Translations under genes and position numbers: made by a program | Shown here: one piece after another, positions 1 through 64,000 of the stretch | Numbering within the stretch: position 1 is the stretch's first letter | How the letters are laid out: each line of letters opens with the position of its first letter | The notes under the pieces: model-generated | Told to the model about the DNA's origin: nothing | The model's input: the letters and a program-made list of their open reading frames with translations, nothing else | Databases searched by the model: none | Assembly: GCA_003142815.1 (NCBI GenBank) | Contig: PLNP01000040.1 | Location: 3,672-67,671 of the forward strand | Reading direction: 5' to 3' | Length of the DNA stretch: 64,000 bases | Source of the DNA: Rhodanobacteraceae bacterium | Lineage (GTDB): Bacteria; Pseudomonadota; Gammaproteobacteria; Xanthomonadales; Rhodanobacteraceae

Positions 1-1
1 C

Positions 2-1135
2 AGCGGCTGGCGCGAGAAGTACGGCAAGCTGCCGTACGGCAAGGGCATCGGCGTCGCCTGCGGTTTCTTCATCAGCGGCAGCGCCCTGCCGATCCACTGG
101 AACCAGCGGCCCGCCAGCACGGTGCGGCTGACGGTCGAATTCGACGGCGCGGTGACGGTGTATTCGGGTGCGTCCGACATCGGCCAGGGCAGCGACACCG
201 TGCTGGCGATGATGGCGGCCGAAGTGCTGGGTGTGGACCTCGGCCAGGTCAAGGTGGTGGCCGCCGATACCCGGCTGACCCCGGTCGACCTCGGCAGTTA
301 CAGCTCGCGGGTGACCTTCATGGCCGGCAATGCCGCCCGCAACGCGGCGATTCGCATGCGCCGGCTGCTGGTCGCGGCGGCCTGCCGGCTGCTCGCGTTG
401 CCCGAGCCCGGGTATCCGGCGCCCGCCCCGCCCGAGGACGGCTTCCGCCAAGGCGGACGTGCGCCCGATTTCGACGCCGACTTCCTGGGCGCCAATCCCG
501 ACTACAGCGACGGCTTCGAGTTCGCCGACGGCCGCATCCGCCATCTCGACAGCGGCAAGCAAACCGGCTTCATCGCGGCCGTGCACGCGGCGATCGAAGG
601 TCCGGGCATCCTGCAGACGGTCGGCAACTACCGCGCACCCAAGCTCGGCGGCAGCTTCAAGGGTGCCGGCGCCGGCCTGTCGCCGGCGTACAGCTTCACC
701 GCCTTCATCGTCGAAGTCAGCGTCGATCCGGACACCGGCTTCGTCAAGGTTGAGCGCGCCACCTGCGCGCACGACTGCGGCTTCGCGCTGAACCCGCTGG
801 CGGTGCGCGGGCAGATCGAGGGCTGCTTCCACATGGGCATGGGCCAGGCACTGATGGAGGAAGTGCTGCACTACGACGGCGCGGTGCAGAACGCCGGCTT
901 TCTCGAATACAAGATTCCGTCGCCGTTCGAGCAGCCCGAAATCGACCTCGTGCCCTCGATCAGCGACGAGAGCGAAGGCCCGTTCGGCGCCAAGGAGGCC
1001 GGCGAGGGGCCGCTGGCGCCGGTGATCCCGGCGATCGCCAACGCCATCTTCGATGCGGTCGGCGTGCGCCTGTTCGAACTGCCGCTGCGCCCCGACCGGG
1101 TGCTGGCGGCGATGCACAAGGCCGCTGGCCGATGA
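2..1135 (+). CDS. hcrA: Xanthine dehydrogenase family molybdopterin-binding subunit, 4-hydroxybenzoyl-CoA reductase alpha (HcrA)-like; 5' truncated by window edge
   Basis: Motifs DIGQGSDT, GSYSSRVT, HDCGFALNPLAVRGQIEG and GPFGAKEAGE (catalytic Glu region); frame open from position 2; adjacent to an HcrB-like gene. Confidence 0.8.
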   Translation, partial: SGWREKYGKLPYGKGIGVACGFFISGSALPIHWNQRPASTVRLTVEFDGAVTVYSGASDIGQGSDTVLAMMAAEVLGVDLGQVKVVAADTRLTPVDLGSYSSRVTFMAGNAARNAAIRMRRLLVAAACRLLALPEPGYPAPAPPEDGFRQGGRAPDFDADFLGANPDYSDGFEFADGRIRHLDSGKQTGFIAAVHAAIEGPGILQTVGNYRAPKLGGSFKGAGAGLSPAYSFTAFIVEVSVDPDTGFVKVERATCAHDCGFALNPLAVRGQIEGCFHMGMGQALMEEVLHYDGAVQNAGFLEYKIPSPFEQPEIDLVPSISDESEGPFGAKEAGEGPLAPVIPAIANAIFDAVGVRLFELPLRPDRVLAAMHKAAGR

Positions 1136-2145
1136 GCGCACAACCGGCCCACTTCGAGTTCGAGCGTCCGGACAGCCTGGCGGCGCTGATTGCCCGACTC
1201 GCGCAGTTGTCCGCTGCGGGCCACGACTTTGCGCTCGCCGCCGGCGCCACCGACCTGATGCCGCAGATCAAGCAGGGGGTGAAAACACCCGCGCTGCTGA
1301 TCTCGCTCAATGGTCTGCCCGAACTGGCCGGTGTGCAGGCGCGTGCCGATGGCAGCCATCGCCTCGGCGCGCTGACCCGGCTCGCCGACGTCGCCAGCGA
1401 TGCGCGGCTGCGCCAGCACTATCCGGCCCTGTGCGCGGCCGCCGGCCGCGTCGCCAGCCCGCCGATCCGCCAGCGCGCCAGCCTCGGCGGCAACCTGCTG
1501 GTCGACAACCGCTGCATCTACATCAACCAGAGCCCGCTCAACCGCGCCGCCCACGCCGCCTGCTTCAAGGCTGGTGGCGAGGTCTGCCCCCTGGTCAAGT
1601 CGGCGGTACGCGGCGAGCTGCCGCAATGCCAGGCGCGTTTCGTCTCCGATACCGCACCGGTGCTGTTGCTGCTCGATGCGGTGCTGCGCCTGGTCTCGCC
1701 GCGCGGCGAGCGGCGCCTGCCGCTGGCGCAGTTCTACCGCGACGACGGCATGCAGCGTCATGTCCTCGCCAGCGACGAGGTGCTGGTCGCCATCGAGCTG
1801 CCGCCAGCGGACGGCCTGCGCATCGACTACGACAAGCTGGCGATCCGCCGGGCGCTGGACTTCCCCTCGCTGGGCATCGCCCTCGGCGTGCGTGCGGACA
1901 GCGCGGGCGCGCTCAGTGAACTGTCGCTGGCGATGACCGGCATCGGCACCCATCCCGGGTGCTGGCACTTCGCCGCCGCCGCGCACGAAAGTCCGAACGC
2001 CCTGCTCGACACCGCCTGCGCCGCCGCGCGCGATTCCGCCACGACCTACCAGCAGGACTTCTTCCCGCGTGACTATCGCAAGCGCATGATCGATGTGTTC
2101 ATCCGCAGGGCCGCGCAACGGCTGGGAGTCGCCAGATGGATGTGA
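1132..2145 (+). CDS. hcrB: FAD-binding subunit with [4Fe-4S] insertion, HcrB-like
   Basis: FAD motifs AAGATDL and ASLGGNLL, plus the four-Cys insert (RC...ACFKAGGEVC...QCQA) characteristic of 4-HBCR beta subunits; ATGA overlap with upstream gene. Confidence 0.85.
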   Translation: MSAQPAHFEFERPDSLAALIARLAQLSAAGHDFALAAGATDLMPQIKQGVKTPALLISLNGLPELAGVQARADGSHRLGALTRLADVASDARLRQHYPALCAAAGRVASPPIRQRASLGGNLLVDNRCIYINQSPLNRAAHAACFKAGGEVCPLVKSAVRGELPQCQARFVSDTAPVLLLLDAVLRLVSPRGERRLPLAQFYRDDGMQRHVLASDEVLVAIELPPADGLRIDYDKLAIRRALDFPSLGIALGVRADSAGALSELSLAMTGIGTHPGCWHFAAAAHESPNALLDTACAAARDSATTYQQDFFPRDYRKRMIDVFIRRAAQRLGVARWM

Positions 2146-3335
2146 GCCCGATGGATGTGAAGCAGGTCATGCGCGACTACTTCGTCGATCTCGGCGAGGC
2201 AGCGAAAGACCCCGGGCGAAAAGTCGCCTGGTGCACCTCAGTGGGTCCGGCCGAGATCCTGCGGGCGATGGGCTTTGCGGTCTACTTTCCGGAAAACCAC
2301 GGCGCCCTGCTCGGCGCCACCCGGGTGTCCACCGACACCATTCCGATCGCCAACGCGCACGGCTATTCGCCGGAGATCTGCAGCTACCTCACGTCCGATA
2401 TCGGCGCCTGTCTGAAGGGCGTGACCCCGCTGAGCAAGGCCTACGGCCTGGACAGCGTGCCGCGCCCGGATGTGCTGGTGTACTGCACCAACCAGTGCAA
2501 GGACGTGATGCACTGGTTCTCCTGGTACGCGCGGCGCTGGAATGTGCCGCTGCTCGGCATCCACCCGCCGAACCACCTGCCGGAGGTGCTGCCCGAACAC
2601 GTGGCCGACGTCGCCGCCCAGTATCGGCGCATGATCGGACGGCTCGAAGCCATCACCGGCACGCTGCTCGATCTGGAAGCGCTGCGCCTGGCCGTGGCCC
2701 GCTCGCGCGAGGCCACCGACCTGTGGGAAGCGGTGCTCAATACCGCACGGGCCCGACCGGCACCACTGAGCTTCTTCGATGGCGTGATCGTCATGGGCCC
2801 GATCGTGGTGCTGCGCGGCACCCAAGCCGCCACCGACTACTACCGGGCGCTGCTCGCCGAACTGCAGGGCAAGGTCGTCGCCAGGCAGGCGGCGGTGCCG
2901 GGCGAGCGCCTGCGCATCTACTGGGAGGGCATGCCGGTCTGGGGCCGGCTGAGGCACCTGTCCGACCTGTTCGCCAACAACCGCGCCACGGTGGTCGCCT
3001 CGACCTACTGCAATTCCTGGATCTTCTCCGACTTCGACGCCGCGCAACCGCTGGACAGCATGGCGCGGGCTTACCTGAAGATCTTCATCAATCGCGACGA
3101 CGCCTACAAGGAGGCCTACATCGAGCGACTGGCCGGCGAGTTCGGTATCGACGGCGTGGTCTACCACGCTGCCCGCACTTGCCCGAACAACAGCAACAGC
3201 TACTACAACCTGCCGCAGCGGCTGGCCGCCAGGGGCATTCCCGGCATCGTCGTCGATGGCGACCTGTGCGATCTGCGCTGCTTTTCCGACGAGCAGAGCA
3301 CCACCCTGATCGAGGCCTTCCTGGAAACGCTATGA
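2136..3335 (+). CDS. 2-hydroxyacyl-CoA dehydratase D-component / benzoyl-CoA reductase BcrB(BadE/BzdO)-like subunit
   Basis: Motifs WCTS, FPENHGA, ICSY, TNQC, ARTCPNNS and DGDLCD; alternative start at 2151. Confidence 0.8.
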   Translation: MDVSPMDVKQVMRDYFVDLGEAAKDPGRKVAWCTSVGPAEILRAMGFAVYFPENHGALLGATRVSTDTIPIANAHGYSPEICSYLTSDIGACLKGVTPLSKAYGLDSVPRPDVLVYCTNQCKDVMHWFSWYARRWNVPLLGIHPPNHLPEVLPEHVADVAAQYRRMIGRLEAITGTLLDLEALRLAVARSREATDLWEAVLNTARARPAPLSFFDGVIVMGPIVVLRGTQAATDYYRALLAELQGKVVARQAAVPGERLRIYWEGMPVWGRLRHLSDLFANNRATVVASTYCNSWIFSDFDAAQPLDSMARAYLKIFINRDDAYKEAYIERLAGEFGIDGVVYHAARTCPNNSNSYYNLPQRLAARGIPGIVVDGDLCDLRCFSDEQSTTLIEAFLETL

Positions 3336-4237
3336 GCACCGCCGCCGACTGCGATCGTCCGAGCACCGACGCCACGGTCCGCACCGAGGTGTTCTGGGGC
3401 GTGGACTGCGGCAGCGCCGAGATCAAGGTCGCCGCGCTCGACCGCGAAGGGCGGCTGCTGACCACGCGCAGGTGCCGCACCCTGTTCCCGCTGGTCGAGC
3501 ACGTGCACCGCAGCCTGGCCGGTCAAGGCGACGAACTCTCGGCGATTGCCGATGGCGACCGCGACCGGCTGCCGGCCGATGGCCGGCAGCCGGGCCTGCG
3601 CCCCGGCCACAAGGTGTTCGCCACCGGCTACGGGCGTCACCACATCGGCTTCGTGCAGGGCCAGCTGACCGAGATCAAGGCGCATTATCTCGGCGTGCAG
3701 CACCAGCTACGGCTGCAGCAGGACTACACCATCATCGACATCGGCGGCCAGGACGCCAAGGTGATCCGCGCCACCCCGAGCCGGGTCGAGCAGTTCGCCA
3801 TCAACCGCAAGTGCGCGGCCGGCACCGGTGCCTATATCGAGGAACTGGCGCACCGACTGGAAGTGCCGATGCAGGAGCTGCCGCGGCTCGCCGCCGCGCA
3901 CGACAAGGATCTCACCCTCAACAGCTACTGCACGGTGTTCTCCGGGCAGGAAGTGATCAAGCTGCTGATGCATGGCGAGCGGGTGGAGAACCTGATCCAT
4001 GCCCTGTATCGCTCGGTGGTCAAGCGGGTGCTGGAAATGACCGCGATCGATACCGACACCCTGGTGTTTTCCGGTGGCGTGATGAGCCACCACCCCATTC
4101 TCGTGCCGCTGTTCGCCGAGCGCTTCGACGAGGTGCGCACCATTCTCGCTCCCAATGCGCAGTTCTGCGGTGCGCTGGGCGCGGCAATCCATGGCATGAA
4201 CGAGGAGAGCGACGATGGCCTACCGAATCACCAGTGA
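3332..4237 (+). CDS. ATP-dependent CoA-substrate-specific enzyme activase (HgdC/BcrA/BzdQ family)
   Basis: GVDCGSAEIK, TGYGR, IDIGGQDAK, NRKCAAGTG, NSYCTVF and FSGGV; ATG at 3332 overlaps upstream TGA (C-terminal part of ORF 2093..4237). Confidence 0.9.
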   Translation: MSTAADCDRPSTDATVRTEVFWGVDCGSAEIKVAALDREGRLLTTRRCRTLFPLVEHVHRSLAGQGDELSAIADGDRDRLPADGRQPGLRPGHKVFATGYGRHHIGFVQGQLTEIKAHYLGVQHQLRLQQDYTIIDIGGQDAKVIRATPSRVEQFAINRKCAAGTGAYIEELAHRLEVPMQELPRLAAAHDKDLTLNSYCTVFSGQEVIKLLMHGERVENLIHALYRSVVKRVLEMTAIDTDTLVFSGGVMSHHPILVPLFAERFDEVRTILAPNAQFCGALGAAIHGMNEESDDGLPNHQ

Positions 4238-4505
4238 CTGCAACCTGTGCGACGCCTGCGTGCCCGAATGCCCGAACGAGGCCATCACAGCCGGCGCCAA
4301 CATCTACACGATCGACCCCGCCAAGTGCACCGAATGCGTCGGTTTCTTCGACGAAGCGCAATGCGCGGCGGTGTGCCCCCAGGAATGCTGCGAGCCCGAC
4401 CCCGACCGCGCCGAGCCCGAGGCGGCATTGCTCGAGCGCGCCCGCAGTCTGCATCCGGACGAGGATTTCTCGGGCGATGTGCCCTCGCGCTTTTCCAGCC
4501 CCTGA
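4215..4505 (+). CDS. fdx: 2[4Fe-4S] ferredoxin, YfhL/Alvin type
   Basis: CNLCDACVPECP and CTECVGFFDEAQCAAVCP motifs with C-terminal helix. Confidence 0.92.
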   Translation: MAYRITSDCNLCDACVPECPNEAITAGANIYTIDPAKCTECVGFFDEAQCAAVCPQECCEPDPDRAEPEAALLERARSLHPDEDFSGDVPSRFSSP

Positions 4506-4539
4506 TCGCTGCATCCGCCCCTCCCACGCAGGCAGCCCC

Positions 4540-6423
4540 ATGAACCCGGTCCACGCCGCTGTCGATCTGCCCGATCCGGACCTGATCCAGGTCCAGACCC
4601 TGGACGAGATCACCGTCAAGTTCGCCGGCGATTCCGGTGACGGCATCCAGTTGGCCGGGCAGAAGTTCGCCCTGCTGGCCAGCGCCGCCGGCGAGACCGT
4701 GCGCACCATGCCCGACTACCCGGCCGAAATCCGGTCGCCGGTCGGCACCCTCGGTGGTGTCTCCGGCTTCCAGGTGCGTACCGGCAGCGCTGGCATTCAC
4801 ACCCCCGGCGACCGCATCGATCTGCTGGTGGCGTTGAATCCGGCCGCGCTGCGCACCAACCTGCCAGAGCTCAAGGCCAACGGCATCGTCATCCTCGACG
4901 AAAGTGCATTCACCGCAACCAATCTGGCCAAGGCAGGTTACCCCGGCAATCCGCTGGAAGACGGCTCGTTACGCGACTACCGGGTGTTCCCGGTGCAGAT
5001 CGGCAAGCTCACCCGCGGCGCGCTCAAGGGTCTGGCGCTGTCGACCAAGCAGACTACGCGCAGCCGTAATTTCTTCGCGCTGGGGCTGATTTGCTGGCTG
5101 TTCCCGCGCCCCAGGGCGGCGGTCGATGAGTGGATCGAGCAGCGTTTCGCCGCCACCCCGGAACTGGCCAAGGCCAACCATCGCGCCTTCGACGCCGGCT
5201 GGAACTACGGCGAGACCGCCGAGTATTTCGTCAGCCCGTTGCACGTGGCCACCAACCAGCGCATGCGCGAAGCCGGGGTATATCGCTTAGTCACCGGCAA
5301 TGCCGCGCTCGCCAAGGGCCTGGTGCAGTCTGCCCGCCGCGCCGGGCTGTCGCTGTTCCTGGGCGGCTATCCGATCACCCCGGCGACCGAGGTGATGCAG
5401 GAACTCAGCCGCTATCGCGATCCCGACGTGCACATGTTCCAGGCCGAGGACGAGATCGCCGCGATCGGCAGCGCCATCGGCGCCGCCTTCGCCGGCGCGC
5501 TGGGCGCCACCAGCACCTCCGGCCCGGGGCTGTCACTGATGGGCGAGTTCCTCAACCTCGCGGTGATCGCCGAGCTGCCACTGGTGGTGATCGACGTGCA
5601 GCGTGCCGGCCCGTCCACTGGCATCCCGACCAAGTCCGAGCAGGCCGACCTGCTGCAGGCCCTGCACGGCCGACACGGCGAATCGCCGCTGCCGGTGCTG
5701 GCCGCCGCCACGCCCGCGGACTGTTTCGCGACCGTGGTCGAGGCCAGCCGCATCGCCCTGCGCTACATGACGCCGGTGGTCGTGCTCAGCGACCTGTCGC
5801 TGGCCAGCGGTGCCGAAGTCTGGCGCGAGCCGGCGCTGGACGAGCTGCCCGAGTTCACCCTGCACCGCAGCGTCGCCGCGGCGGATTTCAAACCCTACCG
5901 GCGCGATCCGGAAACCCTGGCTCGGCCCTGGGCGGTGCCCGGCGACCCCGGTATGGAGCACGTCATCGGTGGCCTGGAGAAAGCCGGCGAGAGCGGTGCG
6001 GTGTGCTACGAAGCGGAAAACCACGCGGCGATGGTGCAGCTGCGCCACGACAAGGTCGCCGGCATCGCCCGCGATTATCCGGCCACGGCGGTGCATGGCG
6101 GCACCGATGCCTGCCTGCTGCTGCTCGGTTGGGGCAGCACCTTCGGCGCCATCCGCGAGGCCACCGACCGCCTGCGCCAGCGCGGCCGTTCGGTGGCCTG
6201 CCTGCACCTGCGCCACCTCAACCCGCTGCCACACGACTTGGGCGAGGCGCTGCGCCGCCACCGCGCGGTGCTGGTAATCGAGAACAACAGCGGCCAACTC
6301 TGGCAGCAGCTGCGCGCCGAGTACCTGCTCGACCTGCAGCGCCTGAACAAGGTGCAAGGCACCGCGTTCCGCATCGCCGAGATCGTCGAGGCCACCGAAT
6401 CGCTGCTGGAGACTCTGCCATGA
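4540..6423 (+). CDS. korA: 2-oxoacid:ferredoxin oxidoreductase alpha subunit (fused gamma-alpha)
   Basis: KFAGDSGDGIQLAG, GYPITPATE, QAEDEIAAI, TSTSGPGLSL and DVQRAGPSTGIPTK motifs; ATG at 4540. Confidence 0.92.
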   Translation: MNPVHAAVDLPDPDLIQVQTLDEITVKFAGDSGDGIQLAGQKFALLASAAGETVRTMPDYPAEIRSPVGTLGGVSGFQVRTGSAGIHTPGDRIDLLVALNPAALRTNLPELKANGIVILDESAFTATNLAKAGYPGNPLEDGSLRDYRVFPVQIGKLTRGALKGLALSTKQTTRSRNFFALGLICWLFPRPRAAVDEWIEQRFAATPELAKANHRAFDAGWNYGETAEYFVSPLHVATNQRMREAGVYRLVTGNAALAKGLVQSARRAGLSLFLGGYPITPATEVMQELSRYRDPDVHMFQAEDEIAAIGSAIGAAFAGALGATSTSGPGLSLMGEFLNLAVIAELPLVVIDVQRAGPSTGIPTKSEQADLLQALHGRHGESPLPVLAAATPADCFATVVEASRIALRYMTPVVVLSDLSLASGAEVWREPALDELPEFTLHRSVAAADFKPYRRDPETLARPWAVPGDPGMEHVIGGLEKAGESGAVCYEAENHAAMVQLRHDKVAGIARDYPATAVHGGTDACLLLLGWGSTFGAIREATDRLRQRGRSVACLHLRHLNPLPHDLGEALRRHRAVLVIENNSGQLWQQLRAEYLLDLQRLNKVQGTAFRIAEIVEATESLLETLP

Positions 6424-7391
6424 GCCAGACCACCGTCATTCCGGCAGCCACCGCGGAGCTGCCGACACCCCCCGACCGCGCGCACTTCCTGAGCGGCACC
6501 GCACCGCGCTGGTGCCCCGGTTGCGGCTGCTTCGGGGTGCTCAAGTCGCTGACCGCCACCTATGCCCGCCTCGGCGTGCCGCGTGAGCGGCTGGTCACCA
6601 TCTCCGGCATCGGCTGCACCTCGCGCCTGCCGTACTACACCGGCACCTATGGCTTTCATACCTTGCACGGTCGCGCCCCGAGCGTGGCTCTGGGCGTCAA
6701 GCTGGTCAATCCTGAACTCTCGGTCTGGGTGATCTCCGGCGACGGCGATGCGCTGGCGATCGGCACCAACCACACCCTGCATCTGTTGCGGCGCAACCCC
6801 GATATCAAGATGCTGCTGCTGAACAATCAGATCTACGGACTGACCAAGGGCCAAGCCTCGCCCACCAGCCCGCTCGGTCTGGTCACGCGCTCGACCCCCT
6901 ATGGCGTGGCCGACGCTCCGATCAATCCGGTCAACCTGGCGCTGGCCGCCGGCGCCAGCTTCGTCGCCCGTGTCGCCGACACCAACGGCGCGATGATGGA
7001 GGAGGTATTCGCGGCGGCGCACGCCCATCGCGGCGTGGCCTTCGTCGAGGTGTTGCTCAATTGCGTCACCTTTCACGACGGCGCTTACGCCATGATCACC
7101 GACAAAGACACACGCGACGAGTACGCGCTGGCGATGTGTCCGGGCCAGCCGTTACTCTACGGCAAGCAGCAGCGCAAGGTGCTGGTGGCCGACAACGGTC
7201 GGATCCTGGCGCTGCCGCTGGCCGAGGGGGAGGCGGTGCCCGACCAAGCCCTGCGCCACGACCCGCAGGCGGGCGACGCCGGCCTGGCCCAGCAGCTTGC
7301 CCTGATGGGGCCGCCCGATCTGCCCTGCGCCCTGGGTATCTTCAGGCAGGTGCAGGCACCGGTCTACGGCCTTGACCCGAAGCCCGACTAG
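6420..7391 (+). CDS. korB: 2-oxoacid:ferredoxin oxidoreductase beta subunit (TPP-binding)
   Basis: WCPGCG, SGIGCTSR, HTLHGRA, SGDGDALAIG and NNQIYGLTKGQASPT. Confidence 0.92.
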   Translation: MSQTTVIPAATAELPTPPDRAHFLSGTAPRWCPGCGCFGVLKSLTATYARLGVPRERLVTISGIGCTSRLPYYTGTYGFHTLHGRAPSVALGVKLVNPELSVWVISGDGDALAIGTNHTLHLLRRNPDIKMLLLNNQIYGLTKGQASPTSPLGLVTRSTPYGVADAPINPVNLALAAGASFVARVADTNGAMMEEVFAAAHAHRGVAFVEVLLNCVTFHDGAYAMITDKDTRDEYALAMCPGQPLLYGKQQRKVLVADNGRILALPLAEGEAVPDQALRHDPQAGDAGLAQQLALMGPPDLPCALGIFRQVQAPVYGLDPKPD

Positions 7392-7400
7392 GAGGAGCGG

Positions 7401-7832
7401 ATGGACCACCTATACGTGCATCGTGCTCCCGTGCGTTTCACCCACACCGATCCCGCCGGCTACGTGTTCTTCCCGCGCTTTTTCGAGATGTTCCAGGCTG
7501 CGGTCGAAGACTGGTTCAGCGACTGCCTCGGACTGAACTACGCCGAGCAGATCGTGCAGCATGGCGTCGGCTTCCCGACCGCGCATACCGAATGTGATTT
7601 CGTGCGTCCCTGCCGGCTCGGCGAAACGCTGGAACTGCGGTTGGTGCTGGAAAAAGTCGGCCGCAGCTCGCTGACCCTGCGTTTCGATGGCAGCGTGCAG
7701 GGTGAGACGCGGCTGCGCGCGCGCTCGGTGCTGGTGACGATCGAGATGCAATACGGCCGCCCGCAACCGCTCGGCGCCGAGCTGCGCGAGCGCTTGCAGG
7801 CCTATCTGGCGCTCTGCCAGGCCGATGCCTGA
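7401..7832 (+). CDS. 4-hydroxybenzoyl-CoA thioesterase family (hotdog fold) acyl-CoA thioesterase
   Basis: VRFTHTDPAGYVFFPRFFE motif; AGGAGG RBS at 7391. Confidence 0.85.
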   Translation: MDHLYVHRAPVRFTHTDPAGYVFFPRFFEMFQAAVEDWFSDCLGLNYAEQIVQHGVGFPTAHTECDFVRPCRLGETLELRLVLEKVGRSSLTLRFDGSVQGETRLRARSVLVTIEMQYGRPQPLGAELRERLQAYLALCQADA

Positions 7833-8418
7833 GCTGGCCGCGCTGATCTTGGCCGCCGGTGCCGGCCGGCGCTTCGGGGCGATCAAGCAACTGGCGCCGG
7901 TACGCGGCGAACCGCTGATCCGCCATGCCATCGCCCTGGCCGAGGCGGTGGCGCCGGGCGCTGTGCAGGTGGTGCTCGGCGCCCATCGCGCGCAGATCGC
8001 CGCCCAACTGCCGCAGGGCGTGCCGGCCATTGAACACCCCGGCTGGGCCGAGGGGCTCGGCAGCAGCCTGGCGGCCGGCATGGTCGGATTGCGCGGACAG
8101 CCCGACGGCGTGCTGTTGCTGCTGGCCGACCAGATCGCCTTGCGCGCGGACGCCCTGCAGGCGCTGGCGGCACGCTGGCGCACCTTGCCCGAGACGGTGT
8201 TCTGCGCGTTTTATGGCGGCCAGCCCGGGGTGCCGGCGATCTTTCCACGCCGGCTGTTCGCCGAACTGGCCGCCTTGCGCGGCGAGCGCGGCGCCAAGCC
8301 GCTGCTGCTGCGCGAGAGCGGCCCGGCCACGCAACTGGCCATGCCCGAGGCGGCCATCGACATCGACACCGCCGAGGATCTGGCGCGCTGGCAGGCGAGC
8401 TCAGCAGCCTGGTCTTAG
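7825..8418 (+). CDS. mocA: Molybdenum cofactor cytidylyltransferase (MocA-like nucleotidyltransferase)
   Basis: LILAAGAGRRFGAIKQL, GLGSSL, LLLADQ, GVPAIFPR and DIDTAEDL. Confidence 0.85.
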   Translation: MPELAALILAAGAGRRFGAIKQLAPVRGEPLIRHAIALAEAVAPGAVQVVLGAHRAQIAAQLPQGVPAIEHPGWAEGLGSSLAAGMVGLRGQPDGVLLLLADQIALRADALQALAARWRTLPETVFCAFYGGQPGVPAIFPRRLFAELAALRGERGAKPLLLRESGPATQLAMPEAAIDIDTAEDLARWQASSAAWS

Positions 8419-8574
8419 GGGCCGTAAGCAAATAACTCGAACATCTTGCTGGTCTTTTGGCCCGCCGGCGTCGTTGCGCAAAGGGTTACATAGATTGACT
8501 ATGCGCGCCTTTGCGCGCCTCGCCGACAGACCAAAATCTTGCGCAATCTGTCCAAGTTATTTGCTTACGGCCCC
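8418..8574. mobile_element. 157-bp MITE-like element with perfect 20-bp terminal inverted repeats and TTA flanking duplication
   Basis: GGGGCCGTAAGCAAATAACT (8418-8437) and its exact reverse complement (8555-8574); TTA at 8415-8417 and 8575-8577; internal hairpin. Confidence 0.85.
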
Positions 8575-8583
8575 TTAGCGGCG

Positions 8584-9885
8584 TCAGGGAAAGTGGTCGA
8601 TGCGCCGGCATTCGGTCCCGTACCGGCGGGTGGCGCTCAGCAGGTTCAGCCCAAGCAGGGCGAAGTCGGCCAGCCACATTACTGCGGCCGGGCGCAGCAG
8701 GGCCGGCAGCAGCACTGCGGCCAGCAGCACCGCCAGCGCTGCCAGGTGCAGGTAGAACTGCTGCCGGCTGCGCGGTTCCGGCAGTATCGACTTCATGTTC
8801 GGCAGGACGATGCGGTGGCGCACCTCGATTCGGGTGGCGAGACGCTGCTGCAGATGCAGCCAGACCAGGAACGGTACGATCTTGTAGAGCATGCCGTTGA
8901 CCACCGACAGCGCGAAGCCGAGCAGGAACAGCAAGGTCGCCGCCAGGGCCAGGCTTGCCGCCACCGCAGGCGGCGCCAGCCGGGACGCGGCGCCGATCGC
9001 CGCCGCCAGCAGCAGCCCCGCCATGCCCAGTCGCCAGAAGTAGAGGCTGGTGTCGCCGACCTTGCGTCGGCGCTGAGCCAGCAGGCGCAGGGTGATCAGC
9101 GCAAAGATGGCCAGCGCCGCCGCCAGCAGCAGCGCCGGCAGCTGCGCCAGCGGCCAGCCACGCAATACCGCCAGCGAGTGCCAGCCCAGCAGCGCGAACA
9201 TGCCGGCCGCCAGCCAGCGGCGCAGCCGCGGCGGGTAGGGCGGCGTCATCTGGAACATCGGCACCAGCTGCCAGGCTACTACCGCGACCAGGGTCGCGAT
9301 CCAGCCGAGCAGGCCCCAGGCCAAGTGCAGGTCGGTCAGCGGCCAGCGCAGCAGCGGCAGCCCAAGGCCACTATGGCCGAGCCCGAGCGACAGGCCGAGA
9401 CCAACCGTCAACGCCAAGCCGAGCAGGGCCCAGCGCATCCCGCGCACGCTGTCCTGCAAATGCGGCGCCCGTGCCAGGCCAAACCCCATCACCGCCAGGA
9501 ACCCGCCGAGGCCAAGTCCAAGCAGCACCACCGCCACACGGAAACCATCCTGACCGACGCCCAGGAAGCCGGCTGCCAGACTCAGCGTACCCAGCACCAG
9601 CAGGCCATGGCACAGCCCGCCAACCAGCCGCGGCCGCGTCACCCGCACCCCGGCCAGCACCGGTAGCATCTGCAACAGCGCCCCGCACATCACCATGGCC
9701 AGCACGCCGAGCACCAGCAGGTGGCTCAGCGCCAGCGCGCCCACGCTCCAGCGCGACGCCAGCACGTCGGGGCCGAGCCACAGCAGCAGGCCGGCGGCGG
9801 CCAGGCCGAACAGCGGCGCGCTCAGAAAAAAACGCAGCGGCACCGACAGTGGCGGCGCCTGTTCCAGCGACAGTCCCGCGTTCAC
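8584..9885 (-). CDS. Polytopic membrane protein with His-containing helices (NnrS/heme-copper-oxidase-I-like uncharacterised family)
   Basis: About 12 hydrophobic segments; SHLLVLG...GALLQMLPV, HLAWGLLGW and GMLYKIVPFLVWLH; GTG start. Confidence 0.65.
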   Translation of the reverse strand: MNAGLSLEQAPPLSVPLRFFLSAPLFGLAAAGLLLWLGPDVLASRWSVGALALSHLLVLGVLAMVMCGALLQMLPVLAGVRVTRPRLVGGLCHGLLVLGTLSLAAGFLGVGQDGFRVAVVLLGLGLGGFLAVMGFGLARAPHLQDSVRGMRWALLGLALTVGLGLSLGLGHSGLGLPLLRWPLTDLHLAWGLLGWIATLVAVVAWQLVPMFQMTPPYPPRLRRWLAAGMFALLGWHSLAVLRGWPLAQLPALLLAAALAIFALITLRLLAQRRRKVGDTSLYFWRLGMAGLLLAAAIGAASRLAPPAVAASLALAATLLFLLGFALSVVNGMLYKIVPFLVWLHLQQRLATRIEVRHRIVLPNMKSILPEPRSRQQFYLHLAALAVLLAAVLLPALLRPAAVMWLADFALLGLNLLSATRRYGTECRRIDHFP

Positions 9886-10142
9886 TCGTCGCCTGCCGCT
9901 GCCTGCAGATCACCGGCGCGCCAGACCAGCAGCTCGCAGCGGCCCTCCACGACCGCGACCACCCGCCAGTCGAAGCCGCGCTGCTGAAGCATCGAAAACA
10001 GCGGCAGCGGTTCCCGGCTGACCAGCGCACGCAGGCGCTGACCGGGGAGCAGCCGGTCGCTGCCGGCGAGGATCCGCTCCATCGGCTCGCATGGCGGCAG
10101 GCCCCGCACGTCGAGGTTCAGATCGGTGGCTGCCATCGCCAT
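9882..10142 (-). CDS. DUF2249 / TusA-like small protein
   Basis: LDVRGLPPCEPMERIL...REPLPLFSML pattern; coupled to neighbours by overlaps. Confidence 0.75.
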   Translation of the reverse strand: MAMAATDLNLDVRGLPPCEPMERILAGSDRLLPGQRLRALVSREPLPLFSMLQQRGFDWRVVAVVEGRCELLVWRAGDLQAAAGDE

Positions 10143-10570
10143 CAGTGCGCCTGCATGCGTTCCAGCAACGCCTCGGCACGGTCGGCCAGGGCGCGATCGC
10201 ACATCGGATAAAGCATCTGCTCTTCCTTCATGTTGTGCTGCTGGATCAGGATGTTGAGGGTTTCACCGAAGCCGAGGAAGTCGTCCAGCTCGCCGCTTTC
10301 CAGCGCCTGCCGCATCTGCGCCATCATCGCCCGTATCTGCTCGTGTTCCATGCGCATCACCGCAGTCGGGCCGCCGGCCATGCCGCTGCGCGCCTCGAAT
10401 TCGGGAAACAGCACACTCTCCTCGATCGACAGGTGCTGCGCCATCGCCGCTTCAAACTCGGCGTAGGCCGCGCGGGCGGCATCGCGGTCGCCGTCATTGG
10501 CAGCGTTTTCGGCCTTGGCGAACAGCCCGTCGCAGACGCGATGATCGGCAGTGAGGAAGTCGGTCAGCAT
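10142..10570 (-). CDS. Hemerythrin-like domain protein
   Basis: DHRVCD, HLSIEESVLFP, MRMEHEQIR and QHNMKEEQMLYP His/Glu di-iron motifs. Confidence 0.88.
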   Translation of the reverse strand: MLTDFLTADHRVCDGLFAKAENAANDGDRDAARAAYAEFEAAMAQHLSIEESVLFPEFEARSGMAGGPTAVMRMEHEQIRAMMAQMRQALESGELDDFLGFGETLNILIQQHNMKEEQMLYPMCDRALADRAEALLERMQAH

Positions 10571-11646
10571 GGCGGGGCCTCGTGCGTTCGGATAGCACAA
10601 GACTCTGGCACACGGCCGCAGCGCTGGCCTTGCTCTGCATCAAGCCGTTGCACTTGTGTCTGCAGGCGTGCCGCCAGTGACAGCGCGATGGCGGCGGCAC
10701 CGCGGCCGCCCAAGGGCAGCCCGGCCGGCGACTCCAGCCACCCACCCAGGCGTTCGCGGACACTGCCCGGCAGCGTGGCGAACAAGTCGTCACGCCGCGA
10801 TTCCGGGCCAATCAGGCCGATATAGCCCGGCAGCTGCGGCCAGCCCGCCAGCGTCGCCAGCACCTCGCGGTCGTGGCCGAAGTGGTGGGCCATGACCAGC
10901 ACGGCGTCGTAGCGGCCGCCCTCGGTCGGAGTAACCGGCAGCAGGCGTTCGACCTGGGCCCTGCAGGCGGCCCAGTCCGAGCGCGGCTCGATCAGATCCA
11001 CCCGCCAGCCGAGCTCGTCCAGCAGCGGCAACAGGATTTCGCTTTCCGGCCCGGCACCGCAGATCAACACCCTCGGCAGCGGCGCCAACTGCAGGGCCCA
11101 GATGGCGCCATCGGTTTCCGCCGCCGCGGTCCCGACGTCCACCGGCAGGGACCATTCGGCCTGCAGGGCGCCGGTCTGCATGCACAGCCGACCCTGCGTG
11201 GCGTAACTCAGCCGCAGCGCTTTGCCATGTTCACGGTAGCTGGCCAAGATCGGGTGCAGGCCGGGCAGCGCCGCCAGCGGCAGCACCACCACCCGCTGCC
11301 GGCCACGGCATCCGGCGCCGGAGCCGGAAAACACATCGGACAGATCACGGTTGTCGAGGTCGAGCAGGCGCACCCGGCCATCGGCCTGGGCGGCATCGGC
11401 CGCCGCCAGCACATCGCCTTCGAGACAGCCCGGACTGACCCAGCCGCAGCGTCGGCCCGCGGCGCTGAAATGGACCAGGGTTCCCGCTTTGGCATAGGCA
11501 TGGCCGGCGACTTCGAGCACCAGCGCCAGCGCACCGGGTTGCGGCTGGCCGATATCCTCGAGGCAGGCGTCGAGCGCCGCCTTGCTGGGCGCACCGGGGG
11601 CGTGGCGCGCTGGCAGTACTGATTCCGGGTTCATGGGGGTGATCAC
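10564..11646 (-). CDS. xdhC: XdhC/CoxI family molybdoenzyme maturation factor
   Basis: GHAYAKAG, GWVSPGCLEGD, GAGCRG, ICGAG, YIGLIGPESR and PAGLPLGG motifs. Confidence 0.85.
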   Translation of the reverse strand: MITPMNPESVLPARHAPGAPSKAALDACLEDIGQPQPGALALVLEVAGHAYAKAGTLVHFSAAGRRCGWVSPGCLEGDVLAAADAAQADGRVRLLDLDNRDLSDVFSGSGAGCRGRQRVVVLPLAALPGLHPILASYREHGKALRLSYATQGRLCMQTGALQAEWSLPVDVGTAAAETDGAIWALQLAPLPRVLICGAGPESEILLPLLDELGWRVDLIEPRSDWAACRAQVERLLPVTPTEGGRYDAVLVMAHHFGHDREVLATLAGWPQLPGYIGLIGPESRRDDLFATLPGSVRERLGGWLESPAGLPLGGRGAAAIALSLAARLQTQVQRLDAEQGQRCGRVPESCAIRTHEAPPC

Positions 11647-11671
11647 GGCGGGTGAGGGTGGTTGCCGCGCG

Positions 11672-11970
11672 CTAACCCGCCAGCGGCTCGAAGCGTGCGA
11701 TCAAGTGCCGCAGCGCGGGCGGCTCGTCGGTGATCCGGTAGCCGCGCAGCTCGCCAACGCGGGCCGCGACCTCGGCCCAGATCTCGATGACGTAGTCGAT
11801 GTGGCTCTGGGTATAGGTACGGCGGGGAATGGCGAAGCGGACGAGGTCGAGGGCGGCGGCTGTTTCGCTGCCGTCGGGGTGGCGGCCGAACATGACGGTG
11901 CGACCTCGCAGCTGCGGACGCCGCCAGCCTCGTAGAGCGCGATGGCGAGCGCCTGACCGGGGTACTGGCG
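11672..11970 (-). pseudogene. tnaA: Tryptophanase / tyrosine phenol-lyase C-terminal fragment with a 1-bp deletion
   Basis: YPGQALAIALYEAGGVRSCEV in one frame continues as TVMFGRH...LVRFAIPRRTYTQSHIDYV in another; GTC GC ACC near 11900 where GTC GGC ACC is expected; no 5' part present. Confidence 0.75.
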
Positions 11971-12109
11971 GAACGTGGCGTAACCGGTGAATTGCACGCA
12001 TCATCTTCTGATTCTGACTCCTTTTGATCCGAACCGCCTCGCCTCGCGAGGCGCCATGTAAACAGAACACCCCGCATGGAGCAGTCAGCCCACCTATCTG
12101 GAAGGCTTG

Positions 12110-12185
12110 GCGTAAAACGCATTGCGCGCCAATCGATCGAGCTTGGCAACCACCAAGGTCGCGCCGTACTGATGACACGCATCGA
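12110..12185 (-). pseudogene. Serine recombinase (resolvase) fragment
   Basis: Minus-strand translation ACHQYGATLVVAKLDRLARNA matches the resolvase DRLAR motif; no start or rest of gene. Confidence 0.65.
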
Positions 12186-12493
12186 TGAACGTCAGCGGTA
12201 CCGCAACGCGCCGGCGCAGCGTCGCCTCGCATCTTTGGATTTCGCGACCAGTTCACCTGATCGCTCAGCACGTCACGGCGCGACCGCTTCCGGCCGAGGT
12301 TGTGTGAAAACACAAAAACTGCGTTGCGGCGATAGAAAATCGTTCTGTTGAGCACGCTGGAAGGCGGTTGAAGTGACGTACACGAGGCGCGGGTGATCGA
12401 ACCGATCGTGAGTTTTTCGGAATTTGGTTTGCCGATGTGCTCCCGCGACCGCTCGCGCAATGCGGCGGCATCCATCCATGTGGAGAGCGTTCC

Positions 12494-12932
12494 ATGAAAC
12501 TGACAATGTTGTTCGCAACGGCACTGGTATGCACAGTCAGCGCGCAGGCAATCGCAGGCGACGCGCGGTCGTACTAAGGAGGGCACGGTTGGCGAAATCA
12601 CGTTCGTCAAGACCAAGCCCGGAAAGTTCGATGCCTATGTGAAGTATCTGGACACTACCTACAAGCCGGAAATGGAGGCACTGAAGAAGGCGAAGATTAT
12701 TACCGGCTACGCGGTGTACCGGGCTCAGGCGCATAACCAGCACGATGCCGACCTGATCCTCGAAGTCACCTATACGAATATGGCCGCGCTGGATAATCTT
12801 GCCGAACGCAGTGACGCCATCAACGAAAAGCTTGAGGGCAATCTCGACAAGCAGAACCAGGGCTATGCCGACCGCGAATCGATTCGTGAAATCCTTGGGT
12901 CGGAATACGTCCGCGAGCTGATTCTCAAATAG
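12494..12932 (+). pseudogene. Conserved secreted hypothetical protein disrupted by a +1 frameshift
   Basis: RBS GGAGAG, then signal peptide MKLTMLFATALVCTVSAQAIA, TAA at 12575; the +1 frame continues KEGTVGEITFVKTKPGKFDAY...ELILK to 12932. Confidence 0.7.
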
Positions 12933-12949
12933 AACCGCGCTCTGCCCGG

Positions 12950-12995
12950 AACGACTGGCCCCCCACCGCACCCCCACTGGGCCAGTCGTTTTTTT
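12950..12995 (+). terminator. Rho-independent terminator
   Basis: 12-bp perfect stem AACGACTGGCCC/GGGCCAGTCGTT followed by a T tract. Confidence 0.75.
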
Positions 12996-13329
12996 CCCCT
13001 TCACTCCGATTGATTTCGAGATGCAGGCAGGTGGCTGTTGATGCGCCCTGCGATGTGACCAGGAAACGCATGCTCTGGTCGGTTCACGCTGACCGGAGCC
13101 GTGGACTCCAACGCCATCTGCGGGCTATGCGCTTTGCAGTTGCCCTGGCCATTTGTGAACGAGCAGCGATGGCCGGTTTATGTCAAGCAGCCAACGCTCG
13201 ATGATTTCCGAGCGGCTATAGGGTTGGCTTGCGACCTCCGACGCACGCACTCGGTCTGGTCCCCTGACGACTTCGCACCCTTGGCGCTGCGCGCTCCGCT
13301 TGCCGAGCGCTTCGGTATCCTTTGCGACA

Positions 13330-13875
13330 ATGGCCCACACCTATTTCTTCGCGCTGTTCCCCGATGCTGCCGCGCTCGACCGCGCCGAGGAAGCGGCCGA
13401 CACGCTGCAATCCGTGTGCGCGCTGCGCGGGCGCCGGATTGTTCGAGCGCGCCTTCACCTGACGTGGCACTTCATCGGCCGGTTCGCCGAACCGAATCCC
13501 GAGATGGAATCACGCGCGCTCGCGGCCGGCGATCGCCTCGCCTGCGCGCCCTTCGTCGTGTTGCTCGACCGCGCGCTGACCTTCGGACGCGAACGCGGCT
13601 CCGCGCCGTGTGTGTTCGAAACTTCGACACCGCCCGCCGCGTTGTTGTCGGCGGCGGATGAACTGCGTCGCGCGATGGGAGGCGCTGCGGCGGTACCTCA
13701 CGCCGACCATCCATTCCGTCCGCACCTCACCTGGCTTTACAGCCCTGACCGAATCGCCGAGCCCCTGGCCATCGCGCCGATTTCATGGCGAGCGGTCGAG
13801 TTCGCGCTGGTACACAGGGTGTCGGGCGAAGCGACCTACCGCATCGTCCGCCGTTGGTCGCTCAAGATCGCGTGA
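13330..13875 (+). CDS. 2H phosphoesterase (2'-5' RNA ligase / ThpR-like)
   Basis: YFFALFPD N-terminus, two HLTW (HxT) motifs and EFALVH. Confidence 0.8.
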   Translation: MAHTYFFALFPDAAALDRAEEAADTLQSVCALRGRRIVRARLHLTWHFIGRFAEPNPEMESRALAAGDRLACAPFVVLLDRALTFGRERGSAPCVFETSTPPAALLSAADELRRAMGGAAAVPHADHPFRPHLTWLYSPDRIAEPLAIAPISWRAVEFALVHRVSGEATYRIVRRWSLKIA

Positions 13876-14019
13876 GCGGTCAGAGGTCGATCTCAAACTT
13901 GTCGGACGACGGCAGGCGCCGGTCCATCTCCAGCATCATTTCGCCAAGTTGGCGGAGTTGATTGCGTTGGAGGCCGACAAACGCTTGCGCGTCGCCATAC
14001 GCCGCTGCCAAGCCCACGG

Positions 14020-14350
14020 CCATCCGTCGGCCAATCTCGTCGAGATGCTGGACGCGGCCTCGCTGCGTCGCTTCGACTTCAAGGTGAAGTTCGACTATCT
14101 GGCCCGTGACCAGCGCCGCGCGATGCTGCTCCGGATTGCCACGGACGCAACCGACGACGACCACCAGCGCGCCATCGCCCAGATCGACCGTCTCAGTTAC
14201 CTGACGCCGGGTGATTTTGCGAACGCGCTGCGACAACTGCGCGTCATCGGCGAGGCGCCGACCGCGATGCGCTTGGTGGAATTGCTAGCCAGCGAGGTGG
14301 CCATCAAGCCCGAGGCACGCCGGCGATCCATCGGGTTTGTCGCCGCATGA
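14020..14350 (+). pseudogene. AAA ATPase C-terminal fragment
   Basis: NL.EMLDAASLRRFDFKVKFDYL, LTPGDFA and terminal IGF motif; no Walker A/B upstream. Confidence 0.7.
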
Positions 14351-14462
14351 GCACGCCATTCGTAAACGACTGGCCACGCCGACTGCGAAATACACGACAG
14401 CGCAGGTGGTATTGCCATCATCCGATCTGGTCAGAGCGGTGGCCGCCTGTGCTCGCGATTAT

Positions 14463-15428
14463 TCACGAGTCTTTGACTGCGATCCGCAAACCCTGGTGCC
14501 GCCGCCGCCGCCAAGCCAGCACTCCGAGTCCAAGCAGCAATACAGTAGCCAGCAGGCCCACCATGGAACTGTCGATGGCCCACACTGCGGACACACTGCT
14601 GGTCTGGTGACTGTAGAGGTCGATCCATTCGTGCAGTGCGACGGTTAGCGCGAGGCACACCGAGATGCCGGTAATCAGCGTATTGAGGCGCAGCGTACGA
14701 TCGCGGTCTGCAATCGCCCAGTCGTATAGACGCAGCATGAGAAGGCTCTGCAAAGTATCCATCGACGCCATGCCTGCTGCGAACAGCAGCGGTAGCATCA
14801 TCACGGCCAACAACGGAATTCTGCCATCATGCGCGGCGACCACCGAGATCGCCAGCAGCGCGACTTCGCTGGCGGTATCGAAGCTTAGCCCGAACAACAT
14901 GCCGAGCGGGAACATCTTCCAGCTGTGGTCGGTGTTGCGCGCAATTCGACCTAGCCCGAAGCCGTGACGGTGCTCCTTGCCTGAATGCCGATCACGCAGC
15001 ATGGCTGCAAAGAAGCGCAGGTTGGCCAATCCGATCAGGGTCAGGAAGACGGCCGACACCAGGCTGCCGAACAGCGATCCCCAGTCCGACAACTGCGGCA
15101 GCAATACGCCAATGTGGTGAGCTGCGACGACCGCAACGGCGGTCAGCAGCAGGACGACGGTGGAATGCCCGAGTGAAAAGAACAGCCCGACGCCGGCTGG
15201 GCGTTGCCCCTCGGCACGCAGGCGGCGTGTCACATTATCAATCGCGGCGATATGGTCGGCGTCGAAAGCATGCCGCACGCCGAGCAGATAGGCGATCATC
15301 CCAACACTCAATCCGACCGCGCCGAAGCCACCGAGCCATAGGGCACCACCACCCGCCAGCAGGTTGAGCAGCAACAAGGCTGCCATGACTGTTAGCACGC
15401 GCTCGCGCAGCGATGAGTTCGCGCGCAT
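14463..15428 (-). CDS. hoxN: High-affinity nickel/cobalt permease (NiCoT, HoxN/NixA family)
   Basis: RHAFDADHIAAID, FFSLGHS and FGLSFDTASE signature motifs. Confidence 0.92.
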   Translation of the reverse strand: MRANSSLRERVLTVMAALLLLNLLAGGGALWLGGFGAVGLSVGMIAYLLGVRHAFDADHIAAIDNVTRRLRAEGQRPAGVGLFFSLGHSTVVLLLTAVAVVAAHHIGVLLPQLSDWGSLFGSLVSAVFLTLIGLANLRFFAAMLRDRHSGKEHRHGFGLGRIARNTDHSWKMFPLGMLFGLSFDTASEVALLAISVVAAHDGRIPLLAVMMLPLLFAAGMASMDTLQSLLMLRLYDWAIADRDRTLRLNTLITGISVCLALTVALHEWIDLYSHQTSSVSAVWAIDSSMVGLLATVLLLGLGVLAWRRRRHQGLRIAVKDS

Positions 15429-15431
15429 GGC

Positions 15432-17174
15432 CTATTGCACTTTGACGCGGATCAGTTCCTCACCGTCCGGATCGACGACGTGGACCGCACAGGCGAGGCA
15501 GGGATCGAAGCTGTGGATCGTGCGCAGTATCTCGAGCGGTTGCTTGGGATCATGCAGGCTCTGCCCTTTCAACGCGGCCTCGTAGGGACCCTCGTTGCCG
15601 GCCGCATCGCGAGGTCCCGCGTTCCAGGTGCTCGGCACGACCGCTTGGTAGTTAGAGATCCGCTCGTCGTCGATCACGATCCAGTGCGCCAGTGCGCCAC
15701 GCGGCGCCTCAGTGAAACCGACACCCTGGGCATGCCGTGGCCAGCTCGACGGTTCCCACAGCCTCTCGTTGAACGTGCGCACATCGCCGGCTTTGATGTT
15801 CGCCATCAGCTTTTCGTACCACGATGGCATTGCGTCAGCGAAAATCTTGCACTCGAGCGTGCGCGCCGCCGTGCGGCCCATGGTCGAGTACATCGCTTCC
15901 AGCGGCAGGTCGAGTTGGGCCAGTGCCTTGTTCGCCAAATCCTTGGTTGGCTCATGGCCGCTGGCGTAAAGCATCAGCACCCGCGCCAGCGGCCCGACCT
16001 CCATCGCGTTGCCCTTCCAGCGCGGCGATTTGAGCCAGGAATAGCTGGCTGAGGTGTCCAGGTTTTCGTATGGTGGCTTGGGTCCCGAATAGGCCAGCCG
16101 CGTTTCGCCGCGATAGGGGTGCAGACCTTGCACCTTGCCGCCGTCGTAGTCGTACCACGAGTGTGCCACGAATTCCTGGATATCCTCTTCTTTGGTGAGA
16201 TCGACTTCGTAAATCCGACTCAGATCCCGGCCGAGAATCGCACCACGCGGAATCATGTACGTCTTCAAATCCGCCGATCCGTCGGCCGGGAAATCGCCGT
16301 AGGTTAGGAAGTTGCCGGTGCCCTCCCCACAGCCCTTCTTGAACCAGTCCTTATAGAACGAGGCGATTGCCAGCGTGTCCGGCACATAAACCTGATCAAC
16401 GAACATGCGCATCTGTTCGATAATTTCTGCGACCTTCTGTAGACCCACCGCGTTGACCGCAGTGCTGCCCGTGCCCTCGCCCGAGTGCACGCTGATGGCA
16501 GCCGGGCTGCCGCCGACGAGGAAATTCGGATGCGGATTCTTGCCGCCGAAGATGGTATGCAACTCGGCCACCTGACGCTGCCAGGCCAACGCATCCAGGT
16601 AATGCGCCACCGCCATCAGATTCGCCTCCGGTGGCAACGCGTAGCCGGGGTGTCCCCAGTAGGCGTTTGCGAAAATCCCGAGTTGCCCGGATTCGACCAG
16701 CTTCTTGACGCGGTTCTGCACATCGGCGAAGTAACCGGGCGAGGAGCGCGCGTAGCTCGATATGGATTGGGCCAGCGTAGATGTCGCCTTGGGATCGGCC
16801 TTCAGCGCCGACACCACGTCCACCCAGTCGAGCGCATGCAGATGATAAAAGTGCATGACGTGGTCGTGCACGAATTGCGCAGCGATCATCAGGTTGCGGA
16901 TCAGTTGGGCATTGACCGGGATCTCGTACTTCAGCGCATCCTCGACCGCGCGCACGGAGGCGATGCCGTGAACCAGCGTGCAGACACCGCAGATGCGTTG
17001 CGCGAAGGCCCAAGCGTCGCGAGGGTCACGACCGCGCAGAATGATCTCGATTCCGCGCACCATGGTGCCGGAGCTCGATGCCCGCGTGATGACGTTGCCG
17101 TCGGTTTCCGCTTCGATCCGCAAGTGCCCTTCGATCCGCGTAACCGGATCGACGACGATGGTCTGGGTGCTCAT
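15432..17174 (-). CDS. hynL: [NiFe]-hydrogenase large subunit (group 1, Hyn/Isp-type)
   Basis: VDPVTRIEGH, L1 QRICGVC, L2 DPCLACAVH plus a cleavable C-terminal tail. Confidence 0.95.
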   Translation of the reverse strand: MSTQTIVVDPVTRIEGHLRIEAETDGNVITRASSSGTMVRGIEIILRGRDPRDAWAFAQRICGVCTLVHGIASVRAVEDALKYEIPVNAQLIRNLMIAAQFVHDHVMHFYHLHALDWVDVVSALKADPKATSTLAQSISSYARSSPGYFADVQNRVKKLVESGQLGIFANAYWGHPGYALPPEANLMAVAHYLDALAWQRQVAELHTIFGGKNPHPNFLVGGSPAAISVHSGEGTGSTAVNAVGLQKVAEIIEQMRMFVDQVYVPDTLAIASFYKDWFKKGCGEGTGNFLTYGDFPADGSADLKTYMIPRGAILGRDLSRIYEVDLTKEEDIQEFVAHSWYDYDGGKVQGLHPYRGETRLAYSGPKPPYENLDTSASYSWLKSPRWKGNAMEVGPLARVLMLYASGHEPTKDLANKALAQLDLPLEAMYSTMGRTAARTLECKIFADAMPSWYEKLMANIKAGDVRTFNERLWEPSSWPRHAQGVGFTEAPRGALAHWIVIDDERISNYQAVVPSTWNAGPRDAAGNEGPYEAALKGQSLHDPKQPLEILRTIHSFDPCLACAVHVVDPDGEELIRVKVQ

Positions 17175-18496
17175 GCTGCGTTCCCCGCAGTACCAGCCAG
17201 ATTATCGGCGACCAGTTCCAGCAGGCTGCGCGGCGTTTTCTCCCAATTGAAGTGGCTCCGGGCGTCGTCGAAAGTGCGCCGGCAGTCCGAACAACTGGTG
17301 ATGAAGGTCGACGCACCGGTGTCGTCGACCTCGCGCAGTTTGTTCTCCATCGCCCGATAGCGCAGCGGCGCGGCGCGCTGGATATCCACTACCCCGCCGC
17401 CGCCGCCACAGCAGAAACTGAACGCGCCGTGATTCTTCATCTCGTGCAACTCGACACCCATCGCCTTCATCAGCGTTCGCGGCGCGTTGGTGACCCCGCC
17501 CTTGCGCACGAGCTGGCAGGGATCATGGAACGTGGTTGCGCCGGTTTCGGCCGTTCGCAGCGTCAACTTGCCCAGTTGTAACTGTTCGGCGAGGAATTCG
17601 GTGACGTGGCGCACCTTGAACGGTAGCGGCTTGCCATACAGGTCCGCCGCTTCCCAGCGCAGCGCCGTGTAGGCGTGACCGCACTCGGGCACGATCAGGA
17701 GCTTGGCCTTGCAGGCCAGGGCCTCGTCGATCAAGCGCAGGCTGATCTGGCGCTGCCATTCCTTGCCGCCGGCATAGTAGCCGTAGTTCTCCGCCACCAG
17801 GCCGTCGCTGCGAAACGTGCAGGAAACGCCCAGATGCTGCATGACTCGCGCCAGCGCCGCGACCGCTTTCGGATAGTGTTCGATGTCGGTGCGCGGCACG
17901 GTCAGCATCACCTCCACGTCGGACTTGTCCAGTGGGATCTCCACACCGAACTCTCGTCCAATGGCAAGCAGCTTGTCGCGATACGGCTCGGCGCTGTCTT
18001 CCGGCTGCCCGGTCCGTTTCTGATTGGCTGCCTTTTCGTAAAGCTCCGTCGGCGCCAAGCCGGCCTCGAACATGGCGTGCCGTGCTTGTTCGATCAGCGC
18101 AGAGACATCAATGCCCATCGGACAGATCAAGCTGCAGCGGCCGCACATGTTGCAGCTATCGAACAGCAGGTACTGCCAGTGCTCGAGTTCGTCCGCGGTC
18201 ACCTTCTTCTTCAGTCCAAGCCACCTGAACACCGGCGCGAACGCGCTAGATTCTCGCTTGTAGGCTTGTTTGAATGGTTCCACTTTCCAGATCGGCGTGT
18301 ACTGCGGATCTTCGGTGGCGATGTAGAAATGACAGGCGTCGGCACAGATGCCGCAGTGGATGCAGGACTCCATGCGGAACGCGCTGAGCGCGCCGATCTC
18401 AAGCGCGAAGCCGCGCATTGCGCCGGCGACGCGCGCCTCGGGACTCCTGGCTTCCTCCAGCGCGAGGTTGGCACTGAGCGTTGCCGTAATGCTCAT
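17171..18496 (-). CDS. isp2: Isp2: HdrD/DsrK-like Fe-S protein with CCG domains
   Basis: CIHCGICADAC, CNMCGRCSLICP, PECGH, FHDPC, FCCGGGGG and TSCSDC; lies between small and large subunit genes. Confidence 0.88.
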   Translation of the reverse strand: MSITATLSANLALEEARSPEARVAGAMRGFALEIGALSAFRMESCIHCGICADACHFYIATEDPQYTPIWKVEPFKQAYKRESSAFAPVFRWLGLKKKVTADELEHWQYLLFDSCNMCGRCSLICPMGIDVSALIEQARHAMFEAGLAPTELYEKAANQKRTGQPEDSAEPYRDKLLAIGREFGVEIPLDKSDVEVMLTVPRTDIEHYPKAVAALARVMQHLGVSCTFRSDGLVAENYGYYAGGKEWQRQISLRLIDEALACKAKLLIVPECGHAYTALRWEAADLYGKPLPFKVRHVTEFLAEQLQLGKLTLRTAETGATTFHDPCQLVRKGGVTNAPRTLMKAMGVELHEMKNHGAFSFCCGGGGGVVDIQRAAPLRYRAMENKLREVDDTGASTFITSCSDCRRTFDDARSHFNWEKTPRSLLELVADNLAGTAGNAA

Positions 18497-19152
18497 GAGG
18501 CCGCTCCTTTGCGAGACAGCAGAGTTCCGTTGATCGCGCGCGACGGGAAAATGTAGAACGCGTGCATCAGCTTGCCGAACGGGAACCAGACCAGCAGCGC
18601 ATCGAAGCTCAGGATGTGCAATCCGAGAATGGTCTGATAGGGTCCACCGATGTGGGCCGTGGCCATCAACCCGGTGACGATGACCAGCGTGGTGATGAAC
18701 CAGCTGAAGTAGTCGTCGAAATTGGACAACATCCGCAGCACCCTGTGCGTCACCCGACGGAACAGCACCGCCAGCAGCAGGGTGAACGTCAGCACCGAGA
18801 AGATGGTGATCACGCTGTTCGGAAGTGCCGGCCAGGTGACGCCGAACAGACTGCCGAAAAAGGCGATGTGCGGTGCGAATGCCAATATGACGATGAACAG
18901 GCCGATGTGATAGCCGTAACCCAGCGCTTCGCCGGCACCGGTTCGAACGGTGAACTCGGAGTGTGGCCATGAGCGTGATCCGGTTGCGATCACGCCACCG
19001 ATGATCGCCTTGACCAGCGAGTTGCGTGGTTCGTTGAAATTGCGCCGGATTCGCAACAGTGCGAAGCCGACGATACGCCAGACGACGCCCAGGCAAAAAA
19101 CCGCGAGCGCAACTTCGAGTGCGGGTCCACGTGCGAAACTCACAAGGTCCAT
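18493..19152 (-). CDS. isp1: Isp1: NarI/DsrM-like di-heme b membrane subunit
   Basis: About 5 TM helices with His pairs (YHIG...PHI and LHIL...KLMH). Confidence 0.85.
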   Translation of the reverse strand: MDLVSFARGPALEVALAVFCLGVVWRIVGFALLRIRRNFNEPRNSLVKAIIGGVIATGSRSWPHSEFTVRTGAGEALGYGYHIGLFIVILAFAPHIAFFGSLFGVTWPALPNSVITIFSVLTFTLLLAVLFRRVTHRVLRMLSNFDDYFSWFITTLVIVTGLMATAHIGGPYQTILGLHILSFDALLVWFPFGKLMHAFYIFPSRAINGTLLSRKGAAS

Positions 19153-19155
19153 GGG

Positions 19156-20274
19156 TCAGCTCTCCTTGGCCTCGTTGTTGGTGGTCGATTTCTCAATGTG
19201 GCGCTGACGCAGTCGGCTGAGTCCGGCGGATGCGACACCAAGGGCGGCGCCGACTGCGGCCGCGCCGCCGACAACTTTCAATACGTCGCCCGGCGAAACC
19301 TCACCCGCCTTGCCCCATCGCGGCGCCGACAGTGCCGAGTAGAAACTGCCCTTGTCCCAGAAATTCGGTTCCGAACAGCCGAGACAGGGGTGCCCGGATT
19401 CGATCGGGAAGCTGGTGCCGCCGTTCCATTTAGTGGTTGCGCAGGCGTTGTATGTGGTAGGGCCCTTGCAGCCGAGTTCAAACAGGCACCATCCGTTGCG
19501 CGCGCCTTCGTCGTCGAAGGATTTGGCGAATTTGCCCTGGTCGTAGAACGGCCGGCGGTAGCAGCGGTCGTGAATGGTATTGCCGAAAAACACTTTCGGC
19601 CGGCGGTACTCGTCGAGATCAGGTACCTTGCCGGTCGAAATGAATTGCAGCAGCGTGCCGGTGATCACCTCGGGAATCGGCGGGCACCCGGAGACGTTGA
19701 CAATGGGTTTGTCGCTCACGATGTCCGACACTGGCCAAGCCTGCGTCGGATTGGGATCGGCAAATGGAACTCCACCGAACGATGAGCAAGTACCGACGCA
19801 GACGATCGCCGCCGCGCCCTTGGCCGCTTCGCGCAAGATGTCGACCGCGCTCTTCCCGCCTAGCGCGCAGTAGGCACCGTTAGCGCCGGTCGGCACGGAA
19901 CCATCGATCACCAGCACATACTTGCCATAGTTGTCCTTCATCGCCTTGTCGCGGGCCATTTCGGCCTGGGCGCCGGCGGCGGCCATCAGGGTATCGTCGT
20001 AATCCAGCGAGATGACGTCGAAGATCAGGTTCTCGATCGAGGGCGAGAACGAGCGGATCAGCGACTCCAGACAGCCAGTGCATTCCTGGAACGACAGATA
20101 GATCACCGAAGGTCGCAGAGCCGCGCGCAGTTGTTCGGCCATCGCCCGCCCTGCCAGAGGCGGTAGGGCCAGTGCCGAGGCCATCGCGGTGCAGTATTTG
20201 ATGAAGGTCCGCCGGCTGACGCCATGCCGCTCCAGCATCTCGCCGATGGTAGGCTGGTCGTGATAGTGGGCCAT
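19156..20274 (-). CDS. hynS: [NiFe]-hydrogenase small subunit with Tat signal and C-terminal anchor
   Basis: SRRTFIKYC Tat motif, ECTGC, GCPP, HDRCYRR, GCKGP and HPCLGCSE; hydrophobic C-terminus. Confidence 0.95.
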   Translation of the reverse strand: MAHYHDQPTIGEMLERHGVSRRTFIKYCTAMASALALPPLAGRAMAEQLRAALRPSVIYLSFQECTGCLESLIRSFSPSIENLIFDVISLDYDDTLMAAAGAQAEMARDKAMKDNYGKYVLVIDGSVPTGANGAYCALGGKSAVDILREAAKGAAAIVCVGTCSSFGGVPFADPNPTQAWPVSDIVSDKPIVNVSGCPPIPEVITGTLLQFISTGKVPDLDEYRRPKVFFGNTIHDRCYRRPFYDQGKFAKSFDDEGARNGWCLFELGCKGPTTYNACATTKWNGGTSFPIESGHPCLGCSEPNFWDKGSFYSALSAPRWGKAGEVSPGDVLKVVGGAAAVGAALGVASAGLSRLRQRHIEKSTTNNEAKES

Positions 20275-20284
20275 CTGTGGGTCC

Positions 20285-20728
20285 TCAGTTCCCGGGCTGC
20301 TGCGCCGCACCGGCGGCACCGGCCCGCAGCTGTTGCGCACCGCGCCGCAGCTGGTCTGGTTCCACGGGAAGAATCGCCGGCACTTGGGCGATTTCGATGA
20401 ACCCGGCGATCAACTCGCCGCCGCGATCGCGGTATTCGCTCCACCACACGCCCTGGATCCCGGTCTCGTTGATCGTTGACTCGCCGTCCCCCTTCAACGT
20501 GATGGTGACCTCACCGGGCCCCAATGCCTTCAGCAATTGCTCGCGATCGCCCGGGCTCATTGGCAAGCTGCGCAAATCGATGGCGCCTGGCTCCCCACCA
20601 TCGGCCAGCCGGTCGAGTTGCGTGGCAATCTCGATCAGAATCGCCGTCACGCCGGCGCCGATGGTGCCAGTGGACGCCGCCGGGGTCCGCGACACGATCC
20701 GAATCGGAATTTCGCCGAGCCGGCTCAT
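20285..20728 (-). CDS. Hydrogenase expression/formation protein (HupH/HyaF C-terminal-type)
   Basis: IDLRSLPM, LGPGEV and ETGIQGVWW motifs. Confidence 0.8.
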   Translation of the reverse strand: MSRLGEIPIRIVSRTPAASTGTIGAGVTAILIEIATQLDRLADGGEPGAIDLRSLPMSPGDREQLLKALGPGEVTITLKGDGESTINETGIQGVWWSEYRDRGGELIAGFIEIAQVPAILPVEPDQLRRGAQQLRAGAAGAAQQPGN

Positions 20729-21255
20729 GGTACGCACCAATTCCGCAGCACGGCACCGGCTCGCGCAGCGGCTGCGTCGAACGCACGTGCGACGGGGGGC
20801 GAAAGGGCTTCAGTCCAATCGATCGTGCATGGTTGAACGCATAACAAGGCGCGGCGCCTCGGTATACAGTCAAGCAGCCTCGCCATGTCGAGCAGATCGC
20901 ACAACCCGACTTCATGAACACTGCGGCGCCGGGAACTGGCGAGGAAGCGATCCATCGCCTCATTTTCGAACAAGCGCACGGTGCCCGGCGCCTCGCCCAG
21001 ATCCGCGGCGTCGGTCACGAGCATGGCGTCTGTGGTTTCGATAAGCCCAAGGAGGCTGAAACTGAGCGTGCCGCCATCGACGAAGTTGGCCGCCCCGAAC
21101 GCAGGGTCGGTTCGCAGCCGTTCGACCAATCGGATGCCGACGCCATCGTCGCCAAGCAGGACATTGCCCATTCCCAGCATGAGGACGTTCGCTGGCGCGG
21201 ACTCGCGTGCTTCCGCCACGGCATCCACGGCGTAATCTTTCCGATGACCTCGCAT
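20725..21255 (-). CDS. hupD: Hydrogenase maturation endopeptidase (HyaD/HybD/HupD family); start uncertain
   Basis: LGMGNVLLGDDGVG, VDGGT, DAAD and SVHEVGL. Confidence 0.88.
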   Translation of the reverse strand: MRGHRKDYAVDAVAEARESAPANVLMLGMGNVLLGDDGVGIRLVERLRTDPAFGAANFVDGGTLSFSLLGLIETTDAMLVTDAADLGEAPGTVRLFENEAMDRFLASSRRRSVHEVGLCDLLDMARLLDCIPRRRALLCVQPCTIDWTEALSPPVARAFDAAAARAGAVLRNWCVP

Positions 21256-21326
21256 GACTTCCACCGCCACGATGCCACTCCGCGTCGCCTTCGGCGGGAG
21301 TGAACCATATCCGGACATCAATCGTA

Positions 21327-21340
21327 TTGACCTCGATCAA
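21327..21340. promoter_or_regulatory. FNR-type binding site 1
   Basis: TTGAC-CTCG-ATCAA versus consensus TTGAT-N4-ATCAA, in the divergent hyn/hyp intergenic region. Confidence 0.7.
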
Positions 21341-21357
21341 TCTTTGCTTAGCGAAAA

Positions 21358-21371
21358 TTGACCGGCGTCAA
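21358..21371. promoter_or_regulatory. FNR-type binding site 2
   Basis: TTGAC-CGGC-GTCAA, symmetric half-sites, 31 bp from site 1. Confidence 0.65.
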
Positions 21372-21504
21372 TGTGAGGCCGAGCGTGCTCCGTATAATGA
21401 ACTTGCGTACATCGCGCGATCAGCGTCTGTCCCAGGATGATGCGTCGTTGGATCGCGCTCACTCACCAGGACAGTCTGGATCAAGGCTTGAGCGAAGGAC
21501 GGAT

Positions 21505-21879
21505 ATGCACGAATTGTCCATTTGCCAAGCACTTCTGACGCAGGTCGAGGACATCGCGCGCGCGCACGCTGCCGACGGCGTGAAACGGATCATCGTGGCG
21601 GTGGGCCCGTTATCGGGCGTCGAGCCCTCGCTGCTAGCAGTGGCCTTTCAGCTCGCGCGCGCCGGTAGTTGCGCCGCGCAGGCCGAATTGACGTGCGAAC
21701 TAGCCCCGGTGACGGTGAGATGCACGGAGTGCGGCGCAGAGTCTGCGTGCGCGGCGAACTGCCTACTGTGCGCCGAGTGCGGTGGCTACCGTACTCAGGT
21801 GATCAGCGGCGACGAGCTGTGCCTGCTGCGCGTTGAATTGTCGTCGGCCGACGAAAGCGTCCGGCGTACTGCCGCCTGA
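21505..21879 (+). CDS. hypA: Hydrogenase nickel metallochaperone HypA
   Basis: MHELSI start, two CxxC motifs and SGDEL. Confidence 0.93.
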   Translation: MHELSICQALLTQVEDIARAHAADGVKRIIVAVGPLSGVEPSLLAVAFQLARAGSCAAQAELTCELAPVTVRCTECGAESACAANCLLCAECGGYRTQVISGDELCLLRVELSSADESVRRTAA

Positions 21880-21897
21880 ATCGAGAACGGATCGGCT

Positions 21898-22713
21898 ATG
21901 TGCGAAACATGCGGCTGTACTATCACTGCGGGAAACGTCCATCTGACCCGCGACCAGCATGGGCACGACGGCCCCGTCATCGAAGTGCTGCAGGATCTGC
22001 TGGCCGCGAATGACCGTACGGCAGAGCACAATCGCTCCCACTTCAACGAACACGGCGTGTTCGCGATCAATCTGATGTCCTCGCCCGGCGCCGGCAAGAC
22101 CGCATTGCTGGAAGCCACGATCGACGCCCTCGGCGACGAATACCGCATTGCGGTGATCGAGGGCGACCTCGAAACGGAGAACGATGCGGCTCGCATCCGC
22201 GCGCGCGGCGTGCGTGCGGTGCAGATTACCACCGGCAGTGCCTGTCACCTGGACGCACACTTGGTGCACCAAGCCCTGCACGAACTGCCGCTGCACGGTC
22301 TCGACCTCTTGTTCATCGAAAACGTCGGTAATCTAGTGTGCCCGGCCAGCTTCGATCTCGGCCAACACCGCAATGTCGTGCTGCTGTCAGTCACTGAGGG
22401 CGACGACAAACCGGCGAAATATCCGGTCATGTTCCGCGCCGCCGACTTGGTGGTGTTGAGCAAGGCGGATTTGCTCGACGTGCTCGACGATTTCGACCCG
22501 CTGCGCGCCGAAGCGGCGCTGCGTGCGCTTGGGCGCGACACACCCGTGATCCGCGCCGCAGCGCGGCGCACGCCGGCCCTGCAGCCGTGGCTGGACTGGC
22601 TGCGCCGCGAGCTCGCGCAACACCGTAAAGCCCACAATCAGTTCGCAGTGCCAGCTACGGCGTTGACCGGAGCTGCGCTGCTGCGTCCGGCTCGCTCGAT
22701 GGTCGGGGATTGA
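21898..22713 (+). CDS. hypB: Hydrogenase nickel incorporation GTPase HypB
   Basis: MCETCGC, SSPGAGKT, ACHLDA, ENVGNLVCPASFDLG and EGDDKPAKYP. Confidence 0.95.
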   Translation: MCETCGCTITAGNVHLTRDQHGHDGPVIEVLQDLLAANDRTAEHNRSHFNEHGVFAINLMSSPGAGKTALLEATIDALGDEYRIAVIEGDLETENDAARIRARGVRAVQITTGSACHLDAHLVHQALHELPLHGLDLLFIENVGNLVCPASFDLGQHRNVVLLSVTEGDDKPAKYPVMFRAADLVVLSKADLLDVLDDFDPLRAEAALRALGRDTPVIRAAARRTPALQPWLDWLRRELAQHRKAHNQFAVPATALTGAALLRPARSMVGD

Positions 22714-22716
22714 GCG

Positions 22717-22974
22717 ATGTGCCTGGCGATTCCGGTCCGTGTCACGGTACTGCTCGACGACGAGCAGGCGGAGATCGAGGTCGGCGGCGTTCGTAACAGA
22801 ATCTCGTTGGCATTGCTCGACGGCGTCGCGGTCGGCGACTTTGTCATTGTTCATGCCGGCTTCGCCATCGCGCGTCTCGATGTTGCGGAAGCCGAAAAGA
22901 CTCTTGCGCTGTTCGACGAGATTGCGGCGCATATCGGCGAGCCGGCCCATGCGTTACATCCGTGGTTTTCGTAA
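22717..22974 (+). CDS. hypC: HypC
   Basis: MCLAIP start and VIVHAGFAI. Confidence 0.95.
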   Translation: MCLAIPVRVTVLLDDEQAEIEVGGVRNRISLALLDGVAVGDFVIVHAGFAIARLDVAEAEKTLALFDEIAAHIGEPAHALHPWFS

Positions 22975-24085
22975 CGGCGCTGCGGCGAGCGCGCTGGCTC
23001 GGCTGATCGCCGCGGCGGTCACGCCCGGCCGCGAGTACCACCTGATGGAATTCTGCGGCGGCCACACGCATGCGATCTTCCGCTATGGCGTGCAGGATCT
23101 TCTGCCGGAGAACGTCAAGCTGGTGCATGGCCCGGGCTGCCCGGTATGTGTACTAGCGATGCCGCGCCTCAACGGCGCGATCGAGCTGGCGCAGCGGCCG
23201 CAGGTGACGTTGGTCAGCTACGGCGACATGCTGCGCGTCCCCGCCTCGCGCCGGCGCAGCCTGCTCAAGGCGCGCGCCGAGGGGGCCGACGTGCGCATGG
23301 TCTATTCCGCGGCCGAGTCCCTGAATATCGCCGCTGCCCATCCGGATCGCCAAGTCGTGTTCTTCGCGATCGGCTTCGAGACCACGACACCGGCGACGGC
23401 GTACGTGATCGTTGAAGCGCAGCGCCGCGGGCTGCGCAACTTCAGCGTCTACTGCAACCACGTCCTGACACCCTCGGCCATTCAGAGCATCGTCGATGCA
23501 CCGGAGGTGCGCGAGTTCGGCCGCGTCCGCGTCGACGGCTTCATCGGGCCCTCGCACGTCAGCACCGTGATCGGCAGCCGTCCCTACGAATATTTCGCCG
23601 AAGAATACCAGCGGCCGGTGGTGATCGCGGGCTTCGAGCCTCTCGACGTCCTGCAGGCGATCCACATGCTCGTGCAGCAGCTCAACGAGGGCCGCGCCTG
23701 CGTCGAAAACCAATTCACTCGCGGCGTCACGCGCGACGGCAACCGCAAGGCGCAGGCGTTGGTGGCCGACGTGTTCGAACTGCGCCCGAGCTTCGAGTGG
23801 CGCGGCCTCGGCGAACTGCCTTATAGCGGATTACGCATCAAATCGGTCTACGCGGAGTTCGACGCCGAACGCCGCTTCGAGATAGCCATCCACCCAGTGC
23901 CCGAGAACAAGGCCTGCCAGTGTCCGGCGATAATCCGCGGCGTCAAGAAACCGACCGACTGCCCAATATTCGGAAACGTCTGCACACCGCGCAACCCGAT
24001 CGGCTCGTGCATGGTCTCTGCGGAAGGCGCATGTGCCGCGTACTACAAGTACCGCCGCGGCAATGTTTCGGCGATGGCTAGCTGA
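22949..24085 (+). CDS. hypD: HypD
   Basis: MEFCGGHTH, GPGCPVC, FFAIGFETT and PIGSCMVSAEGAC. Confidence 0.95.
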   Translation: MRYIRGFRNGAAASALARLIAAAVTPGREYHLMEFCGGHTHAIFRYGVQDLLPENVKLVHGPGCPVCVLAMPRLNGAIELAQRPQVTLVSYGDMLRVPASRRRSLLKARAEGADVRMVYSAAESLNIAAAHPDRQVVFFAIGFETTTPATAYVIVEAQRRGLRNFSVYCNHVLTPSAIQSIVDAPEVREFGRVRVDGFIGPSHVSTVIGSRPYEYFAEEYQRPVVIAGFEPLDVLQAIHMLVQQLNEGRACVENQFTRGVTRDGNRKAQALVADVFELRPSFEWRGLGELPYSGLRIKSVYAEFDAERRFEIAIHPVPENKACQCPAIIRGVKKPTDCPIFGNVCTPRNPIGSCMVSAEGACAAYYKYRRGNVSAMAS

Positions 24086-25803
24086 TGCGCATCCTGCTGC
24101 TGATGCATAGCTTCAACAGCCTGTCGCAGCGCCTCTATGTCGAGCTGCAGCGCGACGGTCACGAACTGTCGGTGGAATTCGACATCCACGACGACGTCAC
24201 TCGCGAAGCGGTAGAGCTGTTCCGACCGGATCTAGTGCTGGCACCGTTCCTGAAGCACGCGATTCCCGCCTCGGTGTGGCAGCGCCTTCCCTGCCTGATC
24301 GTGCATCCGGGACCGCCCGGCGACCGCGGGCCGGCGGCGCTGGATTGGGCGATCTTGCACGGCGCCGATAGTTGGGGTGTCACCGTGTTGCAGGCGGAAG
24401 CCGCGATGGACGCCGGTCCGGTGTGGGCCAGCGAAGAATTTGCAATGCGGCCTGTGCGCAAGAGCAGTCTGTATCGAAACGAGGTCACCGAGGCCGCGGT
24501 GAGCGCGGTACGCCGCGCCATCGCCCGCCGCGAAGCCGGCGAGCGGCCCGCGGCGCCAGGCGGCGCCACACACGGCTGGCAACCACCGCTGCGGCAGGCG
24601 CAGCGCGCGATCGACTGGCAGCGGGACGATAGCACCACCGTGCTGCGCAAGCTGCATGCGGCCGACGGGTTTCCGGGCGTCGAGGACATGCTGTTCGAGC
24701 GGCGCTTCCGGCTATTTGACGGACACCGCGAGGAACACCTCGCCGGTCGTCCCGGCACGTTGATTGCGCGCTGTCATGGCGCGATCTGTCGCGCCACGCG
24801 CGACGGCGCCGTGTGGATCGGCCAGTTGCAGCCGGTCGAGGACCGACAATGCGGTTTCAAGCGCCCGGCCACGCTTGCGCTCGGTTCGCTCGCGGAAAAT
24901 CTGCCAATCAGCGAAGACAATCCGGCCGCCACGCGCAGCGACACGAGCCTGCGCGAGATCCGCTACAAAGAGCACGGCAACATCGGTTACCTACACTTCG
25001 ATTTTTACAACGGCGCGATGAGCACTGCGCAGTGCGAACGCCTGCGCGCCGCCTATCTGCAGGCGCGACGGCGGCCGACACGCGTCATCGTGCTCATGGG
25101 CGGAGGCGACTTCTGGAGCAACGGCATGCACCTGCACTGCATCGAAGCTGCCGAAAGCCCGGCCGACGCGTCCTGGGATAACATCAACGCTATCGACGAC
25201 TTGGCGCGGGACATCCTGACCACCGACACGCACCTGACGATCGCTGCCCTGCAGGGCAACGCCGCGGCTGGCGGCGTATTTCTGGCGCTGGCTGCTGACC
25301 TCGTCCTGGCGCGTAGCGGCGTGGTGCTCAATCCGCACTACCGCAACATGGGCAACCTCTACGGGTCCGAATATTGGACCTATGTGCTGCCGCGACGCAC
25401 TGGTGCGGAGCGTGCGCGGATGCTGATGGCCGGCCGCCTGCCGATCGGCGCGCCCGAAGCGCAAGCCCTCGGACTGATTGACGGATATGCCGGCCCGGAC
25501 ATGGCCGCGTTCCATGCACTGGTCGCGTCGCGCGCGGCGGCTCTCGCCAGCAACGAAACCCACGCGCCAGCGCTGGCCGACAAGCGCGCGCGACACGCGC
25601 GCGACGAGCACGCGCACCCACTGGCGGACTATCGTGCCGTCGAGCTGGAGCATATGCGTCTCAATTTCTACGGCTTTGATCCGAGCTACCACGTCGCCCG
25701 CTACCGCTTCGTGCACCGCACGCCGCAGGCTTGGACGCCGCTGTATCTTGCGCGCCATCGCCAACTCGGCCGCACGACCCGCAGTGCGACCACATGCGCA
25801 TGA
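24085..25803 (+). CDS. hypX: HypX/HoxX (formyltransferase plus enoyl-CoA hydratase domains; CO ligand synthesis)
   Basis: MRILLLMHSFNSLSQR, HPGPPGDRG, FDFYNGAMST, WSNGMHL and PHYRNMGNLYGSEYWTY. Confidence 0.93.
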   Translation: MRILLLMHSFNSLSQRLYVELQRDGHELSVEFDIHDDVTREAVELFRPDLVLAPFLKHAIPASVWQRLPCLIVHPGPPGDRGPAALDWAILHGADSWGVTVLQAEAAMDAGPVWASEEFAMRPVRKSSLYRNEVTEAAVSAVRRAIARREAGERPAAPGGATHGWQPPLRQAQRAIDWQRDDSTTVLRKLHAADGFPGVEDMLFERRFRLFDGHREEHLAGRPGTLIARCHGAICRATRDGAVWIGQLQPVEDRQCGFKRPATLALGSLAENLPISEDNPAATRSDTSLREIRYKEHGNIGYLHFDFYNGAMSTAQCERLRAAYLQARRRPTRVIVLMGGGDFWSNGMHLHCIEAAESPADASWDNINAIDDLARDILTTDTHLTIAALQGNAAAGGVFLALAADLVLARSGVVLNPHYRNMGNLYGSEYWTYVLPRRTGAERARMLMAGRLPIGAPEAQALGLIDGYAGPDMAAFHALVASRAAALASNETHAPALADKRARHARDEHAHPLADYRAVELEHMRLNFYGFDPSYHVARYRFVHRTPQAWTPLYLARHRQLGRTTRSATTCA

Positions 25804-28115
25804 AGGCGAGCGTCGCGCGGCGTCCAGCGACTGCGGCTGAGCCTTCGACTGCGCCGTTCCCGGCGTGGCGATGGCGTATCGTTGGACGCGTGCAGGGGGT
25901 GGGGTTCCGGCCGTTCGTCTACCGACTGGCGCATAGTCTCGGTCTGCATGGCTGGGTGCGCAACAGCGGCGGCATGGTTGAAATTCACGCGCAGGGACCG
26001 GCGCCGCTGCTGCAGACGTTCGGCCGGGCGCTGCTCGATCAGGCGCCGCCAGCCTCGCGTCCGCAGCTACTCGACGAGCACGCCGCGCCGCAGGAAGCCG
26101 CGACGGAGTTCCGCATCCTCGTCAGCACTGGCGGCGCCCAGGCGCAGATTCACGTGCCTCCCGACCTGTTTACCTGTGACGACTGCCTCGCCGAGTTGCA
26201 CGACCCCGCCGCGCGCCGCTACCGATACCCTTTCATCAACTGCACCCAATGTGGGCCGCGTTACACGCTGATCCAGGCGCTGCCCTACGATCGGCCGAAC
26301 ACGACCATGGCCGGCTTCACGCTGTGTCCCGCCTGCGCCGCCGAGTACGCGGACCCCATGGATCGGCGCTTCCATGCCCAGCCTTTGGCTTGCCCTGCGT
26401 GTGGCCCGCGCCTGCGCTGGCGCGCCGAGGCAGGCGCGGCTATCGAGGCTGGCGGAAACGAAGCGGCGCTTGACGCCGCGGTAGCCGCGCTGCGCGCCGG
26501 GCGCATTGTCGCGGTGCGCGGCATCGGCGGTTACCACCTGCTGTGCGATGCTAGCCGCGAAGACGTCGTCACACGTCTGCGCTCGCGCAAGCGGCGTCCG
26601 GCGAAACCGCTGGCGCTGATGGTGCCCTGGTGCGGCGACGACGGATTGGATCAGGCGCGCCGCTTGGTGCAGCTATCACCCCTGCAAGCCGCGGCGCTGA
26701 CCGATCCGGTGCGGCCGATCGTGCTGGCGCCGCGCCGTGACACGGCGCCGCTCGCCATCGCGGTCGCGCCAGGCCTGCGCGAGGTGGGACTGATGCTCCC
26801 CTACAGTCCGCTGCACCATATATTGCTCGACGCGTTCGGCAGCGCAGTGGTCGCCACTTCCGGCAATCTCAGCGGCGAGCCGGTGCTGACCGAGCCGGTC
26901 GAGGCAGAGGCGCGGCTCGTTGATATCGCCGATGGTTTTCTGCATCACGACCGGCCGATCGCGCGGCCGGCGGACGACTCGGTGTTGCGCATCATCGCCG
27001 GTGCCATTCGGCCGTTGCGCATTGGGCGCGGTGCTGCCCCACTGGAAATGAAGCTGCCGGCGCCGATCGAAGTGCCGACGCTCGCGGTGGGCGCATTCCT
27101 CAAGAACACAGTGGCGCTGGCCTGGGGGGAACGCGCGGTGACTTCGCCCCACATCGGCGACCTCTCGAGTCCGCGCGGACGCGCGGTATTCGCCCAAGTC
27201 GCCGAAGACCTGCAGCAGCTGTACGGCGTGCGCGCACAGCGCATCGTGCACGACGCGCATCCGGACTTCCCAAACACGCGCTGGGCGCGCGCATCCAGGC
27301 TGCCTACGTTGGCGGTGTGGCACCATCACGCGCACGCGGCGGCCCTGGCCGGCGAATATCCCGACACCACCCCGCTACTTTGCTTCACTTGGGACGGCGT
27401 CGGCCTCGGGCCGGATGGCACCCTCTGGGGCGGCGAAGCGCTGCTCGGCCGGCCGGGCGCTTGGGACCATGTGGCGAGTTTCCAGCCATTCCGGTTACCC
27501 GGCGGCGAACGCGCCGCGCACCAGCCCTGGCGTACCGCGGTGGCATTGTGCTGGGAATCCGGTATCGACTGGCCCGCTGCCGATCTCGCCGATCCGCTGT
27601 TGCGCCAAGCCTTCGACCGCAGAGTAAATACGCCGCAGACGAGTTCAGTCGGCCGCCTGTTTGACGCAGCGGCGGCGCTGCTGGATGTTTGCCGGCAGGC
27701 GAGCTATGAAGGCGAGGCGCCGATGCGCCTGGAAGCGCTGAGCGAAGGAGTTTCGGCGCCGCCAGTGGCTCTGCCACTAACGCGCGATGCCGCCGGTATC
27801 TGGCGCAGCAGCTGGGTGCCGTTGCTGCCGCTTCTGCTCGACGCACAATTTTCGCCGGCGGTGCGGGCCGCAAGCTTCCACGCCAGCCTGGCGCAGGCGC
27901 TATGCGGGCAGGCGCTTGCCGTGCGACATGACTGCGGTGTGACGCGCATCGGCTTGACCGGCGGCGTGTTCCAGAATCGCGTGCTGAGCGAGCAGGTTTG
28001 CGGGCGGCTATGCGCTGAGGGGTTCGAGGTGCTGATTCCGCAGCAGTTGCCGGTCAACGACGCGGCAATCAGCTATGGCCAACTGGTTGAGGCGGCGGCC
28101 TCGCCGGCAGGCTGA
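25800..28115 (+). CDS. hypF: Carbamoyltransferase HypF
   Basis: GRVQGVGFRPFVY, Zn-finger CxxC pairs, HHHAH and TSSVGRLFDA. Confidence 0.95.
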   Translation: MKASVARRPATAAEPSTAPFPAWRWRIVGRVQGVGFRPFVYRLAHSLGLHGWVRNSGGMVEIHAQGPAPLLQTFGRALLDQAPPASRPQLLDEHAAPQEAATEFRILVSTGGAQAQIHVPPDLFTCDDCLAELHDPAARRYRYPFINCTQCGPRYTLIQALPYDRPNTTMAGFTLCPACAAEYADPMDRRFHAQPLACPACGPRLRWRAEAGAAIEAGGNEAALDAAVAALRAGRIVAVRGIGGYHLLCDASREDVVTRLRSRKRRPAKPLALMVPWCGDDGLDQARRLVQLSPLQAAALTDPVRPIVLAPRRDTAPLAIAVAPGLREVGLMLPYSPLHHILLDAFGSAVVATSGNLSGEPVLTEPVEAEARLVDIADGFLHHDRPIARPADDSVLRIIAGAIRPLRIGRGAAPLEMKLPAPIEVPTLAVGAFLKNTVALAWGERAVTSPHIGDLSSPRGRAVFAQVAEDLQQLYGVRAQRIVHDAHPDFPNTRWARASRLPTLAVWHHHAHAAALAGEYPDTTPLLCFTWDGVGLGPDGTLWGGEALLGRPGAWDHVASFQPFRLPGGERAAHQPWRTAVALCWESGIDWPAADLADPLLRQAFDRRVNTPQTSSVGRLFDAAAALLDVCRQASYEGEAPMRLEALSEGVSAPPVALPLTRDAAGIWRSSWVPLLPLLLDAQFSPAVRAASFHASLAQALCGQALAVRHDCGVTRIGLTGGVFQNRVLSEQVCGRLCAEGFEVLIPQQLPVNDAAISYGQLVEAAASPAG

Positions 28116-28116
28116 C

Positions 28117-29136
28117 ATGGCGCACGCTAACAGCTTCCGCGACACGCGCATCGCTCTTGCGCACGGCAACGGCGGCCGCATGATGCGCGAGCTGATCGAG
28201 GAACTGTTCGCTCCTGCCCTGGCCAATCCGCAGCTCGACACCGGGGCCGACGCTGTGCCACTGCCCATGCCGGCCGATCACGACCTGATGGTGACCACAG
28301 ACGGCTTCACTGTGAAGCCGTTGGAGTTTCCGGGGGGCAATATCGGCTCGCTTGCTGTCCACGGCACCGTAAACGATCTTGCTGTCTGCGGCGCGAAGCC
28401 GCATTACCTGACGCTCAACGTCTTCCTCGAAGAAGGACTGGAAATCGCGCTGCTGCGCCGCGTGATCGACGCACTGGCGGCCGCCGCGCGCGACTGCAGT
28501 GTCGCGGTGGTCGCCGGCGATACCAAGGTGGTGGGTCGCGGCGACTGCGACGGCATCTATCTCGCCACCACTGGCGTCGGCTTCCGGCCACGCGGAACCC
28601 GCTATGCGCTGGATCGCATCCGTGCTGGCGACCGCATCTTGGTGAGTGGACCCGTCGGCGACCACGGAACCGCAGTGCTCCTGGCACGCGAGGAGTTCGG
28701 CCTACGGGGTGATCTGCGCTCGGATAGCGCCAGCGTATTGCCGCTGACGCAGGCGTTGGCCACGATCGACGGCTTGCATTTCATGCGCGATCCGACACGG
28801 GGTGGATTGGCTACCGTGACTCACGAGATCGCCCGGGCCACCGGCCTTGGCCTGCGGCTCGATGAGGCGCAGATTCCGGTCAACGAGTCAGTCCAGTCGG
28901 TCTGCGAGCTGCTCGGCTTTGATCCGCTGTACCTGGCCTGCGAAGGACGCGTCGTGGCCGTGGTCGCCGCCGAAGACGCGGACGCCGCGCTGGATGTGTT
29001 GCGGCCCTTGGCACCACAGTCGGCGCTGATCGGCGAAGTGACCGCCGGAGCGGCACAGGTGATTCTCGAAACCACGTTCGGCGGCCAGCGCGTGCTCGAC
29101 GAACTCGACGACGATCCGCTGCCGCGCATTTGCTGA
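28117..29136 (+). CDS. hypE: HypE
   Basis: HGNGG, TTDGF, HGTVNDLA, GDTKVV, MRDPTRGG and terminal PRIC. Confidence 0.95.
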   Translation: MAHANSFRDTRIALAHGNGGRMMRELIEELFAPALANPQLDTGADAVPLPMPADHDLMVTTDGFTVKPLEFPGGNIGSLAVHGTVNDLAVCGAKPHYLTLNVFLEEGLEIALLRRVIDALAAAARDCSVAVVAGDTKVVGRGDCDGIYLATTGVGFRPRGTRYALDRIRAGDRILVSGPVGDHGTAVLLAREEFGLRGDLRSDSASVLPLTQALATIDGLHFMRDPTRGGLATVTHEIARATGLGLRLDEAQIPVNESVQSVCELLGFDPLYLACEGRVVAVVAAEDADAALDVLRPLAPQSALIGEVTAGAAQVILETTFGGQRVLDELDDDPLPRIC

Positions 29137-29399
29137 AGCGGTGCACTCTCCCTTGGCGGGGATAATGTTTGAACCACTACGGAATATCCGACAACAAAAT
29201 TTTTTTGTTCTTCTCGAATGGGCGTCGGTACTTTAATGCACCGCGGTGCGCTGATCGCACCATTTTTTCGCCAATGCGCATATGTGCGGCCCCGAACCGA
29301 CTTAAAAACCCGGCGGTATAGTTTGATCTTTACGTAGCCTTGGAGGCACTATCTAACCCCCAGCGCCGACAACCCGATCAGCCAATAGGAGACACGCCC

Positions 29400-29687
29400 A
29401 TGAGGAACACTCAGATCGTCGCGGGGGCGACCATGCTCGTTTTGCTCGCGGCGGCACTGCCCTCGTACGCGGCAGACGCAGCCGCCGGACAGAAGATATT
29501 CAAGAGCGTTTGCGCCGCCTGCCACCAGCTCAAGGACAAATACTACACCGGTAAATCGGAAGCCGACCTCGAAACAGCACTGAAAAGCATTGTGGCGGGT
29601 AAGATCAAGCACGAGAAGAAGCTCACTCTGAGCGATACCGACATCGCGAACATCGCAACGTATATTTCGAGCGGCAACCCGAAGTAA
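29400..29687 (+). CDS. Small periplasmic class I c-type cytochrome (single heme; no distal Met)
   Basis: AGGAGA RBS, signal peptide, ADAAAGQKIF...CAACH and LSDTDIANIATY. Confidence 0.8.
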   Translation: MRNTQIVAGATMLVLLAAALPSYAADAAAGQKIFKSVCAACHQLKDKYYTGKSEADLETALKSIVAGKIKHEKKLTLSDTDIANIATYISSGNPK

Positions 29688-29889
29688 GGATGCTCTGACG
29701 CGCGCGCTTCGTGTGCGCGGCGTTTCGCACCGAGAACAGCGGCGGCGCTGACACCACCCACTTCAGCGACTGCCGCGCCGCGCTTATCGACTTGGTCCGA
29801 TTCCTGCTGACAAGTTCGAGTTTCATACCGGAACGACTAGCCCACATTGACGCCTGATCAAGCCGAGGCGCCGCGCACGACTCGCGCGA

Positions 29890-31485
29890 TCATGCACGGC
29901 GCCGCAGTCGTTTCGCCAGATTTGCTGCGAATGCTGCCGGGTCGCCGGCAACGTCTGGATCGACGGTTATCGCTTCGGCGCGTTCGGCCGCGTCCAGCGG
30001 TTCGGCGTGCTGCAACTGATCGTCGAGGACCGCCTCGCCGGCTTCCGAAGCGTCGCCGCCGCGCGCGATGCGTTCACGCAGCCGACGACGCAACTCCGCC
30101 TCCGGTGCCACGCACGCAATAATGACGAAGCTCACGCCGTGGACTGCGGCGAGCGCGCGGAAGATTTCCCGCTGCTGGTGCTGTGGGCAGGCCGCATCGA
30201 CGATCACTGAAAATCCGGCCGCTAGCGCCGTCGCGGCCGATTCGAACAGGCGCTGATACGTCGCCTCGCCCGAGGCGCGCGAATACACCCCTGCGCCCAT
30301 TCCGGATCTCGTCGTCTGGTCCGCGGCGAAGCCGTGCAGCCGTTTGCGCTCGACGTCCGAGCGCACCCGAATCGCCGGCCAGCGCTCCATGAGGTCGCCG
30401 CTGACACGGGTCTTGCCTGAGCCCGAGAAGCCATGCATAAGGAACAAGACCGGCAGCGGCGGCGAAGCCAGTCGATGCGCCAATTGCAGGTGCGACGCGG
30501 CATCGTCGACCGCCGTTGCAGCTGGCGCAACTTCCGGCGACAGCTGCGCGCGGCGCAGTAACGCCACCATGGTCCGGACCAGGGCGCGGTAAACCAGGTA
30601 ATACCGCAGCACGGCGACGCCGGGATAATCACCGCTGGTCTCCAAGTAAACGTTGATTAAGCGGAACGCGAGTCGCGCTCGGCTCCGGTACAACAAATCC
30701 ATCATCAGGAATGCGATGTCGCTGATCACGTCGATCCAGCGCAGTTCGGCGCTGAATTCGATGCAATCGAACGGCACCACTTCATCGCCGAGGCGAACAA
30801 GGTTGCCCAGATGCAGGTCGCCATGGCATTCGCGAACCAGGCCTTGCTGGCGGCGCGCGGCGAAAGTTGTTTCCAGCGCGTCGAAGCGGTTGCTGGCCCA
30901 GGTGGCAAGCCCTTCCAGTGCTTCACGCTGCGGCGCATCGGTGAGCAGCGCCCGCAGCGCGAGCAAGTTGTCCTCGACCAGGTGCTTGATCGACCGGGAA
31001 GTACCGTAGTCGCTGCCCTCGCCGGCGCGCGGCGCCTCACCGTGGAAGCGGGCGATCCGCTGCGCGACGCGCGCGATGTCGGCTTCGTCCAGCCGTCCCG
31101 CTTCGAGTAAACGATCGAGCTGGTCGCCCTGCGGGAACTGGTGCATACGAACGGCATATTCGATCGGCTCGCCGGCGCCGAGGATCGTGGCGCTCTCGAC
31201 TGGACCGGCGATCGGCACGACGTCGACGTACAGCTTCGGGGCCAGCCGTCGGTTGAGCCGCAGCTCTTCAAGGCAGACCGCATGCCGCAGCGGCAGAGTC
31301 GAGAAATCGAGAAAGCCCAAGGCCACGGGCTTTTTGATCTTGTAGGCGTAAGTGCCGGTCAACAAGACCCAGGAGATGTGGGTTTCCACGCATGCCAGCC
31401 CCCGCACCGGGTGAGGGTAGGCTTCAGGCGCAAACAGTCTCGTTATCAGCGCCGAAGGTGTGACGGGAGCAGGGCGTGGGTTCAT
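29890..31485 (-). CDS. Bifunctional aminoglycoside-phosphotransferase-like / P-loop (AAA_33) kinase
   Basis: ETHISWV, YKIKKPV, RECHGDLHLGN, FDCIEF, and P-loop GFSGSGKT with RSDVERK. Confidence 0.88.
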   Translation of the reverse strand: MNPRPAPVTPSALITRLFAPEAYPHPVRGLACVETHISWVLLTGTYAYKIKKPVALGFLDFSTLPLRHAVCLEELRLNRRLAPKLYVDVVPIAGPVESATILGAGEPIEYAVRMHQFPQGDQLDRLLEAGRLDEADIARVAQRIARFHGEAPRAGEGSDYGTSRSIKHLVEDNLLALRALLTDAPQREALEGLATWASNRFDALETTFAARRQQGLVRECHGDLHLGNLVRLGDEVVPFDCIEFSAELRWIDVISDIAFLMMDLLYRSRARLAFRLINVYLETSGDYPGVAVLRYYLVYRALVRTMVALLRRAQLSPEVAPAATAVDDAASHLQLAHRLASPPLPVLFLMHGFSGSGKTRVSGDLMERWPAIRVRSDVERKRLHGFAADQTTRSGMGAGVYSRASGEATYQRLFESAATALAAGFSVIVDAACPQHQQREIFRALAAVHGVSFVIIACVAPEAELRRRLRERIARGGDASEAGEAVLDDQLQHAEPLDAAERAEAITVDPDVAGDPAAFAANLAKRLRRRA

Positions 31486-31692
31486 CGCAAGAATCGACGC
31501 GCACACGGCGGCGGGGTCCACGGCTCGAATCGCATTGGCTGTTTGACACGCGCAGAATTACACGCGGCGCGCACCACCCTCGGGTTCTTCCAGAAGAACC
31601 ATGCATTCTTGCCGTCGCTGCTCGCGGCAAGAATAAAGGCTCCCCGATTTCCGCGCTGAATCTTTAGCCGCCGAATCAAACGGGCGCGTCCA

Positions 31693-32508
31693 TCAAGTGG
31701 GAAGGGGGCGAGCAGATTGCTTATTGTCCTCATATCTCGCCGCACCGGACAACGCATTCTTCGCAGCCGACACCGTTGCTGACGTCGCGCCGGGCATGTG
31801 TCCCGCGGCGATCTGCCCAAGTGCGGCTCGATCGCGAATGTCAACACGGTGGCCGTGCGTCGACAACCATCCACAACGCTGAAATCTGGCAAGCAGCCTG
31901 GATACGGTTTCGGGGACAAGATGCAGGTAGTTGCCGATCTCCTTGTGGGACATCGGCAAATGGACTGCGGCCGGCTCAGCCTCCATGGAAAGAATGAAAG
32001 CCGCCAGGCGTTGGGGTGCAGAATTGCAACAAATCGATAGCCGGGCCTCCAGCCGGACTATTTCCTTGCGGAACTCTTCAAGCAGCTGAAGCTGAAGCTG
32101 ACCGGATTCGCCCGAGCCTAGAATGACCATCTGCACAGGAATCTGGCATATCGTCGTAACGTCCACGGCGAGGGCACCGCAGCGCATCGGACGCTGCACC
32201 AGCGCATCCAATCCCAACACCTTCCCCGCCGTGTGAAATCCAGTAATCTGCTCGCGGCCGTCATCCTCGATCCGGTAAGTTTTCACGGTGCCGCTCTTAA
32301 CCGAATACACATGCTCGGACAGGTCCCCCGGCCAGTATAGATGTTGCCCACGCCGCAAGGCGCGCATGGTAGGGACACCTGAAAAGCTTGATCCGCTTTG
32401 ACATAGCTGCTGCATTATCGCTTCGGCTATGTTTACGTCACAGCCGCGAACAGCGCTTTTATCCGACTCGGACAGGATGTCACTCGGATTGGCATCTGTC
32501 CAAGTCAT
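31693..32508 (-). CDS. Crp/Fnr family transcriptional regulator (FNR-like)
   Basis: GREQITGF, APQRLAAF and HTH MSHKEIGNYLHLVPETVSR. Confidence 0.85.
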   Translation of the reverse strand: MTWTDANPSDILSESDKSAVRGCDVNIAEAIMQQLCQSGSSFSGVPTMRALRRGQHLYWPGDLSEHVYSVKSGTVKTYRIEDDGREQITGFHTAGKVLGLDALVQRPMRCGALAVDVTTICQIPVQMVILGSGESGQLQLQLLEEFRKEIVRLEARLSICCNSAPQRLAAFILSMEAEPAAVHLPMSHKEIGNYLHLVPETVSRLLARFQRCGWLSTHGHRVDIRDRAALGQIAAGHMPGATSATVSAAKNALSGAARYEDNKQSARPLPT

Positions 32509-32649
32509 GTTCTGGTCTCCTGATTAACGGGCTCGCCCAAGCTCGCACCAATGGTTGGCCGGTCATCACGGCGCCGCCAGTCACGTTGTAGCGCAAATCG
32601 TTTCTTCGCGAACGCCTACCGCGGCACGGGGTTGAGAAGCTGATTAGCG

Positions 32650-32775
32650 CCGAACCTCAGCCGCTGATCGCGTGATCTGAGACGATCGCAGCGGATGGTA
32701 CGCCCACTGTCGAAGCGGAGGTGGGTCATGGCAATGAACCAGGTTCAGTTCCAGTCGGGTCTTTCGATGGCGGCA
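32650..32775 (+). mobile_element. IS1595-family left-end remnant
   Basis: GGAGG RBS then MAMNQVQFQSGLSMA (32728-32772), resembling the N-terminus of IS1595/ISXo2-type transposases; homology ends abruptly. Confidence 0.55.
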
Positions 32776-32877
32776 ACTCGTGCCACGATTGCTCCGTGCC
32801 ATGATCCTCTGCGGCCCTTGCGCCGAGCCGAACCTGCGTCAGGCGATCAACTTTCTTGGCTGATGCGATGTGCCCCG

Positions 32878-33861
32878 TCAGCGTCCGCCGATCGCGAGAC
32901 CGATCGCAAGGAGCACCGCGAAACTGAGCGATAGCCGCGACGCGCGCGGTGTCATCGCCACCAAATCCGCCGTGCGTTCGTGCGTGCAAACCATGCGGGC
33001 GATCGTCCACGCTGAAGGTAAAGTGAGCAGGGGCAGCAGGATCCACGCGTTGTATCCGAGCCCGCACCAGAAGAAGATCGGCGCCAGATAGGCCCAGGCA
33101 GTAAGCACTAGGTAGCGCACGCGGCTCCAGCCGACTCCGAAGCGCACGGTACCGGTGCGCCATCCCTTCGCCGCATCGAAGGCATGGTCCCGGATGTCGT
33201 CGATGATCAGTACGTTGGTGATCAGTGCCCCGATCGGCAAACCAACGACGAAGACGTCCCAAGGCACCATCCGAAGTGACGACACCCACCCCGACGGCGC
33301 GCCATGGGTCGCCGCAGTCTGGATGTAGTAGGTACCTGCCTCCGCCACGATGCCAAACATGATGAAGAAAATCGGCTCGGCCATGCCCGATCGGGCGTAC
33401 GGCAAAGGTCCGCCGGCGTAGGCTAAACCCGCCACGAGACCGACGATCCCGAGAGCCAAAACCAAGTCCCCGCCGAGCAGAACCAAATAAAGCCCTGCGA
33501 GCACCGCCGCTACGACGCAAGCGACGATAGCCATTTTTAAGCCACGCAATGTCAGCGTATGCCGCTCGATCGCGTCCTGTAGCTCCGGGTGCTCCGACAC
33601 AGCGGGATGTCTGCGCAATAGCTCGAGGTTATCGGTAAGTACACCGGCGATATGAATAAGCCAGCTACCCAAAAATGCAAGCACGGTAGGCAATGCCGCG
33701 AACACGTGGTCACGCAGCGCTAGACCGACCGCGACCACCACGGGTGCTGCGGCAGTCGGGAGTGTGTGGCCCGGATAGAGCAGCAGCGTGATCCATATCT
33801 CGCGGCGCGCCAGCGCGAGCCCCCTTTCTGAAGGATTGGTGTTGTCGTTGTTCGTTTTCAT
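32878..33861 (-). CDS. UbiA-superfamily prenyltransferase, MenA-like
   Basis: YPGHTLPTAAAPV (MenA RPxTL..A..PV-like), YAGGPLPY...G.AE and DDIRD..FD...G.RT...RFG; about 9 TM helices. Confidence 0.75.
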   Translation of the reverse strand: MKTNNDNTNPSERGLALARREIWITLLLYPGHTLPTAAAPVVVAVGLALRDHVFAALPTVLAFLGSWLIHIAGVLTDNLELLRRHPAVSEHPELQDAIERHTLTLRGLKMAIVACVVAAVLAGLYLVLLGGDLVLALGIVGLVAGLAYAGGPLPYARSGMAEPIFFIMFGIVAEAGTYYIQTAATHGAPSGWVSSLRMVPWDVFVVGLPIGALITNVLIIDDIRDHAFDAAKGWRTGTVRFGVGWSRVRYLVLTAWAYLAPIFFWCGLGYNAWILLPLLTLPSAWTIARMVCTHERTADLVAMTPRASRLSLSFAVLLAIGLAIGGR

Positions 33862-34109
33862 TGTTAGCTTGCCTGTTCCGATCACGGGAATTTTTCTCGC
33901 GCGCGACATGAATATGGCGTCCTGCCTTGCTCTCCGGACTTATCGCCGACGATTTCGGCCAAGAGAGACGCCGATTTCCCTGAAATTTTCCCCGTTCACG
34001 GGAACTAGGTAGTAGAGACTGGTTCGCACGATTCTACGCACACCGCCACACAGGTTCGCGATCGCTACGCCGCCCCTCGCGCGCGTGCCACCATGACGGC
34101 GCTCGACAA

Positions 34110-34240
34110 GGAGCGTGGCCCCTTGCGGGTCAGACTGTCTTCGAAGCCTTGCCCGTAGCGATGCGATTTCAGATCGCGAAACGAGGATTCGATCTGCATG
34201 CGCCTGGCGTAGAGTGTGACGACTTGCTGGGCGCATGAGC
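34110..34240 (-). mobile_element. IS4-family (IS10-like) transposase fragment
   Basis: LYARRMQIESSFRDLKSHRYG carries the Y(2)R(3)E(6)K signature. Confidence 0.75.
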
Positions 34241-34342
34241 TGATCGCCGACTGCCGCACGTGATCGGCGCCGGCGCGCTGATACGTTTCGACCGGAATGC
34301 TGATTAACGTTTTCCAGCACACGCATGCGCTATAGCCGACAC

Positions 34343-34960
34343 TTACGCCCAGGATGAGACGGCCGACCACAACCCTTCTCGCATAGAAAGGCAGGGTCCG
34401 TTACCTCCAGAGCAGCGGCCGCCGGCATCAATCCCTCCAAAGCGGTGCGCAACGCCTCTGATTCCTGATGGGCGCCCCAACGATCGTTCGTCCAAGTATT
34501 CGATGAGCGAGAGCCATCTGCATGCGATTTCGCCGTCGTCGCTCTGCTCGACACCGAGAGACGTGAAAAAGTCCGTCGGTTTTCCGTCAACGAACGTAAA
34601 CAGCCATTCGTCCTTGGGCAGAGCGGAGTCGATAAATGCAGCAAACGTGCTGGCGCCCGCTGTTGCGATGGGCGCTGGATAGCCGAGTGCTTCGGCCCGA
34701 TGGGCAGCGCGCGCTTGGTCTGAACTGGAAAATACATTGGACCGGCGTTCGGCAAGCACGCCGCCGAGCGGATATTTCACGCGTCCGCGGACCTTCTCCT
34801 GACGAAACGGCGGAGGTTTCCCGTCGCGGCGACGGTCGAGGAGGGTGTCCACGCTGCACGCGAGCAATTCAGCGACTTGTTCCGCGACCAAGAGCGTATC
34901 CGGCGGAACCGAATATACGCGATTGTCGCGGAGCCACTCATCAGGGATGGAGCGTCTGAA
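34343..34960 (-). pseudogene. Integrative-element HTH (excisionase/AlpA-like) protein, start lost or uncertain
   Basis: LLVAEQVAELLACSVDTLLDRRRDGKPPPF...VKY pattern; the frame extends upstream only to an in-frame TAG near 34963; adjacent to an att-like repeat. Confidence 0.5.
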
Positions 34961-35057
34961 CTACTCATGGGACGCAGCATGGCGCAGGGCTCGCAGGAAA
35001 GTCCACGGTCAGGCAGGAAACCACGAGCTAAACTGGGAACCATACCGGAACCATAAA

Positions 35058-35095
35058 ACAATATGGCTCCGATATTCCTATCGGAGCCATATTGT
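35058..35095. repeat. Perfect 17-bp inverted repeat hairpin
   Basis: ACAATATGGCTCCGATA-ttcc-TATCGGAGCCATATTGT. Confidence 0.9.
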
Positions 35096-35121
35096 AAGCT
35101 ATTGATTTCATAGCTATTTTC

Positions 35122-35141
35122 GGGGACTAGGGCTCGAACCT
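35122..35141 (-). repeat. att-like 20-bp duplicate of the tRNA-Gln 3' half
   Basis: GGGGACTAGGGCTCGAACCT is identical to 53294-53313 inside tRNA-Gln. Confidence 0.9.
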
Positions 35142-35475
35142 GTCTCACAAGTTTATGATCTTCATGACAATCGGTTCTGCAGTATTGGCGAGTGCCCCGC
35201 TTTTTACCCCGTAGCTGCTGATCCTTGTCCGTGCGCAGACGCTGAAAGCGCCCCTACTAGCTATGTGCGCGTACCGGTCAACATGATCGGCCGTTCCGAT
35301 AGCCGGTGATCAGCGCGCCGCTCAAGATCACCCCTTGATCGCTCACCGCGCGACCGTCCGGATTCGGCCAATAACGGCTCTTCAGCTGCTTCAAATGCAC
35401 GCCGCAAAGCGGTCACTCGAACTGCGCCAAGCACCGAAACATGTCAGGCGTACACACCGCTACGCCACGCCAAGA

Positions 35476-35640
35476 CTAAGAACTTATCCGTAAATAATAT
35501 TGACCTTCAGCGGTACCTTGCGAAACACGATGATCGCTGCCGCAAGATAGTAGAGGCCGAGAAAACTGCTGTCTAGTTTCTCATAGCGCACCAGGAGCTT
35601 GCGAAAGCGCTTGAACCAACCATGCGCGACCTCAACCACT
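35476..35640 (-). mobile_element. IS5-family transposase C-terminal remnant with right end
   Basis: VVEVAHGWFKRFRKLLVRYEKL...LAAAIIVFRKVPLKVNIIYG* followed directly by an IS-end-like GATAAGTTCTTAG. Confidence 0.8.
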
Positions 35641-35755
35641 CATCGTTGCGACCATGACCGGAATCGTTATGAACGGCCCGACCCCACACATCTGGTTCAT
35701 GTTCACGGCAACGGACGCTGTCAAGCCCAGCGGCCGGCGAAAGCCCGACTCCGCG
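35640..35755 (-). pseudogene. APC amino-acid permease N-terminal fragment abutting the IS5 remnant
   Basis: GFRRPLGLTASVAVNMNQMCGVGPFITIP resembles APC TM1. Confidence 0.6.
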
Positions 35756-36131
35756 TTGGGTCGCCTCATGCGACAACCGCAGGACCGCCTATGGTAGCCA
35801 TGCCGCCGTGCCCTCGCTGCGGCAGGTTCGCCAAGCCATCCCGATCCCCATGGCGTTACCCCCTTCACGCTGGAGCTGCCCCGGCACACGCGGTTCGTTG
35901 CGTCGACGAGTTGGTAACGGGGCAACCGCAATGCAAAAGACTCGGCGGCGAAGCCTCCACGTAAACGAACTGGGCAGCAGAAGCATTCTGACCGCACCGT
36001 CATGTTCCCGTGACCGCAGGGCGAGACGCAGCACGATGTGTTGGGTACTCAGCCACAAGCTGTGCCGCGTGGTCATACCGAGTCATGCAGCAGCTACATC
36101 AGTTTTTTGATCTCTGATAGCCCGCAGTGGA

Positions 36132-38321
36132 CTACCCTGCGGGTAAGCCTTGATCCGGCTTCGAATAGTCACAGACGCCCGTGGGAAAAATCTTTAGGAG
36201 GCGAACCCCTTCCTTCTCGGTGAAGAGCACGCGCCCATATATGCCGTCCTTGATCGCTTCGCCAACCGGCTCCAAGGCACATTTGAATACGTGATCGCTC
36301 ACGTTCAGACCCGAGACCACCCTCGGCATGCTGAAGATCGGATAGGCCTTGGTGCAAGGCCCTCCCGCACTCACATCGGACAGGACCTGCGCACCATTCG
36401 GCGATACCTCACCCCGGAAGACGTCCGGACCGGATGCGATGAGGGAGCCATCTGCCCCAAAGCAGGCATCGACCACGTTCGACGGCCTCCGCCCCGACTC
36501 CAGCCACCTTTCCTCGTCTGCGAAGGCGCGCAGCGCCAATCCCGACGGCACCAGGTCGCCGCTGTTGCCTATCATCCAGATTGCCAGGTTGTCAGCATTG
36601 CCGCGCGCATCAATGAGCCTTTGGCGCACAGCAAACGGCTCCCGCGTAGCATGCATGTTGAGTTCCGGCTCCAGATAAGGCTCGATGATAATAATCGGCA
36701 GGTTGATTTTGCCCCCGAAAACCAACCCTGCCTTGTACGCGGCTTGCATTGCGGAAACGCTTCCGCTGGTGCGCGGTGCAACGTCGTCAGATGTTAGGTG
36801 CGATTCTGCAGTCGCGTTGCGCGCGCTCCACGGATCGATGTTGCCTGTCTCCTTCCCGCCTTGGAACGGGAACCCCGGCGGTACGTCATCCTGCCTTGGC
36901 TTCCATCCGCCCACATGCGCGTTCACATCAAGGAATTCCTTCTTCGTAATTTTTCCGTCCTTGAGTGCCTGCAATCCGTACTGGACTCCGACGTTGTCAT
37001 ACGTCGACTGAGCCAATCGGGTTCCCGGAATCATGCCGAAGATGGTCTCCAGATCATCGAAGTAGCTCAGCGGCGTCAGTCGTATCACAACCGACGGAAT
37101 CGCCTTGTAGGCGGGATCGCTGGTCGCACCGTACAACGGATTAAAGTACATCGGTACGGCTCCGAACCATGCTTCGATGCATGCTTCCGAGCCGGGCTGT
37201 GCTGAGGATGCGAACACCTTCTTCGTCTTGAACCCGTTGATCCCGTGGAACCCCTCTATCAGCTCTCGATTCTCCCAGCTCTTCCATTTCGGATTGACGC
37301 GCCCGGTTCCATTTACTTTGGCGTCGGCCACATCGAAATAGTATTCAAGCAGTTCACAGTCCCCGACCGGGTTCACCTGGGTAATCATGTCGGGGTACAC
37401 GTGCGTCGGCACCAGGCCATCCAGTAAACCGGGATCATTTTGGGCGTATATGAATTGCTGTATCGAGCCGCCGGAGCCGCCCAGACCAAACGTGTACTTC
37501 GGTTTTCCGAACTCCGCGACGAACTGATCCTTGACCATTCGTGCCGTTTGGCCTTCTAGAACGAGGTTGTAGGTCGTCGCAGTCGAAGTCCCGGTCGACT
37601 CCACGATGTCATACCCGTGGGCCAGGAACTCCGCGAGCCCCGGGTGCAAAGTAGGGTTTGAGAAGTACTTTAGCGGATACGGTGTCGCCGATTGGGTATG
37701 CCCAATCCCGACTCCCCCATACAAAAAGAAGATCAGCTTGTGATTCCAGACGGATTCGTCGGGACGCGCCGGGTCTGTGACGTCGACCTGCGGAGACAGG
37801 GACGCAATCGTATAAATGAAGCGGTTCAGCGTACCGATTTCGTACCTCACGATAAATGGTACACGTCGGCCGTTGACGTCCACCGTCGCAACGTCTCTCG
37901 GCGGATTACGCTCATCATAGGCACGCAACGGTGCGCTGGCCGAGTCGTCGCTCGCGCGATAAAAATACAATACTTTCATCGGTGCACCGCAGTCGGCACT
38001 GTAGCCAATTACCTTACCGCTTCCGTCGGTTATAGGTAGCCCGCCGCCGTCGTGGTTATCGACTACCGGCGGACCTAGGAGTGTGTCCTGCGTGACGCAA
38101 GCGAAGGGCTGCTGCAACGGATTGCCAGCGGCAATGGGCCCCACTTGACCGACCCGAATGGGGAAGCTTGCGGCTTGTGTCGGACGACTGCCGATGTCGC
38201 CGTCACTTGACCCTTCGCCCGCTAGCACAGCCGCGCCACATCCAGTTCCATACGCAGCCAAGCCCAGCAACACCAATGCGACAAGCGTCGCCACTCGTTT
38301 GGCACAGCTCACTCTAATCAT
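36132..38321 (-). CDS. Secreted DUF6351-like (tannase-like alpha/beta hydrolase) protein
   Basis: Signal peptide, FIVRYEIGTLNRFIY, WNHKLIF..GGVGIG, nucleophile-elbow GLGGSGG and PGLLDG. Confidence 0.7.
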   Translation of the reverse strand: MIRVSCAKRVATLVALVLLGLAAYGTGCGAAVLAGEGSSDGDIGSRPTQAASFPIRVGQVGPIAAGNPLQQPFACVTQDTLLGPPVVDNHDGGGLPITDGSGKVIGYSADCGAPMKVLYFYRASDDSASAPLRAYDERNPPRDVATVDVNGRRVPFIVRYEIGTLNRFIYTIASLSPQVDVTDPARPDESVWNHKLIFFLYGGVGIGHTQSATPYPLKYFSNPTLHPGLAEFLAHGYDIVESTGTSTATTYNLVLEGQTARMVKDQFVAEFGKPKYTFGLGGSGGSIQQFIYAQNDPGLLDGLVPTHVYPDMITQVNPVGDCELLEYYFDVADAKVNGTGRVNPKWKSWENRELIEGFHGINGFKTKKVFASSAQPGSEACIEAWFGAVPMYFNPLYGATSDPAYKAIPSVVIRLTPLSYFDDLETIFGMIPGTRLAQSTYDNVGVQYGLQALKDGKITKKEFLDVNAHVGGWKPRQDDVPPGFPFQGGKETGNIDPWSARNATAESHLTSDDVAPRTSGSVSAMQAAYKAGLVFGGKINLPIIIIEPYLEPELNMHATREPFAVRQRLIDARGNADNLAIWMIGNSGDLVPSGLALRAFADEERWLESGRRPSNVVDACFGADGSLIASGPDVFRGEVSPNGAQVLSDVSAGGPCTKAYPIFSMPRVVSGLNVSDHVFKCALEPVGEAIKDGIYGRVLFTEKEGVRLLKIFPTGVCDYSKPDQGLPAG

Positions 38322-39255
38322 CTTGCGCTCTCCTCGTCTTTTGCCCACGTCTATTTCATACGTCCACGGACCGTCGCGCCCGCAAAGAGCGACACGATTG
38401 GCCGCGGCGCTCAGCTAACCACGGCATCACGTGAGCCGCTACTGTGCGTTGCGCCCAGCCCCCCTAGAGCGTGCAGGCTAGAGCCATCAACTGCGTGCGG
38501 TTCCAGTCGACGGGGCCGGTCGCGGCGTTCACCGAGACTAATCTGTCGGCGCTGGAACTGACACGTCACCTTGGGGCGAACTAGAGAACGGCGTGGCCGA
38601 TCACGCACAAGGTCATGCCCGCCGTGCGTTGAAGCGAGGCCGTTCGGCAGTTCGGCGGGCGCCTGCGACTGGACAATGCTTATCTGGGTAAGGAACACAA
38701 TCGTCGCGTGCGCAGGTGACGTGCACTTGACAAATAAGTGTTCTTGACGGCGATCGAGACTAAAGGCGATTTGCAGCATCCCTATACCCATCGCTGAAGC
38801 CGATCGCGACCTTCGACAAGGAAGCCTCGCTAGGCGCGGTTGGCACCCCCGGCCAGCAGGCCCTAAAGGTCCGACGCCTGCCGCGACGGACTGGCGTGTT
38901 TCCAGCGCGGTTCCAGCGCCGGCCGGGCGCCCTCGGTATTGAGCACTGAGGGCGGTCACGCTGCTTGCGAGATACGTGGTACCAACCGGGCGAAAGGCGT
39001 GCTCGGTAACGTCAAACACGCGAGCAGAGAGTGTTACCACGCCCTTCCGCGACGCACGCACACGCGCCGTACTGTGACGGAGGCCCAGCGCCGCTCCAAT
39101 CGCAGGTTCTGTGTCTCTGAGATACCTCCACGGCCACGGCTGTGGAGAGCGTAGGCGCGTTCCAATCAAGACCCGCGACCGTACCTGTGGTTGACGCGCA
39201 TTTCTCACAACTGACCTCTCGTCCTTGGACCGTTGAATCCAATCGGGCCGAGACT

Positions 39256-41571
39256 TCAAAAGTGAAGAGTAGCCCGAACACCAAAGGTGCGTGGCTGCCC
39301 CACAGCGTTGTACAGCGTCCCGAAGAAATCATACCCGTAAGAAGTCACATAGCGCTTATTCAAAAGGTTTTGCGCCCATAGCGAGGCAGTCCAGTTTCCG
39401 ATTGACGGAGTTACGGTGTAGCTACCATCCAATAGACCAAACGCTCCGACATAGTCATACCGCAACACGTCGCCGCTCGCCAAAGTGACAGTCGTCAAGT
39501 TGTTCACATCGCTGTAATAGCCAGTACGATAGGAGTCCCTTATGCTCAGCTCACCATAGTAGCCAGAGCCCAACCTCGACGAGTAATTAATGCCAACTGA
39601 TCCCTGGAACTTTGACGCAAACGGAAGCCGATGGCCTTTAAAATTGGCGCCTTCAAGATTCGCATTCGGATAATCCGTAAACACGGTATCCAAGTACGCA
39701 AGGCTAGTTTCCAGCCTTAAGCCAGGCATGAGTACCGCGGACCCGTCGACCTCAAGCCCTCGTGAACGCACTTTGCCAGCATTAGTGAGTGTAATTAACG
39801 TCGAATTTCCAGATTGTATGTACCGATCGAGTTGATAACCCCGGAAATACTCGTCAAAAACTGATGCGTTGACCCGCACACGATCGTTTATCGTGCTTTT
39901 GAAACCGAGTTCATAGTCGTTGACGTATTCAGGTTTGACCGTTATGTTGTCGGGAAATATGTTTGCTGCCACGAAATCCGTGTTGAAACCGCCATCTTTA
40001 TATCCTTGGGCGAATCGTGCGTAAATCCTATTATCGGGACCCAATTCCCGAGTAAGCGTAACCGAGGGCGTAACTTCGTTATTCTTTATCACACCGTTGA
40101 ACACTCCGGTTGCGAGTGCGAACGCCGGGGCCACAGACCCATTGATAAAGTAGTAACCTGTCTTTTGGTCTTCTGAAACGCGTACGCCGCCTTGCAAAAC
40201 CCAATTCGACGATAAATTATAGGTGGCATTGCCATATATCGCGCCAGTAGTTGTGCGCACAGTGCCACGTGTCGGCACAACGCTTCCCGCCGGAGCTCCT
40301 ATAAACGGCCCACCATTGATACCTACAATTGCGTCCCGTTCACTAAAAGAATCCAGCCCGTAGTAGGACGCACCGAAAACATACTGCAACGCACTGTCTT
40401 TTGGCGACATCAGCTGCAGTTCTTGTGTGAACTGCTTATACCTGTACTGATAGTGAGTGTACAGCAGGTCAAACATTGAATAATCGGCGTCCACGGTGTC
40501 GCTGAACAACGTATTTCGATAAGACGAGGTTGATATAAGGACCAGACCATTCGGGAAATTATAGTCCGCCCGCACGGAGGTGCCATAATTACTCGCGGCA
40601 TTGGGTGGTGTACGATTGTCGGTCATATTAAAGAAGCCTGATGTTTCGCTGTAAGGGGCAGTGCCTATGGTATTGGTAATCGGAATGCCGCTGCCCTCTC
40701 TACTACTGCTCTTCGTGCCGTCCAATGTCGCGTATATCTTCCAGTTTTCGAAGCGGTCGATTTCCAGTTGGCCGCGGAAAGACTTGCGATTTAAATTTTC
40801 TTGTGTCGTGTTGTTAAATACGTCTTTCACATATCCATCGCGCAGCTGATCACCCAAAAAGAGTCCGCCATATATGCCGTCCGCCAATGGCCCGGATAGA
40901 TGCAGTTGCTCATCGAACAGCCCATAGTTCCCGACTCTTATAGACACATCATTGTCGGGGACTTCACTAGGTTTCTCGGTGATGATGTTAATGACCCCGG
41001 CAATTGTATTTTGGCCAAATAAGGTACCTTGGGGTCCCCTGAACACTTCCACTTGACTGATTCCTAATGTATCTTGATTCAACGCGGGCGACTGACCAAT
41101 GTAGACACCATCCAAATACACTCCAACACGGTTATCAAGCCCGACAATGGCGCTGCTATTTCCAACGCCGCGAATATATACGCCGCCATTCAAAGGACCT
41201 GAGTCGATTGTAACATCGGAGAAGTATTGGCTTATATCTCTGAGGTTCTCGACTCCCAATGAACTCATTTGAGAAGAATCCATTACAGCAACAGATACGG
41301 GGATGGTTTGCAGGTTCTGGACTTGTGACTTTGCCTCGACCTTTACCGCTTGTAATGTCACCTGCGGTACGTTTGTCTCTGGTTTTGTCTGCGATGGCGA
41401 CGTACTCTGCGGTGAGTCGGCCGCGACAGTTGCTGTCACCTGCGGTCCGTTTGTCTCTGGTTCTGTCTGCGATGGCGGCGTACTCTGCGGTGAGTCGGCC
41501 GCGACAGTTGCTGCGGTGCCGACGCCAAGAGCCACGGCGATTCCCAACACAACCGGCATGTACTTAGGCAT
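39256..41571 (-). CDS. TonB-dependent receptor
   Basis: Signal peptide, plug motifs YIRGVG, VYLDGVY and EVFRGPQGTLFG, AGVINIIT; terminal PRTFGVRATLHF. Confidence 0.92.
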   Translation of the reverse strand: MPKYMPVVLGIAVALGVGTAATVAADSPQSTPPSQTEPETNGPQVTATVAADSPQSTSPSQTKPETNVPQVTLQAVKVEAKSQVQNLQTIPVSVAVMDSSQMSSLGVENLRDISQYFSDVTIDSGPLNGGVYIRGVGNSSAIVGLDNRVGVYLDGVYIGQSPALNQDTLGISQVEVFRGPQGTLFGQNTIAGVINIITEKPSEVPDNDVSIRVGNYGLFDEQLHLSGPLADGIYGGLFLGDQLRDGYVKDVFNNTTQENLNRKSFRGQLEIDRFENWKIYATLDGTKSSSREGSGIPITNTIGTAPYSETSGFFNMTDNRTPPNAASNYGTSVRADYNFPNGLVLISTSSYRNTLFSDTVDADYSMFDLLYTHYQYRYKQFTQELQLMSPKDSALQYVFGASYYGLDSFSERDAIVGINGGPFIGAPAGSVVPTRGTVRTTTGAIYGNATYNLSSNWVLQGGVRVSEDQKTGYYFINGSVAPAFALATGVFNGVIKNNEVTPSVTLTRELGPDNRIYARFAQGYKDGGFNTDFVAANIFPDNITVKPEYVNDYELGFKSTINDRVRVNASVFDEYFRGYQLDRYIQSGNSTLITLTNAGKVRSRGLEVDGSAVLMPGLRLETSLAYLDTVFTDYPNANLEGANFKGHRLPFASKFQGSVGINYSSRLGSGYYGELSIRDSYRTGYYSDVNNLTTVTLASGDVLRYDYVGAFGLLDGSYTVTPSIGNWTASLWAQNLLNKRYVTSYGYDFFGTLYNAVGQPRTFGVRATLHF
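41356..41511. repeat. 78-bp tandem duplication in the TonB receptor N-terminus
   Basis: Copies 41356-41433 and 41434-41511 differ at 3 positions; encode 2 x 26 aa. Confidence 0.93.
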
Positions 41572-42011
41572 AGGTAAGCGTCCCCAAAAGGCGTCGTGTA
41601 AGACAGATGGATGGCGGCGGTAGCCACTGCCAGGCAGGGCGTAGCCGCGATGGCTGCCACTAGTGGCTTGGTCCGAAAGTCACTGAGTTCGTGAGGTCTC
41701 CACATCGCGCAATAAATCGCATCTGCGACCGACTTGGAAGGCCATAGCTTTTGCGCATCTAACTCATATCGAACCGCTCCCCTACACCAGCTCCAACCGG
41801 GACCTCCGCTTGCGAGGCGCCGCGTGTACCCTGCGCGTCCCACTTCCCGCGCGGGCAAGGGCCTCCAGAGGTAATGCGAGCACAATCGATTGGAACCGTG
41901 CGGTGCAATGCAATCACGGTTCTTAGGTCATGTCAAGTCGAAAAGAAGAGAAGCGGACCCACAAATTTGAACAGCCAGATAAGTGACTTCTTACACTTGT
42001 AAAAACCGACA

Positions 42012-42034
42012 GAAGTGTCCAACGAAGTGTCCAA
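42012..42034. repeat. GAAGTGTCCAA tandem direct repeat (possible integrase arm-type sites)
   Basis: Two exact 11-bp copies separated by 1 nt in an AT-rich intergenic stretch. Confidence 0.5.
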
Positions 42035-42131
42035 GGCTGTGACAGCAAGCAGCTTGCTAAGGACGTTTGGCGAAATCATCCTCTAGAGCTCGTCTACCGC
42101 GCAGCGACAGCTTTAGGCCTAAAGCCATAGT

Positions 42132-42320
42132 TCAAAGCATCTGTCCCTCAATGTGGCGGACTACGCGACGACAAGCCCCGTAGACCCATGGCGGAGCTTG
42201 CGAGCGAGCCGGGATGAGCAAATCGCGCAGCGTTCGATTTGCTTGACGCCCGTAACTAAACCGATATTGGTTGGCTCGCATAACTCGCGCGTAGTACAAC
42301 ATTTCCTCTGGGGTCATCGG
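42132..42320 (-). pseudogene. Restriction-modification specificity (S/BcgIB-like) subunit C-terminal fragment
   Basis: ANQYRFSYGRQANRTLRDLLIP resembles RM target-recognition-domain ends. Confidence 0.5.
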
Positions 42321-42344
42321 CTCTAGCGGCCGGAGGAAGTAGAG

Positions 42345-42965
42345 GTGGCGTCCGGCGACAGGCTGCGCTTTGGGCGCCGAGACGCGCGGCTTGGCGTCAA
42401 CAACAACATCCTGGGCGTCATCGAGTCCGTCGCGTCATCACCCGATGGTGGCCATCGATTGCGCATCCGACTCGAAAGCGACACCCCTACACAGGACGGT
42501 CGGGTCGTCGAGATCGATACCAACACCTACAACGCACTTCGCTATGCCTACGTGAGCACGGTGCATCGCGCGCAGGGTCAAGGAAAGCCGCGCGTGTATT
42601 GGTTCGCCGAAGGGAAATCCGTCGACCGCAATCTGGGACTCGTCGCGTTCACTCGGCAGCAGGAGGGCATCGCGGTGTATGCCACTCAGAATCCCGACGC
42701 AGACGACGACGGTCTGCGCCTGCTCGCACGTCAACTCGATCACTGGCGCATGAAGATGTCCACGACCGACCTGCTCGCCGTCCGTTCCCAGACCGATACA
42801 CGTTCAGCAGAACACGACAGCGAACGTCCCAGGTTGAAGAACCGCATGGTATCGCTCGTGAAGCGCGCAATGGATGCGTTTCGAGCCCGCTGCCGCCGCC
42901 GCTTAGCAATCCCGGAAATGCCGTCCACAGGGTTGTCAGTTGAACATGGACATATTCAGCAATGA
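42345..42965 (+). pseudogene. TraA/MobA-type conjugative relaxase C-terminal helicase fragment
   Basis: GDRLRF...LGVNN..LGVIE, YAYVSTVHRAQG (helicase motif V) and AFTR; relaxase domain absent. Confidence 0.75.
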
Positions 42966-43248
42966 CGCACCCACGCGCCTCACACATTTGCGCTGCTCAA
43001 GACCTATCTTGCTCCGACTGTCGTGTTCCAGCCAGAAGCGGACATCGCCGAAGCGAGTTGAGAAAAGGGGGGAAGAAGAATGAATCGGGCCGGCTCCGAA
43101 CGCTACCCTGCGTGGAGCGGACAGCCAAACCGTTGCCAAAACGTCGCATTGTGGCTCGGTGTAACCAGGATAGAGAATGCCAAGTTGTCGAACTTACGAA
43201 TAGAATCTCATCGGGGGTTTCCACCTTGCCTGCTCGCGGTGACAGACG

Positions 43249-44636
43249 ATGACCTTGGTCGACACGTTGAAAAATCTCATCCTGGAACTGGATCGCGTAC
43301 ATCCGAACGGTGGTGTCGACTTTGCCAAGCTCGACAAGAAGGTCCTTTGGACCGTCCGAGCGGCGGAGACCGGGGAAGAGCGATACTTTACCCATGCCGC
43401 GCTGAAAGAACTGCTCGTGATCACTGACACGCTCTACAGAGGAACCAACGGACTATCGCAGCGTGTGCTTCTCGAAGAGTATTCGACCGTCGTGCAGCAG
43501 GCAGTCGTTGACTGCCACGCGTCTGGCGAATTTGACTTGCTCTCCACACGATCGAAGAATGCAAGGCCTCCCTCAAGAACAGGATCGCCGCAGCGGTAGC
43601 CAAGCTTGGAGCGGCTTTCACACACTACTTTCCCGCGTGGACGCTGGGCGTTGAACAGTCGCAGAGATTCACGGTGGGTCCCGTTACCTTCCTAACCCGC
43701 GACCAATGGATCGCATCGGTGAAATTTTCCAATGAGGCGATTCGCGCCTTCTCCCCACGGAAGGGAAATCTCTTCGACTGGAAGAAGCGCCTGCGTGCCC
43801 TGCTCGAAGGCAAAGGTCGCAAGTCGAAAAAATCCACCCTTCACGATTGGATATACAGGGCAATCAAAGATTGCCCTTCGGTGCTCAAGGTCACAGTCAT
43901 TGGAAGCGAACGGTCGCTGTCCGGACAGCGGGCGCGGTACGCCTGCAGAACAGCACTGGACTGCCTTGCACTGCTATTCGACGACAGGGGTGGCGAACGT
44001 CACCGTCAGTTCGTTCTTGGCGACGAACGGCTGACTCCGATTGGCGAATCGACCTTGGTTGAGTCGAAAGGAAACCTGTGGCTTCCTGGTTCATCTTTTC
44101 ACCCTCGCGGATGGATGGGGGACCCGGCCAACGCCGTGTCCTTGGTGAAATCCACTGGAGGAAAGAAACTTCTGCGCGCGTGCGGCAAAATCATCGAGGC
44201 TCTTCTGAACCCAGCGCCTTGCAGCCATCCATGTCTGGCGCAAAGGTGGGCGACCGCGTTATCCGTGTACGCTGAAGGTTGCCGCGAGGTTCAAGACGGA
44301 CTGGCGATCGCGAAGTTGGGTTCGAGTTTGGACATTCTTTCCGGTGGTGGCATGGGAAAAGGGATATTGGCGATGCTGCTTCACCAAACAGGAGCCAAGG
44401 CAAAGGATGTCATCGTCAAGCTTCCGCAGCCGCTGACATTCGAGAATGTGGTTGCAAGAATCTACAAATATGGACGTTCGCAGTTTCTTCACGGCAACCA
44501 CGTCGACCCCATGATGCGCTTCACGGACGAACGCGAGTACGCGACATTTCTTGCACGCGGGGCGCTACGCGAATCGGTCTTGCGCTGGTCAAAGTATACC
44601 GGTGACGACGCCGACAAGGCGTTTCAGACGATGTGA
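43249..44636 (+). pseudogene. Predicted HEPN-domain protein (about 462 aa) interrupted by a single frameshift near 43540
   Basis: ORFs 43249..43599 and 43674..44636 join through an open frame (LHTIEECKASLKNRI...HYFPAWTLG); C-terminal Rx4H motif RSQFLH. Confidence 0.65.
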
Positions 44637-44884
44637 GGTTATGCAGCGGCGCGCTACACGCAACATCGCGCGCAATGGTTACGACCCTCGCACTTGCCAA
44701 CTCTAAGGTCAATGCTCGCTCGGCGAGGGACGCCGAGTGTCCGCTTCGGGTCGGAAGCGGTCCTTCAGTCCTGATCTGATCATCGGCCAATGCATGTAAT
44801 CCATGCTGGTGCGCTGACATGTCTGACCGAACCGGCAAACAGGCACCACCGGCAGTGCAATCAGCTGCCAGCCTGCCGCAATAA

Positions 44885-45097
44885 CTACGGATGCACCACG
44901 CCAAAGCGGCGCTGTGACGAGGGATCGCATGCGGTCCCGGCCGCCCCGGGCCCTGAGGCACTTCTACGGCGAAGCTGAGATTTGATATGCATGAACGCGT
45001 CGCTACCGCGCTCACCTGCCATCGCCAATTCCCAAAGTCGGACCGCGAGTTCGTCGTCCGCCACGTGCTCAATCGGGAAGGGGATTATGGTTGCCAT
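44885..45097 (-). CDS. Putative small hypothetical protein (70 aa)
   Basis: GAGGGG RBS, MATIIPFP start and amphipathic helical core. Confidence 0.4.
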   Translation of the reverse strand: MATIIPFPIEHVADDELAVRLWELAMAGERGSDAFMHIKSQLRRRSASGPGAAGTACDPSSQRRFGVVHP

Positions 45098-45699
45098 TTT
45101 TCTGGACCCCTCAACGAATATAGCGACGCGCTGACACGACCTTTTTGGTTCGATCATGCAGTAATAGTGCCAATACACGAGGCTGCGACCAGAAGGCGCA
45201 GTGAGCCCCGCCAGATAGCTCGAATCCTTAGCGGGTCAATGCTTTGTCGGGAGCTGAGCCGCCGAAAGTTTGCCACGAGGAATTGATCGAAATGAGCGGT
45301 TTTTTGTCGCTAAGTGTCAGGCGACGGAAGGGTGCCTACCTACACGCGCGCCATGCATGCGGAAGCGGCGGTCGTGCCAGTCGGTCTGCGCCTTGGACGC
45401 TCTTGGTGCTTCAAGGCTTTGTCAGTCACAACGTAGAGGTAGAAGATCGCCTCGCGTGCGCTGTGGATGCAACCGACGCTGACCCACAGCGGCGTGGCGG
45501 TCCTACAGTTCGTCGCGCAGATGGTGATCGACTCGCCATCATGGATCAGCATTCACCCGTAACAGCATCCTCGGCCTGCAGGTGAGAAGTGTGCTGCCCC
45601 ACCCCAAGCGCGCTTGCTGGCGCATCGGTGACGGGCGTTACAGCTCGCTGTCGCGGACTTGTTACAGAATGTTTTTGAATACATTCGAAAAGGAAGACG

Positions 45700-45900
45700 G
45701 AGACCAAGAGGCGCTTGCCGACGATCGTATCGCCTTCCCAATCACCGACGCGCTGACGCGATTCCACGACGGCGGGACGCCGCTGATGGGCCGTCCGCGG
45801 AAGCGCTGGCGCTGGCATGGTGTGCCACATCGATGGCGACGCAAAAACACGGTTGCGAAGTTGCTGGTAGAAGTAGGGCGGCGGCAAGCGTTTGTGCCAT
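45700..45900 (-). mobile_element. IS30-family transposase fragment
   Basis: RRPAVVESRQRVGDWEGDTIVG matches the IS30 WEGD motif. Confidence 0.75.
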
Positions 45901-46039
45901 TCCGGCGCCGGCTTTCTTTTTCGGATGGATCGCGCTACCGGAATCACGCGGACAACAGCGCTATGAGGCGCGTTGTTTCAGGACACGCGAGTTGCGCAAT
46001 GCCCGTTCGACAGCTCGCGCGAAGTGCGGACGTCCCGCT

Positions 46040-46765
46040 TCAAAAGCCGTCGAACCCGTTCGCGAAAACAACGTCGGTGAAAGGGCAGACCGAGACCTGC
46101 GTCAGGGTGACGCTGTCGACACCGATCGTCGTACCGATCGGATCGGTGCCCTGGGCGAGGTCGTAGTAGCGAAACGCGATCCGCCCGCTGCCCGACTGCG
46201 GCACGCCCATCGCCGATGTCGCGGTGACCATCGTCCAGGTCGCCGGATAGCCGCCCCGCACCGCGTTCGGATTGATGTCCACCAGGGTGGTCTGGAAGCC
46301 GCCGAAATCGCCGGACTGATCGCCGGGATTGGTGCAGGGCTGGCTGCCGCCATCGACGCAGAGCCGGACTTCCAGATGATTCGCCTCGTCGGTCGCACTG
46401 GCCAGCTCGCGGGTGTAGAAACTGAGCGCGCTGCCCGGCGCGAACGCGATGTCTGGCGTGATCAGCCAGTCGCTCAACACCGGAAACTGGCCCGAGGCAT
46501 TGTTGCTGTCCGCCGACGCGTAGCTGTTGGTCGGTCCCGCCTGAGCTGGAAACCGTGCAGGAACCCCCTGAAACCAGTTCGTCGTGCCGATCGGATCGCT
46601 GTTGTTCTTGATGATCCAGCCGCTAGAAGTCAGTGCTGCGACGTTCTCGAAGCCTTCCGTGCAGGAAACCGCGGGAAGATCACGGATGGGCGACGCGATG
46701 CCGCTGGTGGCGACGGCGCTGGCGGCGAGCATTGCAGCAACAGACCTCGATCGTTGGCGTGACAT
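46040..46765 (-). CDS. Exported protein with cleaved-adhesin/choice-of-anchor-J-like domain and C-terminal DVVFANGFD motif
   Basis: Signal peptide, EGFE, WFQG, SDWLITP, LSFYT and IAFRY. Confidence 0.7.
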   Translation of the reverse strand: MSRQRSRSVAAMLAASAVATSGIASPIRDLPAVSCTEGFENVAALTSSGWIIKNNSDPIGTTNWFQGVPARFPAQAGPTNSYASADSNNASGQFPVLSDWLITPDIAFAPGSALSFYTRELASATDEANHLEVRLCVDGGSQPCTNPGDQSGDFGGFQTTLVDINPNAVRGGYPATWTMVTATSAMGVPQSGSGRIAFRYYDLAQGTDPIGTTIGVDSVTLTQVSVCPFTDVVFANGFDGF

Positions 46766-46909
46766 CGGGCTTTCCTCGTGGGTGACGCTGATCATACGAA
46801 TGTTTTGCGAGTGCCGTGCGACGAACGGTCGCGCGGCTGGTGCGGCACAATTGGCGCCGGCATCGCCGCGGCGCACGCTACGCCGCCCCGATGCCCGCGG
46901 CCAACACAA

Positions 46910-48751
46910 CTATTGAGAGTCAAAGCCGTCGCAGAAGATCGTATCCCCGACGGCGCAGGCGACGATCTGATTCTGAATCTCGTAGGCACCCAAGTCCATC
47001 GGACCGAACGCGTTAGGGATGTCGATAAGGTCCACTGTTCTTGGCCGCCGATCGAGGTCGCTGCCCGTGCCGCTCGGCGCGAAATCGACGCCGAGCGAGG
47101 TGCGCAGCAGGTGATAGTCCCCGTTCGAGCGATCGAGGTAGTCGGGTTCGCCGTCCATGAGCGCGACGCCACCGGCCAAGGTGCTGACGTTCGTCGCGAG
47201 GACATATTGCGCGGTGAGATCGCCGGCGGCACCGGAAAAGTCGATCACTTGCTGGCCGAGCTGATCGAAGATGTCGTTGGTGATCTCGACGAAGTTCAGA
47301 TTGCTGTAGATCGTGTCGGACGAGCCGGACGCGTTGTCCACGATCGTGCAATTGTTGACATGCAGATGACTTGAACCACCGCCGTCGTGTGCACTAATGA
47401 CCTCGGTTTGATCGGTGTTCGCCGCCAGCAGACAATTTGAAAGTTCCACCTTGGCAGTGATGTTATTCGTGTCTCCGCTGCCGTTGATTTCGATGGTATG
47501 GCCTCCCTGATTGCCGCGCATGACCAATCGATCTGCAAACAGCAACGACGAGACGTCGCCGCGGATCGTCGAGCCAGCTGTCGGCTGGCCGCTGCCGTCT
47601 TCAGAAATGTTGTCGACGATCTCATTGCAGGGCACGCCGACGGCACAGGCAACGGCACCGAGTGCCGGTGGCGTGTCGGGGCCGCAACCCTGAAGCGAGG
47701 ACTCGCTCGTGCGATTCAGAAGGATGTCGGCCTTATTGCCCTCCACCCCTGTCGCAAAGATTGCTGCGCCGTCGCGGGCGACGTTGTCGTGAATACGAAA
47801 GTCATAGATGCACGCCTGCACGTCGTAACCCGCGCTGTCGTTGGTTTCCACGTAGATGCCCCCGCCGTTCTGCGACGCCGAGTTGTTCGCGATCTGCACC
47901 GGGTTATTAGAGTCAGTCGTGAAGATCTGCACGGCATTCGAAATGTTTCCCTGCATAAAGTCCAATCCCACGATCGCAACTCCACCGCCGTTTGCGGCGT
48001 CGTTGAACTGGACGACCGCGCCTCCGTTGAAACCGGGAGAACCGATGTCGGCGTGCGCAGGGGTCAGCACTTCGATGCCTCCGCCGTAGCCGTTCGGCGC
48101 ATGATTGAACCCGATCAGCGTCTGCGGTTGCAGCACGTACAGGCGCGTGTCGCCCTCCACACGAATGCCGCCGCCGGAGGTCTGCGCGGTGTTGTTGAGA
48201 ACCAGCGAGTTATCTTCCAGCACGACGTCGACATGACCACCATCGCCTTTGGCATTGATGCCGCCGCCGTAGCCGGCAGAATTCAGCGAAATGGAACTTA
48301 AGCGGAGGCCAAGAAAACCGCTGCCGTCGAAATCAACGCCACCGCCGCTTGCATTTCCGTCGCGTTGCGCTCCGGTGATGAACAGGTTCTGCAGCAACAC
48401 GCTGGAGTTTCCACGGATCGTGAAGACCGCGCTTCCGTCATTGCCTGCGCCGCTGACCGTCGTCGTGGCGGTATCGACATTGTTGTCGTTGCAGTCGACC
48501 AGGCCGCCGACGATGATCACGCCGTCCGTGTCGTTATTGACCAGGACGTGCTGACCCGTGTACGTCCCGTTCATCGCGATCCAGACGTAATCCGCGCCGG
48601 GATTCGCGGCCGCCGCATCGATGGCGTCCTGGATGTTGGTGTAGGGACAATCCACGTCGCCGCCGACCTTGTAGACGTTGAACGCGAGCGCCCATTGCGG
48701 CAGACAGAATCCGGCGGCGAGCGCCAGGAACAGAAAGTGCGTACGGGCCAT
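46910..48751 (-). CDS. Exported beta-helix (Pmp/choice-of-anchor-Q-like) protein with C-terminal DTIFCDGFD motif
   Basis: Signal peptide, TNIQDAIDAA, repeated GGG[IV] / N.A motifs, GDYHL and DLGAYE. Confidence 0.75.
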   Translation of the reverse strand: MARTHFLFLALAAGFCLPQWALAFNVYKVGGDVDCPYTNIQDAIDAAAANPGADYVWIAMNGTYTGQHVLVNNDTDGVIIVGGLVDCNDNNVDTATTTVSGAGNDGSAVFTIRGNSSVLLQNLFITGAQRDGNASGGGVDFDGSGFLGLRLSSISLNSAGYGGGINAKGDGGHVDVVLEDNSLVLNNTAQTSGGGIRVEGDTRLYVLQPQTLIGFNHAPNGYGGGIEVLTPAHADIGSPGFNGGAVVQFNDAANGGGVAIVGLDFMQGNISNAVQIFTTDSNNPVQIANNSASQNGGGIYVETNDSAGYDVQACIYDFRIHDNVARDGAAIFATGVEGNKADILLNRTSESSLQGCGPDTPPALGAVACAVGVPCNEIVDNISEDGSGQPTAGSTIRGDVSSLLFADRLVMRGNQGGHTIEINGSGDTNNITAKVELSNCLLAANTDQTEVISAHDGGGSSHLHVNNCTIVDNASGSSDTIYSNLNFVEITNDIFDQLGQQVIDFSGAAGDLTAQYVLATNVSTLAGGVALMDGEPDYLDRSNGDYHLLRTSLGVDFAPSGTGSDLDRRPRTVDLIDIPNAFGPMDLGAYEIQNQIVACAVGDTIFCDGFDSQ

Positions 48752-48832
48752 GGTGTACTCCTCAACATACCGATGTGGGCATTGAGGAAGAACGGGCAGC
48801 GGCAGGGGTTTGTGCCATGCTTGGCGATCTGT

Positions 48833-51634
48833 TCAGCGCGGATCCGACGCTGCGGATGATTTTGCACCGCGCTTATCCGCCAACCGGCGGAGTTCGTCGA
48901 GCGTGTCGGGATCGGCTTTGTTGTGCGGCGGGACAAACTCCAGTGCCTGCTGCACAGCGTCGCGCGCCAGTTCCGTCTGCCCGGCGCGTGCCAATGCGCG
49001 GGCTTTCAATGCCAGCATCTCGAAGCGAGATACACCGTGCGGAAACAGCTTGGCGTAGGTGGGCTCGATCTCGAGGATTTCGGCGAGGGCCTCGTCATTG
49101 CGCTCGAGTTCGAACAGCGCTTCGGCGCGAAGAAACCGTGTGGCCAATTGAGCCTGAAGCATGCCGCCCTTGGCGGCCCGATTAATTGAGAGGACGCGGT
49201 CGGTCGTCGCGAGCGCCTGTTCGTAATAGTGTTCCGCGATCTGCGCCACCGCAAGGTTGTCCAATATGTAGGCATAGGAAGGAGTCGATTCACCGGCATG
49301 TGCGCGCTGCGCATCGAGTGCATCGCGAAGATCGCGATCCGCATCGGCGAAGCGCCCTTGCAGGGCATACGACCGTCCACGTATTGCAAGTAGGCGCGGG
49401 CAGACGACGTCATCGACCGTGTGCGCATGGCAGGTGTCTACGCCCTGCGCGCACCAATCGATCGCTGCCTGAAAATCCCGCCTTCCCACGTAGAGCTTGC
49501 ACATGCGGGCGATGGCGTTCAGCGTGTGCGGGTCCGCATCGCCGAATACTACGCGACTCATTTCCAGGCCTCTTCGCGCATACGGTTCGGCTGCATCGAG
49601 ACGCCCCTGCGCGATAAGGAACGAGCCATACATTCCGATATTCCAAGCGCCTTCCGGATTGGGTTTGTCGAAAAAGCGGTCGCCCAGCGTAATCGCCTGT
49701 TGATAGTCGCGCTCCGCGCGCGGGACGTCGCCAGTCGCCTCCTCCGCGACCGCGATCGTCTCGTACAGGTCGATGATGCGCTGGCTTGGGGGTTCACCCT
49801 GCTGATGCCACAACGCAAGCGCAATGTTCGCGCGTTTGAGCCCTTCCTCGAACCGCTGAGCGTCCATGAGTCCTGATATTTCATCGATCGACGCCGCAAG
49901 GAACTCATCGGGCCTTTCGACCGCTTTGGACTGCGCGATCATGACCGCCTGGCGAAAGAGGCCAAGGCCTTCGTCGATGCGACCTTGGTGTAGGAGGGCG
50001 TTGCCCAGCAGTAGCACTCCTTCGATGCCGATGCCATCACGACGTGCGAGCAATTGAGTGCGCAAGGGATCGAGAAGTGCGATGGCATCGGCGCGACGCG
50101 ACTTGGCGACCAGCACAGATGCGCGAATCACCTTGACACTCCACCAGTTCGTGTCGTTCGAACCATATTCACGTTCGATGGCTGGCTCGGCACGATCGAG
50201 CAGCGCAAGTGCGCGATCGTAGGCACCGACGCTTCGGGCAACCTTGGCGAGCGTCAGCAGCAGATCGGCGCGCAATGCGTCGGGCAGCCCGTTCTGCGTG
50301 GTTAATCGTGACGTCGCCTGGTCGACAATGTCTTCGACGCTGGGGCGTTTGTCCTTCGGCAGATCCGCTCCCGCCGCCTCGAACACCGAAACCAGGAAAT
50401 CGCGTTCTGCATTCGCCCGATCCGCCTGTTGCTTCACCTTGTTGGCTTGCGACAGGACGACGCCCAGCGTGATGACGCCGGCGAGCGCGATTGCCGCACC
50501 GGCTGCAACCCCGCTCTTGTGCCGGACGACGAACTTGCGCGCGCGATACCAGGCCGAGGGCGGATGCGCGGCAACCGGCCGCCCGTCGAGCAGGCGCTCG
50601 ATGTCGTCGGCGAGTGTGCCGGCGGAGGCGTACCGTTTGGCAGGATCGGCATCGAGCGCCTTCAGCACGATGTTGTCGAGGTCGCCGCGCAATTGCCGGC
50701 GCGTCACGTTGACCGTGGCCGGCAGCACGCCCGGAAGCTGCTGGCCACTGATCTGACTGGAAGGCGTGCCTAGCGATCCTTCCGTCATGCGTTCGCCGGT
50801 CATCAACTCGCCGAGCAGCACGCCGAGCGCATAGACATCGGTTGCGGTGGTGATGAGGCCGCCGCTGCGTTGCTCCGGCGATGCGTACGCCGGCGTGAAC
50901 GCGGGCAGCCGCGTTTGCGTGTCGTCGTCGGCGTCGAGCAGTTTGGCGATACCGAAGTCGAGCAGCTTCACGACCCCTTCTTCGGTGACCAGCACGTTGG
51001 AAGGCTTGAGATCGCGATGCACGATCAGCGCGCGGTGCGCGGCATCGACGGCAGCGCAGATGTCGAGGAACAAGAGCAGGCGGCGGCGTACGTCGAGCCG
51101 GTGATCGCGTGCGTAGTCGGTGATCGGCACGCCCTCGACCAGATCCAGTGCGATATAGGCCGCCCCGGTGTCGGTGACGCCGCCCTCGATCAGGCGCGCG
51201 ATCGCCGGATGCTGGAGTTGCGACAGGACTTGTCGTTCGCGGCGGAACTGGCGTTGCGCGTCCGGCGAATACAATCCGCGCCGCAACAGTTTCAGTGCCA
51301 CCTCCTGACGCACGCCGTCGACCGTGCGCGCGGCACGAAATACCGTCGACGAGCCGCCTTCGCCGAGCACCTCGACCAGCTCGAACGGGCCAATGCGCGA
51401 ACCGGGCGGCAGCGCTTCGGCGACGGCTGCGTCCCCCAGAGCTCCGGCCAGTGCCGCGGCCGGCGCAGCCGGCAGAGCGCCGTCCGGTTCCGGACCTGCG
51501 CCCAGCATGCGTTCCAGTCGTGCGCGCTGATCGGGATCTGGGCAGCGGCCCGCCAGAAACTGCGCGCGCGCTTCCTCCGGCAGGTCGAGGGCCCCTTCGA
51601 ACAGCTCGCGCAAGGTCGGGTTCTGCGATGCCAT
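48833..51634 (-). CDS. Hanks-type Ser/Thr protein kinase with TM segment and TPR-like C-terminal region
   Basis: LGEGGSSTVF, VALKLL, VHRDLKPSN, LLDFGIAK, TPAYASPEQ and TDVYALG. Confidence 0.92.
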   Translation of the reverse strand: MASQNPTLRELFEGALDLPEEARAQFLAGRCPDPDQRARLERMLGAGPEPDGALPAAPAAALAGALGDAAVAEALPPGSRIGPFELVEVLGEGGSSTVFRAARTVDGVRQEVALKLLRRGLYSPDAQRQFRRERQVLSQLQHPAIARLIEGGVTDTGAAYIALDLVEGVPITDYARDHRLDVRRRLLLFLDICAAVDAAHRALIVHRDLKPSNVLVTEEGVVKLLDFGIAKLLDADDDTQTRLPAFTPAYASPEQRSGGLITTATDVYALGVLLGELMTGERMTEGSLGTPSSQISGQQLPGVLPATVNVTRRQLRGDLDNIVLKALDADPAKRYASAGTLADDIERLLDGRPVAAHPPSAWYRARKFVVRHKSGVAAGAAIALAGVITLGVVLSQANKVKQQADRANAERDFLVSVFEAAGADLPKDKRPSVEDIVDQATSRLTTQNGLPDALRADLLLTLAKVARSVGAYDRALALLDRAEPAIEREYGSNDTNWWSVKVIRASVLVAKSRRADAIALLDPLRTQLLARRDGIGIEGVLLLGNALLHQGRIDEGLGLFRQAVMIAQSKAVERPDEFLAASIDEISGLMDAQRFEEGLKRANIALALWHQQGEPPSQRIIDLYETIAVAEEATGDVPRAERDYQQAITLGDRFFDKPNPEGAWNIGMYGSFLIAQGRLDAAEPYARRGLEMSRVVFGDADPHTLNAIARMCKLYVGRRDFQAAIDWCAQGVDTCHAHTVDDVVCPRLLAIRGRSYALQGRFADADRDLRDALDAQRAHAGESTPSYAYILDNLAVAQIAEHYYEQALATTDRVLSINRAAKGGMLQAQLATRFLRAEALFELERNDEALAEILEIEPTYAKLFPHGVSRFEMLALKARALARAGQTELARDAVQQALEFVPPHNKADPDTLDELRRLADKRGAKSSAASDPR

Positions 51635-51693
51635 GCGATTCCGAAGCGAGGGGGCTGCCTATAAATAACGGGTACGCGTGCTGAACTGTGCCA

Positions 51694-52224
51694 TCAGTCG
51701 AGATCGGTTTTCAGGAAGGCCAACGCAAACGCCCAGTCGCGATCTGCGGTGCGTTTGCTGATGCCGAGCGCATCGGCGACCTGCTCGGAGGTCAGGCCGG
51801 CGAAATAGCGCAATTCGACGACCTGGGCGGCGCGTTCGTCGATAGCGGCCAGCCGGCCGAGTGCCGTGTCGAGGGCGATCGCCTGCTCGGCGCTGTCGAG
51901 TGCGAACGACTCGTTGCTCGCGGTCAGGGTGATCTGTATCCAGTCGCCGCCGGCGCGCTGGCTCATGTGCGTTCGCGCGCGATCGGTCAGCAGATGCCGC
52001 ATCGCGCGCGCTGCGTACGAAAAAAATTGCCCGGGGTGCGAGAACGACAGGCCTTTCTGCGCATTGAGGCGCAGATAGAGTTCGTGAACCAGCGACGTCG
52101 TGTCGAGGGTGGTGCTACGTCCGCCCGACGCCAGGCTCTTGCCGGCCATGAGTTTCAAACGCTCGTACACCGCGGCGAACAATGCGTCGGACGACTGCGC
52201 GGATTCGGACGGTGACTCGGTCAT
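51694..52224 (-). CDS. ECF sigma factor (TIGR02999/ECF43-like, kinase-associated)
   Basis: LDTTSLVHELYLRL, YAARAMRHLLTD, VVELRYFAGLT and RDWAFA; 60 bp upstream of the kinase gene. Confidence 0.88.
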   Translation of the reverse strand: MTESPSESAQSSDALFAAVYERLKLMAGKSLASGGRSTTLDTTSLVHELYLRLNAQKGLSFSHPGQFFSYAARAMRHLLTDRARTHMSQRAGGDWIQITLTASNESFALDSAEQAIALDTALGRLAAIDERAAQVVELRYFAGLTSEQVADALGISKRTADRDWAFALAFLKTDLD

Positions 52225-52296
52225 GGCGGCCTCTATGCTGCACAGTCTAGCAACACACGGTCCCGGAGGACGCCGCGCGCTGAGTCGCCCGCTGGC

Positions 52297-52590
52297 CAGC
52301 CTTGCCAAGGGGCTGGTGGTGCCGCCAAGGGACATGTCGCCCATCACGACCATCTGACCTTGCATCGGCCGACCCAGCGAGGCGGAACACAGGGCAACAA
52401 AGCTCGACAGCGTGAGCGTTTCCGGGCTGCCGTTGTTCTGCAGTTCGACGAGATGCAGGTGGAAGTCCTGTACGGCGGTCTTGATCGACGCGCTGACCCG
52501 GCTGGCGTTGGCTTTGAAGTAGTCGAAGGCGACGCGCACGGATTCGCGTGATCCGGATCCGGAGATCGACAGCTTGCCGTTGCCGGCCAT
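52297..52590 (-). pseudogene. brxL: BREX BrxL (Lon-like) C-terminal fragment
   Basis: GNGKLSISG...ESVRVAFDYFKANASRVS...DFHLHLVELQN...QMVVMGDMSLGG; truncated at both ends. Confidence 0.75.
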
Positions 52591-52598
52591 GGTCTGGC

Positions 52599-53246
52599 GC
52601 TTTGCGCTCGCGAAACGGGTGGACGTTGAAGGAAATGAGTCAGCGCACCAACATCCCCGTGTCGACCCTATCGAAGGTCGAGCACGATCGGCTTACGCTG
52701 ACTTATGACAAGCTGCTGCAATTGAGCCAGCGACTCAACATCCGCATGTCGGAACTGTTCGCCGATCCCACGGGCGTCGCCGAGCCAGCCGTGACAGCGC
52801 GTCGCAGCATCGGCCGCATCGACGATGCGGTGCGCGTGAACACGAAGAACTACGACTACCACTATCTGTGTCCCGAACTGCGCAAGAAGCGCATGATCCC
52901 GGTGATGACACTGATCCGTGCCAAGAGCGTCGAAGAGTTCGGTGAACTCGTGCACCACTCCGGCGAGGAATATGTCTACGTTCTCGAAGGGAGGATCAAG
53001 GTTCACACCGAGTTTTACGATCCCGTAGAACTCAACGCCGGCGAATCGATCTATATCGACAGCAATATGGGCCATGCCTATGTCACCGCGGCAGGATGTG
53101 AGGAGGCCACTGTGCTGGCGGTATGTTCGAGCGCGGATGAAAGTCTCATGGAATCGCTGCTCTCGCTTCACGGCGAAGCAGGCGAGATTGCTGCGGCGAC
53201 GTCGAGGGATTCGAGCACAAAAAACCCCGCATTTACGCGGGGTTAG
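52599..53246 (+). pseudogene. XRE HTH plus cupin transcriptional regulator, 5' truncated
   Basis: GWTLKEMSQRTNIPVSTLSKVEH HTH and HSGEEYVYVLEG cupin; no start or RBS, abuts the brxL fragment. Confidence 0.75.
53223..53244. repeat. Short hairpin next to the tRNA 3' end (terminator or island-end feature)
   Basis: AACCCCGC-atttac-GCGGGGTT. Confidence 0.6.
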
Positions 53247-53287
53247 TTGTTTTCTGAGCTTCGCTGGGAACCGCTGAAACTCATCGT

Positions 53288-53361
53288 TGGCTGGGGGACT
53301 AGGGCTCGAACCTAGATTAACGGTGTCAGAGACCGTTGTCCTACCATTAGACGATCCCCCA
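53288..53361 (-). tRNA. tRNA-Gln (anticodon CTG)
   Basis: 74 nt: acceptor TGGGGGA/TCCCCCA, anticodon arm ACGGT-CTCTGAC-ACCGT, T loop TTCGAGC, 3' CCA. Confidence 0.96.
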
Positions 53362-53491
53362 TCGAGGGTCCGGGAAATGTTAGGTCCGTGGCGCCGAAGG
53401 CGACGTGGACTTGCCGACTTCCCACGAGCCGGAAAGGAGGCCCCGGTTCGCCGCCCTCTCCACTGACGAGAGGGCTACAAGATCGCAGCGC

Positions 53492-53884
53492 TTAGCGCTT
53501 CGAGTACTGCGTCGCGCGGCGGGCCTTGTGCAGACCGACCTTCTTGCGCTCGACTTCACGCGCGTCGCGGGTCATGAAACCGGCCTTGCGCAGCGGCGAC
53601 TTCAGCGTTTCGTCGTACTTGACCAGCGCGCGCGAGATGCCGAGGCGAATCGCGCCGGCCTGGCCGGTCATGCCGCCGCCTTCGACGGTGACCATGACAT
53701 CGAACTTGTCGTTGTTCTGGGTCAGTTCGAGCGGCTGGCGCACGATCATGCGCGAGGTCTCGCGACCGAAGAACGCGTCGAGTGGCTTGCCGTTGACCAC
53801 GATGCTGCCGCTGCCCTTGCGCAGGAACACGCGCGCTGCGGAGGACTTGCGACGGCCGGTGCCGTAATTTTGCTGAATCGCCAT
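53492..53884 (-). CDS. rpsI: 30S ribosomal protein S9
   Basis: [21 protein letters not shown] and [11 protein letters not shown]. Confidence 0.98.
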
Positions 53885-53898
53885 CGTGAATGCCCTGA

Positions 53899-54348
53899 TT
53901 AGGATTTGCTGGTAGCCGTGTTGATGTCCAGCACCTGCGGCTGCTGGGCGGTATGCGGGTGGTTGGGGCCGGCGTAGACCTTGAGCTTGCGATATATCGC
54001 GCGGCCCAGCGGGTTCTTCGGCAGCATGCCCTTGACGGCGATCTCGATCACGCGCTCCGGATGCTTGGCCAGCATGTCCTTGAGCGCCATGGTCTTGAGG
54101 TTGCCGATGTGACCGGTGAAGCGGTGGTAGTTCTTGTCTTCCAGCTTCTTGCCGGTGACCGCGATCTTCTCCGCGTTGATCACGACGAGGTAATCGCCGG
54201 TATCCACGTGCGGGGTAAAGATCGGCTTGTGCTTGCCGCGCAGACGGAACGCAAGTTCGGTACACAGGCGGCCGAGCGTCTTGTTGGTGGCATCGACCAC
54301 ATACCAATCGCGTTTGACGCCTTCTGCTTTGGCGCTGATCGTTGTCAT
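53899..54348 (-). CDS. rplM: 50S ribosomal protein L13
   Basis: [22 protein letters not shown] and GMLPKN. Confidence 0.98.
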
Positions 54349-54473
54349 ATCCGGAAGACTCTGGGTCGGCCCCGAACAGCGGGCTCGTCATAAATGAGGA
54401 CGCGGGAGAATAGCGGGAACGCCCGGAACTGGCAACCGGGGACCGCCGTCCAGCGTGAACCGCGAATGTTAGC

Positions 54474-55745
54474 ATGGATCCCATGCTCGCTCCTGCATCG
54501 ACATTTTCTGCATCGACACTGCCCGCGCCCGACGCGCGCCTGTTGGCGCTCACTGACCAGTGCGTGATGTGCGGCCTGTGCCTGCCGCATTGCCCGACCT
54601 ATCGTCTCGACAATATCGAGGCCGAATCGCCGCGCGGACGTATCGCACTGGCGCGCGCGCTGGCGACCGGCGCGCTGGCACCGACGCCCTCCGCGCTGCT
54701 GCATCTCGATCAGTGCCTGGGCTGTCTTTCCTGCCAGAAGGTGTGCCCGTCGCAGGTTCAATACGACGAAATCCTGGTGCGCACCCGCGCCGCACTGGCC
54801 GAAAAGCGCCCCGCCGCAGGGCGAGGCCTGCCCGACTTCGTCCGGCACGCGCTGCACAATCCAGCGCGATTGACCGCGCTCGCTCGGGTCGGCGCCGCGC
54901 TGCACGCTGGGCGCTGGCTGCCATCTCTGGCGCGCCTGCTGCCGAAGACATCGATCTGGCGCCGACTCGCCCAGACACAGCCGGCGTTGCCGCGTGCACG
55001 CCACTTACCTGACGCGAAGCCCACGCAGCGCACACGCGGGCGCATCGCGCTGTTTCGCGGCTGCGTCGCCAGCGTTTATGACCGCGATACGTTCGCCGCT
55101 GGCCAGCGCCTGCTCGAAGCGCTCGGTTACGAAGTCGTCGCGACGACGGGCACGCACTGCTGCGGCGCGCTGCCACGTCACGCGGGTGATGTCGCGGCGG
55201 CAGCAACCGAGGCCACGCGCACGCGCGAGGCCTTGCGGGCGACCGGCGCCGCGGTCGCACTGGTCAGCGCGACCGGCTGTTACGGCGATATGCGCGACCA
55301 GGTGCTGGCCGGCTCCACAACACGCGTCGCCGACATCCACGCATTTCTTGCAAGCGACCCCGGTTTCGCGGCACTGCGCTTCAAGCCGCTCGCCGCGCGC
55401 GCCGCGCTGCATCTGCCATGCACGCAGGTCAACGTGGTCGGCGAGGTCGCGGCGATCCGCGCTCTGCTCGCGCGGATTCCCGAGCTCGCCATCCTGACCT
55501 TGCCGGAACAGCCGCGCTGCTGCGGCGCCGCCGGCAGTTATTTCATCGAACATCCGGACATCGCCGATCGCCTGCGCGGCGAGAAGCTCGATCAGGCGCG
55601 GACGCTGGCGCCGGACCTGCTGTTGACCACCAACATCGGTTGCCGCATCCATCTCGGCAACGGCCTGCGCGAACGCGCCGCACATGTTCCGGTGCTGCAT
55701 CCATTGGCATTGCTCGCGCAACAACTGGAAAATTCCCCGCCATGA
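54474..55745 (+). CDS. GlcF-like (Fe-S)-binding CCG-domain protein
   Basis: [26 protein letters not shown] and two CCG motifs. Confidence 0.88.
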
Positions 55746-56386
55746 CAACCCGAACCCTGTCGCCGCTGGATCGCGCCCTCGTCGAAATCGAACGCGCGCT
55801 CGAAACCATCTTCGTGGCCACGCCGATCGCGACGCAGCCCTCGCCCGCTACGGATACGCCGGACGCCGATCTGGATGATGCCGCACGCAAGCATGCGGCC
55901 GGACTGATGCGCGTCAACCACGTCGGCGAGGTCTGCGCGCAGGCGCTGTATTTCGGCCAGGCCGCAGTCATGCGCGATGCGTCGCTGCGAAACGAGATGC
56001 TTGCCGCCGCCGCCGAGGAAACCGACCATCTGGCCTGGTGCGGCGAACGTCTCGACGAACTCCGCAGTCGGCCGAGCCTGTTGAACCCGATCTGGTATGC
56101 CGGCGCCTACGCGATCGGTGCCGCAGCCGGCCTGATCGGCGACCGCCTCAGCCTCGGTTTCGTCGTCGAGACCGAACGCCAGGTCGAGGCGCATCTGGGT
56201 GAGCATCTGGAAAAGCTGCCGCCAGGCGATGAGCGCAGCCGCGCCATCGTGCGGCGCATGAAGGATGACGAAGCGCAGCATGCCGAGCGCGCGCTTGCGG
56301 CCGGTGCGCGCACGTTGCCCATGCCCATACCGACGCTGATGCGCTTCGCGTCGAACGTGATGAAGACGGTCGCGTATCGGATCTGA
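55742..56386 (+). CDS. coq7: 2-polyprenyl-3-methyl-6-methoxy-1,4-benzoquinone monooxygenase
   Basis: [31 protein letters not shown] and DEAQHA. Confidence 0.95.
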
Positions 56387-56400
56387 GGCCGGAAAAGGAA

Positions 56401-56460
56401 CTGGATCCCGGCTCGGGCGAAGCCCGGCCTGTCCTGAGCTTGTCGAAGCGCCGGGATGAC
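56401..56460. repeat. REP-like palindromic element between coq7 and speD
   Basis: ATCCCGGC...GCCGGGAT outer stem, inner CGGGCGAAGCCCG hairpin and a CCTGTCCTGAGCTTGTCGAAG motif. Confidence 0.7.
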
Positions 56461-56495
56461 GAGAGTCGGAGTATCCCGAATCCCGATTTCCTGCC

Positions 56496-57281
56496 CTACA
56501 TCAAATTGCGGCCGTGGAAGAGCTCCTCGATCTCGCGCTTCAGGAGCAGCTCGATGCGCTGGCGTTCCTTGAATGAGAGATCGTCGGCCTGCGCCTCGAA
56601 CAGATAGGTATCGAGGTCGAAGTCCTTGATATGCATCTTCGTGTGGAAGATGTTTTCCTGGTAGACATTGACGTCGAACATCTCGTACTTCTGACGGATG
56701 CGCTTGGCCAGATAGTCCTGGATCGAATTGATCTTGTGGTCGATGTAGTGCTTGCGACCCTTCACGTCACGGGTAAAACCACGCACGCGGTAGTCCATCG
56801 TGACGATGTCGGACTCGAAGCTGTCGATCAGGAAGTTCAACGCACGCAGTGGCGAGATGACACCGCACGTGGCCACGTCGATGTCCGCGCGGAATGTCGC
56901 GATGCCGTTGTGCGGATGCGTTTCCGGATAGGTGTGCACCGTGATGTGGCTCTTGTCGAGGTGTGCGACGATCGTATCGGAGATCATGTCCTTGCCGAGC
57001 TTTTCGACCACCGGATGCTCGGAGATCAGGATCGTCACCGACGCGCCCTGCGGGTCGTAGTCCTGGCGCGCGATGTTGAGGATGTTCGCGCCGACGATGT
57101 CGGCGACATCGGTCAGGATCTGGGTCAGACGGTCGGAATCGTACTGCTCGTCGATGTACTCTATATAGCGCTGGCGCTGATCCTCGGACACCGCATAGCA
57201 GATGTCGTAGATGTTGAAGCTGAGCGCCTTGGTCAGGTTGTTGAAACCTTGCAGTTGCAGACGCGGAATCGATTTGACCAC
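56496..57281 (-). CDS. speD: S-adenosylmethionine decarboxylase proenzyme
   Basis: [26 protein letters not shown] and [14 protein letters not shown]; GTG start. Confidence 0.95.
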
Positions 57282-57499
57282 GGCGGAATACCTCGGGGCG
57301 TACAACGGCGGAGGGCGCGGATTATGGGCCATGCGCCCATGTGATGAAACCGCACGCCCGGTCGCCCTCGCAAACGCGCGACGCATGACGCAATATGCAA
57401 TAAGCTGTGCCCCTGTTCGCCCATGTCAGTCGCGTGGCCGTTCATGTGTCCCTTCATGAGGCGGGACATCGCCGCGATCGGACGCCGAGGAGGTCTTTC

Positions 57500-58213
57500 A
57501 TGGAAGCACAAGGCAAAATCGCCGATTTTCGCTATACGCTGCAGCGCGAAGCGAACCGGGTGCAGGCGCCACCGATGCTGATCCCCGACCGCGCCGCGAT
57601 GGAGCGTTTCCTCGGTGCCTGCCATCGCCGCCGCTATCCGAGCAAGACCGCGATCATCCGGCCCGGCGACTCGGCGAACATTCTCTATTACGTCATCGAT
57701 GGCTCGCTGACCGTTTCCTCGGAAGACGAGGAAGGCCGCGAGCTGATCCTCGCCTATCTCAATCGCGGCGAGTTCATCGGCGAGATGGGCCTGTTCGTCG
57801 AAACCCCGCGCCGTGAGGTCATGGTGCGCACCCGCACCCCGTGCGAACTCGCCGAGATCGGCTACGAGCGCATGTTCAGCCTGTTCGAGGGCCCGCTGCG
57901 CGACGAGTGCCCGAAGATCCTGTTCGCCATCAGCTCGCAGCTGACCAACCGTCTGCTGCACACCTCGCGCAAGGTCGCCCGCCTCGCCTTCATGAACGTC
58001 ACCGGCCGCGTCGCCAAGACCCTGCTCGACCTGATCGAGGAACCGGACGCGATGACCCACCCGCAAGGCAAGCAGATCCGTATCTCGCACCAGGAAATCA
58101 GCCGCATCGTCGGCTGCTCGCGCGAGATGGTCGGGCGCGTGCTCAAGAAGCTCCACGAAGAGGGCATGATTTCAGTGGCTGGCAAGACGATCGTGGTGCT
58201 CGGCAAGCACTGA
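57500..58213 (+). CDS. crp: cAMP-receptor-like global regulator (CRP/Clp)
   Basis: GGAGG RBS, GEFIGEMGLF and HTH ISHQEISRIVGCSREMVGRVLK. Confidence 0.93.
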   Translation: MEAQGKIADFRYTLQREANRVQAPPMLIPDRAAMERFLGACHRRRYPSKTAIIRPGDSANILYYVIDGSLTVSSEDEEGRELILAYLNRGEFIGEMGLFVETPRREVMVRTRTPCELAEIGYERMFSLFEGPLRDECPKILFAISSQLTNRLLHTSRKVARLAFMNVTGRVAKTLLDLIEEPDAMTHPQGKQIRISHQEISRIVGCSREMVGRVLKKLHEEGMISVAGKTIVVLGKH

Positions 58214-58269
58214 TACGGCGGCATCGCGCGACGGCGCCTTTCGCCCGCTCGCGGATCGGGCACGTGCGT

Positions 58270-58419
58270 CTTCGGGTCGCCGAGCTTCGCGCGGTCGATC
58301 GCCTCCAGCGTGAACTAGCGCTCCAGCCAGACGCGCTCGAACTGCCGCGCCCACTCTAGGCGATACGGACGCACGTCGACCGTGGCGGCGAGCAGGCGAT
58401 CGCGCACGTTTACTGCCAT
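58270..58419 (-). pseudogene. Possible collapsed GrpB-family remnant
   Basis: VDVRPYRLEWARQFE resembles the GrpB N-terminus; in-frame stop after 34 codons. Confidence 0.3.
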
Positions 58420-59123
58420 TCGACCACCGAAAGCCGTCGCCTCAACCGCGCGGACACTGCCGCCAGCGTCGCGCGATCGGGGTTGACCAGAACCGCCGCG
58501 CGCGCCGCTGCGAGCATCGGCAGGTCGTCGAGCGAGGCGCTGTAGGCAATGTCCCAGGGCGGCCGCACCCCGCGCAAGCGCAATTGATTCGCCTTCTCGA
58601 TGCCGCGGTTGTGCAGCGCGATGCGCATGCCGAAGCGGCTTGGGGCGAGCCGCGAGCCAACCAGCTCGACCGCGTCGAGCCCGAGCTCGTCGAGGATCGC
58701 CCGCGCGAGCATTTCTTCGCACGCGGTCACGACGAGCACGCGGTCGCCGGCGTGCCGATGTGCATTCAAGGCCGCCAGCGCAGCACGCGAGAACTCGCGC
58801 GAATCGCGCGCCAGCGCCTGGCCGAAAGTTTCGGCGAGTGTGCGATAGAGCGATACGTCGACGCCGCACAACGCCCAGACGACGATGAAACGCGCCGCTG
58901 CGCGGTGCCCGCGCCGTGTCGTCGCGAGCAACGCGAGCGCCGGCAGCAACGGCAGCAGGAGCAATCCACGCCACCACGCGCGCGCATAACGGTCGCGCAG
59001 GAACAGCGTGAAAGAGTCGCCGCGGACCAGCACGCCGTCGAAATCGAACAACACGATGCGCGACGGCGTACCCGTGATGTTCGCGGATGCCCCGGTATGC
59101 GCGAAAGCGCCGATCATGGTCAT
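58410..59123 (-). CDS. HAD-superfamily hydrolase (SerB-like)
   Basis: LFDFDGVL, VVTAC and AYSASLDDLPML. Confidence 0.88.
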   Translation of the reverse strand: MTMIGAFAHTGASANITGTPSRIVLFDFDGVLVRGDSFTLFLRDRYARAWWRGLLLLPLLPALALLATTRRGHRAAARFIVVWALCGVDVSLYRTLAETFGQALARDSREFSRAALAALNAHRHAGDRVLVVTACEEMLARAILDELGLDAVELVGSRLAPSRFGMRIALHNRGIEKANQLRLRGVRPPWDIAYSASLDDLPMLAAARAAVLVNPDRATLAAVSARLRRRLSVVEWQ

Positions 59124-59154
59124 GCGTCCGTCGAATCGGCAGCCGCGAGCGGCT

Positions 59155-60129
59155 CTAGCCCGACGCCGGCTCGTGCACGGTGCCGAACAGCCGGGCGAGT
59201 TCCGCGCCGGGATCCGACGCGCGCATGAACGCCTCGCCGACCAGGAACGCGTTGACGCCGGCCGCGCGCATGCGCGTGACGTCGTCCGGCGTGTGGATGC
59301 CGCTTTCGGTGACCAGCAGACGATCGTCGCCCACGCGTTCGCGCAGGCGCAATGTCGTATCGAGCGAAGTTTCGAACGTGCGCAGGTTGCGGTTGTTGAC
59401 GCCAATCAAGAGTCGACCAGCCCTTGGATAAGCTGGCTGCAAAGCCGACTGGGCGGTCCATACCCCACCGCTTGTTTGGCCCATAGAACCACTATGGGCC
59501 GGCACACGCAGCGGAATCTGTCCTCGCTCATCCGACTTTTCGTTTCGACTCCCCAAGGCCCGATCGACTCTTGGTGCGGGAATGTCCAGCGCGCGTTCGA
59601 GCTCCGCTTCGTCGTGCACCTCGACCAGCACGTCGAGATCGAGCTCGGTCGCGAGCAGCGCGAGTTCGAGCAGGGCCGCATCGCCGAGCGCGGCGACGAT
59701 CAGCAGGATGCAGTCCGCACCGATCGCACGCGCCTCGTAGACCTGATATGCATCCATCGTGAAATCCTTGCGCAGCACCGGCAGATCACAGGCCGCGCGT
59801 GCTTCGACGAGATACGTCTCGCTGCCCTGGAAAAAATCTGCGTCGGTCAGCACTGACAAACAAGCCGCGCCTGCGGCGGCGTAGCTGCGCGCGATCGCGG
59901 CCGGATCGAAGTCGGCGCGGATCACGCCTTTGGACGGGCTGGCCTTCTTGACCTCGGCGATCACCGCCGGCTCGCCTGCCGCGATCTTCGCCTCGAGTGC
60001 TGCGGCGAAACCACGTGTCGGCGGAAGATCGGTGACTCTCGCCGAGAGTTCGGCGAGCGAGACGCGCGCGCTGCGTTCGGCAATTTCCTCAACTTTGCGT
60101 GCGAGGATGCGTTTGAGGATGTCGTTCAT
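59155..60129 (-). CDS. trpC: Indole-3-glycerol-phosphate synthase with a 54-aa in-frame insertion
   Basis: [38 protein letters not shown] and LVGE; extra 54 aa between IPAP and LIGVNN. Confidence 0.95.
59410..59571. mobile_element. 162-bp MITE-like element inserted in frame within trpC
   Basis: Ends form an 18/21 inverted repeat (CAAGAGTCGACCAGCCCTTGG versus revcomp CAAGAGTCGATCGGGCCTTGG); central 9-bp hairpin GGCCCATAG-aacca-CTATGGGCC. Confidence 0.85.
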
Positions 60130-60136
60130 TGCGCCG

Positions 60137-61183
60137 TCAGCCGCCGCCGATCTCGCCGGCCAACTGGCGGGTCACGCCAACGAATTCTTCCATTTTTGCG
60201 AGCGCCGCACCGCTGCTGACGACCGCGCGCGCGCGCGCTACACCGTCGCGGATCGAACCGACCACATCGGCCGCATACAGCGCGGCGCCCGCGTTCAACA
60301 ACACGATGTCGCGCGCAATGCCGGGTGTGTTGTCGAGCGCCTCGATCAGCAACGCCTTCGACTCGGCCACATTCGCCACGCGCAGGTTGCGGCTCGACGC
60401 CATCACCAGCCCGAAGTCCTCGGGCTCGATTTCGTATTCGTGCACTTCACCGTTGTGCAGTTCGCCGACCAGCGTGGCGGCGCCGAGCGAAATCTCATCC
60501 ATGCCGTCGCGACCCCAGACCACCAGTGCATGGTGCGCACCGAGTTGCTGCAGCGCGCGCACCTGGATGCCGACCAGGTCCGGATGGAATACGCCCATCA
60601 GGATGTTTGGCGCGCCGGCCGGATTGGTCAGCGGACCGAGGATGTTGAAGATCGTGCGCACGCCCAACTCGCGGCGCACCGGCGCGACGACCTTCATCGC
60701 CGGATGATGGTTCGGCGCGAACATGAAACCGATGCCGGTTTCCTCGAAGCAGCGCGCGATCTGTTCCGACGTGAGGTCGATCACCGCACCGAGCGCCTCG
60801 AGCACATCCGCGCTGCCGGATTTCGACGACACGCTGCGGTTGCCGTGCTTGGCCACGCGTGCGCCGGCCGCCGCCGCGACGAACATCGACGCGGTCGAGA
60901 TGTTGAAGCTGTGCGCGCCGTCACCGCCGGTGCCGACGATATCGACGAAGTTCGGCGGCGTGCCGACATCGACCTTCGCGGCGAGCTCACGCATCACGCG
61001 CGCGGCGCCGGTGATCTCGCCGATCGTTTCCTTCTTCACGCGCAAGCCGCTGATGATCGCCGCGACCAAGATCGGCGAGACCTCGCCGCGCATGATCTGG
61101 CGCATCAGATCGACCATCTCGTCGTGGAAGATCTCGCGGTGTTCGACGGTGCGCTGGAGTGCTTCCTGCGGAGTGATCGGCAT
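60137..61183 (-). CDS. trpD: Anthranilate phosphoribosyltransferase
   Basis: [30 protein letters not shown] and [13 protein letters not shown]. Confidence 0.97.
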
Positions 61184-61192
61184 GGTCGTTAA

Positions 61193-61250
61193 GCCCCCCT
61201 CAAGCCTGTCCTGAGCCAGGTCGAAGGAGAGAGGGTTGGGTGGGGATGGT
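61193..61250. repeat. Composite repeat overlapping the trpG stop
   Basis: CCCCCTCAA[GCCTGTCCTGAGCCAGGTCGAAG]GAGAGAGGGTTGGGTGGGGATGG shares motifs with 56428-56448 and 61879-61918. Confidence 0.65.
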
Positions 61251-61868
61251 GTTGGACGAAAGTCGGAACATTCCTGCAACCTGTGGCAGCTCACGCGACA
61301 GGAAATTGCGCAATAGGTCGTGACCATGCTGGGTCAGGATCGACTCCGGATGAAACTGCACACCCTCGACTGCCAGCGACTTGTGGCGCAAGCCCATGAT
61401 CTCGTCGATCGAGCCATCGTCGCGCTGCGTCCACGCGGAAACTTCGAGGCATTCCGGCAACGAGGCTTTCTCGACGACCAGCGAATGGTAGCGCGTCGCC
61501 TCGAACGGACTGGGCACGTCGCGGAACACGCCCTTGCCATCGTGATGGATCATCGAGGTCTTGCCATGCATGATCTCTCTCGCACGCACAACCTTGCCGC
61601 CAAACGCCTGGCCGATCGCTTGATGGCCGAGGCATACGCCGAGAATCGGCACCGCGCCGGCCAGCTTTTCGATGATCTCCAGTGACACACCCGAATCGTT
61701 CGGCGTGCCGGGCCCGGGCGAAATCACGATCGCGGTGGGATTCAGCGCGCGCAGCGCCGTCAGCGTCATCTCGTCATTGCGGATCACGCGCACGTCTTCG
61801 CCCAACTCGCCGAAGTACTGCACGAGGTTCCAGGTGAAACTGTCGTAGTTGTCGATCATCAATAGCAT
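61200..61868 (-). CDS. trpG: Anthranilate synthase component II (glutamine amidotransferase) with C-terminal extension
   Basis: [25 protein letters not shown] and QFHPESI. Confidence 0.96.
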
Positions 61869-61878
61869 CGGTCGCCTG

Positions 61879-61918
61879 CTCCCCGCCCCTGCAAGGGGAG
61901 GGCTGGGGTGGGGATGGG
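61879..61918. repeat. G/C-run palindromic intergenic repeat upstream of trpG
   Basis: CTCCCCGCCCCTGCAAGGGGAGGGCTGGGGTGGGGATGGG. Confidence 0.6.
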
Positions 61919-62152
61919 TTTCATTCCTTTCTACACTGTACTTCGCCGCGGGAGGTATTAGTTCTCTTGGACTCATCAAAGCAGGCATCCGTCCAGATAC
62001 GCCGCCATCAATGGGTAGTTGTCTTTCGGCGGACCCGATGTCCTCCGGCAAGAGCCCAAAAAATACTCCGCTTGCCACACACGAAATTCTGCAAGCGTCA
62101 TTGCAGCAGCCGATGCCTCGTCCAGTAGCTGTAGTTGCATCATCATTTGCAC

Positions 62153-63628
62153 CTACAACCCACTCGCCGCCTGCGCCACCGCGCGAAACAACGCACGCCC
62201 CTTGTTCATCGTCTCCTCCCATTCCTTGGCGGGGTCGGAGTCGAACACGATGCCGCCGCCGGCTTGGACGTGTAGACGGCCATCCTTGATCACCGCGGTG
62301 CGGATCGCGATCGCGGTGTCGGCGTCGCCCCACCAGCCGATGTAGCCGATCGCACCGGCGTAGATGTTGCGTTTGTGCGGTTCGAGCTGCTGGATGATCT
62401 CGATCGCGCGAATCTTCGGTGCGCCGCTGACGGTGCCGGCCGGGAACGTCGCCTTCAGCACGTCCATGTAGGACAGGCCGTCGCGCAGGTCGCCCTCGAC
62501 CTGACTGACGATGTGCATCACATGCGAGTAGCGTTCGATCACGAAGCTTTCGGTGAGCTGGACGCTGCCGGTCTTGCTGACCCGACCGACATCGTTGCGA
62601 CCGAGATCGATCAGCATCAGGTGCTCAGCGCGTTCCTTCGCGTCGGCAAGGAGTTCCTGTTCCAGCGCCAGGTCTTCTTCGTGCGTTTTACCGCGCGGAC
62701 GCGTGCCGGCGATCGGGCGCACCACGACCTTGCCGGCCTTGAGGCGGACCAGGATTTCCGGCGACGAGCCGACGATCTGTGTTTTCCCCAGATCGAGGAA
62801 GTACATGTACGGCGATGGATTGAGTGCACGCAGCGCGCGATAGACGTCGACCGGGCGCGCGCGGAATGGCACCGACAAGCGCTGCGACGGCACGACCTGA
62901 AAGATGTCGCCGGCGCGGATGTATTCCTTCGCCTTTTCGACCAGTGCCTCGTATTCCTCGCGCGTGAAACTCGACACGAAGTCGGTTTCCTCGAGCGCCT
63001 TCGGATCGAGCACGCCGGGATAACCGGAACCGGAGTGGCGCAGGCGGAACGCGAGTTCGTCGAGGCGCCGCCGCGCGCGTGCATACGCCTGCGGCTGCGC
63101 GGGATCGGCATGCACGATCAGGTACAGCCGTCCCTTGAGGTTGTCGAACACAGCGACTTCCTCGGAGAGCATCAGCAATGCATCCGGCGTGCCGAGCAGG
63201 TCGGGCTTGTCGGCGCACGCGAGGCGCGGCTCGATCCAACCGACCGTCTCGAAGCCGAAATGCCCGACCAGACCACCACTGAATGCGGGCAGCCCGGCGA
63301 GCTGTGGCACCTTGTAGGTCGCGCGGATCTTCTCGATCTCGGCCAGCGGATCGGCGAGCGTGCGCGTCTCGACAACCTCGCCGAGTTCCTCGACGGTAAG
63401 CGTATTGCCGCGCAGCACATACACGCGTCGGCACGGCAAGCCGATGATCGAATGCCGCCCCCAGTTCTCGCCACCCTCGACCGATTCGAACAGATACGCG
63501 TAGGGCGCGTCGGCGAGCTTGAGGTAGACCGACAACGGCGTGTCGAGGTCCGACAACACTTCGCGCACGACCGGAATCCGGTTGTAGCCTTGCGCCGCGA
63601 GCGCGGAAAATTCTTCGCTGGAAATCAT
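62153..63628 (-). CDS. trpE: Anthranilate synthase component I
   Basis: [37 protein letters not shown] and [11 protein letters not shown]. Confidence 0.97.
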
Positions 63629-63705
63629 TCGACCGGGGCCGGAGCGGTAGCAGGGCCAGCGAAGATAGCAAGGTTGCCCGATCGGCGTCATTACGCGCAA
63701 GCCGG

Positions 63706-64000
63706 TCACATGCCCGCGATCGCCGCCTGCATCTTCGCGATCACCGCGCGGTAATCCTTTTCACCGAAGATCGCCGAGCCGGCGACGAAGGTGTCGGCAC
63801 CGGCGCGCGCGATTTCGGCGATGTTGTCGGGCTTCACGCCGCCGTCGATTTCGAGGCGGATCGCGCAGCCACTCGCGTCGATGCGTTCTCGCGCGAGGCG
63901 CAGCTTGTCGAGCGCGGTCGGAATGAAGCTCTGGCCGCCGAATCCCGGATTGACCGACATGATCAGCACGATGTCGAGTTTGTCGAGCACGTAGTCGAGG
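63706..64000 (-). CDS. rpe: Ribulose-phosphate 3-epimerase (5' truncated by window edge)
   Basis: [17 protein letters not shown] and FVAGSAIF. Confidence 0.95.

Follow-up and report, generated by a model that had tools for sequence, protein, structure and literature searches.

A benzoyl-CoA degradation cluster with an uncharacterised ligase, PanE-type reductase, HGD-D and activase module in a Rhodanobacteraceae genome

The window, by which we mean the whole 64,000-nucleotide stretch of a Rhodanobacteraceae genome analysed here (GCA_003142815.1, PLNP01000040.1:3672-67671), opens with nine tightly packed genes on the + strand (positions 2-8418), as reported in the first-pass annotation and confirmed by gene calls, translations and domain searches, with Pfam and NCBIfam matches far above chance. 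From hcrA to the mocA-like gene, successive junctions measure -4, -10, -4, -23, +34, -4, +9 and -8 nt, and as these lengths are mostly negative, most of the nine genes overlap. The 3' part of an hcrA-like gene (377 of 794 codons; 2-1135; Pfam MoCoBD_2, 6e-64) is followed by an hcrB-like FAD subunit gene with a four-cysteine [4Fe-4S] loop insert (1132-2145; FAD_binding_5, 2e-38), by a single-gene, HadB/BcrB-like [4Fe-4S] radical-enzyme subunit of 399 aa, here termed HGDD (2136-3335; Pfam HGD-D, 3e-68), and by an ATP-dependent activase of the HgdC/BcrAD family (301 aa; 3332-4237; BcrAD_BadFG, 1e-29). Next come an Alvin/YfhL-type 2x[4Fe-4S] ferredoxin (96 aa; 4215-4505), a korA-like alpha subunit with fused gamma-alpha architecture (627 aa; 4540-6423), a korB-like TPP-binding beta subunit (323 aa; 6420-7391; TPP_enzyme_C, 1e-30), a 4HBT-fold (YbgC/FadM-like) acyl-CoA thioesterase (143 aa; 7401-7832; 4HBT_2, 2e-11; 4HBT, 4e-10) and a mocA-like molybdenum-cofactor cytidylyltransferase (197 aa; 7825-8418; NTP_transf_3, 7e-33). 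Convergent to these, on the - strand, lie a 433-aa membrane protein (8584-9885), which has no family match in Pfam or NCBIfam and is syntenic in the closest Gammaproteobacteria loci (L011, L012, L013, L017, L042, L043 and L046); a DUF2249 protein (9882-10142; L001 gene 17747-18007) and a hemerythrin-domain protein (10142-10570; L001 gene 18007-18435), both with Pfam matches and both syntenic in the closest relatives; and a 356-aa XdhC/CoxI-type Mo-cofactor insertion chaperone (10564-11634; PF02625 and PF13478).

Although it had been described as a self-contained operon, the nine-gene block makes up the 3' third of a one-strand cluster of 25 genes and ~26 kb. In its 5' part the order is had-oah-dch-tetR-bcrC-bcrB-bcrA-bcrD-ligase-panE-like-fadB-like-thiolase1-SDR-thiolase2-hcrC, and in its 3' part hcrA-hcrB-HGDD-activase-fdx-korA-korB-thioesterase-mocA, with the convergent xdhC downstream; the hcrC, CoA ligase and bcrC genes that it had been suggested to seek upstream are all there. 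Had (457 bits, cut-off 339), Oah (524, 464), BcrC (507, 421), BcrB (719, 487) and BcrD (342, 313) exceed their NCBIfam equivalog cut-offs, whereas BcrA (551 against 578) and Dch (201 against 292) stay below theirs and are best matches only. The cluster encodes oxygen-independent breakdown of aromatic acids via benzoyl-CoA, of the Thauera type, and in this sense the earlier reading of the block as anaerobic aromatic machinery holds. The intact upstream genes were read on the window's own ENA contig (L059); the same gene order recurs in a JGI (L060) and a second ENA (L061) assembly, at least three independent assemblies in all share the arrangement, the overlap between L001 and the window (13,335 nt) has 0 mismatches, and operon proteins and right-hand proteins were each found on 11 contigs of 50-200 kb. 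A chimeric contig, the eventuality that the first-pass annotation had raised against its own interpretation, can be dismissed. The island that carries the cluster spans ~30 kb and has ~68% GC, against ~61% for the genome, with a fall from 0.70 to 0.58 at window position ~12,000 marking the end of the high-GC island. Ribosomal protein S9 clusters at 90% identity or more with Dokdonella and Rhodanobacteraceae, and the host is a Dokdonella-related Rhodanobacteraceae bacterium from peat, in agreement with the Xanthomonadales affiliation proposed at the outset.

The complete hcrA gene begins 1250 nt upstream of the window, and the full-length protein (L001:6616-9000) aligns to the alpha subunit of 4-hydroxybenzoyl-CoA reductase (1RM6_A) with 602 bits, the next match being CoxL, of the XDH family, at 271 bits. 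HcrB aligns to its Thauera aromatica counterpart (1RM6_B) with 166 bits and with all four insert cysteines in register, and these (C128, C144, C152 and C166) are invariant in 31 of 31 sequences. Such a four-cysteine [4Fe-4S] loop is a known feature of 4-hydroxybenzoyl-CoA reductase, in which it serves inverted electron flow. Judged by sequence, the Hcr-like enzyme is closest, by a wide margin, to 4-hydroxybenzoyl-CoA reductase among solved structures, as the original Hcr assignment had it. The divergence noted for HcrA is also apparent, as the protein scores 813.5 bits on TIGR03194 (cut-off 994.55), HcrB reaches 220 bits on TIGR03195 (cut-off 404.55), and HcrA carries an insertion at residues ~549-606 (motif FRQGGRxPDF..FLGxNPDYxDGF) that is shared by every full-length orthologue in the alignment (28 sequences) and adds ~33 residues relative to Thauera aromatica-type HcrA. 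Given the sub-threshold score and the insertion, the substrate may therefore not be 4-hydroxybenzoyl-CoA. Sub-threshold similarity across HcrABC and the conserved insertion might be read as signs of an oxidative xanthine-oxidase-family hydroxylase, acting on an aromatic or heteroaromatic (CoA) substrate, rather than of a dehydroxylating reductase; but the invariant loop in HcrB, the co-encoded low-potential ferredoxin and ferredoxin-reducing enzyme, and the wide margin to the nearest relative make this very improbable. The Hcr subclade is best described as an uncharacterised variant within a known kind of pathway.

The block brings its own electron supply, as first proposed. The ferredoxin exceeds the cut-off of the YfhL family model NF033683 (99.1 against 86 bits), and its translation contains the motifs CxxCxxCxxxCP and CxxCx8CxxxCP, the latter with the spacing typical of Alvin-type ferredoxins. 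KorA passes TIGR03710 (OAFO_sf; 620 bits, cut-off 483) with Pfam domains POR, POR_N and PFOR_II, and KorB scores 240 bits on the PorB_KorB subfamily (cut-off 262); together they constitute a two-subunit 2-oxoacid:ferredoxin oxidoreductase, whose specificity for 2-oxoglutarate we infer only. By homology, oxidation of a 2-oxoacid, probably 2-oxoglutarate, by KorAB would re-reduce the ferredoxin, from which electrons may reach the Mo/FAD/Fe-S enzyme by way of HcrB's additional [4Fe-4S] cluster; the enzyme would reductively remove a para-hydroxyl group from an aryl-CoA thioester. Provision for cofactor maturation, also part of the initial interpretation, is represented by MocA within the block and by the convergent XdhC, which are predicted to make and insert a cytosine-dinucleotide Mo cofactor. 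Most of the original gene labels stand; those of the thioesterase (43 bits, cut-off 141), MocA (106.5 bits on TIGR03310, cut-off 186), HcrA and HcrB are below their cut-offs and hold only at family level. In L023, L048, L054 and L056, too, a thioesterase gene comes after the activase or the module-B genes.

All parts of a Thauera aromatica-type benzoyl-CoA cluster (had-oah-dch-bcrCBAD-fdx, with korAB serving as ferredoxin reductase) and of HcrCAB are present here, including the Alvin-type ferredoxin, the two-subunit KorAB, the three-subunit Hcr with its [4Fe-4S] insert, and MocA and XdhC for the MCD cofactor. Unlike in that known system, they are gathered into one same-strand cluster of 25 genes on an island of foreign composition within a Rhodanobacteraceae genome; HcrA, HcrB, HcrC, BcrA and Dch are below equivalog cut-offs, the HcrA insertion is additional, and so is a module comprising the ligase, the PanE-like reductase, HGDD and the activase. 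We know of no model-organism benzoyl-CoA cluster that contains this module.

HGDD and its activase had been taken for a dearomatising pair. The activase gene start overlaps the HGDD stop, the two adjoin in 39 of 41 genome loci, and the activase exceeds the TIGR00241 cut-off (152 against 125 bits) with PDB matches to MbdQ (114 bits), HgdC (108) and HadI (108). Benzoyl-CoA reductase (BCR)-type dearomatisation by the HGD-D subunit and activase next to Hcr, within a self-contained unit of nine genes, is favoured by their family-level matches to BcrB and BcrA/D models and their proximity to Hcr, ferredoxin and KorAB; yet the same strand and contig encode, 10-18 kb further upstream, a complete, canonical BcrCBAD with Had, Oah and Dch, HGDD and the activase also occur where Hcr or BCR genes are not nearby, and one catalytic-type gene with one ATPase gene does not make a four-subunit enzyme. 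We regard that proposal as scarcely tenable. Canonical BcrCBAD shares a cluster with HGDD here and in L056, L048 and L030, and as HGDD and the activase are additional to it, they are not the dearomatising enzyme; they belong instead to a separate, conserved HadB-like module with ligase and PanE-type partners.

The best PDB match of HGDD is HadB, the alpha subunit of HAD (3O3M_A, 162 bits), followed by MbdO (118) and BzdO (65), and its AF2 model (pLDDT 86.6) gives Foldseek TM-scores of 0.89 for HadB, 0.86-0.87 for MbdO and BzdO, and 0.68-0.77 for DCCP, HadC, BzdN and MbdN. Scores on equivalog models are well below threshold for HadB (202 bits, cut-off 750), BcrB (128, cut-off 487) and the double-cubane proteins (67, cut-off 350). 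Within the orthologue group C33, E53, C82, C121, C292, C349 and C382 are invariant, C82, C121, C349 and E53 matching the [4Fe-4S] ligands and catalytic glutamate of HadB and BzdO (PMC11971306). As a single-gene protein with six invariant cysteines, HGDD might be a DCCP-like double-cubane [8Fe-9S] reductase, a homodimer with its own ATP-dependent reductase that would act on a small, non-CoA substrate; C33 and C292 match two distal-subcluster ligands of BzdN by sequence order and secondary structure, and homodimeric DCCPs are viewed as the family's archetype (PMC11971306). DCCP with DCCP-R (PDB 6ENO, 7YYL) likewise pairs one structural with one ATPase gene. HGDD is nonetheless clearly more distant from DCCP (TM 0.76; 41 bits with the profile), its fold siding with the CoA-ester-binding catalytic subunits; the double-cubane model is missed by far, C382 is lost in representatives at 40-51% identity though C33 and C292 are retained there, and the conserved CoA-ligase partner suggests a CoA-ester substrate. 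A DCCP-like role is accordingly highly unlikely.

Ligase-PanE-...-HGDD-activase synteny is conserved in 25-27 of 41 genome loci, spanning Gamma- and Alphaproteobacteria, Myxococcales, Acidobacteria and Bdellovibrionota, and the AMP-ligase and PanE-type partners are conserved in six or more bacterial lineages; a natural PanE-HGDD fusion also exists (P0422). This is a widespread, uncharacterised four-gene module. In loci devoid of aromatic genes, Ligase-HGDD-activase has a convergent gene of the PanE family and an Rnf complex as neighbours. In L040 and L045 the gene immediately after the activase encodes an aminotransferase, PadE/G/H genes lie downstream in L048, and Geothermobacter ehrlichii and a Malonomonas MAG carry a 61%-identical orthologue with IOR-alpha, a PaaK-like ligase and a CoA-transferase, FadB-Thl-SDR-Thl-Had-Oah-Dch being encoded there on the opposite strand; the Geothermobacter locus also holds an acyl-CoA dehydrogenase gene beside the activase.

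Class I benzoyl-CoA reductase catalytic subunits (BcrB, BzdO and MbdO; PDB 8S02, 9G87) share with HGDD their family, fold, three cysteines and glutamate, and receive ATP-driven electrons through a BcrAD-family ATPase. HGDD might be a novel aryl-CoA reductase, homomeric and ATP-dependent, or an enzyme that eliminates substituents, acting on ortho-hydroxy-, ortho-amino- or otherwise substituted benzoyl-CoA beyond the reach of BcrCBAD and Hcr, once the adjacent ligase had activated the acid. HGDD and the activase are always within or beside benzoyl-CoA pathway genes where those exist, the fold is nearly as close to MbdO and BzdO as to HadB, C33 occupies the position of BzdO Ser44 beside the catalytic Fe-OH2 (PMC11971306), a position that MbdO also fills with a cysteine, and a minimal ligase-HGDD-activase unit would suffice to activate and then reduce. 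Such an enzyme would, however, have no need of the conserved and even fused PanE-type 2-oxoacid reductase; HGDD also lacks a BcrC/BzdN-type double-cubane partner to store low-potential electrons and is accompanied by a single ATPase gene, the ligase is only remotely related to benzoate-CoA ligases (51 bits), and the HadB model outscores that of BcrB. We consider this reading unlikely, the gene associations suggesting that HGDD and its activase are not a ring reductase.

The same associations are consistent with a dehydratase. (R)-2-hydroxyacyl-CoA dehydratases, for which HadBC/HadI of Clostridioides difficile, the phenyllactate dehydratase FldBC/FldI of Clostridium sporogenes and HgdAB/HgdC were compared, share with HGDD the alpha-subunit fold, three cysteines and a glutamate, and an adjacent HgdC-type activase; their systems follow the same logic of 2-oxoacid reduction, CoA activation and dehydration, and an aminotransferase, CoA-transferase or acyl-CoA dehydrogenase is found near HGDD in some lineages. 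To our knowledge, all characterised members are alpha-beta heterodimers, with CoA-transferases and D-2-hydroxyacid dehydrogenases of other families. In contrast, HGDD has no second HGD-D gene beside it in the loci mapped, and thus no beta partner, is 29-35% identical to HadB and far below the HadB equivalog cut-off, and carries the extra invariant cysteines C33, C292 and C382; the missing partner, the low score and the extra cysteines weigh against a dehydratase. Most lineages have an AMP-ligase in place of the CoA-transferase, and the reductase is PanE/ApbA-type rather than a D-2-hydroxyacid dehydrogenase. The hosts also differ, being respiring Proteobacteria, Acidobacteria and Myxococcota rather than fermenters, and the HGDD product would be oxidised, not reduced.

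We propose, with confidence evenly balanced for the explanation as a whole, that the cluster combines a benzoyl-CoA pathway and Hcr-dependent dehydroxylation with a 2-hydroxyacyl-CoA dehydratase module. By homology, BcrCBAD would dearomatise benzoyl-CoA with ATP and the same ferredoxin, and Dch, Had and Oah would open the ring. HGDD, as a putative HadB-like, homomeric [4Fe-4S] enzyme, would together with its ATP-driven activase form the catalytic part of the module and dehydrate an (R)-2-hydroxyacyl-CoA by ketyl-radical chemistry, the least certain step, to which gene association points. The neighbourhood suggests phenyllactyl- or 4-hydroxyphenyllactyl-CoA, from the 2-oxoacids of phenylalanine and tyrosine, as the likeliest substrate, so that arylpyruvate and aryllactate would yield cinnamoyl- or 4-coumaroyl-CoA; FadB and thiolase could shorten these by beta-oxidation to benzoyl- or 4-hydroxybenzoyl-CoA, and Hcr could convert the latter to benzoyl-CoA. 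The module thus probably feeds phenylalanine and tyrosine into the benzoyl-CoA pathway. FadB-Thl1-SDR-Thl2 could, however, belong wholly to the lower pathway (3-hydroxypimelyl-CoA to acetyl-CoA), because these genes are co-operonic with Had-Oah-Dch in Geothermobacter.

The nearest solved relatives of the ligase are malonyl-, oxalyl- and o-succinylbenzoyl-CoA ligases (~100 bits), which suit an aryllactate and a dicarboxylic 2-hydroxyacid about equally. HGDD and the activase might then be a 2-hydroxyglutaryl-CoA dehydratase or hydratase, linking glutaconyl- or glutaryl-CoA of the lower pathway, or glutamate, to 2-oxoglutarate with the PanE-like reductase, the ligase or thioesterase, and KorAB as partners, oxidation by KorAB yielding reduced ferredoxin for benzoyl-CoA reductase and Hcr. 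The position of fdx-korAB-thioesterase directly after HGDD and the activase, the small-dicarboxylate ligase relatives, the resemblance of Thl1 to 3-oxoadipyl-CoA thiolases and the acyl-CoA dehydrogenase in Geothermobacter would suit this, and the neighbouring aminotransferase fits glutamate too. Yet neither an acyl-CoA (glutaryl-CoA) dehydrogenase nor a glutaconyl-CoA decarboxylase is encoded in the window's cluster, it would be futile for a ligase and a thioesterase to act on one acid, KorAB is missing from most module-bearing loci (14-15 of 41), and the neighbouring IOR/PaaK and PadEGH genes suggest aromatic 2-oxoacids; we hold this reading to be quite unlikely. The first-pass interpretation is overall partly supported. 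The benzoyl-CoA route was already known as a kind of pathway, and the HGDD module constitutes an uncharacterised variant.

Metatranscriptome contigs ~91% identical to the cluster derive from a related organism and may contain DNA; one of 1951 nt spans the 3' end of the HGDD gene, the activase and ferredoxin genes, and the 5' end of korA. These contigs hint at expression in that related organism.

The nine genes at window 2-8418 are the 3' end of a 25-gene, approximately 26-kb benzoyl-CoA pathway cluster of the Thauera type, a description that, taken alone, is very probably correct. The window opens within hcrA, and the upstream sequence was read from public assemblies of the same DNA, reached via two members of the ligase protein cluster (P0242 and P0407). 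A match of 13,335 nt with zero mismatches to the 113.8-kb ENA contig ERZ19980073 c_000000002949 (locus L001), and the occurrence of two further window proteins at the expected offsets on the same record, place the window at positions 45,513-109,512 of that contig. Positions 25,807-47,606 of the same contig (locus L059) carry, intact and on the same strand, had (353 aa), oah (361 aa), a dch-like gene (258 aa) and tetR; bcrC (386 aa), bcrB (424 aa), bcrA (463 aa) and bcrD (288 aa); genes for an AMP-forming ligase (599 aa), a PanE/ApbA-family reductase (307 aa) and a FadB-like 3-hydroxyacyl-CoA dehydrogenase/enoyl-CoA hydratase (669 aa); two thiolases (420 and 393 aa) with a short-chain dehydrogenase (SDR, 252 aa); and hcrC (172 aa), hcrA (794 aa) and hcrB. 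Had (457 > 339), Oah (524 > 464), BcrC (507 > 421), BcrB (719 > 487) and BcrD (342 > 313) score above their NCBIfam equivalog cut-offs; BcrA (551 vs 578) and Dch (201 vs 292) are assigned by best match only, under the cut-off. These upstream genes and their assignments identify the block as the last nine genes of the cluster. The first-pass annotation had proposed a compact, self-sufficient reduction unit, and had suggested looking upstream for hcrC, a CoA ligase and a bcrC-like gene; all three are present on L059, and the supposed unit is part of an ordinary large cluster.

A chimeric contig, which would have separated this block from the remainder of the window, is excluded as far as the assemblies show. 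Gene order is as in L059 in two more assemblies, one from JGI (L060) and a further one from ENA (L061). The protein encoded by the third gene of the block (hereafter HGDD), and likewise each of two proteins encoded at window 24 kb and 47 kb, maps to 21 contigs, of which 11 have lengths of 50-200 kb. An older NCBI MAG of the same population (GCA_003159285.1, locus L057) carries a split oah with approximately 54 codons missing and a changed frame (L057:2964-3883), and a frameshifted bcrA that runs into bcrD as a single 747-aa ORF (L057:7758-10001). As the other assemblies of the population are intact, we treat these lesions as specific to that assembly, and as either assembly error or strain variation. 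Pseudogenisation of oah and bcrA on the window's own contig was rejected, given that L059, L060 and L061 carry oah, bcrA and bcrD intact.

Open reading frame listing and translation, together with Pfam and NCBIfam assignments, bear out the presence of nine plus-strand genes within 2-8418, with successive junctions of -4, -10, -4, -23, +34, -4, +9 and -8 nt. These encode the C-terminal part of a xanthine-oxidase-family Mo-binding subunit (best family HcrA) and a FAD subunit (best family HcrB); HGDD itself, a 399-aa member of the HGD-D family (2136..3335); a 301-aa BcrAD/HgdC-type ATPase, or activase (3332..4237); a YfhL/Alvin-type 2x[4Fe-4S] ferredoxin (NF033683, 99.1 bits, cut-off 86); KorA-like alpha (TIGR03710, 620 against 483) and TPP-binding beta (240 bits, slightly under the subfamily cut-off of 262) subunits of a two-subunit 2-oxoacid:acceptor oxidoreductase; a 4HBT-fold thioesterase; and a MobA/MocA-like nucleotidyltransferase. 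The labels HcrA, HcrB, 4-hydroxybenzoyl-CoA thioesterase and MocA originally attached to four of these hold at the level of family, but not of equivalog. A scan for promoters and terminators inside the operon returned no signal above chance.

In Thauera aromatica, an Alvin-type ferredoxin gives electrons to both benzoyl-CoA reductase (BCR) and 4-hydroxybenzoyl-CoA reductase, and receives them in turn from a two-subunit 2-oxoglutarate:ferredoxin oxidoreductase whose genes lie close to bcr. By analogy, electron supply by the ferredoxin and KorAB is reasonable here, as the translated ferredoxin has the Alvin-type spacing CxxCx8CxxxCP and KorAB is of the two-subunit type according to NCBIfam. The built-in electron supply postulated for the nine genes is thus plausible in kind, but would serve the whole cluster rather than the block.

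The three subunits of the Hcr-like enzyme are encoded together, with hcrC (Fer2/Fer2_2) immediately 5' of hcrA, and hcrA and hcrB in the window. Grouping of the Mo subunit with an unrelated xanthine dehydrogenase (XDH) clade is not borne out: full-length HcrA matches the T. aromatica 4-hydroxybenzoyl-CoA reductase alpha subunit (1RM6_A) at 602 bits, with approximately 50% identity in the aligned core, compared with 271 bits for the next-best xanthine-oxidase-family structure. HcrB aligns end to end with 1RM6_B and matches all four cysteines of the [4Fe-4S] loop, which in the T. aromatica enzyme is where low-potential electrons enter; these cysteines are conserved throughout a set of 31 sequences, made up of the window protein, its T. 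aromatica counterpart and 29 orthologues. All three subunits nevertheless score under their NCBIfam equivalog cut-offs (TIGR03194/03195/03193: alpha, 813.5 < 994.55; beta, 220.1 < 404.55; gamma, 149.3 < 257.8). HcrABC remains the top-scoring family for alpha and beta, and two other XDH-family models score slightly higher for gamma. In addition, HcrA carries an insertion of approximately 33 residues, with the motif FRQGGRxPDF...FLGxNPDYxDGF, in all full-length orthologues of this cluster type. The sub-cut-off scores and the conserved insertion together define, on sequence criteria, a distinct conserved subclade. Its chemistry is likely to be reductive para-dehydroxylation of an aryl-CoA, with 4-hydroxybenzoyl-CoA as the default but unproven substrate. 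An Alvin-type ferredoxin, KorAB, MocA and XdhC are co-encoded with the enzyme, and a cytosine-dinucleotide Mo cofactor would accord with the presence of MocA within the operon and of XdhC downstream of it.

HGDD and its activase were considered as a dearomatising BCR and rejected as such, given that canonical BcrCBAD is encoded upstream in the same cluster, that one HGD-D gene and one ATPase gene occupy the position in the loci mapped, whereas a class I BCR has four different subunits, namely a catalytic and a double-cubane protein of the HGD-D family and two BcrAD-family ATPases, and that HGDD and activase fall well below the class I equivalog cut-offs (BcrB, 128 < 487; BzdO, 70 < 449; BcrA, 100 < 578; BcrD, 46 < 313). 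BcrCBAD also shares a cluster with HGDD at loci L056 and L048, and in an Emcibacter MAG (L030) the two are separated by 4.5 kb. The nearest solved protein by sequence is HadB, the alpha subunit of (R)-2-hydroxyisocaproyl-CoA dehydratase, at 162 bits, followed by MbdO (118) and BzdO (65). An AlphaFold model of HGDD (pLDDT 86.6) superposes on HadB with a TM score of 0.89, on BCR catalytic subunits with 0.86-0.87, and on double-cubane cluster proteins (DCCPs) and proteins of the HadC/BzdN/MbdN type with 0.68-0.77. In alignments with HadB and BzdO (the latter as described in PMC11971306), residues C82, C121 and C349 take the places of the three cluster ligands, and E53 that of the catalytic Glu; all four are invariant in 46 orthologues and kept in nearly all of approximately 100 full-length representatives. 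Three further cysteines, C33, C292 and C382, are likewise invariant in the 46 orthologues, of which C33 and C292, but not C382, are kept in representatives down to approximately 40% identity. C33 aligns at the position of BzdO Ser44, which neighbours the Fe-bound water (PMC11971306). The activase is an HgdC-type activator (TIGR00241, 152 > 125) and adjoins HGDD in 39/41 genomic loci. No second HGD-D ORF that could encode a beta subunit lies beside HGDD in the window, in the genome loci mapped or in L054-L056, and HGDD is apparently a HadB-like enzyme that works without a beta subunit. The six invariant cysteines of the orthologues bring to mind a DCCP-like double-cubane reductase, in which six Cys ligate an [8Fe-9S] cluster. 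We down-weight this rival because the fold is nearer to HadB and because some of the wider relatives retain C33 and C292 but have lost C382; the score against the DCCP model (67 < 350) is also low. The sources consulted offer no name beyond the generic for relatives of HGDD, which form a continuum of 1611 matches (E <= 1e-3) in a library-wide search. Among these, the representative protein P0422 (728 aa) is a natural fusion of a PanE/ApbA domain (approximately residues 3-307) with an HGDD-type domain (326-722) that is 51% identical to the window protein. Two other database proteins, P0424 (603 aa) and P0435 (768 aa), bear N-terminal extensions and lack the cluster cysteines.

A genome scan returned 41 loci with 62-93% identical HGDD, all in MAGs, from Lysobacterales and other Gammaproteobacteria, Emcibacter and other Alphaproteobacteria, Myxococcales, Blastocatellia, Chloracidobacterium, Bacteriovoracaceae and Deltaproteobacteria. 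Besides the activase, HGDD is accompanied by HcrA and HcrB in 29/41 loci, a PanE-like reductase and SDR in 27, FadB and the ligase in 25, thiolases in 22, KorAB in 14-15, and the thioesterase and MocA in 11. Two loci (L036 and L056) carry the module of ligase, PanE-type reductase, HGDD and activase with hcrCAB absent, and ligase, HGDD and activase stand alone in eight loci of marine Gammaproteobacteria. At L024 this trio adjoins a PanE-family gene in convergent orientation and the genes of an Rnf complex, an enzyme able to reduce ferredoxin. In the MAG concerned (OFTM312, JAJFLA010000003.1), two separate copies of ligase-HGDD-activase (L024 and L025) lie on one 90-kb contig, one of them adjoining a PanE-family gene and a complete rnf operon with apbE. 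An aminotransferase gene is located directly 3' of the activase in L040 and L045. The surroundings of L044, L045 and L022, which include cytochromes, a sigma-54 regulator, a radical SAM protein and an ABC transporter, gave no functional clue. In two marine gammaproteobacterial MAGs (L022:12131-14205 and L047:12156-13703), an amidase, which passes the NCBIfam 'indoleacetamide hydrolase' cut-off (583 > 532), and TonB-dependent receptors lie 3' of the activase, with a 166-aa TPP_enzyme_C fragment between activase and amidase in L022.

A 61%-identical orthologue with all six cysteines is encoded in Geothermobacter ehrlichii, a strict anaerobe available in culture, and in a Malonomonas MAG. It shares the locus with its activase, with ligases of the ADP-forming CoA and PaaK-like types, with a CoA-transferase and with the alpha subunit of indolepyruvate:ferredoxin oxidoreductase, an acyl-CoA dehydrogenase also being present in Geothermobacter; the opposite strand carries FadB-Thl-SDR-Thl-(thioesterase)-Had-Oah-Dch. 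At locus L048, genes for phenylglyoxylate dehydrogenase lie downstream. In the positions of the 2-oxoacid reductase and CoA-activating enzyme of a 2-hydroxyacyl-CoA dehydratase pathway, the conserved partners of HGDD are putative functional analogues from other families, a PanE/ApbA-type reductase and an AMP-ligase or CoA-transferase. The evidence does not support calling the ligase a benzoate-CoA or 4-hydroxybenzoate-CoA ligase.

The quartet of 2-oxoacid reductase, CoA-activating enzyme, HadB-like enzyme and activase follows the same logic as the 2-hydroxyacid pathways of amino-acid-fermenting clostridia, albeit with protein families that are partly different, and for this reason we propose a three-step dehydratase scheme. 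The PanE-like enzyme would yield the (R)-2-hydroxy compound by reduction of a 2-oxoacid, either free or as the CoA ester, the ligase would form the thioester, and HGDD would dehydrate this to the enoyl-CoA, primed by one ATP-energised electron from the activase, which would itself be reduced by ferredoxin. The lactates of phenylalanine and tyrosine would be the most likely substrates, as the module sits between bcr, beta-oxidation and hcr genes, and adjoins arylpyruvate and phenylacetate enzymes in Desulfuromonadales; we hold this aryllactate assignment to be possible, if somewhat short of an even prospect. FadB and thiolase might then convert cinnamoyl- or 4-coumaroyl-CoA to benzoyl- or 4-hydroxybenzoyl-CoA, the latter to be dehydroxylated by Hcr, before dearomatisation and ring opening by BcrCBAD, Dch, Had and Oah, with the SDR and second thiolase acting at the level of 3-hydroxypimelyl-CoA. 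This model accounts for every gene of the cluster, and would explain hcrCAB as an optional insert forming the tyrosine branch. Gene identities and associations are observed, and substrates and directions of reaction are inferred; we consider the overall model evenly balanced between right and wrong. One rival to an aryllactyl-CoA dehydratase is a 2-hydroxyglutaryl-CoA function linked to KorAB; others are a new homomeric aryl-CoA reductase or eliminase and the DCCP-like reductase discussed above.

The type of pathway, in which a Thauera-type benzoyl-CoA route is combined with Hcr, ferredoxin and 2-oxoglutarate:ferredoxin oxidoreductase, is well known, and the Dokdonella-like peat bacterium is a new member. 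Literature searches returned no description of the ligase/PanE/HGDD/activase module (including searches on BCR in Xanthomonadales and on phenyllactate dehydratase in respiring anaerobes), of a HadB-like enzyme with extra conserved cysteines and no beta subunit, or of the insertion-bearing Hcr subclade. The sole related statement found is a 2026 hypothesis for a benzene-degrading sulfate reducer, in which phenylpyruvate is converted via phenyllactyl-CoA dehydratase to benzoyl-CoA (PMC13416013). Together with the AMP-ligase and PanE-type reductase, HGDD could provide respiring anaerobes with an O2-independent cinnamate route from phenylalanine and tyrosine, via arylpyruvate and aryllactate, to benzoyl-CoA, which would differ from the known phenylacetate/phenylglyoxylate route. 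That HGDD founds a homomeric, extra-Cys branch of the BCR/2-hydroxyacyl-CoA dehydratase (HAD) radical-enzyme family, and that this cinnamate route, a dedicated insertion-bearing Hcr para-dehydroxylase and an island moving between phyla all belong to the same picture, is a tentative reading which, as a conjunction, we regard as somewhat less likely than not. HGDD is nonetheless a testable lead, being uncharacterised, abundant in metagenomes and 61-93% identical across phyla, and Geothermobacter ehrlichii is a cultured carrier in which experiments are feasible. If HGDD is an aryllactyl-CoA dehydratase, it would supply the enzyme for a route from phenylpyruvate via cinnamoyl-CoA to benzoyl-CoA that for respiring anaerobes is so far no more than a hypothesis (PMC13416013); if a reductase, it would constitute a minimal ATP-driven aryl-CoA reductase. 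Either outcome would widen the known BCR/HAD family.

The cluster, with the convergent genes as far as xdhC, has a GC content of 64-72%, compared with 57-63% in the flanks on either side. This high-GC block of approximately 30 kb extends from approximately L059:1680, at the start of had, to window ~12,000, with a sharp step at both edges, and its composition suggests that the cluster was acquired as an island. No tRNA or integrase gene was found at the edges of the block, and the sole tRNA in the window is tRNA-Gln at 53288-53361. A complete, mobile kit for O2-independent ring degradation would be present in bacteria mostly seen as aerobes or denitrifying heterotrophs, such as Rhodanobacteraceae, Thermomonas, Emcibacter, Blastocatellia and Myxococcales from peat, groundwater, sludge and marine sediment, which bears on the turnover of phenolic and protein-derived aromatic carbon in anoxic peat.

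A relative of the cluster seems to be transcribed in a different habitat. A mine-drainage metatranscriptome (run X26) contains approximately 91%-identical contigs over hcrA, HGDD, activase, ferredoxin and korA, one of which (1951 nt, equivalent to window 2964-4914) joins the 3' end of HGDD to the activase, ferredoxin and 5' end of korA across three junctions. This is weakly consistent with polycistronic RNA, as the evidence consists of assembled contigs and DNA carry-over is possible. Peat metatranscriptome runs from the same studies, of which one (X30) was compared, contained essentially no matching contigs, and relatives at approximately 91-95% were confined to the mine-drainage metatranscriptome and some soil 'RNA-Seq' runs.

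As for the host, the ribosomal protein S9 encoded in the window clusters at >=90% identity with Dokdonella fugitiva, a Dokdonella sp. and a Rhodanobacteraceae MAG; the labels carried by near relatives of the cluster genes are Xanthomonadales, Xanthomonadaceae, Lysobacterales or Thermomonas, and the matching runs are peat and soil metagenomes. The window encodes COQ7 (55742-56386), which catalyses an O2-dependent step of ubiquinone synthesis, and two Crp/Fnr-family regulators (31693-32508, minus strand; 57500-58213, plus strand). It also contains an Isp-type [NiFe]-hydrogenase locus (14463-29136), with genes for NicO, the large subunit, an HdrD-like Fer4/CCG protein, a 219-aa protein, the small subunit, HupH and HycI on the minus strand, and hypA, hypB, hypC, hypD, hypX (formyltransferase and crotonase domains), hypF and hypE on the plus strand. 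Use of H2 by the host is probable, and the presence of HypX may point to hydrogenase maturation under O2. On the strength of COQ7, the two regulators and this hydrogenase with HypX, the host looks like a facultative organism.

On the minus strand at 8584-10570 are genes for a 433-aa membrane protein without a family match, a DUF2249 protein and a hemerythrin-domain protein, which adjoin xdhC in the closest relatives and might serve in sensing or repair of O2 or NO damage to Fe-S enzymes. Also on the minus strand are a 51-aa DDE transposase fragment at 35484-35639 and, at 48833-52590, genes for an ECF sigma factor and, after it, for a Ser/Thr kinase of 933 aa that contains TPR repeats.

Follow-up and report, generated by a model that had tools for sequence, protein, structure and literature searches.

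A conserved pair of one HGD-D family subunit and one activase accompanies a complete benzoyl-CoA reductase and is tentatively read as a 2-hydroxyacyl-CoA dehydratase

The two genes between hcrB and fdx in the window (the whole 64-kb stretch of DNA that was analysed) encode one HGD-D family subunit, here called D, and one activase. Both are part of a widespread enzyme family, as yet uncharacterised, whose members are accompanied by a CoA ligase and a PanE-type ketoreductase of their own, and they stand beside a canonical four-subunit benzoyl-CoA reductase (BCR) rather than in its place. The pair is a further, self-contained member of the radical enzyme family of BCR and the 2-hydroxyacyl-CoA dehydratases, which we tentatively read as an ATP-primed (R)-2-hydroxyacyl-CoA dehydratase of the aryl-lactyl type that would feed (hydroxy)benzoyl-CoA. 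This is the best reading, somewhat short of an even chance, and a single-subunit aryl-CoA reductase is its close rival.

The window opens inside an hcrA-like gene, of which the C-terminal 377 codons are present (2..1135; PF20256, E 6e-64; best NCBIfam match TIGR03194), which leaves the operon's upstream part out of view. On the same plus strand follow an hcrB-like FAD subunit gene (1132..2145; PF00941; best NCBIfam match TIGR03195), the D gene (2136..3335, 399 aa; PF06050, E 2.9e-68) and a BcrAD_BadFG ATPase gene for the activase (3332..4237, 301 aa; PF01869, E 1.2e-29). Further downstream on this strand are a YfhL-type 2x[4Fe-4S] ferredoxin gene, fdx (4215..4505; NF033683, 99.1 bits against a cut-off of 86), korA and korB for the two subunits of a 2-oxoacid:ferredoxin oxidoreductase (4540..6423, TIGR03710 620 against a cut-off of 482.75; 6420..7391, TIGR02177 240, below the cut-off of 261.9), a 4HBT-type acyl-CoA thioesterase gene (7401..7832; PF13279/PF03061) and a gene for a MocA-type molybdenum cofactor cytidylyltransferase (7825..8418; PF12804; TIGR03310 106.5, below the cut-off of 186). 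A gene for an XdhC-type chaperone, assigned via locus L042, occupies 10564-11646 on the minus strand. As the first-pass annotation had described, one D-component and one two-Cys activase are the only genes between hcrB and fdx. Overlaps amount to 10 nt for hcrB/D, 4 nt (ATGA) for D/activase and 23 nt for activase/fdx, and D and the activase are translationally coupled. The ATG of D at 2136 is preceded by GGGAG at a spacing of 7 nt, and the second Met (2151) is the start in most D homologues.

The same annotation had placed the pair instead of the four-subunit enzyme, and this part of its proposal does not hold. A tblastn search found no second HGD-D or BcrAD gene within the 64-kb window. However, contig PMLT01000004.1 (L049) matches window positions 1-2094 with 100% identity and carries upstream of the pair the gene string had-oah-dch-tetR-bcrC-bcrB-bcrA/D-ligase-apbA-fadB-thl-sdr-thl2-hcrCAB. 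Its bcr genes lie on the same strand as the pair and end 11.8 kb upstream, so the ordinary BCR that had been named as evidence against the proposal is essentially there. BcrC (TIGR02263, 507 against a cut-off of 421), BcrB (TIGR02260, 719 against 487) and BcrD (TIGR02261, 402 against 313) all pass. An apparent bcrA-bcrD fusion and a split oah in this contig were rejected as effects of NN scaffold gaps. The L049 gene order recurs in L048 and in the Bdellovibrionota MAG L053; L038 has bcrA-bcrD-ligase, and Emcibacter has oah-bcrC-bcrB downstream. Since the BCR of L049 is complete by itself, the pair is additional, neither a BCR remnant nor a replacement. What survives of the proposal is the one-plus-one unit.

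By family, fold and residues, D is a subunit of the catalytic-alpha type (HadB/MbdO/BzdO) without a beta or relay partner. On NCBIfam models it scores 202 bits for HadB, 128 for BcrB, 70 for BzdO and 67 for the double-cubane family, all below cut-off (750 for the HadB equivalog, 486.55 for BcrB, 350 for double-cubane). Among PDB chains D is closest in sequence to HadB alpha, then MbdO, then BzdO, and a profile search against PDB sequences gave 200 bits for HadB, 144 for MbdO, 102 for BzdO and 38 for DCCP. The AF2 model of D (pLDDT 82.6) has HadB as its top Foldseek match (3o3m_A; TM 0.88, rmsd 2.6 A, 29% identity), with TM values of 0.84-0.86 for MbdO and BzdO (MbdO, 27% identity, 0.84-0.85) and 0.76-0.78 for DCCP/YjiM-type double-cubane proteins. 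Residues C82, C121 and C349 align with the BzdO ligands C95, C128 and C380, and E53 aligns with Glu65. The HadB residues Ser37 and Glu55 correspond to S35 and E53, which are invariant in D together with the three cysteines. BzdO His131 is replaced by Val124, and Gly37 stands at the position of BzdO Trp46, a residue that fills lost sub-cluster space (PMC11971306).

Additionally, D has Cys at five of six double-cubane ligand positions (C1, C3, C4, C5 and C7), including C33 (C1) and C292 (C5), where HadB has lost it. Position C6 is not Cys; its candidate substitute, C382, is not kept in relatives at 43-51% identity. The C2 position is the catalytic Glu of alpha subunits. While hhalign relates D to YjiM with 94% probability at 23% identity, its sequence groups with the catalytic alpha subunits, cluster III and not cluster IV of PMC7317905.

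The activase is predicted to be an ATP-dependent, homodimer-type protein of the HgdC/BcrAD type, scoring 152 bits on TIGR00241 (cut-off 125.4). In sequence it comes closest to the PDB chains of MbdQ, HgdC and HadI, and its cluster cysteines, C161 and C200, are kept in 11 of 11 aligned relatives and in YjiL, with which it shares 33% identity.

Homologues of D with 62-93% identity occupy 41 genome loci, which span at least five phyla or classes and include MAGs of proteobacteria, acidobacteria and myxobacteria. The activase follows D at every locus. An Hcr-like molybdenum enzyme (hcrCAB) lies directly 5' of D in 30 of the 41 loci, with overlapping hcrB and D codons. The pair may act directly on the Hcr product, as had been suggested; at least 10 loci have D and the activase without Hcr or any nearby molybdenum enzyme. 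In the better-sampled of these a CoA ligase is always present, immediately 5' of D in seven loci without Hcr, and L026 reads ligase-apbA-fadB-thl-sdr-D-activase. An unusual CoA ligase of about 590 aa and a PanE/ApbA reductase accompany D down to 45% identity, where L059 retains apbA and D together with its activase and a ligase of this type, arranged differently. ApbA, ligase, D and activase therefore form a conserved quartet. Furthermore, the ApbA/PanE domain is fused to the D domain in three independent proteins (P0242, P0244 and P0255). FadB-like and thiolase genes are present in the module and an acyl-CoA dehydrogenase gene is absent from it.

In the Hcr-like enzyme, the full-length HcrA-like protein of L049 scores 813.5 against a cut-off of 994.55, the HcrB-like subunit 220 on TIGR03195 (cut-off 404.55) and the gamma subunit 149 against an equivalog cut-off of 258. 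The HcrB-like subunit matches T. aromatica HcrB (1rm6_B) with 166 bits and has retained each of the four cysteines in its additional [4Fe-4S] loop. A four-Cys loop of this kind is characteristic of the Hcr enzyme that dehydroxylates reductively. The fdx product is likely the low-potential donor common to BCR, Hcr and the pair, and fdx lies 3' of the activase only in gammaproteobacterial relatives. A KorAB-type enzyme is the standard ferredoxin-regenerating partner of the Thauera-type BCR.

In the dehydratase reading, KorAB would regenerate reduced ferredoxin, from which the activase would take one electron and, at the expense of ATP, pass it into the three-Cys [4Fe-4S] cluster of D, as expected from family chemistry. 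The activated cluster would then generate a ketyl radical by reducing the thioester carbonyl of a CoA ester. The substrate would be supplied by a PanE/ApbA-type NADPH reductase that converts a 2-oxo acid to the (R)-2-hydroxy acid and by the AMP-forming ligase of about 590 aa that makes its CoA ester. D, probably a homodimer, would with its activase carry out syn-dehydration of (R)-2-hydroxyacyl-CoA to 2-enoyl-CoA, to be shortened by the FadB-like hydratase/dehydrogenase and thiolases. Favoured substrates are aryl-lactates such as 4-hydroxyphenyllactate or phenyllactate, from the corresponding pyruvates, which would yield (4-hydroxy)cinnamoyl-CoA and then (4-hydroxy)benzoyl-CoA. The Hcr-like enzyme would dehydroxylate this product, and the upstream BcrCBAD, Dch, Had and Oah would dearomatise it. 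Reduction of a 2-oxo acid to a 2-hydroxy acid feeds clostridial HAD pathways. Paralogues of PanE/ApbA reduce alpha-keto acids with NADPH, and one of them acts on 2-ketoisocaproate (bioRxiv 10.1101/2024.01.05.573888).

The reading draws on the closeness of D to HadB alpha by sequence, profile and fold, on the conserved quartet and the ApbA fusions, and on the four-Cys loop of the Hcr-like beta subunit. With FadB-like and thiolase genes and no acyl-CoA dehydrogenase, the enoyl-CoA must come by another route. Against it, the beta subunit is absent, whereas the characterised HADs known to us are all alpha/beta heterodimers. The HadB score of D is far short of the cut-off, MbdO is almost as similar, and C33 and C292 are kept. 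Among the relatives found for the ligase, none that is characterised is informative. The ApbA-D fusion suggests consecutive steps, yet the dehydratase scheme puts the ligase between them.

The close rival, which we consider possible and rather doubtful, is a single-subunit ATP-driven reductase for hydroxylated aryl-CoA. Its substrate would be, for example, 3-hydroxybenzoyl-CoA, made from protocatechuoyl-CoA by loss of the para-hydroxyl via Hcr, or 4-hydroxybenzoyl-CoA. The ring would receive two electrons from D and the activase, the resulting enol would tautomerise to oxo-cyclohexenoyl-CoA, and ApbA would reduce that ketone at once, with FadB, SDR and thiolases as a parallel ring-opening branch beside Dch/Had/Oah, like mbd beside bzd. 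A dehydratase requires only catalytic activation by its activase, and the tight 1:1 coupling of D and activase suits a stoichiometric reductase better, as do the neighbouring ferredoxin-regenerating systems (korAB here; rnf genes near the pair in L010 and L051). The recurrent position of D right after hcrB points the same way. In L057, a relative of 51% identity, an ApbA-D fusion and activase again lie beside an HcrA-like molybdenum enzyme; the genes are ordered differently there, and ligase and beta-oxidation genes are absent. This set fits successive action on one ring better. The fusions would also suit trapping of an unstable product. The cysteines at C1 and C5, with Gly37 in place of Trp46 (PMC11971306), could supply the electron storage given by BzdN in BCR; the fold of MbdO/BzdO is nearly as close as that of HadB; and the module of Emcibacter L026 and L054 is bordered by had and dch-like genes with no bcr between them. 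However, reduction of a CoA-bound cyclic ketone is known for no ApbA/PanE enzyme, BzdO His131 is lost, and the third distal ligand, C6, is missing, with C382 not conserved in relatives at 43-51% identity. The ligase scores 47.5 bits against benzoate-CoA ligase 2v7b and about 97 against oxalyl-/malonyl-CoA synthetases, and no dch, had or oah lies near the minimal ligase-D-activase loci. Moreover, the genome has an ordinary BCR, and T. aromatica reportedly uses its own for 3-hydroxybenzoyl-CoA.

It is improbable that the pair converts no CoA ester and serves instead as an "archerase" pump, delivering very low-potential electrons to the Hcr-like enzyme at the cost of ATP, or as a DCCP-like small-molecule reductase. 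The repeated adjacency to HcrA-like enzymes, the L057 FAD subunit without the ferredoxin-accepting [4Fe-4S] loop, the one-plus-one architecture of DCCP/DCCP-R (PMC7317905) and the double-cubane cysteines are consistent with such a role. The loci free of molybdenum enzymes with their CoA ligases, a fold nearest to CoA-ester-binding alpha subunits (TM 0.88, against 0.78 for DCCP) and the invariant catalytic Glu/Ser pair of HadB/BzdO argue against it. It is very improbable that the organism relies on this pair to reduce benzoyl-CoA, as a homo-oligomeric enzyme of two genes in place of BcrABCD: the window's single D and activase genes, the catalytic Cys and Glu residues of D, and fdx and korAB placed as in Thauera bcr clusters would fit, but the operon of this genome that holds the pair also encodes a complete BcrCBAD, with C, B and D above equivalog cut-offs, relatives from other phyla also carry a complete BCR, and D reaches 128 of the 486.55 bits needed on the BcrB model.

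The closest known systems to the proposed dehydratase are HadBC/HadI of Clostridioides difficile (PDB 3o3m) and the related phenyllactate dehydratase FldBC/FldI. The pair shares with HadBC/HadI the best match of D, the three-Cys ligands and Ser/Glu pair, an adjacent HgdC-type two-Cys activase, and an (R)-2-hydroxy-acid-making enzyme family and a CoA-activating enzyme alongside. It differs in lacking a HadC-type beta subunit, in an AMP-forming ligase in place of a CoA-transferase, in the extra conserved cysteines C33, C292 and C382, and in sitting in a benzoyl-CoA operon, not in an amino-acid-fermenting clostridium. With the class I BCRs, BcrCBAD (Thauera type), BzdNOPQ and MbdONQP (PDB 8s02, 9g87, 9gai), it shares superfamily, fold, the BzdO-equivalent ligands and Glu, an activase driven by ATP, and the setting with ferredoxin and KorAB. 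These enzymes have two subunits of each kind where the pair has one; the pair also lacks a BzdN/BcrC-type relay subunit and has Val and Gly for His131 and Trp46 of BzdO. DCCP/DCCP-R of Carboxydothermus (PDB 6eno, 7yyl) and E. coli YjiM/YjiL are the same one-plus-one kind of gene pair, and DCCP/YjiM are distant homologues of D. The analogy to YjiML drawn in the first-pass annotation is weak: the arrangement and the YjiL-like activase support it, whereas D is of the catalytic-alpha type, its 7-Cys motif is incomplete (67 against 350 on the double-cubane model), and the CoA ligase beside the pair points to a CoA-ester substrate. Finally, the Hcr-like enzyme resembles HcrCAB of Thauera aromatica (1rm6) in its three XO-family subunits, in having 4-HBCR models as best NCBIfam alpha and beta matches, and in the MocA and XdhC maturation genes nearby. 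Unlike HcrCAB, all three subunits fall below equivalog cut-offs (813/995, 220/405 and 149/258) and the [4Fe-4S] loop has a 5-residue insertion; thus its true substrate may be other than 4-hydroxybenzoyl-CoA, for example a hydroxycinnamoyl- or dihydroxybenzoyl-CoA.

Between hcrB and fdx lie two plus-strand genes that encode a single HGD-D family protein, here called D (2136-3335, 399 aa; PF06050, E 2.9e-68), and a single BcrAD_BadFG ATPase, the activase (3332-4237, 301 aa; PF01869), which scores 152 bits on TIGR00241 against a cut-off of 125.4. The Pfam and NCBIfam calls, together with tblastn of the window, confirm the first-pass annotation in its description of 2136-4237 as one D-type subunit plus one activase, and a tblastn search of the 64-kb window (E up to 10) returned no second HGD-D or BcrAD gene. 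The string, all on the plus strand, opens with the C-terminal part of an hcrA-like gene truncated by the window start (..1135; PF20256) and an hcrB-like gene for an FAD subunit (1132-2145; PF00941). After the pair it continues with a YfhL-type di-cluster ferredoxin gene (4215-4505; NF033683, 99 bits, cut-off 86), korA (4540-6423; TIGR03710, 620 bits, cut-off 482.75), korB (6420-7391; TIGR02177, 240 bits, below the cut-off of 261.9), a 4HBT-type thioesterase gene (7401-7832; PF13279/PF03061) and a gene for a MocA-type cytidylyltransferase (7825-8418; PF12804). Overlaps of 4 nt (hcrA/hcrB), 10 nt (hcrB/D), 4 nt (D/activase, ATGA) and 23 nt (activase/fdx) join the genes, and the GC content of the window's first 12 kb is about 0.68-0.70. 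In Thauera-type bcr clusters the electron donors are usually encoded by fdx and korAB; these genes cannot be assigned exclusively to the pair.

The same annotation had proposed that the pair stands in place of the four-subunit benzoyl-CoA reductase (BCR). Because the window starts inside hcrA, the region upstream was invisible to that reading. We recovered the upstream DNA in two ways, from loci encoding D homologues and from contigs bearing the co-conserved ligase. One of the ligase-bearing contigs, L049 (GCA_003159285.1, PMLT01000004.1), is 100% identical to window 1-2094 and thus displays the window's own upstream region, in the order had, oah, dch-like, tetR, bcrC, bcrB, bcrA/bcrD, 599-aa ligase, apbA, fadB-like, thiolase, SDR, second thiolase, hcrC, hcrA, hcrB. 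Scores exceed the NCBIfam cut-offs for had (TIGR03201, 457 against 339), bcrC (TIGR02263, 507 against 421), bcrB (TIGR02260, 719 against 487) and bcrD (TIGR02261, 402 against 313). The bcrC and bcrB genes lie 14-16.5 kb upstream of the D start, with bcrC starting at 16.5 kb and bcrD ending at 11.8 kb. The genome thus has a complete four-subunit BCR of the Thauera type in addition to the pair, and the bcrC partner and second activase that the annotation had named as the finding to speak against it belong to a full bcrC, bcrB, bcrA, bcrD set. This refutes the idea of a two-gene BCR and leaves an orphan enzyme system that is well defined and has clear partners. As two D-type and two ATPase subunits already belong to the upstream BCR, the pair represents a fifth and a sixth gene and not a leftover half. 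A split oah and an apparent bcrA-bcrD fusion (747-aa call) in L049 were set aside as products of NN scaffold gaps at 3232-3233 and 8870-8871; in a 93%-identical relative, L048, bcrA, bcrD and oah are normal separate genes. The supercluster is also found in L048 and in a Bdellovibrionota MAG (L053). Locus L038 has the order bcrA-bcrD-ligase, and the Emcibacter module has korBA, oah, bcrC and bcrB downstream of it.

Downstream of mocA, the minus strand carries a 433-aa ORF (8584-9885) whose coding signal is strong but which matches nothing in Pfam or NCBIfam. It is 60-82% identical to an ORF located just 3' of mocA in gammaproteobacterial relatives, where hemerythrin, DUF2249 and XdhC genes follow. 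A tryptophanase/tyrosine-phenol-lyase-type gene is reduced to its last ~105 codons at 11675-11983 (minus strand; 68% identity to the L036 copy), and a full 485-aa gene of this type adjoins the cluster in loci L001, L002, L007, L033 and L036. The remnant coincides with a drop in GC from 0.70 to 0.61 near 12000, which places a synteny break there. A [NiFe]-hydrogenase cluster occupies 14400-29200 on both strands. It encodes a NicO transporter, the hydrogenase large subunit (15432-17174, minus strand), an HdrD-like subunit of the Fer4/CCG type, the small subunit, HupH and HycI, and next come hypA, hypB, hypC and hypD, a HypX-like formyltransferase/enoyl-CoA-hydratase fusion (24085-25803), hypF and hypE. 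The sole tRNA gene of the window, tRNA-Gln(CTG) at 53288-53361 (minus strand), has an ordinary chromosomal context, with a 933-aa Ser/Thr kinase with TPR repeats (48833-51634, minus strand), an ECF sigma factor, rplM-rpsI, COQ7 and trpGDC nearby.

The neighbours of D were mapped by tblastn in 41 genome loci that encode a protein 62-93% identical to it. The activase directly follows D in every locus with downstream sequence, and hcrB directly precedes the pair in 30 of the 41, so that the synteny survey proposed at the outset bears out the association. In seven loci from marine Gammaproteobacteria a ligase lies directly 5' of D instead, and locus L026, without hcr, has the order had, dch, tetR, ligase, apbA, fadB, thl, sdr, D, activase. 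The best 120 D homologues listed are all at least 65% identical, and 238 representatives of the wider HGD-D superfamily (50%-identity clusters) match D at E up to 1e-30. Members of the D family come from peat, permafrost, soil, groundwater and marine MAGs; RNA runs from soil and mine drainage gave weak, partial matches (at most 13% of sampled words). Full-text literature searches found no paper describing the pair or its gene cluster, and a paper on aniline and 4-aminobenzoate mentions Hcr-like genes with no dehydratase-type partner.

The ligase belongs to a distinct family of ~590 aa with AMP-binding and AMP-binding_C_3 domains. Searches of NCBIfam, 120 homologues and PDB sequences yielded generic acyl-CoA synthetase matches and no informative characterised relative. 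At L059, where the D relative is just 45% identical, apbA, D, the activase and the same type of ligase are retained in a changed order. Furthermore, D relatives are fused to an ApbA/PanE domain in three independent cases, the proteins P0242 (51% identity; L057 10001-12187), P0244 (45%) and P0255 (37%; L058 4477-6783), and an activase follows each fusion wherever sequence is available. At L057, P0242 and its activase are followed by an XO-family enzyme, whose large subunit matches HcrA best and whose FAD subunit lacks the [4Fe-4S] loop, and then by XdhC and MocA genes. A distant deltaproteobacterial locus (L034), in which D and the activase adjoin multihaem cytochromes, is uninformative for function. 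ApbA, the ligase, D and the activase thus make up the conserved core, with an HcrA-like Mo enzyme as a frequent partner and the benzoyl-CoA pathway as a frequent host operon.

Two marine gammaproteobacterial MAGs place an rnf operon with apbE beside a minimal ligase-D-activase unit (L010 12014-21081 and L051 17372-21797), and the rnf region of L010 also holds a 1097-aa Fe-S/TPP protein. The 90-kb contig JAJFLA010000003.1 carries two ligase-D-activase copies in opposite orientation (L014 11624-32805 and L015 57184-78365) with identical match statistics, which may mean a genuine inverted duplication or an error of assembly.

Both sequence and predicted fold mark D as a subunit of the catalytic alpha type. 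A search of PDB chains with D recovered the HadB alpha subunit (3o3m_A) at 162 bits, MbdO at 118 and BzdO at 65, and no beta/relay subunit or chain of a double-cubane cluster protein (DCCP) at E up to 0.01. The D family profile scored HadB at 200 bits, MbdO at 144 and BzdO at 102, followed by DCCP (38), HadC (28), MbdN (24) and BzdN (18). An AlphaFold2 model of D (pLDDT 82.6, pTM 0.85) was compared with solved structures by Foldseek and gave TM 0.88 for HadB (3o3m_A; rmsd 2.6 Å, 29% identity), 0.84-0.85 for MbdO (26-27%), 0.85-0.86 for BzdO (20-21%), 0.75-0.78 for DCCP (18-19%) and 0.67-0.73 for the beta-type subunits HadC, MbdN and BzdN (15-17%). On the NCBIfam models, D scores 202.5 bits for HadB (cut-off 750), 128.4 for BcrB (486.55) and 70.1 for BzdO (448.6). 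Residues C82, C121, C349 and E53 of D align with the BzdO ligands C95, C128 and C380 and with its acid/base residue Glu65 (PMC11971306), while S35 and E53 align with HadB Ser37 and Glu55; S35, E53, C82, C121 and C349 are invariant in 38 D family members. Val124 of D stands at the position of the second BzdO acid/base residue, His131, which is a weak criterion because that histidine is also not evident in aligned Thauera-type BcrB or MbdO.

Cysteines beyond these three ligands bear on a possible second cluster site. Six are invariant in family members at least 62% identical to D: C33, C82, C121, C292, C349 and C382. We mapped them onto the 7-Cys motif of DCCP, CX19CX18-19CX29CX166-170CX32-34CX32C, which provides six [8Fe-9S] ligands (PMC7317905), and onto the [8Fe-9S] ligands of BzdN, 36/73/100/263/293/327 (PMC11971306). 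C82, C121, C292 and C349 of D correspond to motif positions C3, C4, C5 and C7, and C33 is assigned to C1 by motif likeness ('VAWCT' in D, 'GTYCT' in YjiM) and topology; the profile alignment of D with E. coli YjiM (94% probability) begins at D residue 65. Position C2, a non-ligand Cys in DCCP and the catalytic Glu in BzdO and HadB, is Glu53 in D, and C6 is absent. C382 has no motif counterpart and lies in an insertion of three residues not present in YjiM or DCCP. C1 and C5 are lost in HadB and BzdO, and in BzdO Trp46 occupies the space of the lost sub-cluster (PMC11971306). The C1 and C5 cysteines of D, together with an invariant Gly37 where BzdO has Trp46, suggest that part of the distal site is kept. 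C382 is not conserved in wider relatives at 43-51% identity (absent from P0242, P0243, P0246 and P0247), and C292 is lost below about 39% identity; we therefore rate a second cluster in D as possible, not probable. Such a cluster would explain how a single subunit copes without a relay partner. With C6 missing and C382 and C292 lost in wider relatives, D as a full double-cubane protein is kept as a minority hypothesis only.

The activase retains the two cluster cysteines, C161 and C200, in every relative aligned, and these align with those of HgdC, HadI and YjiL. Its NCBIfam scores for BcrA (100 bits), BcrD (45.5) and BzdQ (75.8) are all far below the cut-offs.

In this enzyme family, an ATP-driven activase delivers an electron into a cluster and the thioester carbonyl becomes a ketyl radical (PMC7317905, PMC11971306; also textbook knowledge). 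By analogy, the activase would spend ATP to transfer an electron from ferredoxin to the D cluster, and that cluster would reduce the thioester carbonyl of its substrate to a ketyl radical. We tentatively favor dehydration of an (R)-2-hydroxyacyl-CoA by D and the activase, at somewhat under an even chance. The PanE-type reductase, the ligase and D would then feed an enoyl-CoA into FadB and the thiolases, with the ligase substituting for the clostridial CoA-transferase. Aryl-pyruvates or aryl-lactates could in this way yield, after one round of beta-oxidation, (4-hydroxy)benzoyl-CoA, exactly the compound on which the Hcr-like enzyme and the BCR of the surrounding genes would act. Consistent with this role, HadB is the closest match of D, FadB and thiolases are encoded in the module with no acyl-CoA dehydrogenase, and PanE paralogues are NADPH-dependent alpha-keto-acid reductases (bioRxiv 10.1101/2024.01.05.573888). 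Dehydration is ranked slightly ahead of the alternative that follows because it asks none of the partners to perform novel chemistry.

Under that alternative, a close rival that we also rate as less likely than not, D and the activase would reduce a hydroxylated aryl-CoA and the ApbA domain would trap the keto tautomer. Such a reaction would explain the ApbA-D fusions, the tight tie to HcrA-like enzymes even where beta-oxidation genes are missing, the 1:1 coupling of D with the activase, the ferredoxin-regenerating neighbours, and the extra cysteines of D. An extended form of it, doubtful when taken as a whole, would make the pair a third way of building an ATP-driven aryl-CoA reductase. Its alpha-type subunit, a single kind forming a homodimer, would have retained some of the ancestral double-cubane site, with C33, C292 and possibly C382 serving as a built-in relay and electron store, so that a BzdN/BcrC partner would be unneeded; it would dearomatise a hydroxylated benzoyl-CoA that an ordinary BCR handles poorly, and trapping of the keto tautomer would fall to the PanE-type reductase, which some lineages have fused to D. 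If true, this enzyme would be an evolutionary intermediate between DCCP and the BCR and 2-hydroxyacyl-CoA dehydratase (HAD) enzymes, and a one-plus-one system would for the first time have a physiological role on a CoA ester. A role as an electron pump or in small-molecule conversion is improbable, since some loci have D but no Mo enzyme, and the well-sampled ones always include a CoA ligase. The reading of the pair as the sole BCR is scarcely credible with a complete bcrCBAD in the same genome.

To our knowledge, all characterised CoA-ester-converting radical enzymes of the BCR and HAD types are heterodimers of a catalytic and a relay subunit, and we know of no physiological substrate for the one-plus-one systems, DCCP and YjiM. 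The D family appears from its sequences to be a catalytic-type subunit without a relay partner that is highly conserved across phyla. Its partners form a defined set, the ligase and the PanE-type reductase, often joined by an Hcr-like Mo enzyme and a complete benzoyl-CoA pathway, and this makes its function directly testable. If confirmed, either dehydration or reduction would be a new step in the anaerobic catabolism of aromatics or amino acids by bacteria of peat, soil and the sea, with possible relevance to the proposal that BCR and HAD enzymes evolved from double-cubane proteins. In annotation, "BcrB/HgdB-like" matches of the D type should count neither for nor against a benzoyl-CoA reductase.

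Class I BCR (BcrCBAD/BzdNOPQ), which uses ATP to reduce benzoyl-CoA by two electrons to the dienoyl-CoA, needs two different HGD-D subunits, catalytic B/O and relay C/N, and two different BcrAD_BadFG ATPases, whereas the pair has one of each; D also falls below the BcrB and BzdO equivalog cut-offs, whereas the true BcrB of the same genome reaches 719. HAD (HadBC/HgdAB/FldBC) is an alpha/beta heterodimer of two adjacent HGD-D genes. The pair lacks a second, and no HadC-type gene lies beside D here or in the 41 related loci, where the other nearby D-type genes are true bcrC and bcrB. D resembles HAD in its HadB alpha fold, three Cys ligands and Ser37/Glu55 equivalents, and the activase, as in HAD, is the product of one gene and has two cysteines in each monomer, suited to a [4Fe-4S] cluster that bridges a predicted dimer. 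The co-conserved PanE/ApbA-type reductase and AMP-forming ligase may correspond to the HAD pathway partners, a 2-oxo-acid reductase that yields the (R)-2-hydroxy acid and a CoA-activating enzyme, with the ligase in place of the usual CoA-transferase. The earlier analogy to YjiM/YjiL pairs holds for the layout of one acceptor gene and one ATPase gene and is weak for D itself, which is not closest to DCCP, has no phmmer match to 6eno and has an incomplete 7-Cys motif. D was rejected as a YjiM/DCCP orthologue at 66.8 bits on the double-cubane model NF040772 (cut-off 350), a profile score of 38 bits against 200 for HadB and TM 0.78 against 0.88. The hcrCAB-like neighbours resemble 4-hydroxybenzoyl-CoA reductase in their three XO-family subunits and in the FAD subunit loop, whose four cysteines align with 1rm6_B, but score below its cut-offs (alpha 813.5 against 994.55, TIGR03194; beta 220.1 against 404.55, TIGR03195; gamma 149.3 against 257.8, TIGR03193). 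Lacking a beta/relay subunit and a complete 7-Cys motif, and scoring below all equivalog cut-offs, the pair falls outside all three families considered, yet it appears to work like the catalytic module of a HAD or BCR.

Follow-up and report, generated by a model that had tools for sequence, protein, structure and literature searches.

A cassette of 14 genes, at 14463-29136 of the 64-kb stretch of DNA analysed here (the window), is read by us, with a probability of roughly 0.7, as encoding a functional and self-contained respiratory uptake hydrogenase of group 1e, membrane-bound and facing the periplasm. Its Dokdonella/Rudaea-like host would have gained it horizontally from a pool of Steroidobacteraceae-like soil Gammaproteobacteria. 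The cassette is a soundly annotated, plausibly transferred and ordinary member of a widespread family. The details added in this study are a built-in hypX, a standard 4-Cys proximal cluster and two FNR-type boxes in the divergent promoter.

ORF calls together with Pfam and NCBIfam scans resolved two divergent gene sets, nicO-hynL-isp2-isp1-hynS-hupH-hupD on the minus strand and hypA-B-C-D-X-F-E on the plus strand (Table 1). The limits of the cassette are exact to the base, position 14463 being the stop of nicO and 29136 that of hypE. All 14 genes were intact with their catalytic motifs present, and the same calls and scans showed neither a frameshift nor an internal stop in any of them. The gene content, strands and intactness given in the earlier note were thereby borne out to the base. 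On at least four metagenome contigs, genes called independently yielded the same 13 proteins, which are those fitting within the loci read. For hupD the start was uncertain between an ATG at 21255 and a position at 21318-21321, with gene callers choosing 21318.

Table 1. Features of the cassette and its surroundings (window coordinates).
Feature	Position	Strand	Matches and motifs
tnaA, 3' remnant of tryptophanase (beta-eliminating lyase) at left junction of foreign tract	11651-11978	-	
nicO, NicO/HoxN-type nickel(/cobalt) permease	14463-15428	-	PF03824 183 bits; TIGR00802 235 bits, below curated cut-off
hynL, [NiFe] hydrogenase large subunit	15432-17174	-	PF00374 766 bits
isp2, cytoplasmic HdrD/DsrK-like Fe-S protein with CCG domain	17171-18496	-	Fer4_8 and CCG
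isp1, membrane di-haem b-type anchor (NarI/DsrM/HmcE-like)	18493-19152	-	TmcC 93 bits, HmcE 82 bits, both below cut-off
hynS, small subunit, Tat signal and C-terminal membrane anchor	19156-20274	-	TIGR00391 433 bits
hupH-like maturation protein	20285-20728	-	HupH_C domain only, PF04809 102 bits
hupD/hynD, large-subunit C-terminal endopeptidase	20725 to 21255 or 21318-21321	-	PF01750; TIGR00072 119 bits
Predicted FNR/FixK-type box 1, hupD-hypA intergenic region	21327-21340	strand-neutral	TTGACCTCGATCAA
Predicted FNR/FixK-type box 2, hupD-hypA intergenic region	21358-21371	strand-neutral	TTGACCGGCGTCAA
hypA	21505-21879	+	PF01155 96 bits; N-terminal MHE, two CxxC pairs
hypB	21898-22713	+	PF02492; N-terminal CxxCGC, P-loop GAGKT
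hypC	22717-22974	+	PF01455 85 bits; N-terminal MC
hypD	22946-24085	+	PF01924 505 bits
hypX	24085-25803	+	Formyl_trans_N/C and ECH_1
hypF	about 25794-28115	+	acylphosphatase, 2 x zf-HYPF, YrdC and Kae1-like domains
hypE	28075-29136	+	AIRS and AIRS_C domains; protein C-terminus PRIC
Crp/FNR-family regulator	31693-32508	-	cNMP_binding, HTH_Crp_2 and Crp domains

Among solved structures the best match of HynL was HydL of Allochromatium vinosum (3MYR_B, 916 bits, 70% identity), compared with 734 bits and 57% identity for the best group 1d structure (4C3O_A), about 550 bits for 1b/1c structures and less than 300 bits for 1a. HynS likewise matched the A. vinosum subunit best (3MYR_A, 61% identity). 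In a distance-based neighbour-joining (NJ) tree with few outgroups, HynL fell inside the Isp-type clade with A. vinosum, Thiothrix, Thiobacillus and Sulfuriferula, with 1d as outgroup; this phylogeny had been proposed as a check in the earlier note. The genes hynS-isp1-isp2-hynL were contiguous (20274-15432, minus strand) with overlaps of 4 nt or gaps of 3 nt, and the order S-isp1-isp2-L was common to 65 of 68 testable related loci. Since both subunits matched the A. vinosum Isp-type enzyme best and this gene order was present, the comparisons support assigning the enzyme to group 1e, as had been claimed from the letters alone.

The Ni-Fe motifs RICGVCTLVH and DPCLACAVH of HynL aligned with the mature C-terminus of 3MYR_B and were followed by a 15-aa C-terminal extension; HynL also carried the His-rich motif HDHVMHFYHLH. 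In HynS we found a Tat motif (SRRTFIK), a hydrophobic helix at residues 331-352 and the proximal-cluster positions ECTGC and GTCSSFGG, aligned to ECTGC and GTCAAFGG in 3MYR_A. The proximal cluster was thus of the standard 4-Cys type as in A. vinosum, unlike the 6-Cys type of group 1d, and for this reason we do not expect the enzyme to sustain turnover under aerobic conditions.

The HynSL-Isp1-Isp2 enzyme of A. vinosum and Thiocapsa roseopersicina (HydSL; PDB 3MYR) is the prototype of the group 1e Isp-type [NiFe] hydrogenases. Besides subunit identity and gene order, the window's enzyme shares with it the Ni-Fe ligands, the His-rich motif, the 4-Cys proximal positions, a b-type membrane Isp1 and a heterodisulfide-reductase-like Isp2. 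It differs in its non-phototrophic soil/peat Rhodanobacteraceae host, in having no sulfur genes nearby (64 kb), in the hypX and nicO built into the cluster and in the FNR-type boxes of the promoter. To the Isp1 and Isp2 of the Thiothrix loci, which adjoin A. vinosum in the HynL tree, identity was only 35-40%. With the 1d enzymes (Cupriavidus necator MBH, E. coli Hyd-1, Salmonella Hyd-5) it would share the periplasmic, Tat-exported, quinone-linked uptake type, and C. necator, whose 1d enzyme is O2-tolerant, also uses HypX (PMC12134894). In contrast to the O2-tolerant 1d enzymes, to which HynL was just 57% identical, the 6-Cys signatures CTCC and GCV are here CTGC and GGV, and Isp1/Isp2 stand where 1d has the HoxZ/HyaC cytochrome b anchor. 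Accessory genes of the hoxL, hoxV, hoxO, hoxQ and hoxR type, a 1d trait, were absent at this cluster.

Isp1 had about 5 hydrophobic helices, and its four transmembrane histidines (His 82, 95, 179 and 197), invariant in 69 homologues, are those of a di-haem cytochrome b of the NarI/DsrM/HmcE type. Its TmcC and HmcE scores, from equivalog models, are as expected for a sister family. For Isp2, in which no transmembrane helix was found from the hydrophobicity of the sequence, the best NCBIfam matches were DsrK (201 bits), TmcB (179 bits) and HmcF (175 bits), all below cut-off. The CCG domain (PF02754) scored 48 bits, with weak HdrB matches in the PDB. Two CxxCxxCxxxC ferredoxin motifs and a C-terminal Cx(n)CCGx(m)CxxC place Isp2 in the HdrD/DsrK family; 13 cysteines were invariant in 74 homologues (C45/48/51/55, C115/118/121/125, C327, CC362-363, C402/405) and C272 was conserved in 95% of them. 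That Isp2 is DsrK itself was rejected, since the DsrK model has a cut-off of 400 bits.

HypX matched Aquifex aeolicus HypX (6J0P) over its full length (599 bits, residues 1-561), and by Pfam domains it had the two-domain build of a formyltransferase-like N-terminal and a crotonase-like C-terminal part. HypX is known for N10-formyl-THF-dependent CO synthesis for maturation when O2 is present (PMC12134894). NicO showed about 7-8 hydrophobic segments. A nicO gene directly 3' of hynL was otherwise confined to L095 (77%) and L094 (68%), the closest clusters, and to L013 (54%).

As a working model, NicO would import nickel, HypA-F would assemble the cofactor with HypX providing the CO ligand in the presence of oxygen, and HupD would trim HynL. 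HynS would then take HynL across the membrane via the Tat pathway and anchor it by its C-terminal helix. H2 would be split at the Ni-Fe site, and three standard Fe-S clusters would relay the electrons to Isp1, a di-haem b protein, and from there to the quinone pool, while Isp2 on the cytoplasmic face may offer its CCG-type cluster to a putative thiol/disulfide or quinone-linked partner.

Alternatively, the enzyme could act mainly as a redox valve, tied to sulfur or evolving H2 like Thiocapsa Hyn, and not conserve energy by taking up H2 with O2 or nitrate as acceptor; we consider this unlikely. The lack of sulfur-metabolism genes in the window speaks against it: the earlier note had reported no dsr or sox in the window, which was confirmed, and sqr and hdr genes were not found within the 64 kb either. 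The host family Rhodanobacteraceae typically lives by aerobic or denitrifying heterotrophy, which likewise counts against a valve, and the integral hypX argues for assembly with O2 present. Thiocapsa Hyn carries out H2-dependent S0 reduction or releases H2 from excess reductant (PMC10892978), and HydDB, as quoted in PMC7735108, characterises group 1e enzymes as bidirectional, sensitive to O2 and tied to sulfur respiration, which counts against uptake; in Acidithiobacillus ferrooxidans, however, hynS, isp2 and hynL were induced in aerobic growth on H2 (PMC7735108), a precedent for uptake. This group 1e Hyn resembles ours in its Isp-type cluster with maturation genes and in a host that respires O2, but A. 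ferrooxidans is an acidophilic iron/sulfur chemolithoautotroph and its Hyn contributes little next to a group 2a enzyme that dominates. Methylovirgula thiovorans HY1, a wetland bacterium, carries a 1e enzyme (HynL 73% identical) on a mobile replicon, yet in culture it built up trace H2 and consumed none (PMC9371685), which also favours a valve. Unlike the host here it oxidises sulfur, and its cluster is megaplasmid-borne, not chromosomal. Within the window, the fully conserved CCG site of Isp2 and, in the left flank, a 2-oxoacid:ferredoxin oxidoreductase and other low-potential enzymes are in favour of a valve as well.

TrpE had Dokdonella sp. as its nearest named relative (92%), followed by Rhodanobacteraceae (90%) and Rudaea (86%); a Clp-type regulator was also present. 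On these signals the host named in the earlier note holds as an uncultured peat/soil Rhodanobacteraceae, Dokdonella/Rudaea-like. HynL was nearest to Steroidobacteraceae and bog Gammaproteobacteria MAGs (85-88% identity) and only 73-75% identical to Rhodanobacter and Lysobacterales MAGs, the taxon labels being the depositors' own. Such discordance between HynL and TrpE would also arise if a Steroidobacteraceae hydrogenase contig had been misjoined to Rhodanobacteraceae core genes in assembly or binning, and Logan contigs do end at 11.98-12.29 kb. A chimera of this kind is nevertheless highly improbable. The same junctions recurred in assemblies made independently from different samples with different pipelines (L001, L002/L087, L003, L006), and one JGI contig of 116 kb spans 1-64000 at constant offset. 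In five peat metagenomes, at about 5 to 70x (~15-fold range), depth was flat over the whole window and did not change across any of the breaks; given this flat depth the window is a single replicon, and the arrangement was not created by assembly. Flank and cluster also occurred together: every public run with the flank held the cluster, and no island-free strain was found among these runs. We concluded that the population is fixed for the cluster, which is neither a recent gain nor rare.

The cluster type was very common among peat and soil Gammaproteobacteria, with more than 120 protein clusters at least 85% identical. The divergent arrangement of hupD-hupH-hynS-isp1-isp2-hynL against hypABCDXF recurred in MAGs of bog, palsa and soil Gammaproteobacteria and Steroidobacteraceae (L007-L010, L030) and in L094 and L095, with HynL 85-91% identical. 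The flanking genes of all these loci were entirely different from those of the window, and L007-L010 and L030 lacked nicO, whereas L095 had nicO and a whole module 84-85% identical at the nucleotide level. The nicO-to-hypF module was found in three different genomic contexts, i.e. the window, L095, where it adjoins VirB8, and L094 with other neighbour genes.

Within tnaA we mapped the left-hand junction of the foreign tract. Three relatives that keep the left flank (L089, L092, L093) have an intact 456-aa tryptophanase gene beside xdhC, and nucleotide homology to them (87-89% in L092) stopped at 11967-11978, inside tnaA. In these closest flank relatives the hydrogenase cluster was absent within 10 kb. 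GC content was 0.689 in the left flank versus 0.615-0.645 in the tract, with the drop at the tnaA junction. With its synteny break, GC shift and a module found in other contexts, the region supports horizontal acquisition in the broad sense, and the nicO-to-hypE module probably came from a pool shared with Steroidobacteraceae-like soil Gammaproteobacteria. A precedent is a peat Sideroxydans whose hydrogenase clusters were gained horizontally (PMC9925335). An HynL identity of 88% to Steroidobacteraceae is by itself no proof of transfer, because HynL evolves slowly.

Vertical inheritance with loss, by which an Isp-type cluster ancestral across Lysobacterales/Steroidobacterales had its context rearranged by IS elements close to a tRNA hotspot, is in our view rather improbable. 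The wider HynL clade of the NJ tree does hold Lysobacterales-order MAGs, placing the window with Rhodanobacter SulCav, Lysobacterales SP244 and Wenzhouxiangellaceae, and every run in which the species occurs has the cluster. The FNR-type boxes, too, are common to Lysobacterales-order loci at the same intergenic position and absent in the closest Steroidobacteraceae-type loci. Against such descent stand the higher HynL identity to bog/Steroidobacteraceae than to Rhodanobacter/Lysobacterales MAGs, the three relatives with intact tnaA and no cluster where the window has a stump, the GC drop at the junction and the same module beside VirB8 in L095. Horizontal acquisition, as claimed in the earlier note, was thus upheld by the truncated tnaA, the GC drop, the discordant phylogeny and the three contexts, but its view that the type is not typical of this lineage was not, as the same cluster type occurred in one Rhodanobacter, one Lysobacterales and three Wenzhouxiangellaceae MAGs.

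The word island, used there for the cassette, is apt for a foreign tract in the broad sense only. A classical tRNA-linked integrative genomic island was rejected: no integrase turned up in the 64-kb window and no att repeat bounds the cassette, and the sole repeat pair derived from tRNA-Gln (35122-35141 and 53294-53313) encloses a neighbouring 18.2-kb segment, not the hydrogenase. A tRNA-Gln integration site lay alongside the tract. IS fragments were seen at 34065-34370 and 35484-35639, and strain variation at 12441-13022. The tRNA-Gln site and the IS fragments add to the case for acquisition, and the IS fragments and strain variation to that for mobility.

FNR/FixK sites follow a TTGAT-N4-ATCAA-like palindrome centred near -41.5 with a -10 element. 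The pattern TTGAY-N4-RTCAA had 3 matches in 64 kb versus about 0.1 expected, two of them in the hupD-hypA intergenic region, and the centre of box 2 lay 31 bp upstream of that of a TATAAT (21393-21398). Boxes were present at the same position in 11 other loci (L013, L014, L017, L050, L057, L058, L073, L075, L083, L094, L095), whereas L007-L010 and L030 had none of this type. The two predicted boxes suggest induction under O2 limitation or denitrifying conditions, which would fit a facultative heterotroph that scavenges H2 from fermentation where oxic and anoxic peat meet. As a candidate regulator we infer the Crp/FNR-family protein of Table 1, which has an ETVSR recognition helix and lacks an N-terminal Cys cluster. 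A weak transcription signal was detected in a soil metatranscriptome, in which two 251-nt contigs, about 99% identical, fell on isp1 and hynS.

The gene content of the hydrogenase locus was established from six-frame ORFs, the translations of which were scanned against Pfam and NCBIfam. The earlier note had described two divergent, intact gene sets at 14463-29136, and this was confirmed; its limits correspond to the stop codons of nicO and hypE. All proteins of the cassette were full length and their translations kept the signature residues. HynL contains the motifs RICGVC..H and DPCLACAVH, the latter followed by a 15-residue tail for HupD, as well as the His-rich stretch HDHVMHFYHLH, and HynS carries the Tat signal SRRTFIK and a hydrophobic helix at the C-terminus. 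HypA starts with MHE and HypC with MC, HypB contains CxxCGC and a P-loop, and HypE ends in PRIC. Independent gene callers predicted the same proteins in four or more metagenome contigs. A hairpin with a T-run was found 3' of hypE (29245-29261); apart from this, terminator and promoter consensus scans did not exceed the shuffle expectation, and tRNA was the sole RNA family matched in an Rfam scan. Two 251-nt contigs from a soil metatranscriptome, approx. 99% identical and covering isp1 and hynS, gave a weak indication that these genes may be transcribed.

Genes of the hydrogenase cassette, transposase fragments and tRNA in the window
Feature	Position	Strand	Basis
NicO/HoxN-type nickel permease	14463-15428	-	ORF + Pfam/NCBIfam
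HynL	15432-17174	-	ORF + Pfam/NCBIfam
Isp2	17171-18496	-	ORF + Pfam/NCBIfam
Isp1	18493-19152	-	ORF + Pfam/NCBIfam
HynS	19156-20274	-	ORF + Pfam/NCBIfam
HupH_C-domain protein	20285-20728	-	ORF + Pfam/NCBIfam
HupD endopeptidase	20725-21255, or up to 21321	-	ORF + Pfam/NCBIfam
HypA	21505-21879	+	ORF + Pfam/NCBIfam
HypB	21898-22713	+	ORF + Pfam/NCBIfam
HypC	22717-22974	+	ORF + Pfam/NCBIfam
HypD	22946-24085	+	ORF + Pfam/NCBIfam
HypX	24085-25803	+	ORF + Pfam/NCBIfam
HypF	~25794-28115	+	ORF + Pfam/NCBIfam
HypE	28075-29136	+	ORF + Pfam/NCBIfam
IS4-type fragment	34065-34370		
DDE_Tnp_1_2 fragment	35484-35639		
tRNA-Gln	53288-53361	-	

When HynL was compared with all PDB sequences, the top match was the large subunit of the Isp-type hydrogenase of Allochromatium vinosum (3MYR_B, 916 bits, 70% identity). 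Group 1d came second with Salmonella Hyd-5 (734 bits, 57%), followed by E. coli Hyd-1, Hydrogenovibrio and Cupriavidus MBH (625-667 bits), groups 1b/1c (approx. 510-560 bits) and 1a (<300 bits). HynS matched best the small subunit of the A. vinosum structure (3MYR_A, 397 bits, 61%) and, as in A. vinosum, has glycine at both extra-cysteine positions of the O2-tolerant enzymes (ECTGC; GTCSSFGG). In a neighbour-joining tree of 83 large subunits with one 1d sequence as the root, the window HynL fell within a clade containing A. vinosum, Thiothrix, Thiobacillus, Sulfuriferula, Gallionella and Woeseiaceae. The order hynS-isp1-isp2-hynL was present in 65 of the 68 loci that could be judged upstream, taken from the best 80 GTDB loci. 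Isp1 has about five hydrophobic helices, and its four histidines, invariant in 69 homologues, match the requirement of two bis-His haems b. Isp2 has no membrane helix and contains, besides two CxxCxxCxxxC motifs, a complete CCG motif (C327, CC362-363, CxxC402-405), with the motif cysteines invariant across 74 homologues; its best model scores were for DsrK, TmcB and HmcF, each under its cut-off. All features that were tested, i.e. the bit scores, the HynS positions, the tree, the gene order and the Isp1/Isp2 features, support membership in group 1e, which agrees with the earlier assignment. Among related loci in other genomes (L007-L086) Isp1 and Isp2 have diverged far faster than HynL: they fell into two similarity classes, at least 50% or 35-40% identical to those of the window, while HynL stayed at 72-77%. 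Some Gallionella-type isp2 genes were approx. 120 codons longer.

HypX was found to be a full-length homologue (599 bits) of the structurally characterised Aquifex HypX, and among the best 80 GTDB loci hypX lay inside the cluster in nine, only in the subclade of the window and in a Rhodanobacter MAG. HypX supplies the CO ligand from N10-formyl-tetrahydrofolate in cells growing with oxygen (PMC12134894). The locus was shown to hold a full and intact part list for a predicted periplasmic, membrane-bound uptake hydrogenase and its maturation. Judging from the protein families, HynSL would be exported by Tat and anchored via the HynS tail, and electrons would reach quinone through the standard cluster chain and then di-haem Isp1, with Isp2 and its CCG cluster on the cytoplasmic side. 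NicO would import nickel, HupD and HupH would complete maturation, and HypX would permit assembly in the presence of some O2. The most economical reading is that H2 would be oxidised into the quinone pool at low oxygen or under denitrifying conditions; the predicted 4-Cys proximal cluster speaks against robust turnover under fully aerobic conditions. No dsr, sox, sqr, psr or hdr genes were found within the 64-kb window, and the earlier statement that dsr and sox are missing there was borne out.

The divergent intergenic region between hupD and hypA is 184 bp long and contains two TTGAY-N4-RTCAA palindromes, at 21327-21340 and 21358-21371. Three such sites were observed in 64 kb, compared with approx. 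0.1 expected. The second box precedes a TATAAT facing hypA, with 31 bp between the centres of the two. A further 11 loci of the wider clade, the two closest copies of the module (L094 and L095) among them, have boxes at the equivalent position; the five Steroidobacteraceae-type loci have none there. A Crp/FNR-family gene 2.5 kb past hypE encodes an FNR/Dnr-type ETVSR helix and is without the N-terminal Cys cluster. The third box, TTGACGCCAATCAA at 59396-59409, is located where the 5' end of a HAD-hydrolase ORF overlaps trpC, and is unrelated to the hydrogenase.

An identical HynL protein was found on at least 24 contigs, and one JGI contig of 116 kb was collinear over the whole window. The public runs containing the sequence were peat and soil metagenomes. 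TrpE, encoded at the far end of the window, had its nearest named relatives in Dokdonella sp. (92, 88 and 87%), a 'Rhodanobacteraceae bacterium' (90%), Lysobacterales (90%) and Rudaea (86%), and the regulator at 57407-58213 has a recognition helix of the CRP/Clp type. Because of these two features the Rhodanobacteraceae host proposed in the earlier note is reasonable. The nearest named relatives of HynL were Steroidobacteraceae MAGs (88%) and Stordalen-type bog/palsa Gammaproteobacteria (85-88%), and HynL was only 73-75% identical to that of the one cluster-bearing Rhodanobacter MAG and of a Lysobacterales MAG. More than 120 protein-database clusters (90% identity level) were at least 85% identical to the window HynL.

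The left flank of the window is shared with three related loci, L089, L092 (87-89% nucleotide identity) and L093. A metagenome scan with XdhC gave only three loci, one of which, L089, was decisive for the left junction. The shared block runs in the order molybdo-flavoenzyme, HGD-D/BcrAD pair, ferredoxin, 2-oxoacid:ferredoxin oxidoreductase, thioesterase, MocA-like protein, 433-aa unknown protein, DUF2249, hemerythrin and XdhC. After xdhC all three relatives carry an intact tryptophanase (beta-eliminating lyase) of 456 aa. In the window the tryptophanase is a stump of the last approx. 105 codons (11651-11978), at which the homology to the relatives ends. No hydrogenase was found upstream of tnaA in L092 (10 kb), L093 (5.6 kb) or L089 (only approx. 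0.5 kb). The GC content fell from 0.689 (1-11978) to 0.615 (11979-14462) and was 0.645 in the hydrogenase module; to the right it was 0.607 (29137-35121), 0.591 (35142-53293) and 0.644 in the core genes past the tRNA. As to the contents of the flank, the molybdoenzyme within 1-11634 is of the xanthine-dehydrogenase family (MoCoBD_2, FAD_binding_5) and is accompanied by a BcrAD/BadFG activator, a 4HBT thioesterase and a MocA-like nucleotidyltransferase; the block as a whole suggests an oxygen-sensitive low-potential host pathway, possibly for aromatic or 2-hydroxyacyl-CoA compounds.

The two closest clusters, both including nicO, have neighbour genes quite unlike those of the window: UbiA, dodecin and HPF in L094 (HynL 89%), and VirB8 and MeaB in L095 (HynL 91%; 84-85% nucleotide identity over window 14472-27082). 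The window shared no flank synteny with the closest GTDB loci. Mapping of the right end via two TrpE relatives (L096 and L097) gave no result, as synteny downstream of trpE was not kept, and neither an integrase nor repeats bounding the hydrogenase tract were found in the window. The tnaA break, the drop in GC, the other contexts of the module, the IS debris around the module and the tRNA-Gln site support horizontal acquisition of the module from nicO to hypE. The earlier claim of horizontal acquisition was also supported by the discordant relatives of HynL and TrpE. Alternatively, the module may have been anciently present and then lost elsewhere, because other Lysobacterales-order MAGs are found in the wider HynL clade of the tree. 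The module was not a recent or segregating gain: public runs with the left flank were the same set as those with the cluster and read depth was flat over the window in five metagenomes, and the module is therefore single-copy, chromosomal and fixed in this population. A chimeric assembly was rejected from the depth and the agreement of independent assemblies. In L095 the VirB8 (type IV secretion) gene, at locus position 13279-13986, lies immediately past nicO, a hint that the module may have travelled on a conjugative element or plasmid.

In four peat metagenomes the depth was raised 2-3.4-fold over the junction segment 11983-12286, of which there were several sequence variants; it probably is a repeat present in multiple copies. 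Strain L003 carries, in place of window 12441-13022 (582 bp), 784 bp encoding a C-terminal fragment of an IS5/IS1182-type transposase. By local alignment we found an exact 20-nt direct repeat, GGGGACTAGGGCTCGAACCT, at 35122-35141 and at 53294-53313, the latter inside tRNA-Gln and equal to its 3' part; an earlier att search anchored at the extreme 3' end of tRNA-Gln had given no repeat. The pair brackets not the hydrogenase but a neighbouring 18.2-kb segment (35142-53293), from which we infer that tRNA-Gln has been used as an integration site; the hydrogenase tract would have adjoined tRNA-Gln prior to this insertion. The segment encodes a tannase-like DUF6351 protein, a TonB-dependent receptor, a Ser/Thr kinase with TPR repeats, an ECF sigma factor and an HTH-cupin regulator. 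With no integrase in it and no empty-site variant seen, it resembles an integrative element that has decayed. A loose end at 35141 continuing as tRNA-Gln had the appearance of an empty site, and was rejected because the contig was the true tRNA locus, for which the 20-nt repeat offers a second matching place; with reads aligned again over 34600-54500, no such joint was seen. The gene for the TonB-dependent receptor contains, within its 5' end, a tandem duplication of 78 nt (41356-41511; 96% identical), at which Logan contigs break in all runs. Further to the right, just upstream of an AdoMet-decarboxylase-like gene, 56400-57050 showed an approx. 2.5-fold rise in depth and joints going back 55-63 in several peat metagenomes, and is probably a further short multi-copy repeat.

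Isp-type clusters have been documented in purple sulfur bacteria, Aquifex, Acidithiobacillus, Thiobacillus and Sideroxydans, and group 1e enzymes are usually taken as markers of sulfur-cycling lithotrophs. The Acidithiobacillus cluster is induced in aerobic growth on H2 (PMC7735108). The wetland methanotroph Methylovirgula HY1 carries an Isp-type cluster on a megaplasmid (PMC9371685), with a HynL 73% identical to that of the window, and a peatland Sideroxydans is reported to have gained hydrogenase clusters horizontally, with integrase and transposase genes flanking them (PMC9925335). In the literature library searched, no paper linked Rhodanobacteraceae or Dokdonella, or HypX, with group 1e. 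The earlier interpretation as a whole was largely right but over-stated the rarity. Our three additions to it are modest: hypX and nicO are integral to the cassette, the FNR-type boxes are conserved, and the tnaA junction beside a tRNA-Gln hotspot was mapped.

We tentatively propose, at a chance of roughly three in ten, that the cassette is a portable, oxygen-compatible plug-in for H2 respiration. It would circulate among aerobic or denitrifying heterotrophic Gammaproteobacteria of peat and soil, from Steroidobacteraceae-like ones to Rhodanobacteraceae and once beside VirB8, and in this sublineage the Isp-type enzyme with its Isp2 CCG site would have been uncoupled from sulfur metabolism and brought under FNR/Dnr-type control. 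H2 is a central intermediate in peat decomposition, and its consumers compete with methanogens. If the proposal is true, group 1e would account for H2 consumption at the peatland oxic-anoxic interface that has so far gone unrecognised. The lineage of the window belongs to the common peat heterotrophs, and its cassette is complete and apparently expressed, as weakly indicated by the transcripts. This complete cassette with HypX, a nickel importer and low-oxygen-type boxes, together with its occurrence in well over a hundred related environmental protein clusters, suggests that facultative heterotrophs turn over H2 in part with Isp-type hydrogenases. For enzymology little is added, as the enzyme appears to be an Isp-type hydrogenase of the standard sort; in annotation, the subgroup label should not be equated automatically with sulfur respiration. 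Regarding the host lineage, in the 'Dokdonella sp.' MAG L097 (GCA_039926425.1; TrpE 92%) photosynthesis genes adjoin trpE (locus 13675-21476: puhA-like PRCH, PuhC, PucC, BchM, BchL and BchH), which hints at an anoxygenic phototroph in the same Rhodanobacteraceae lineage.
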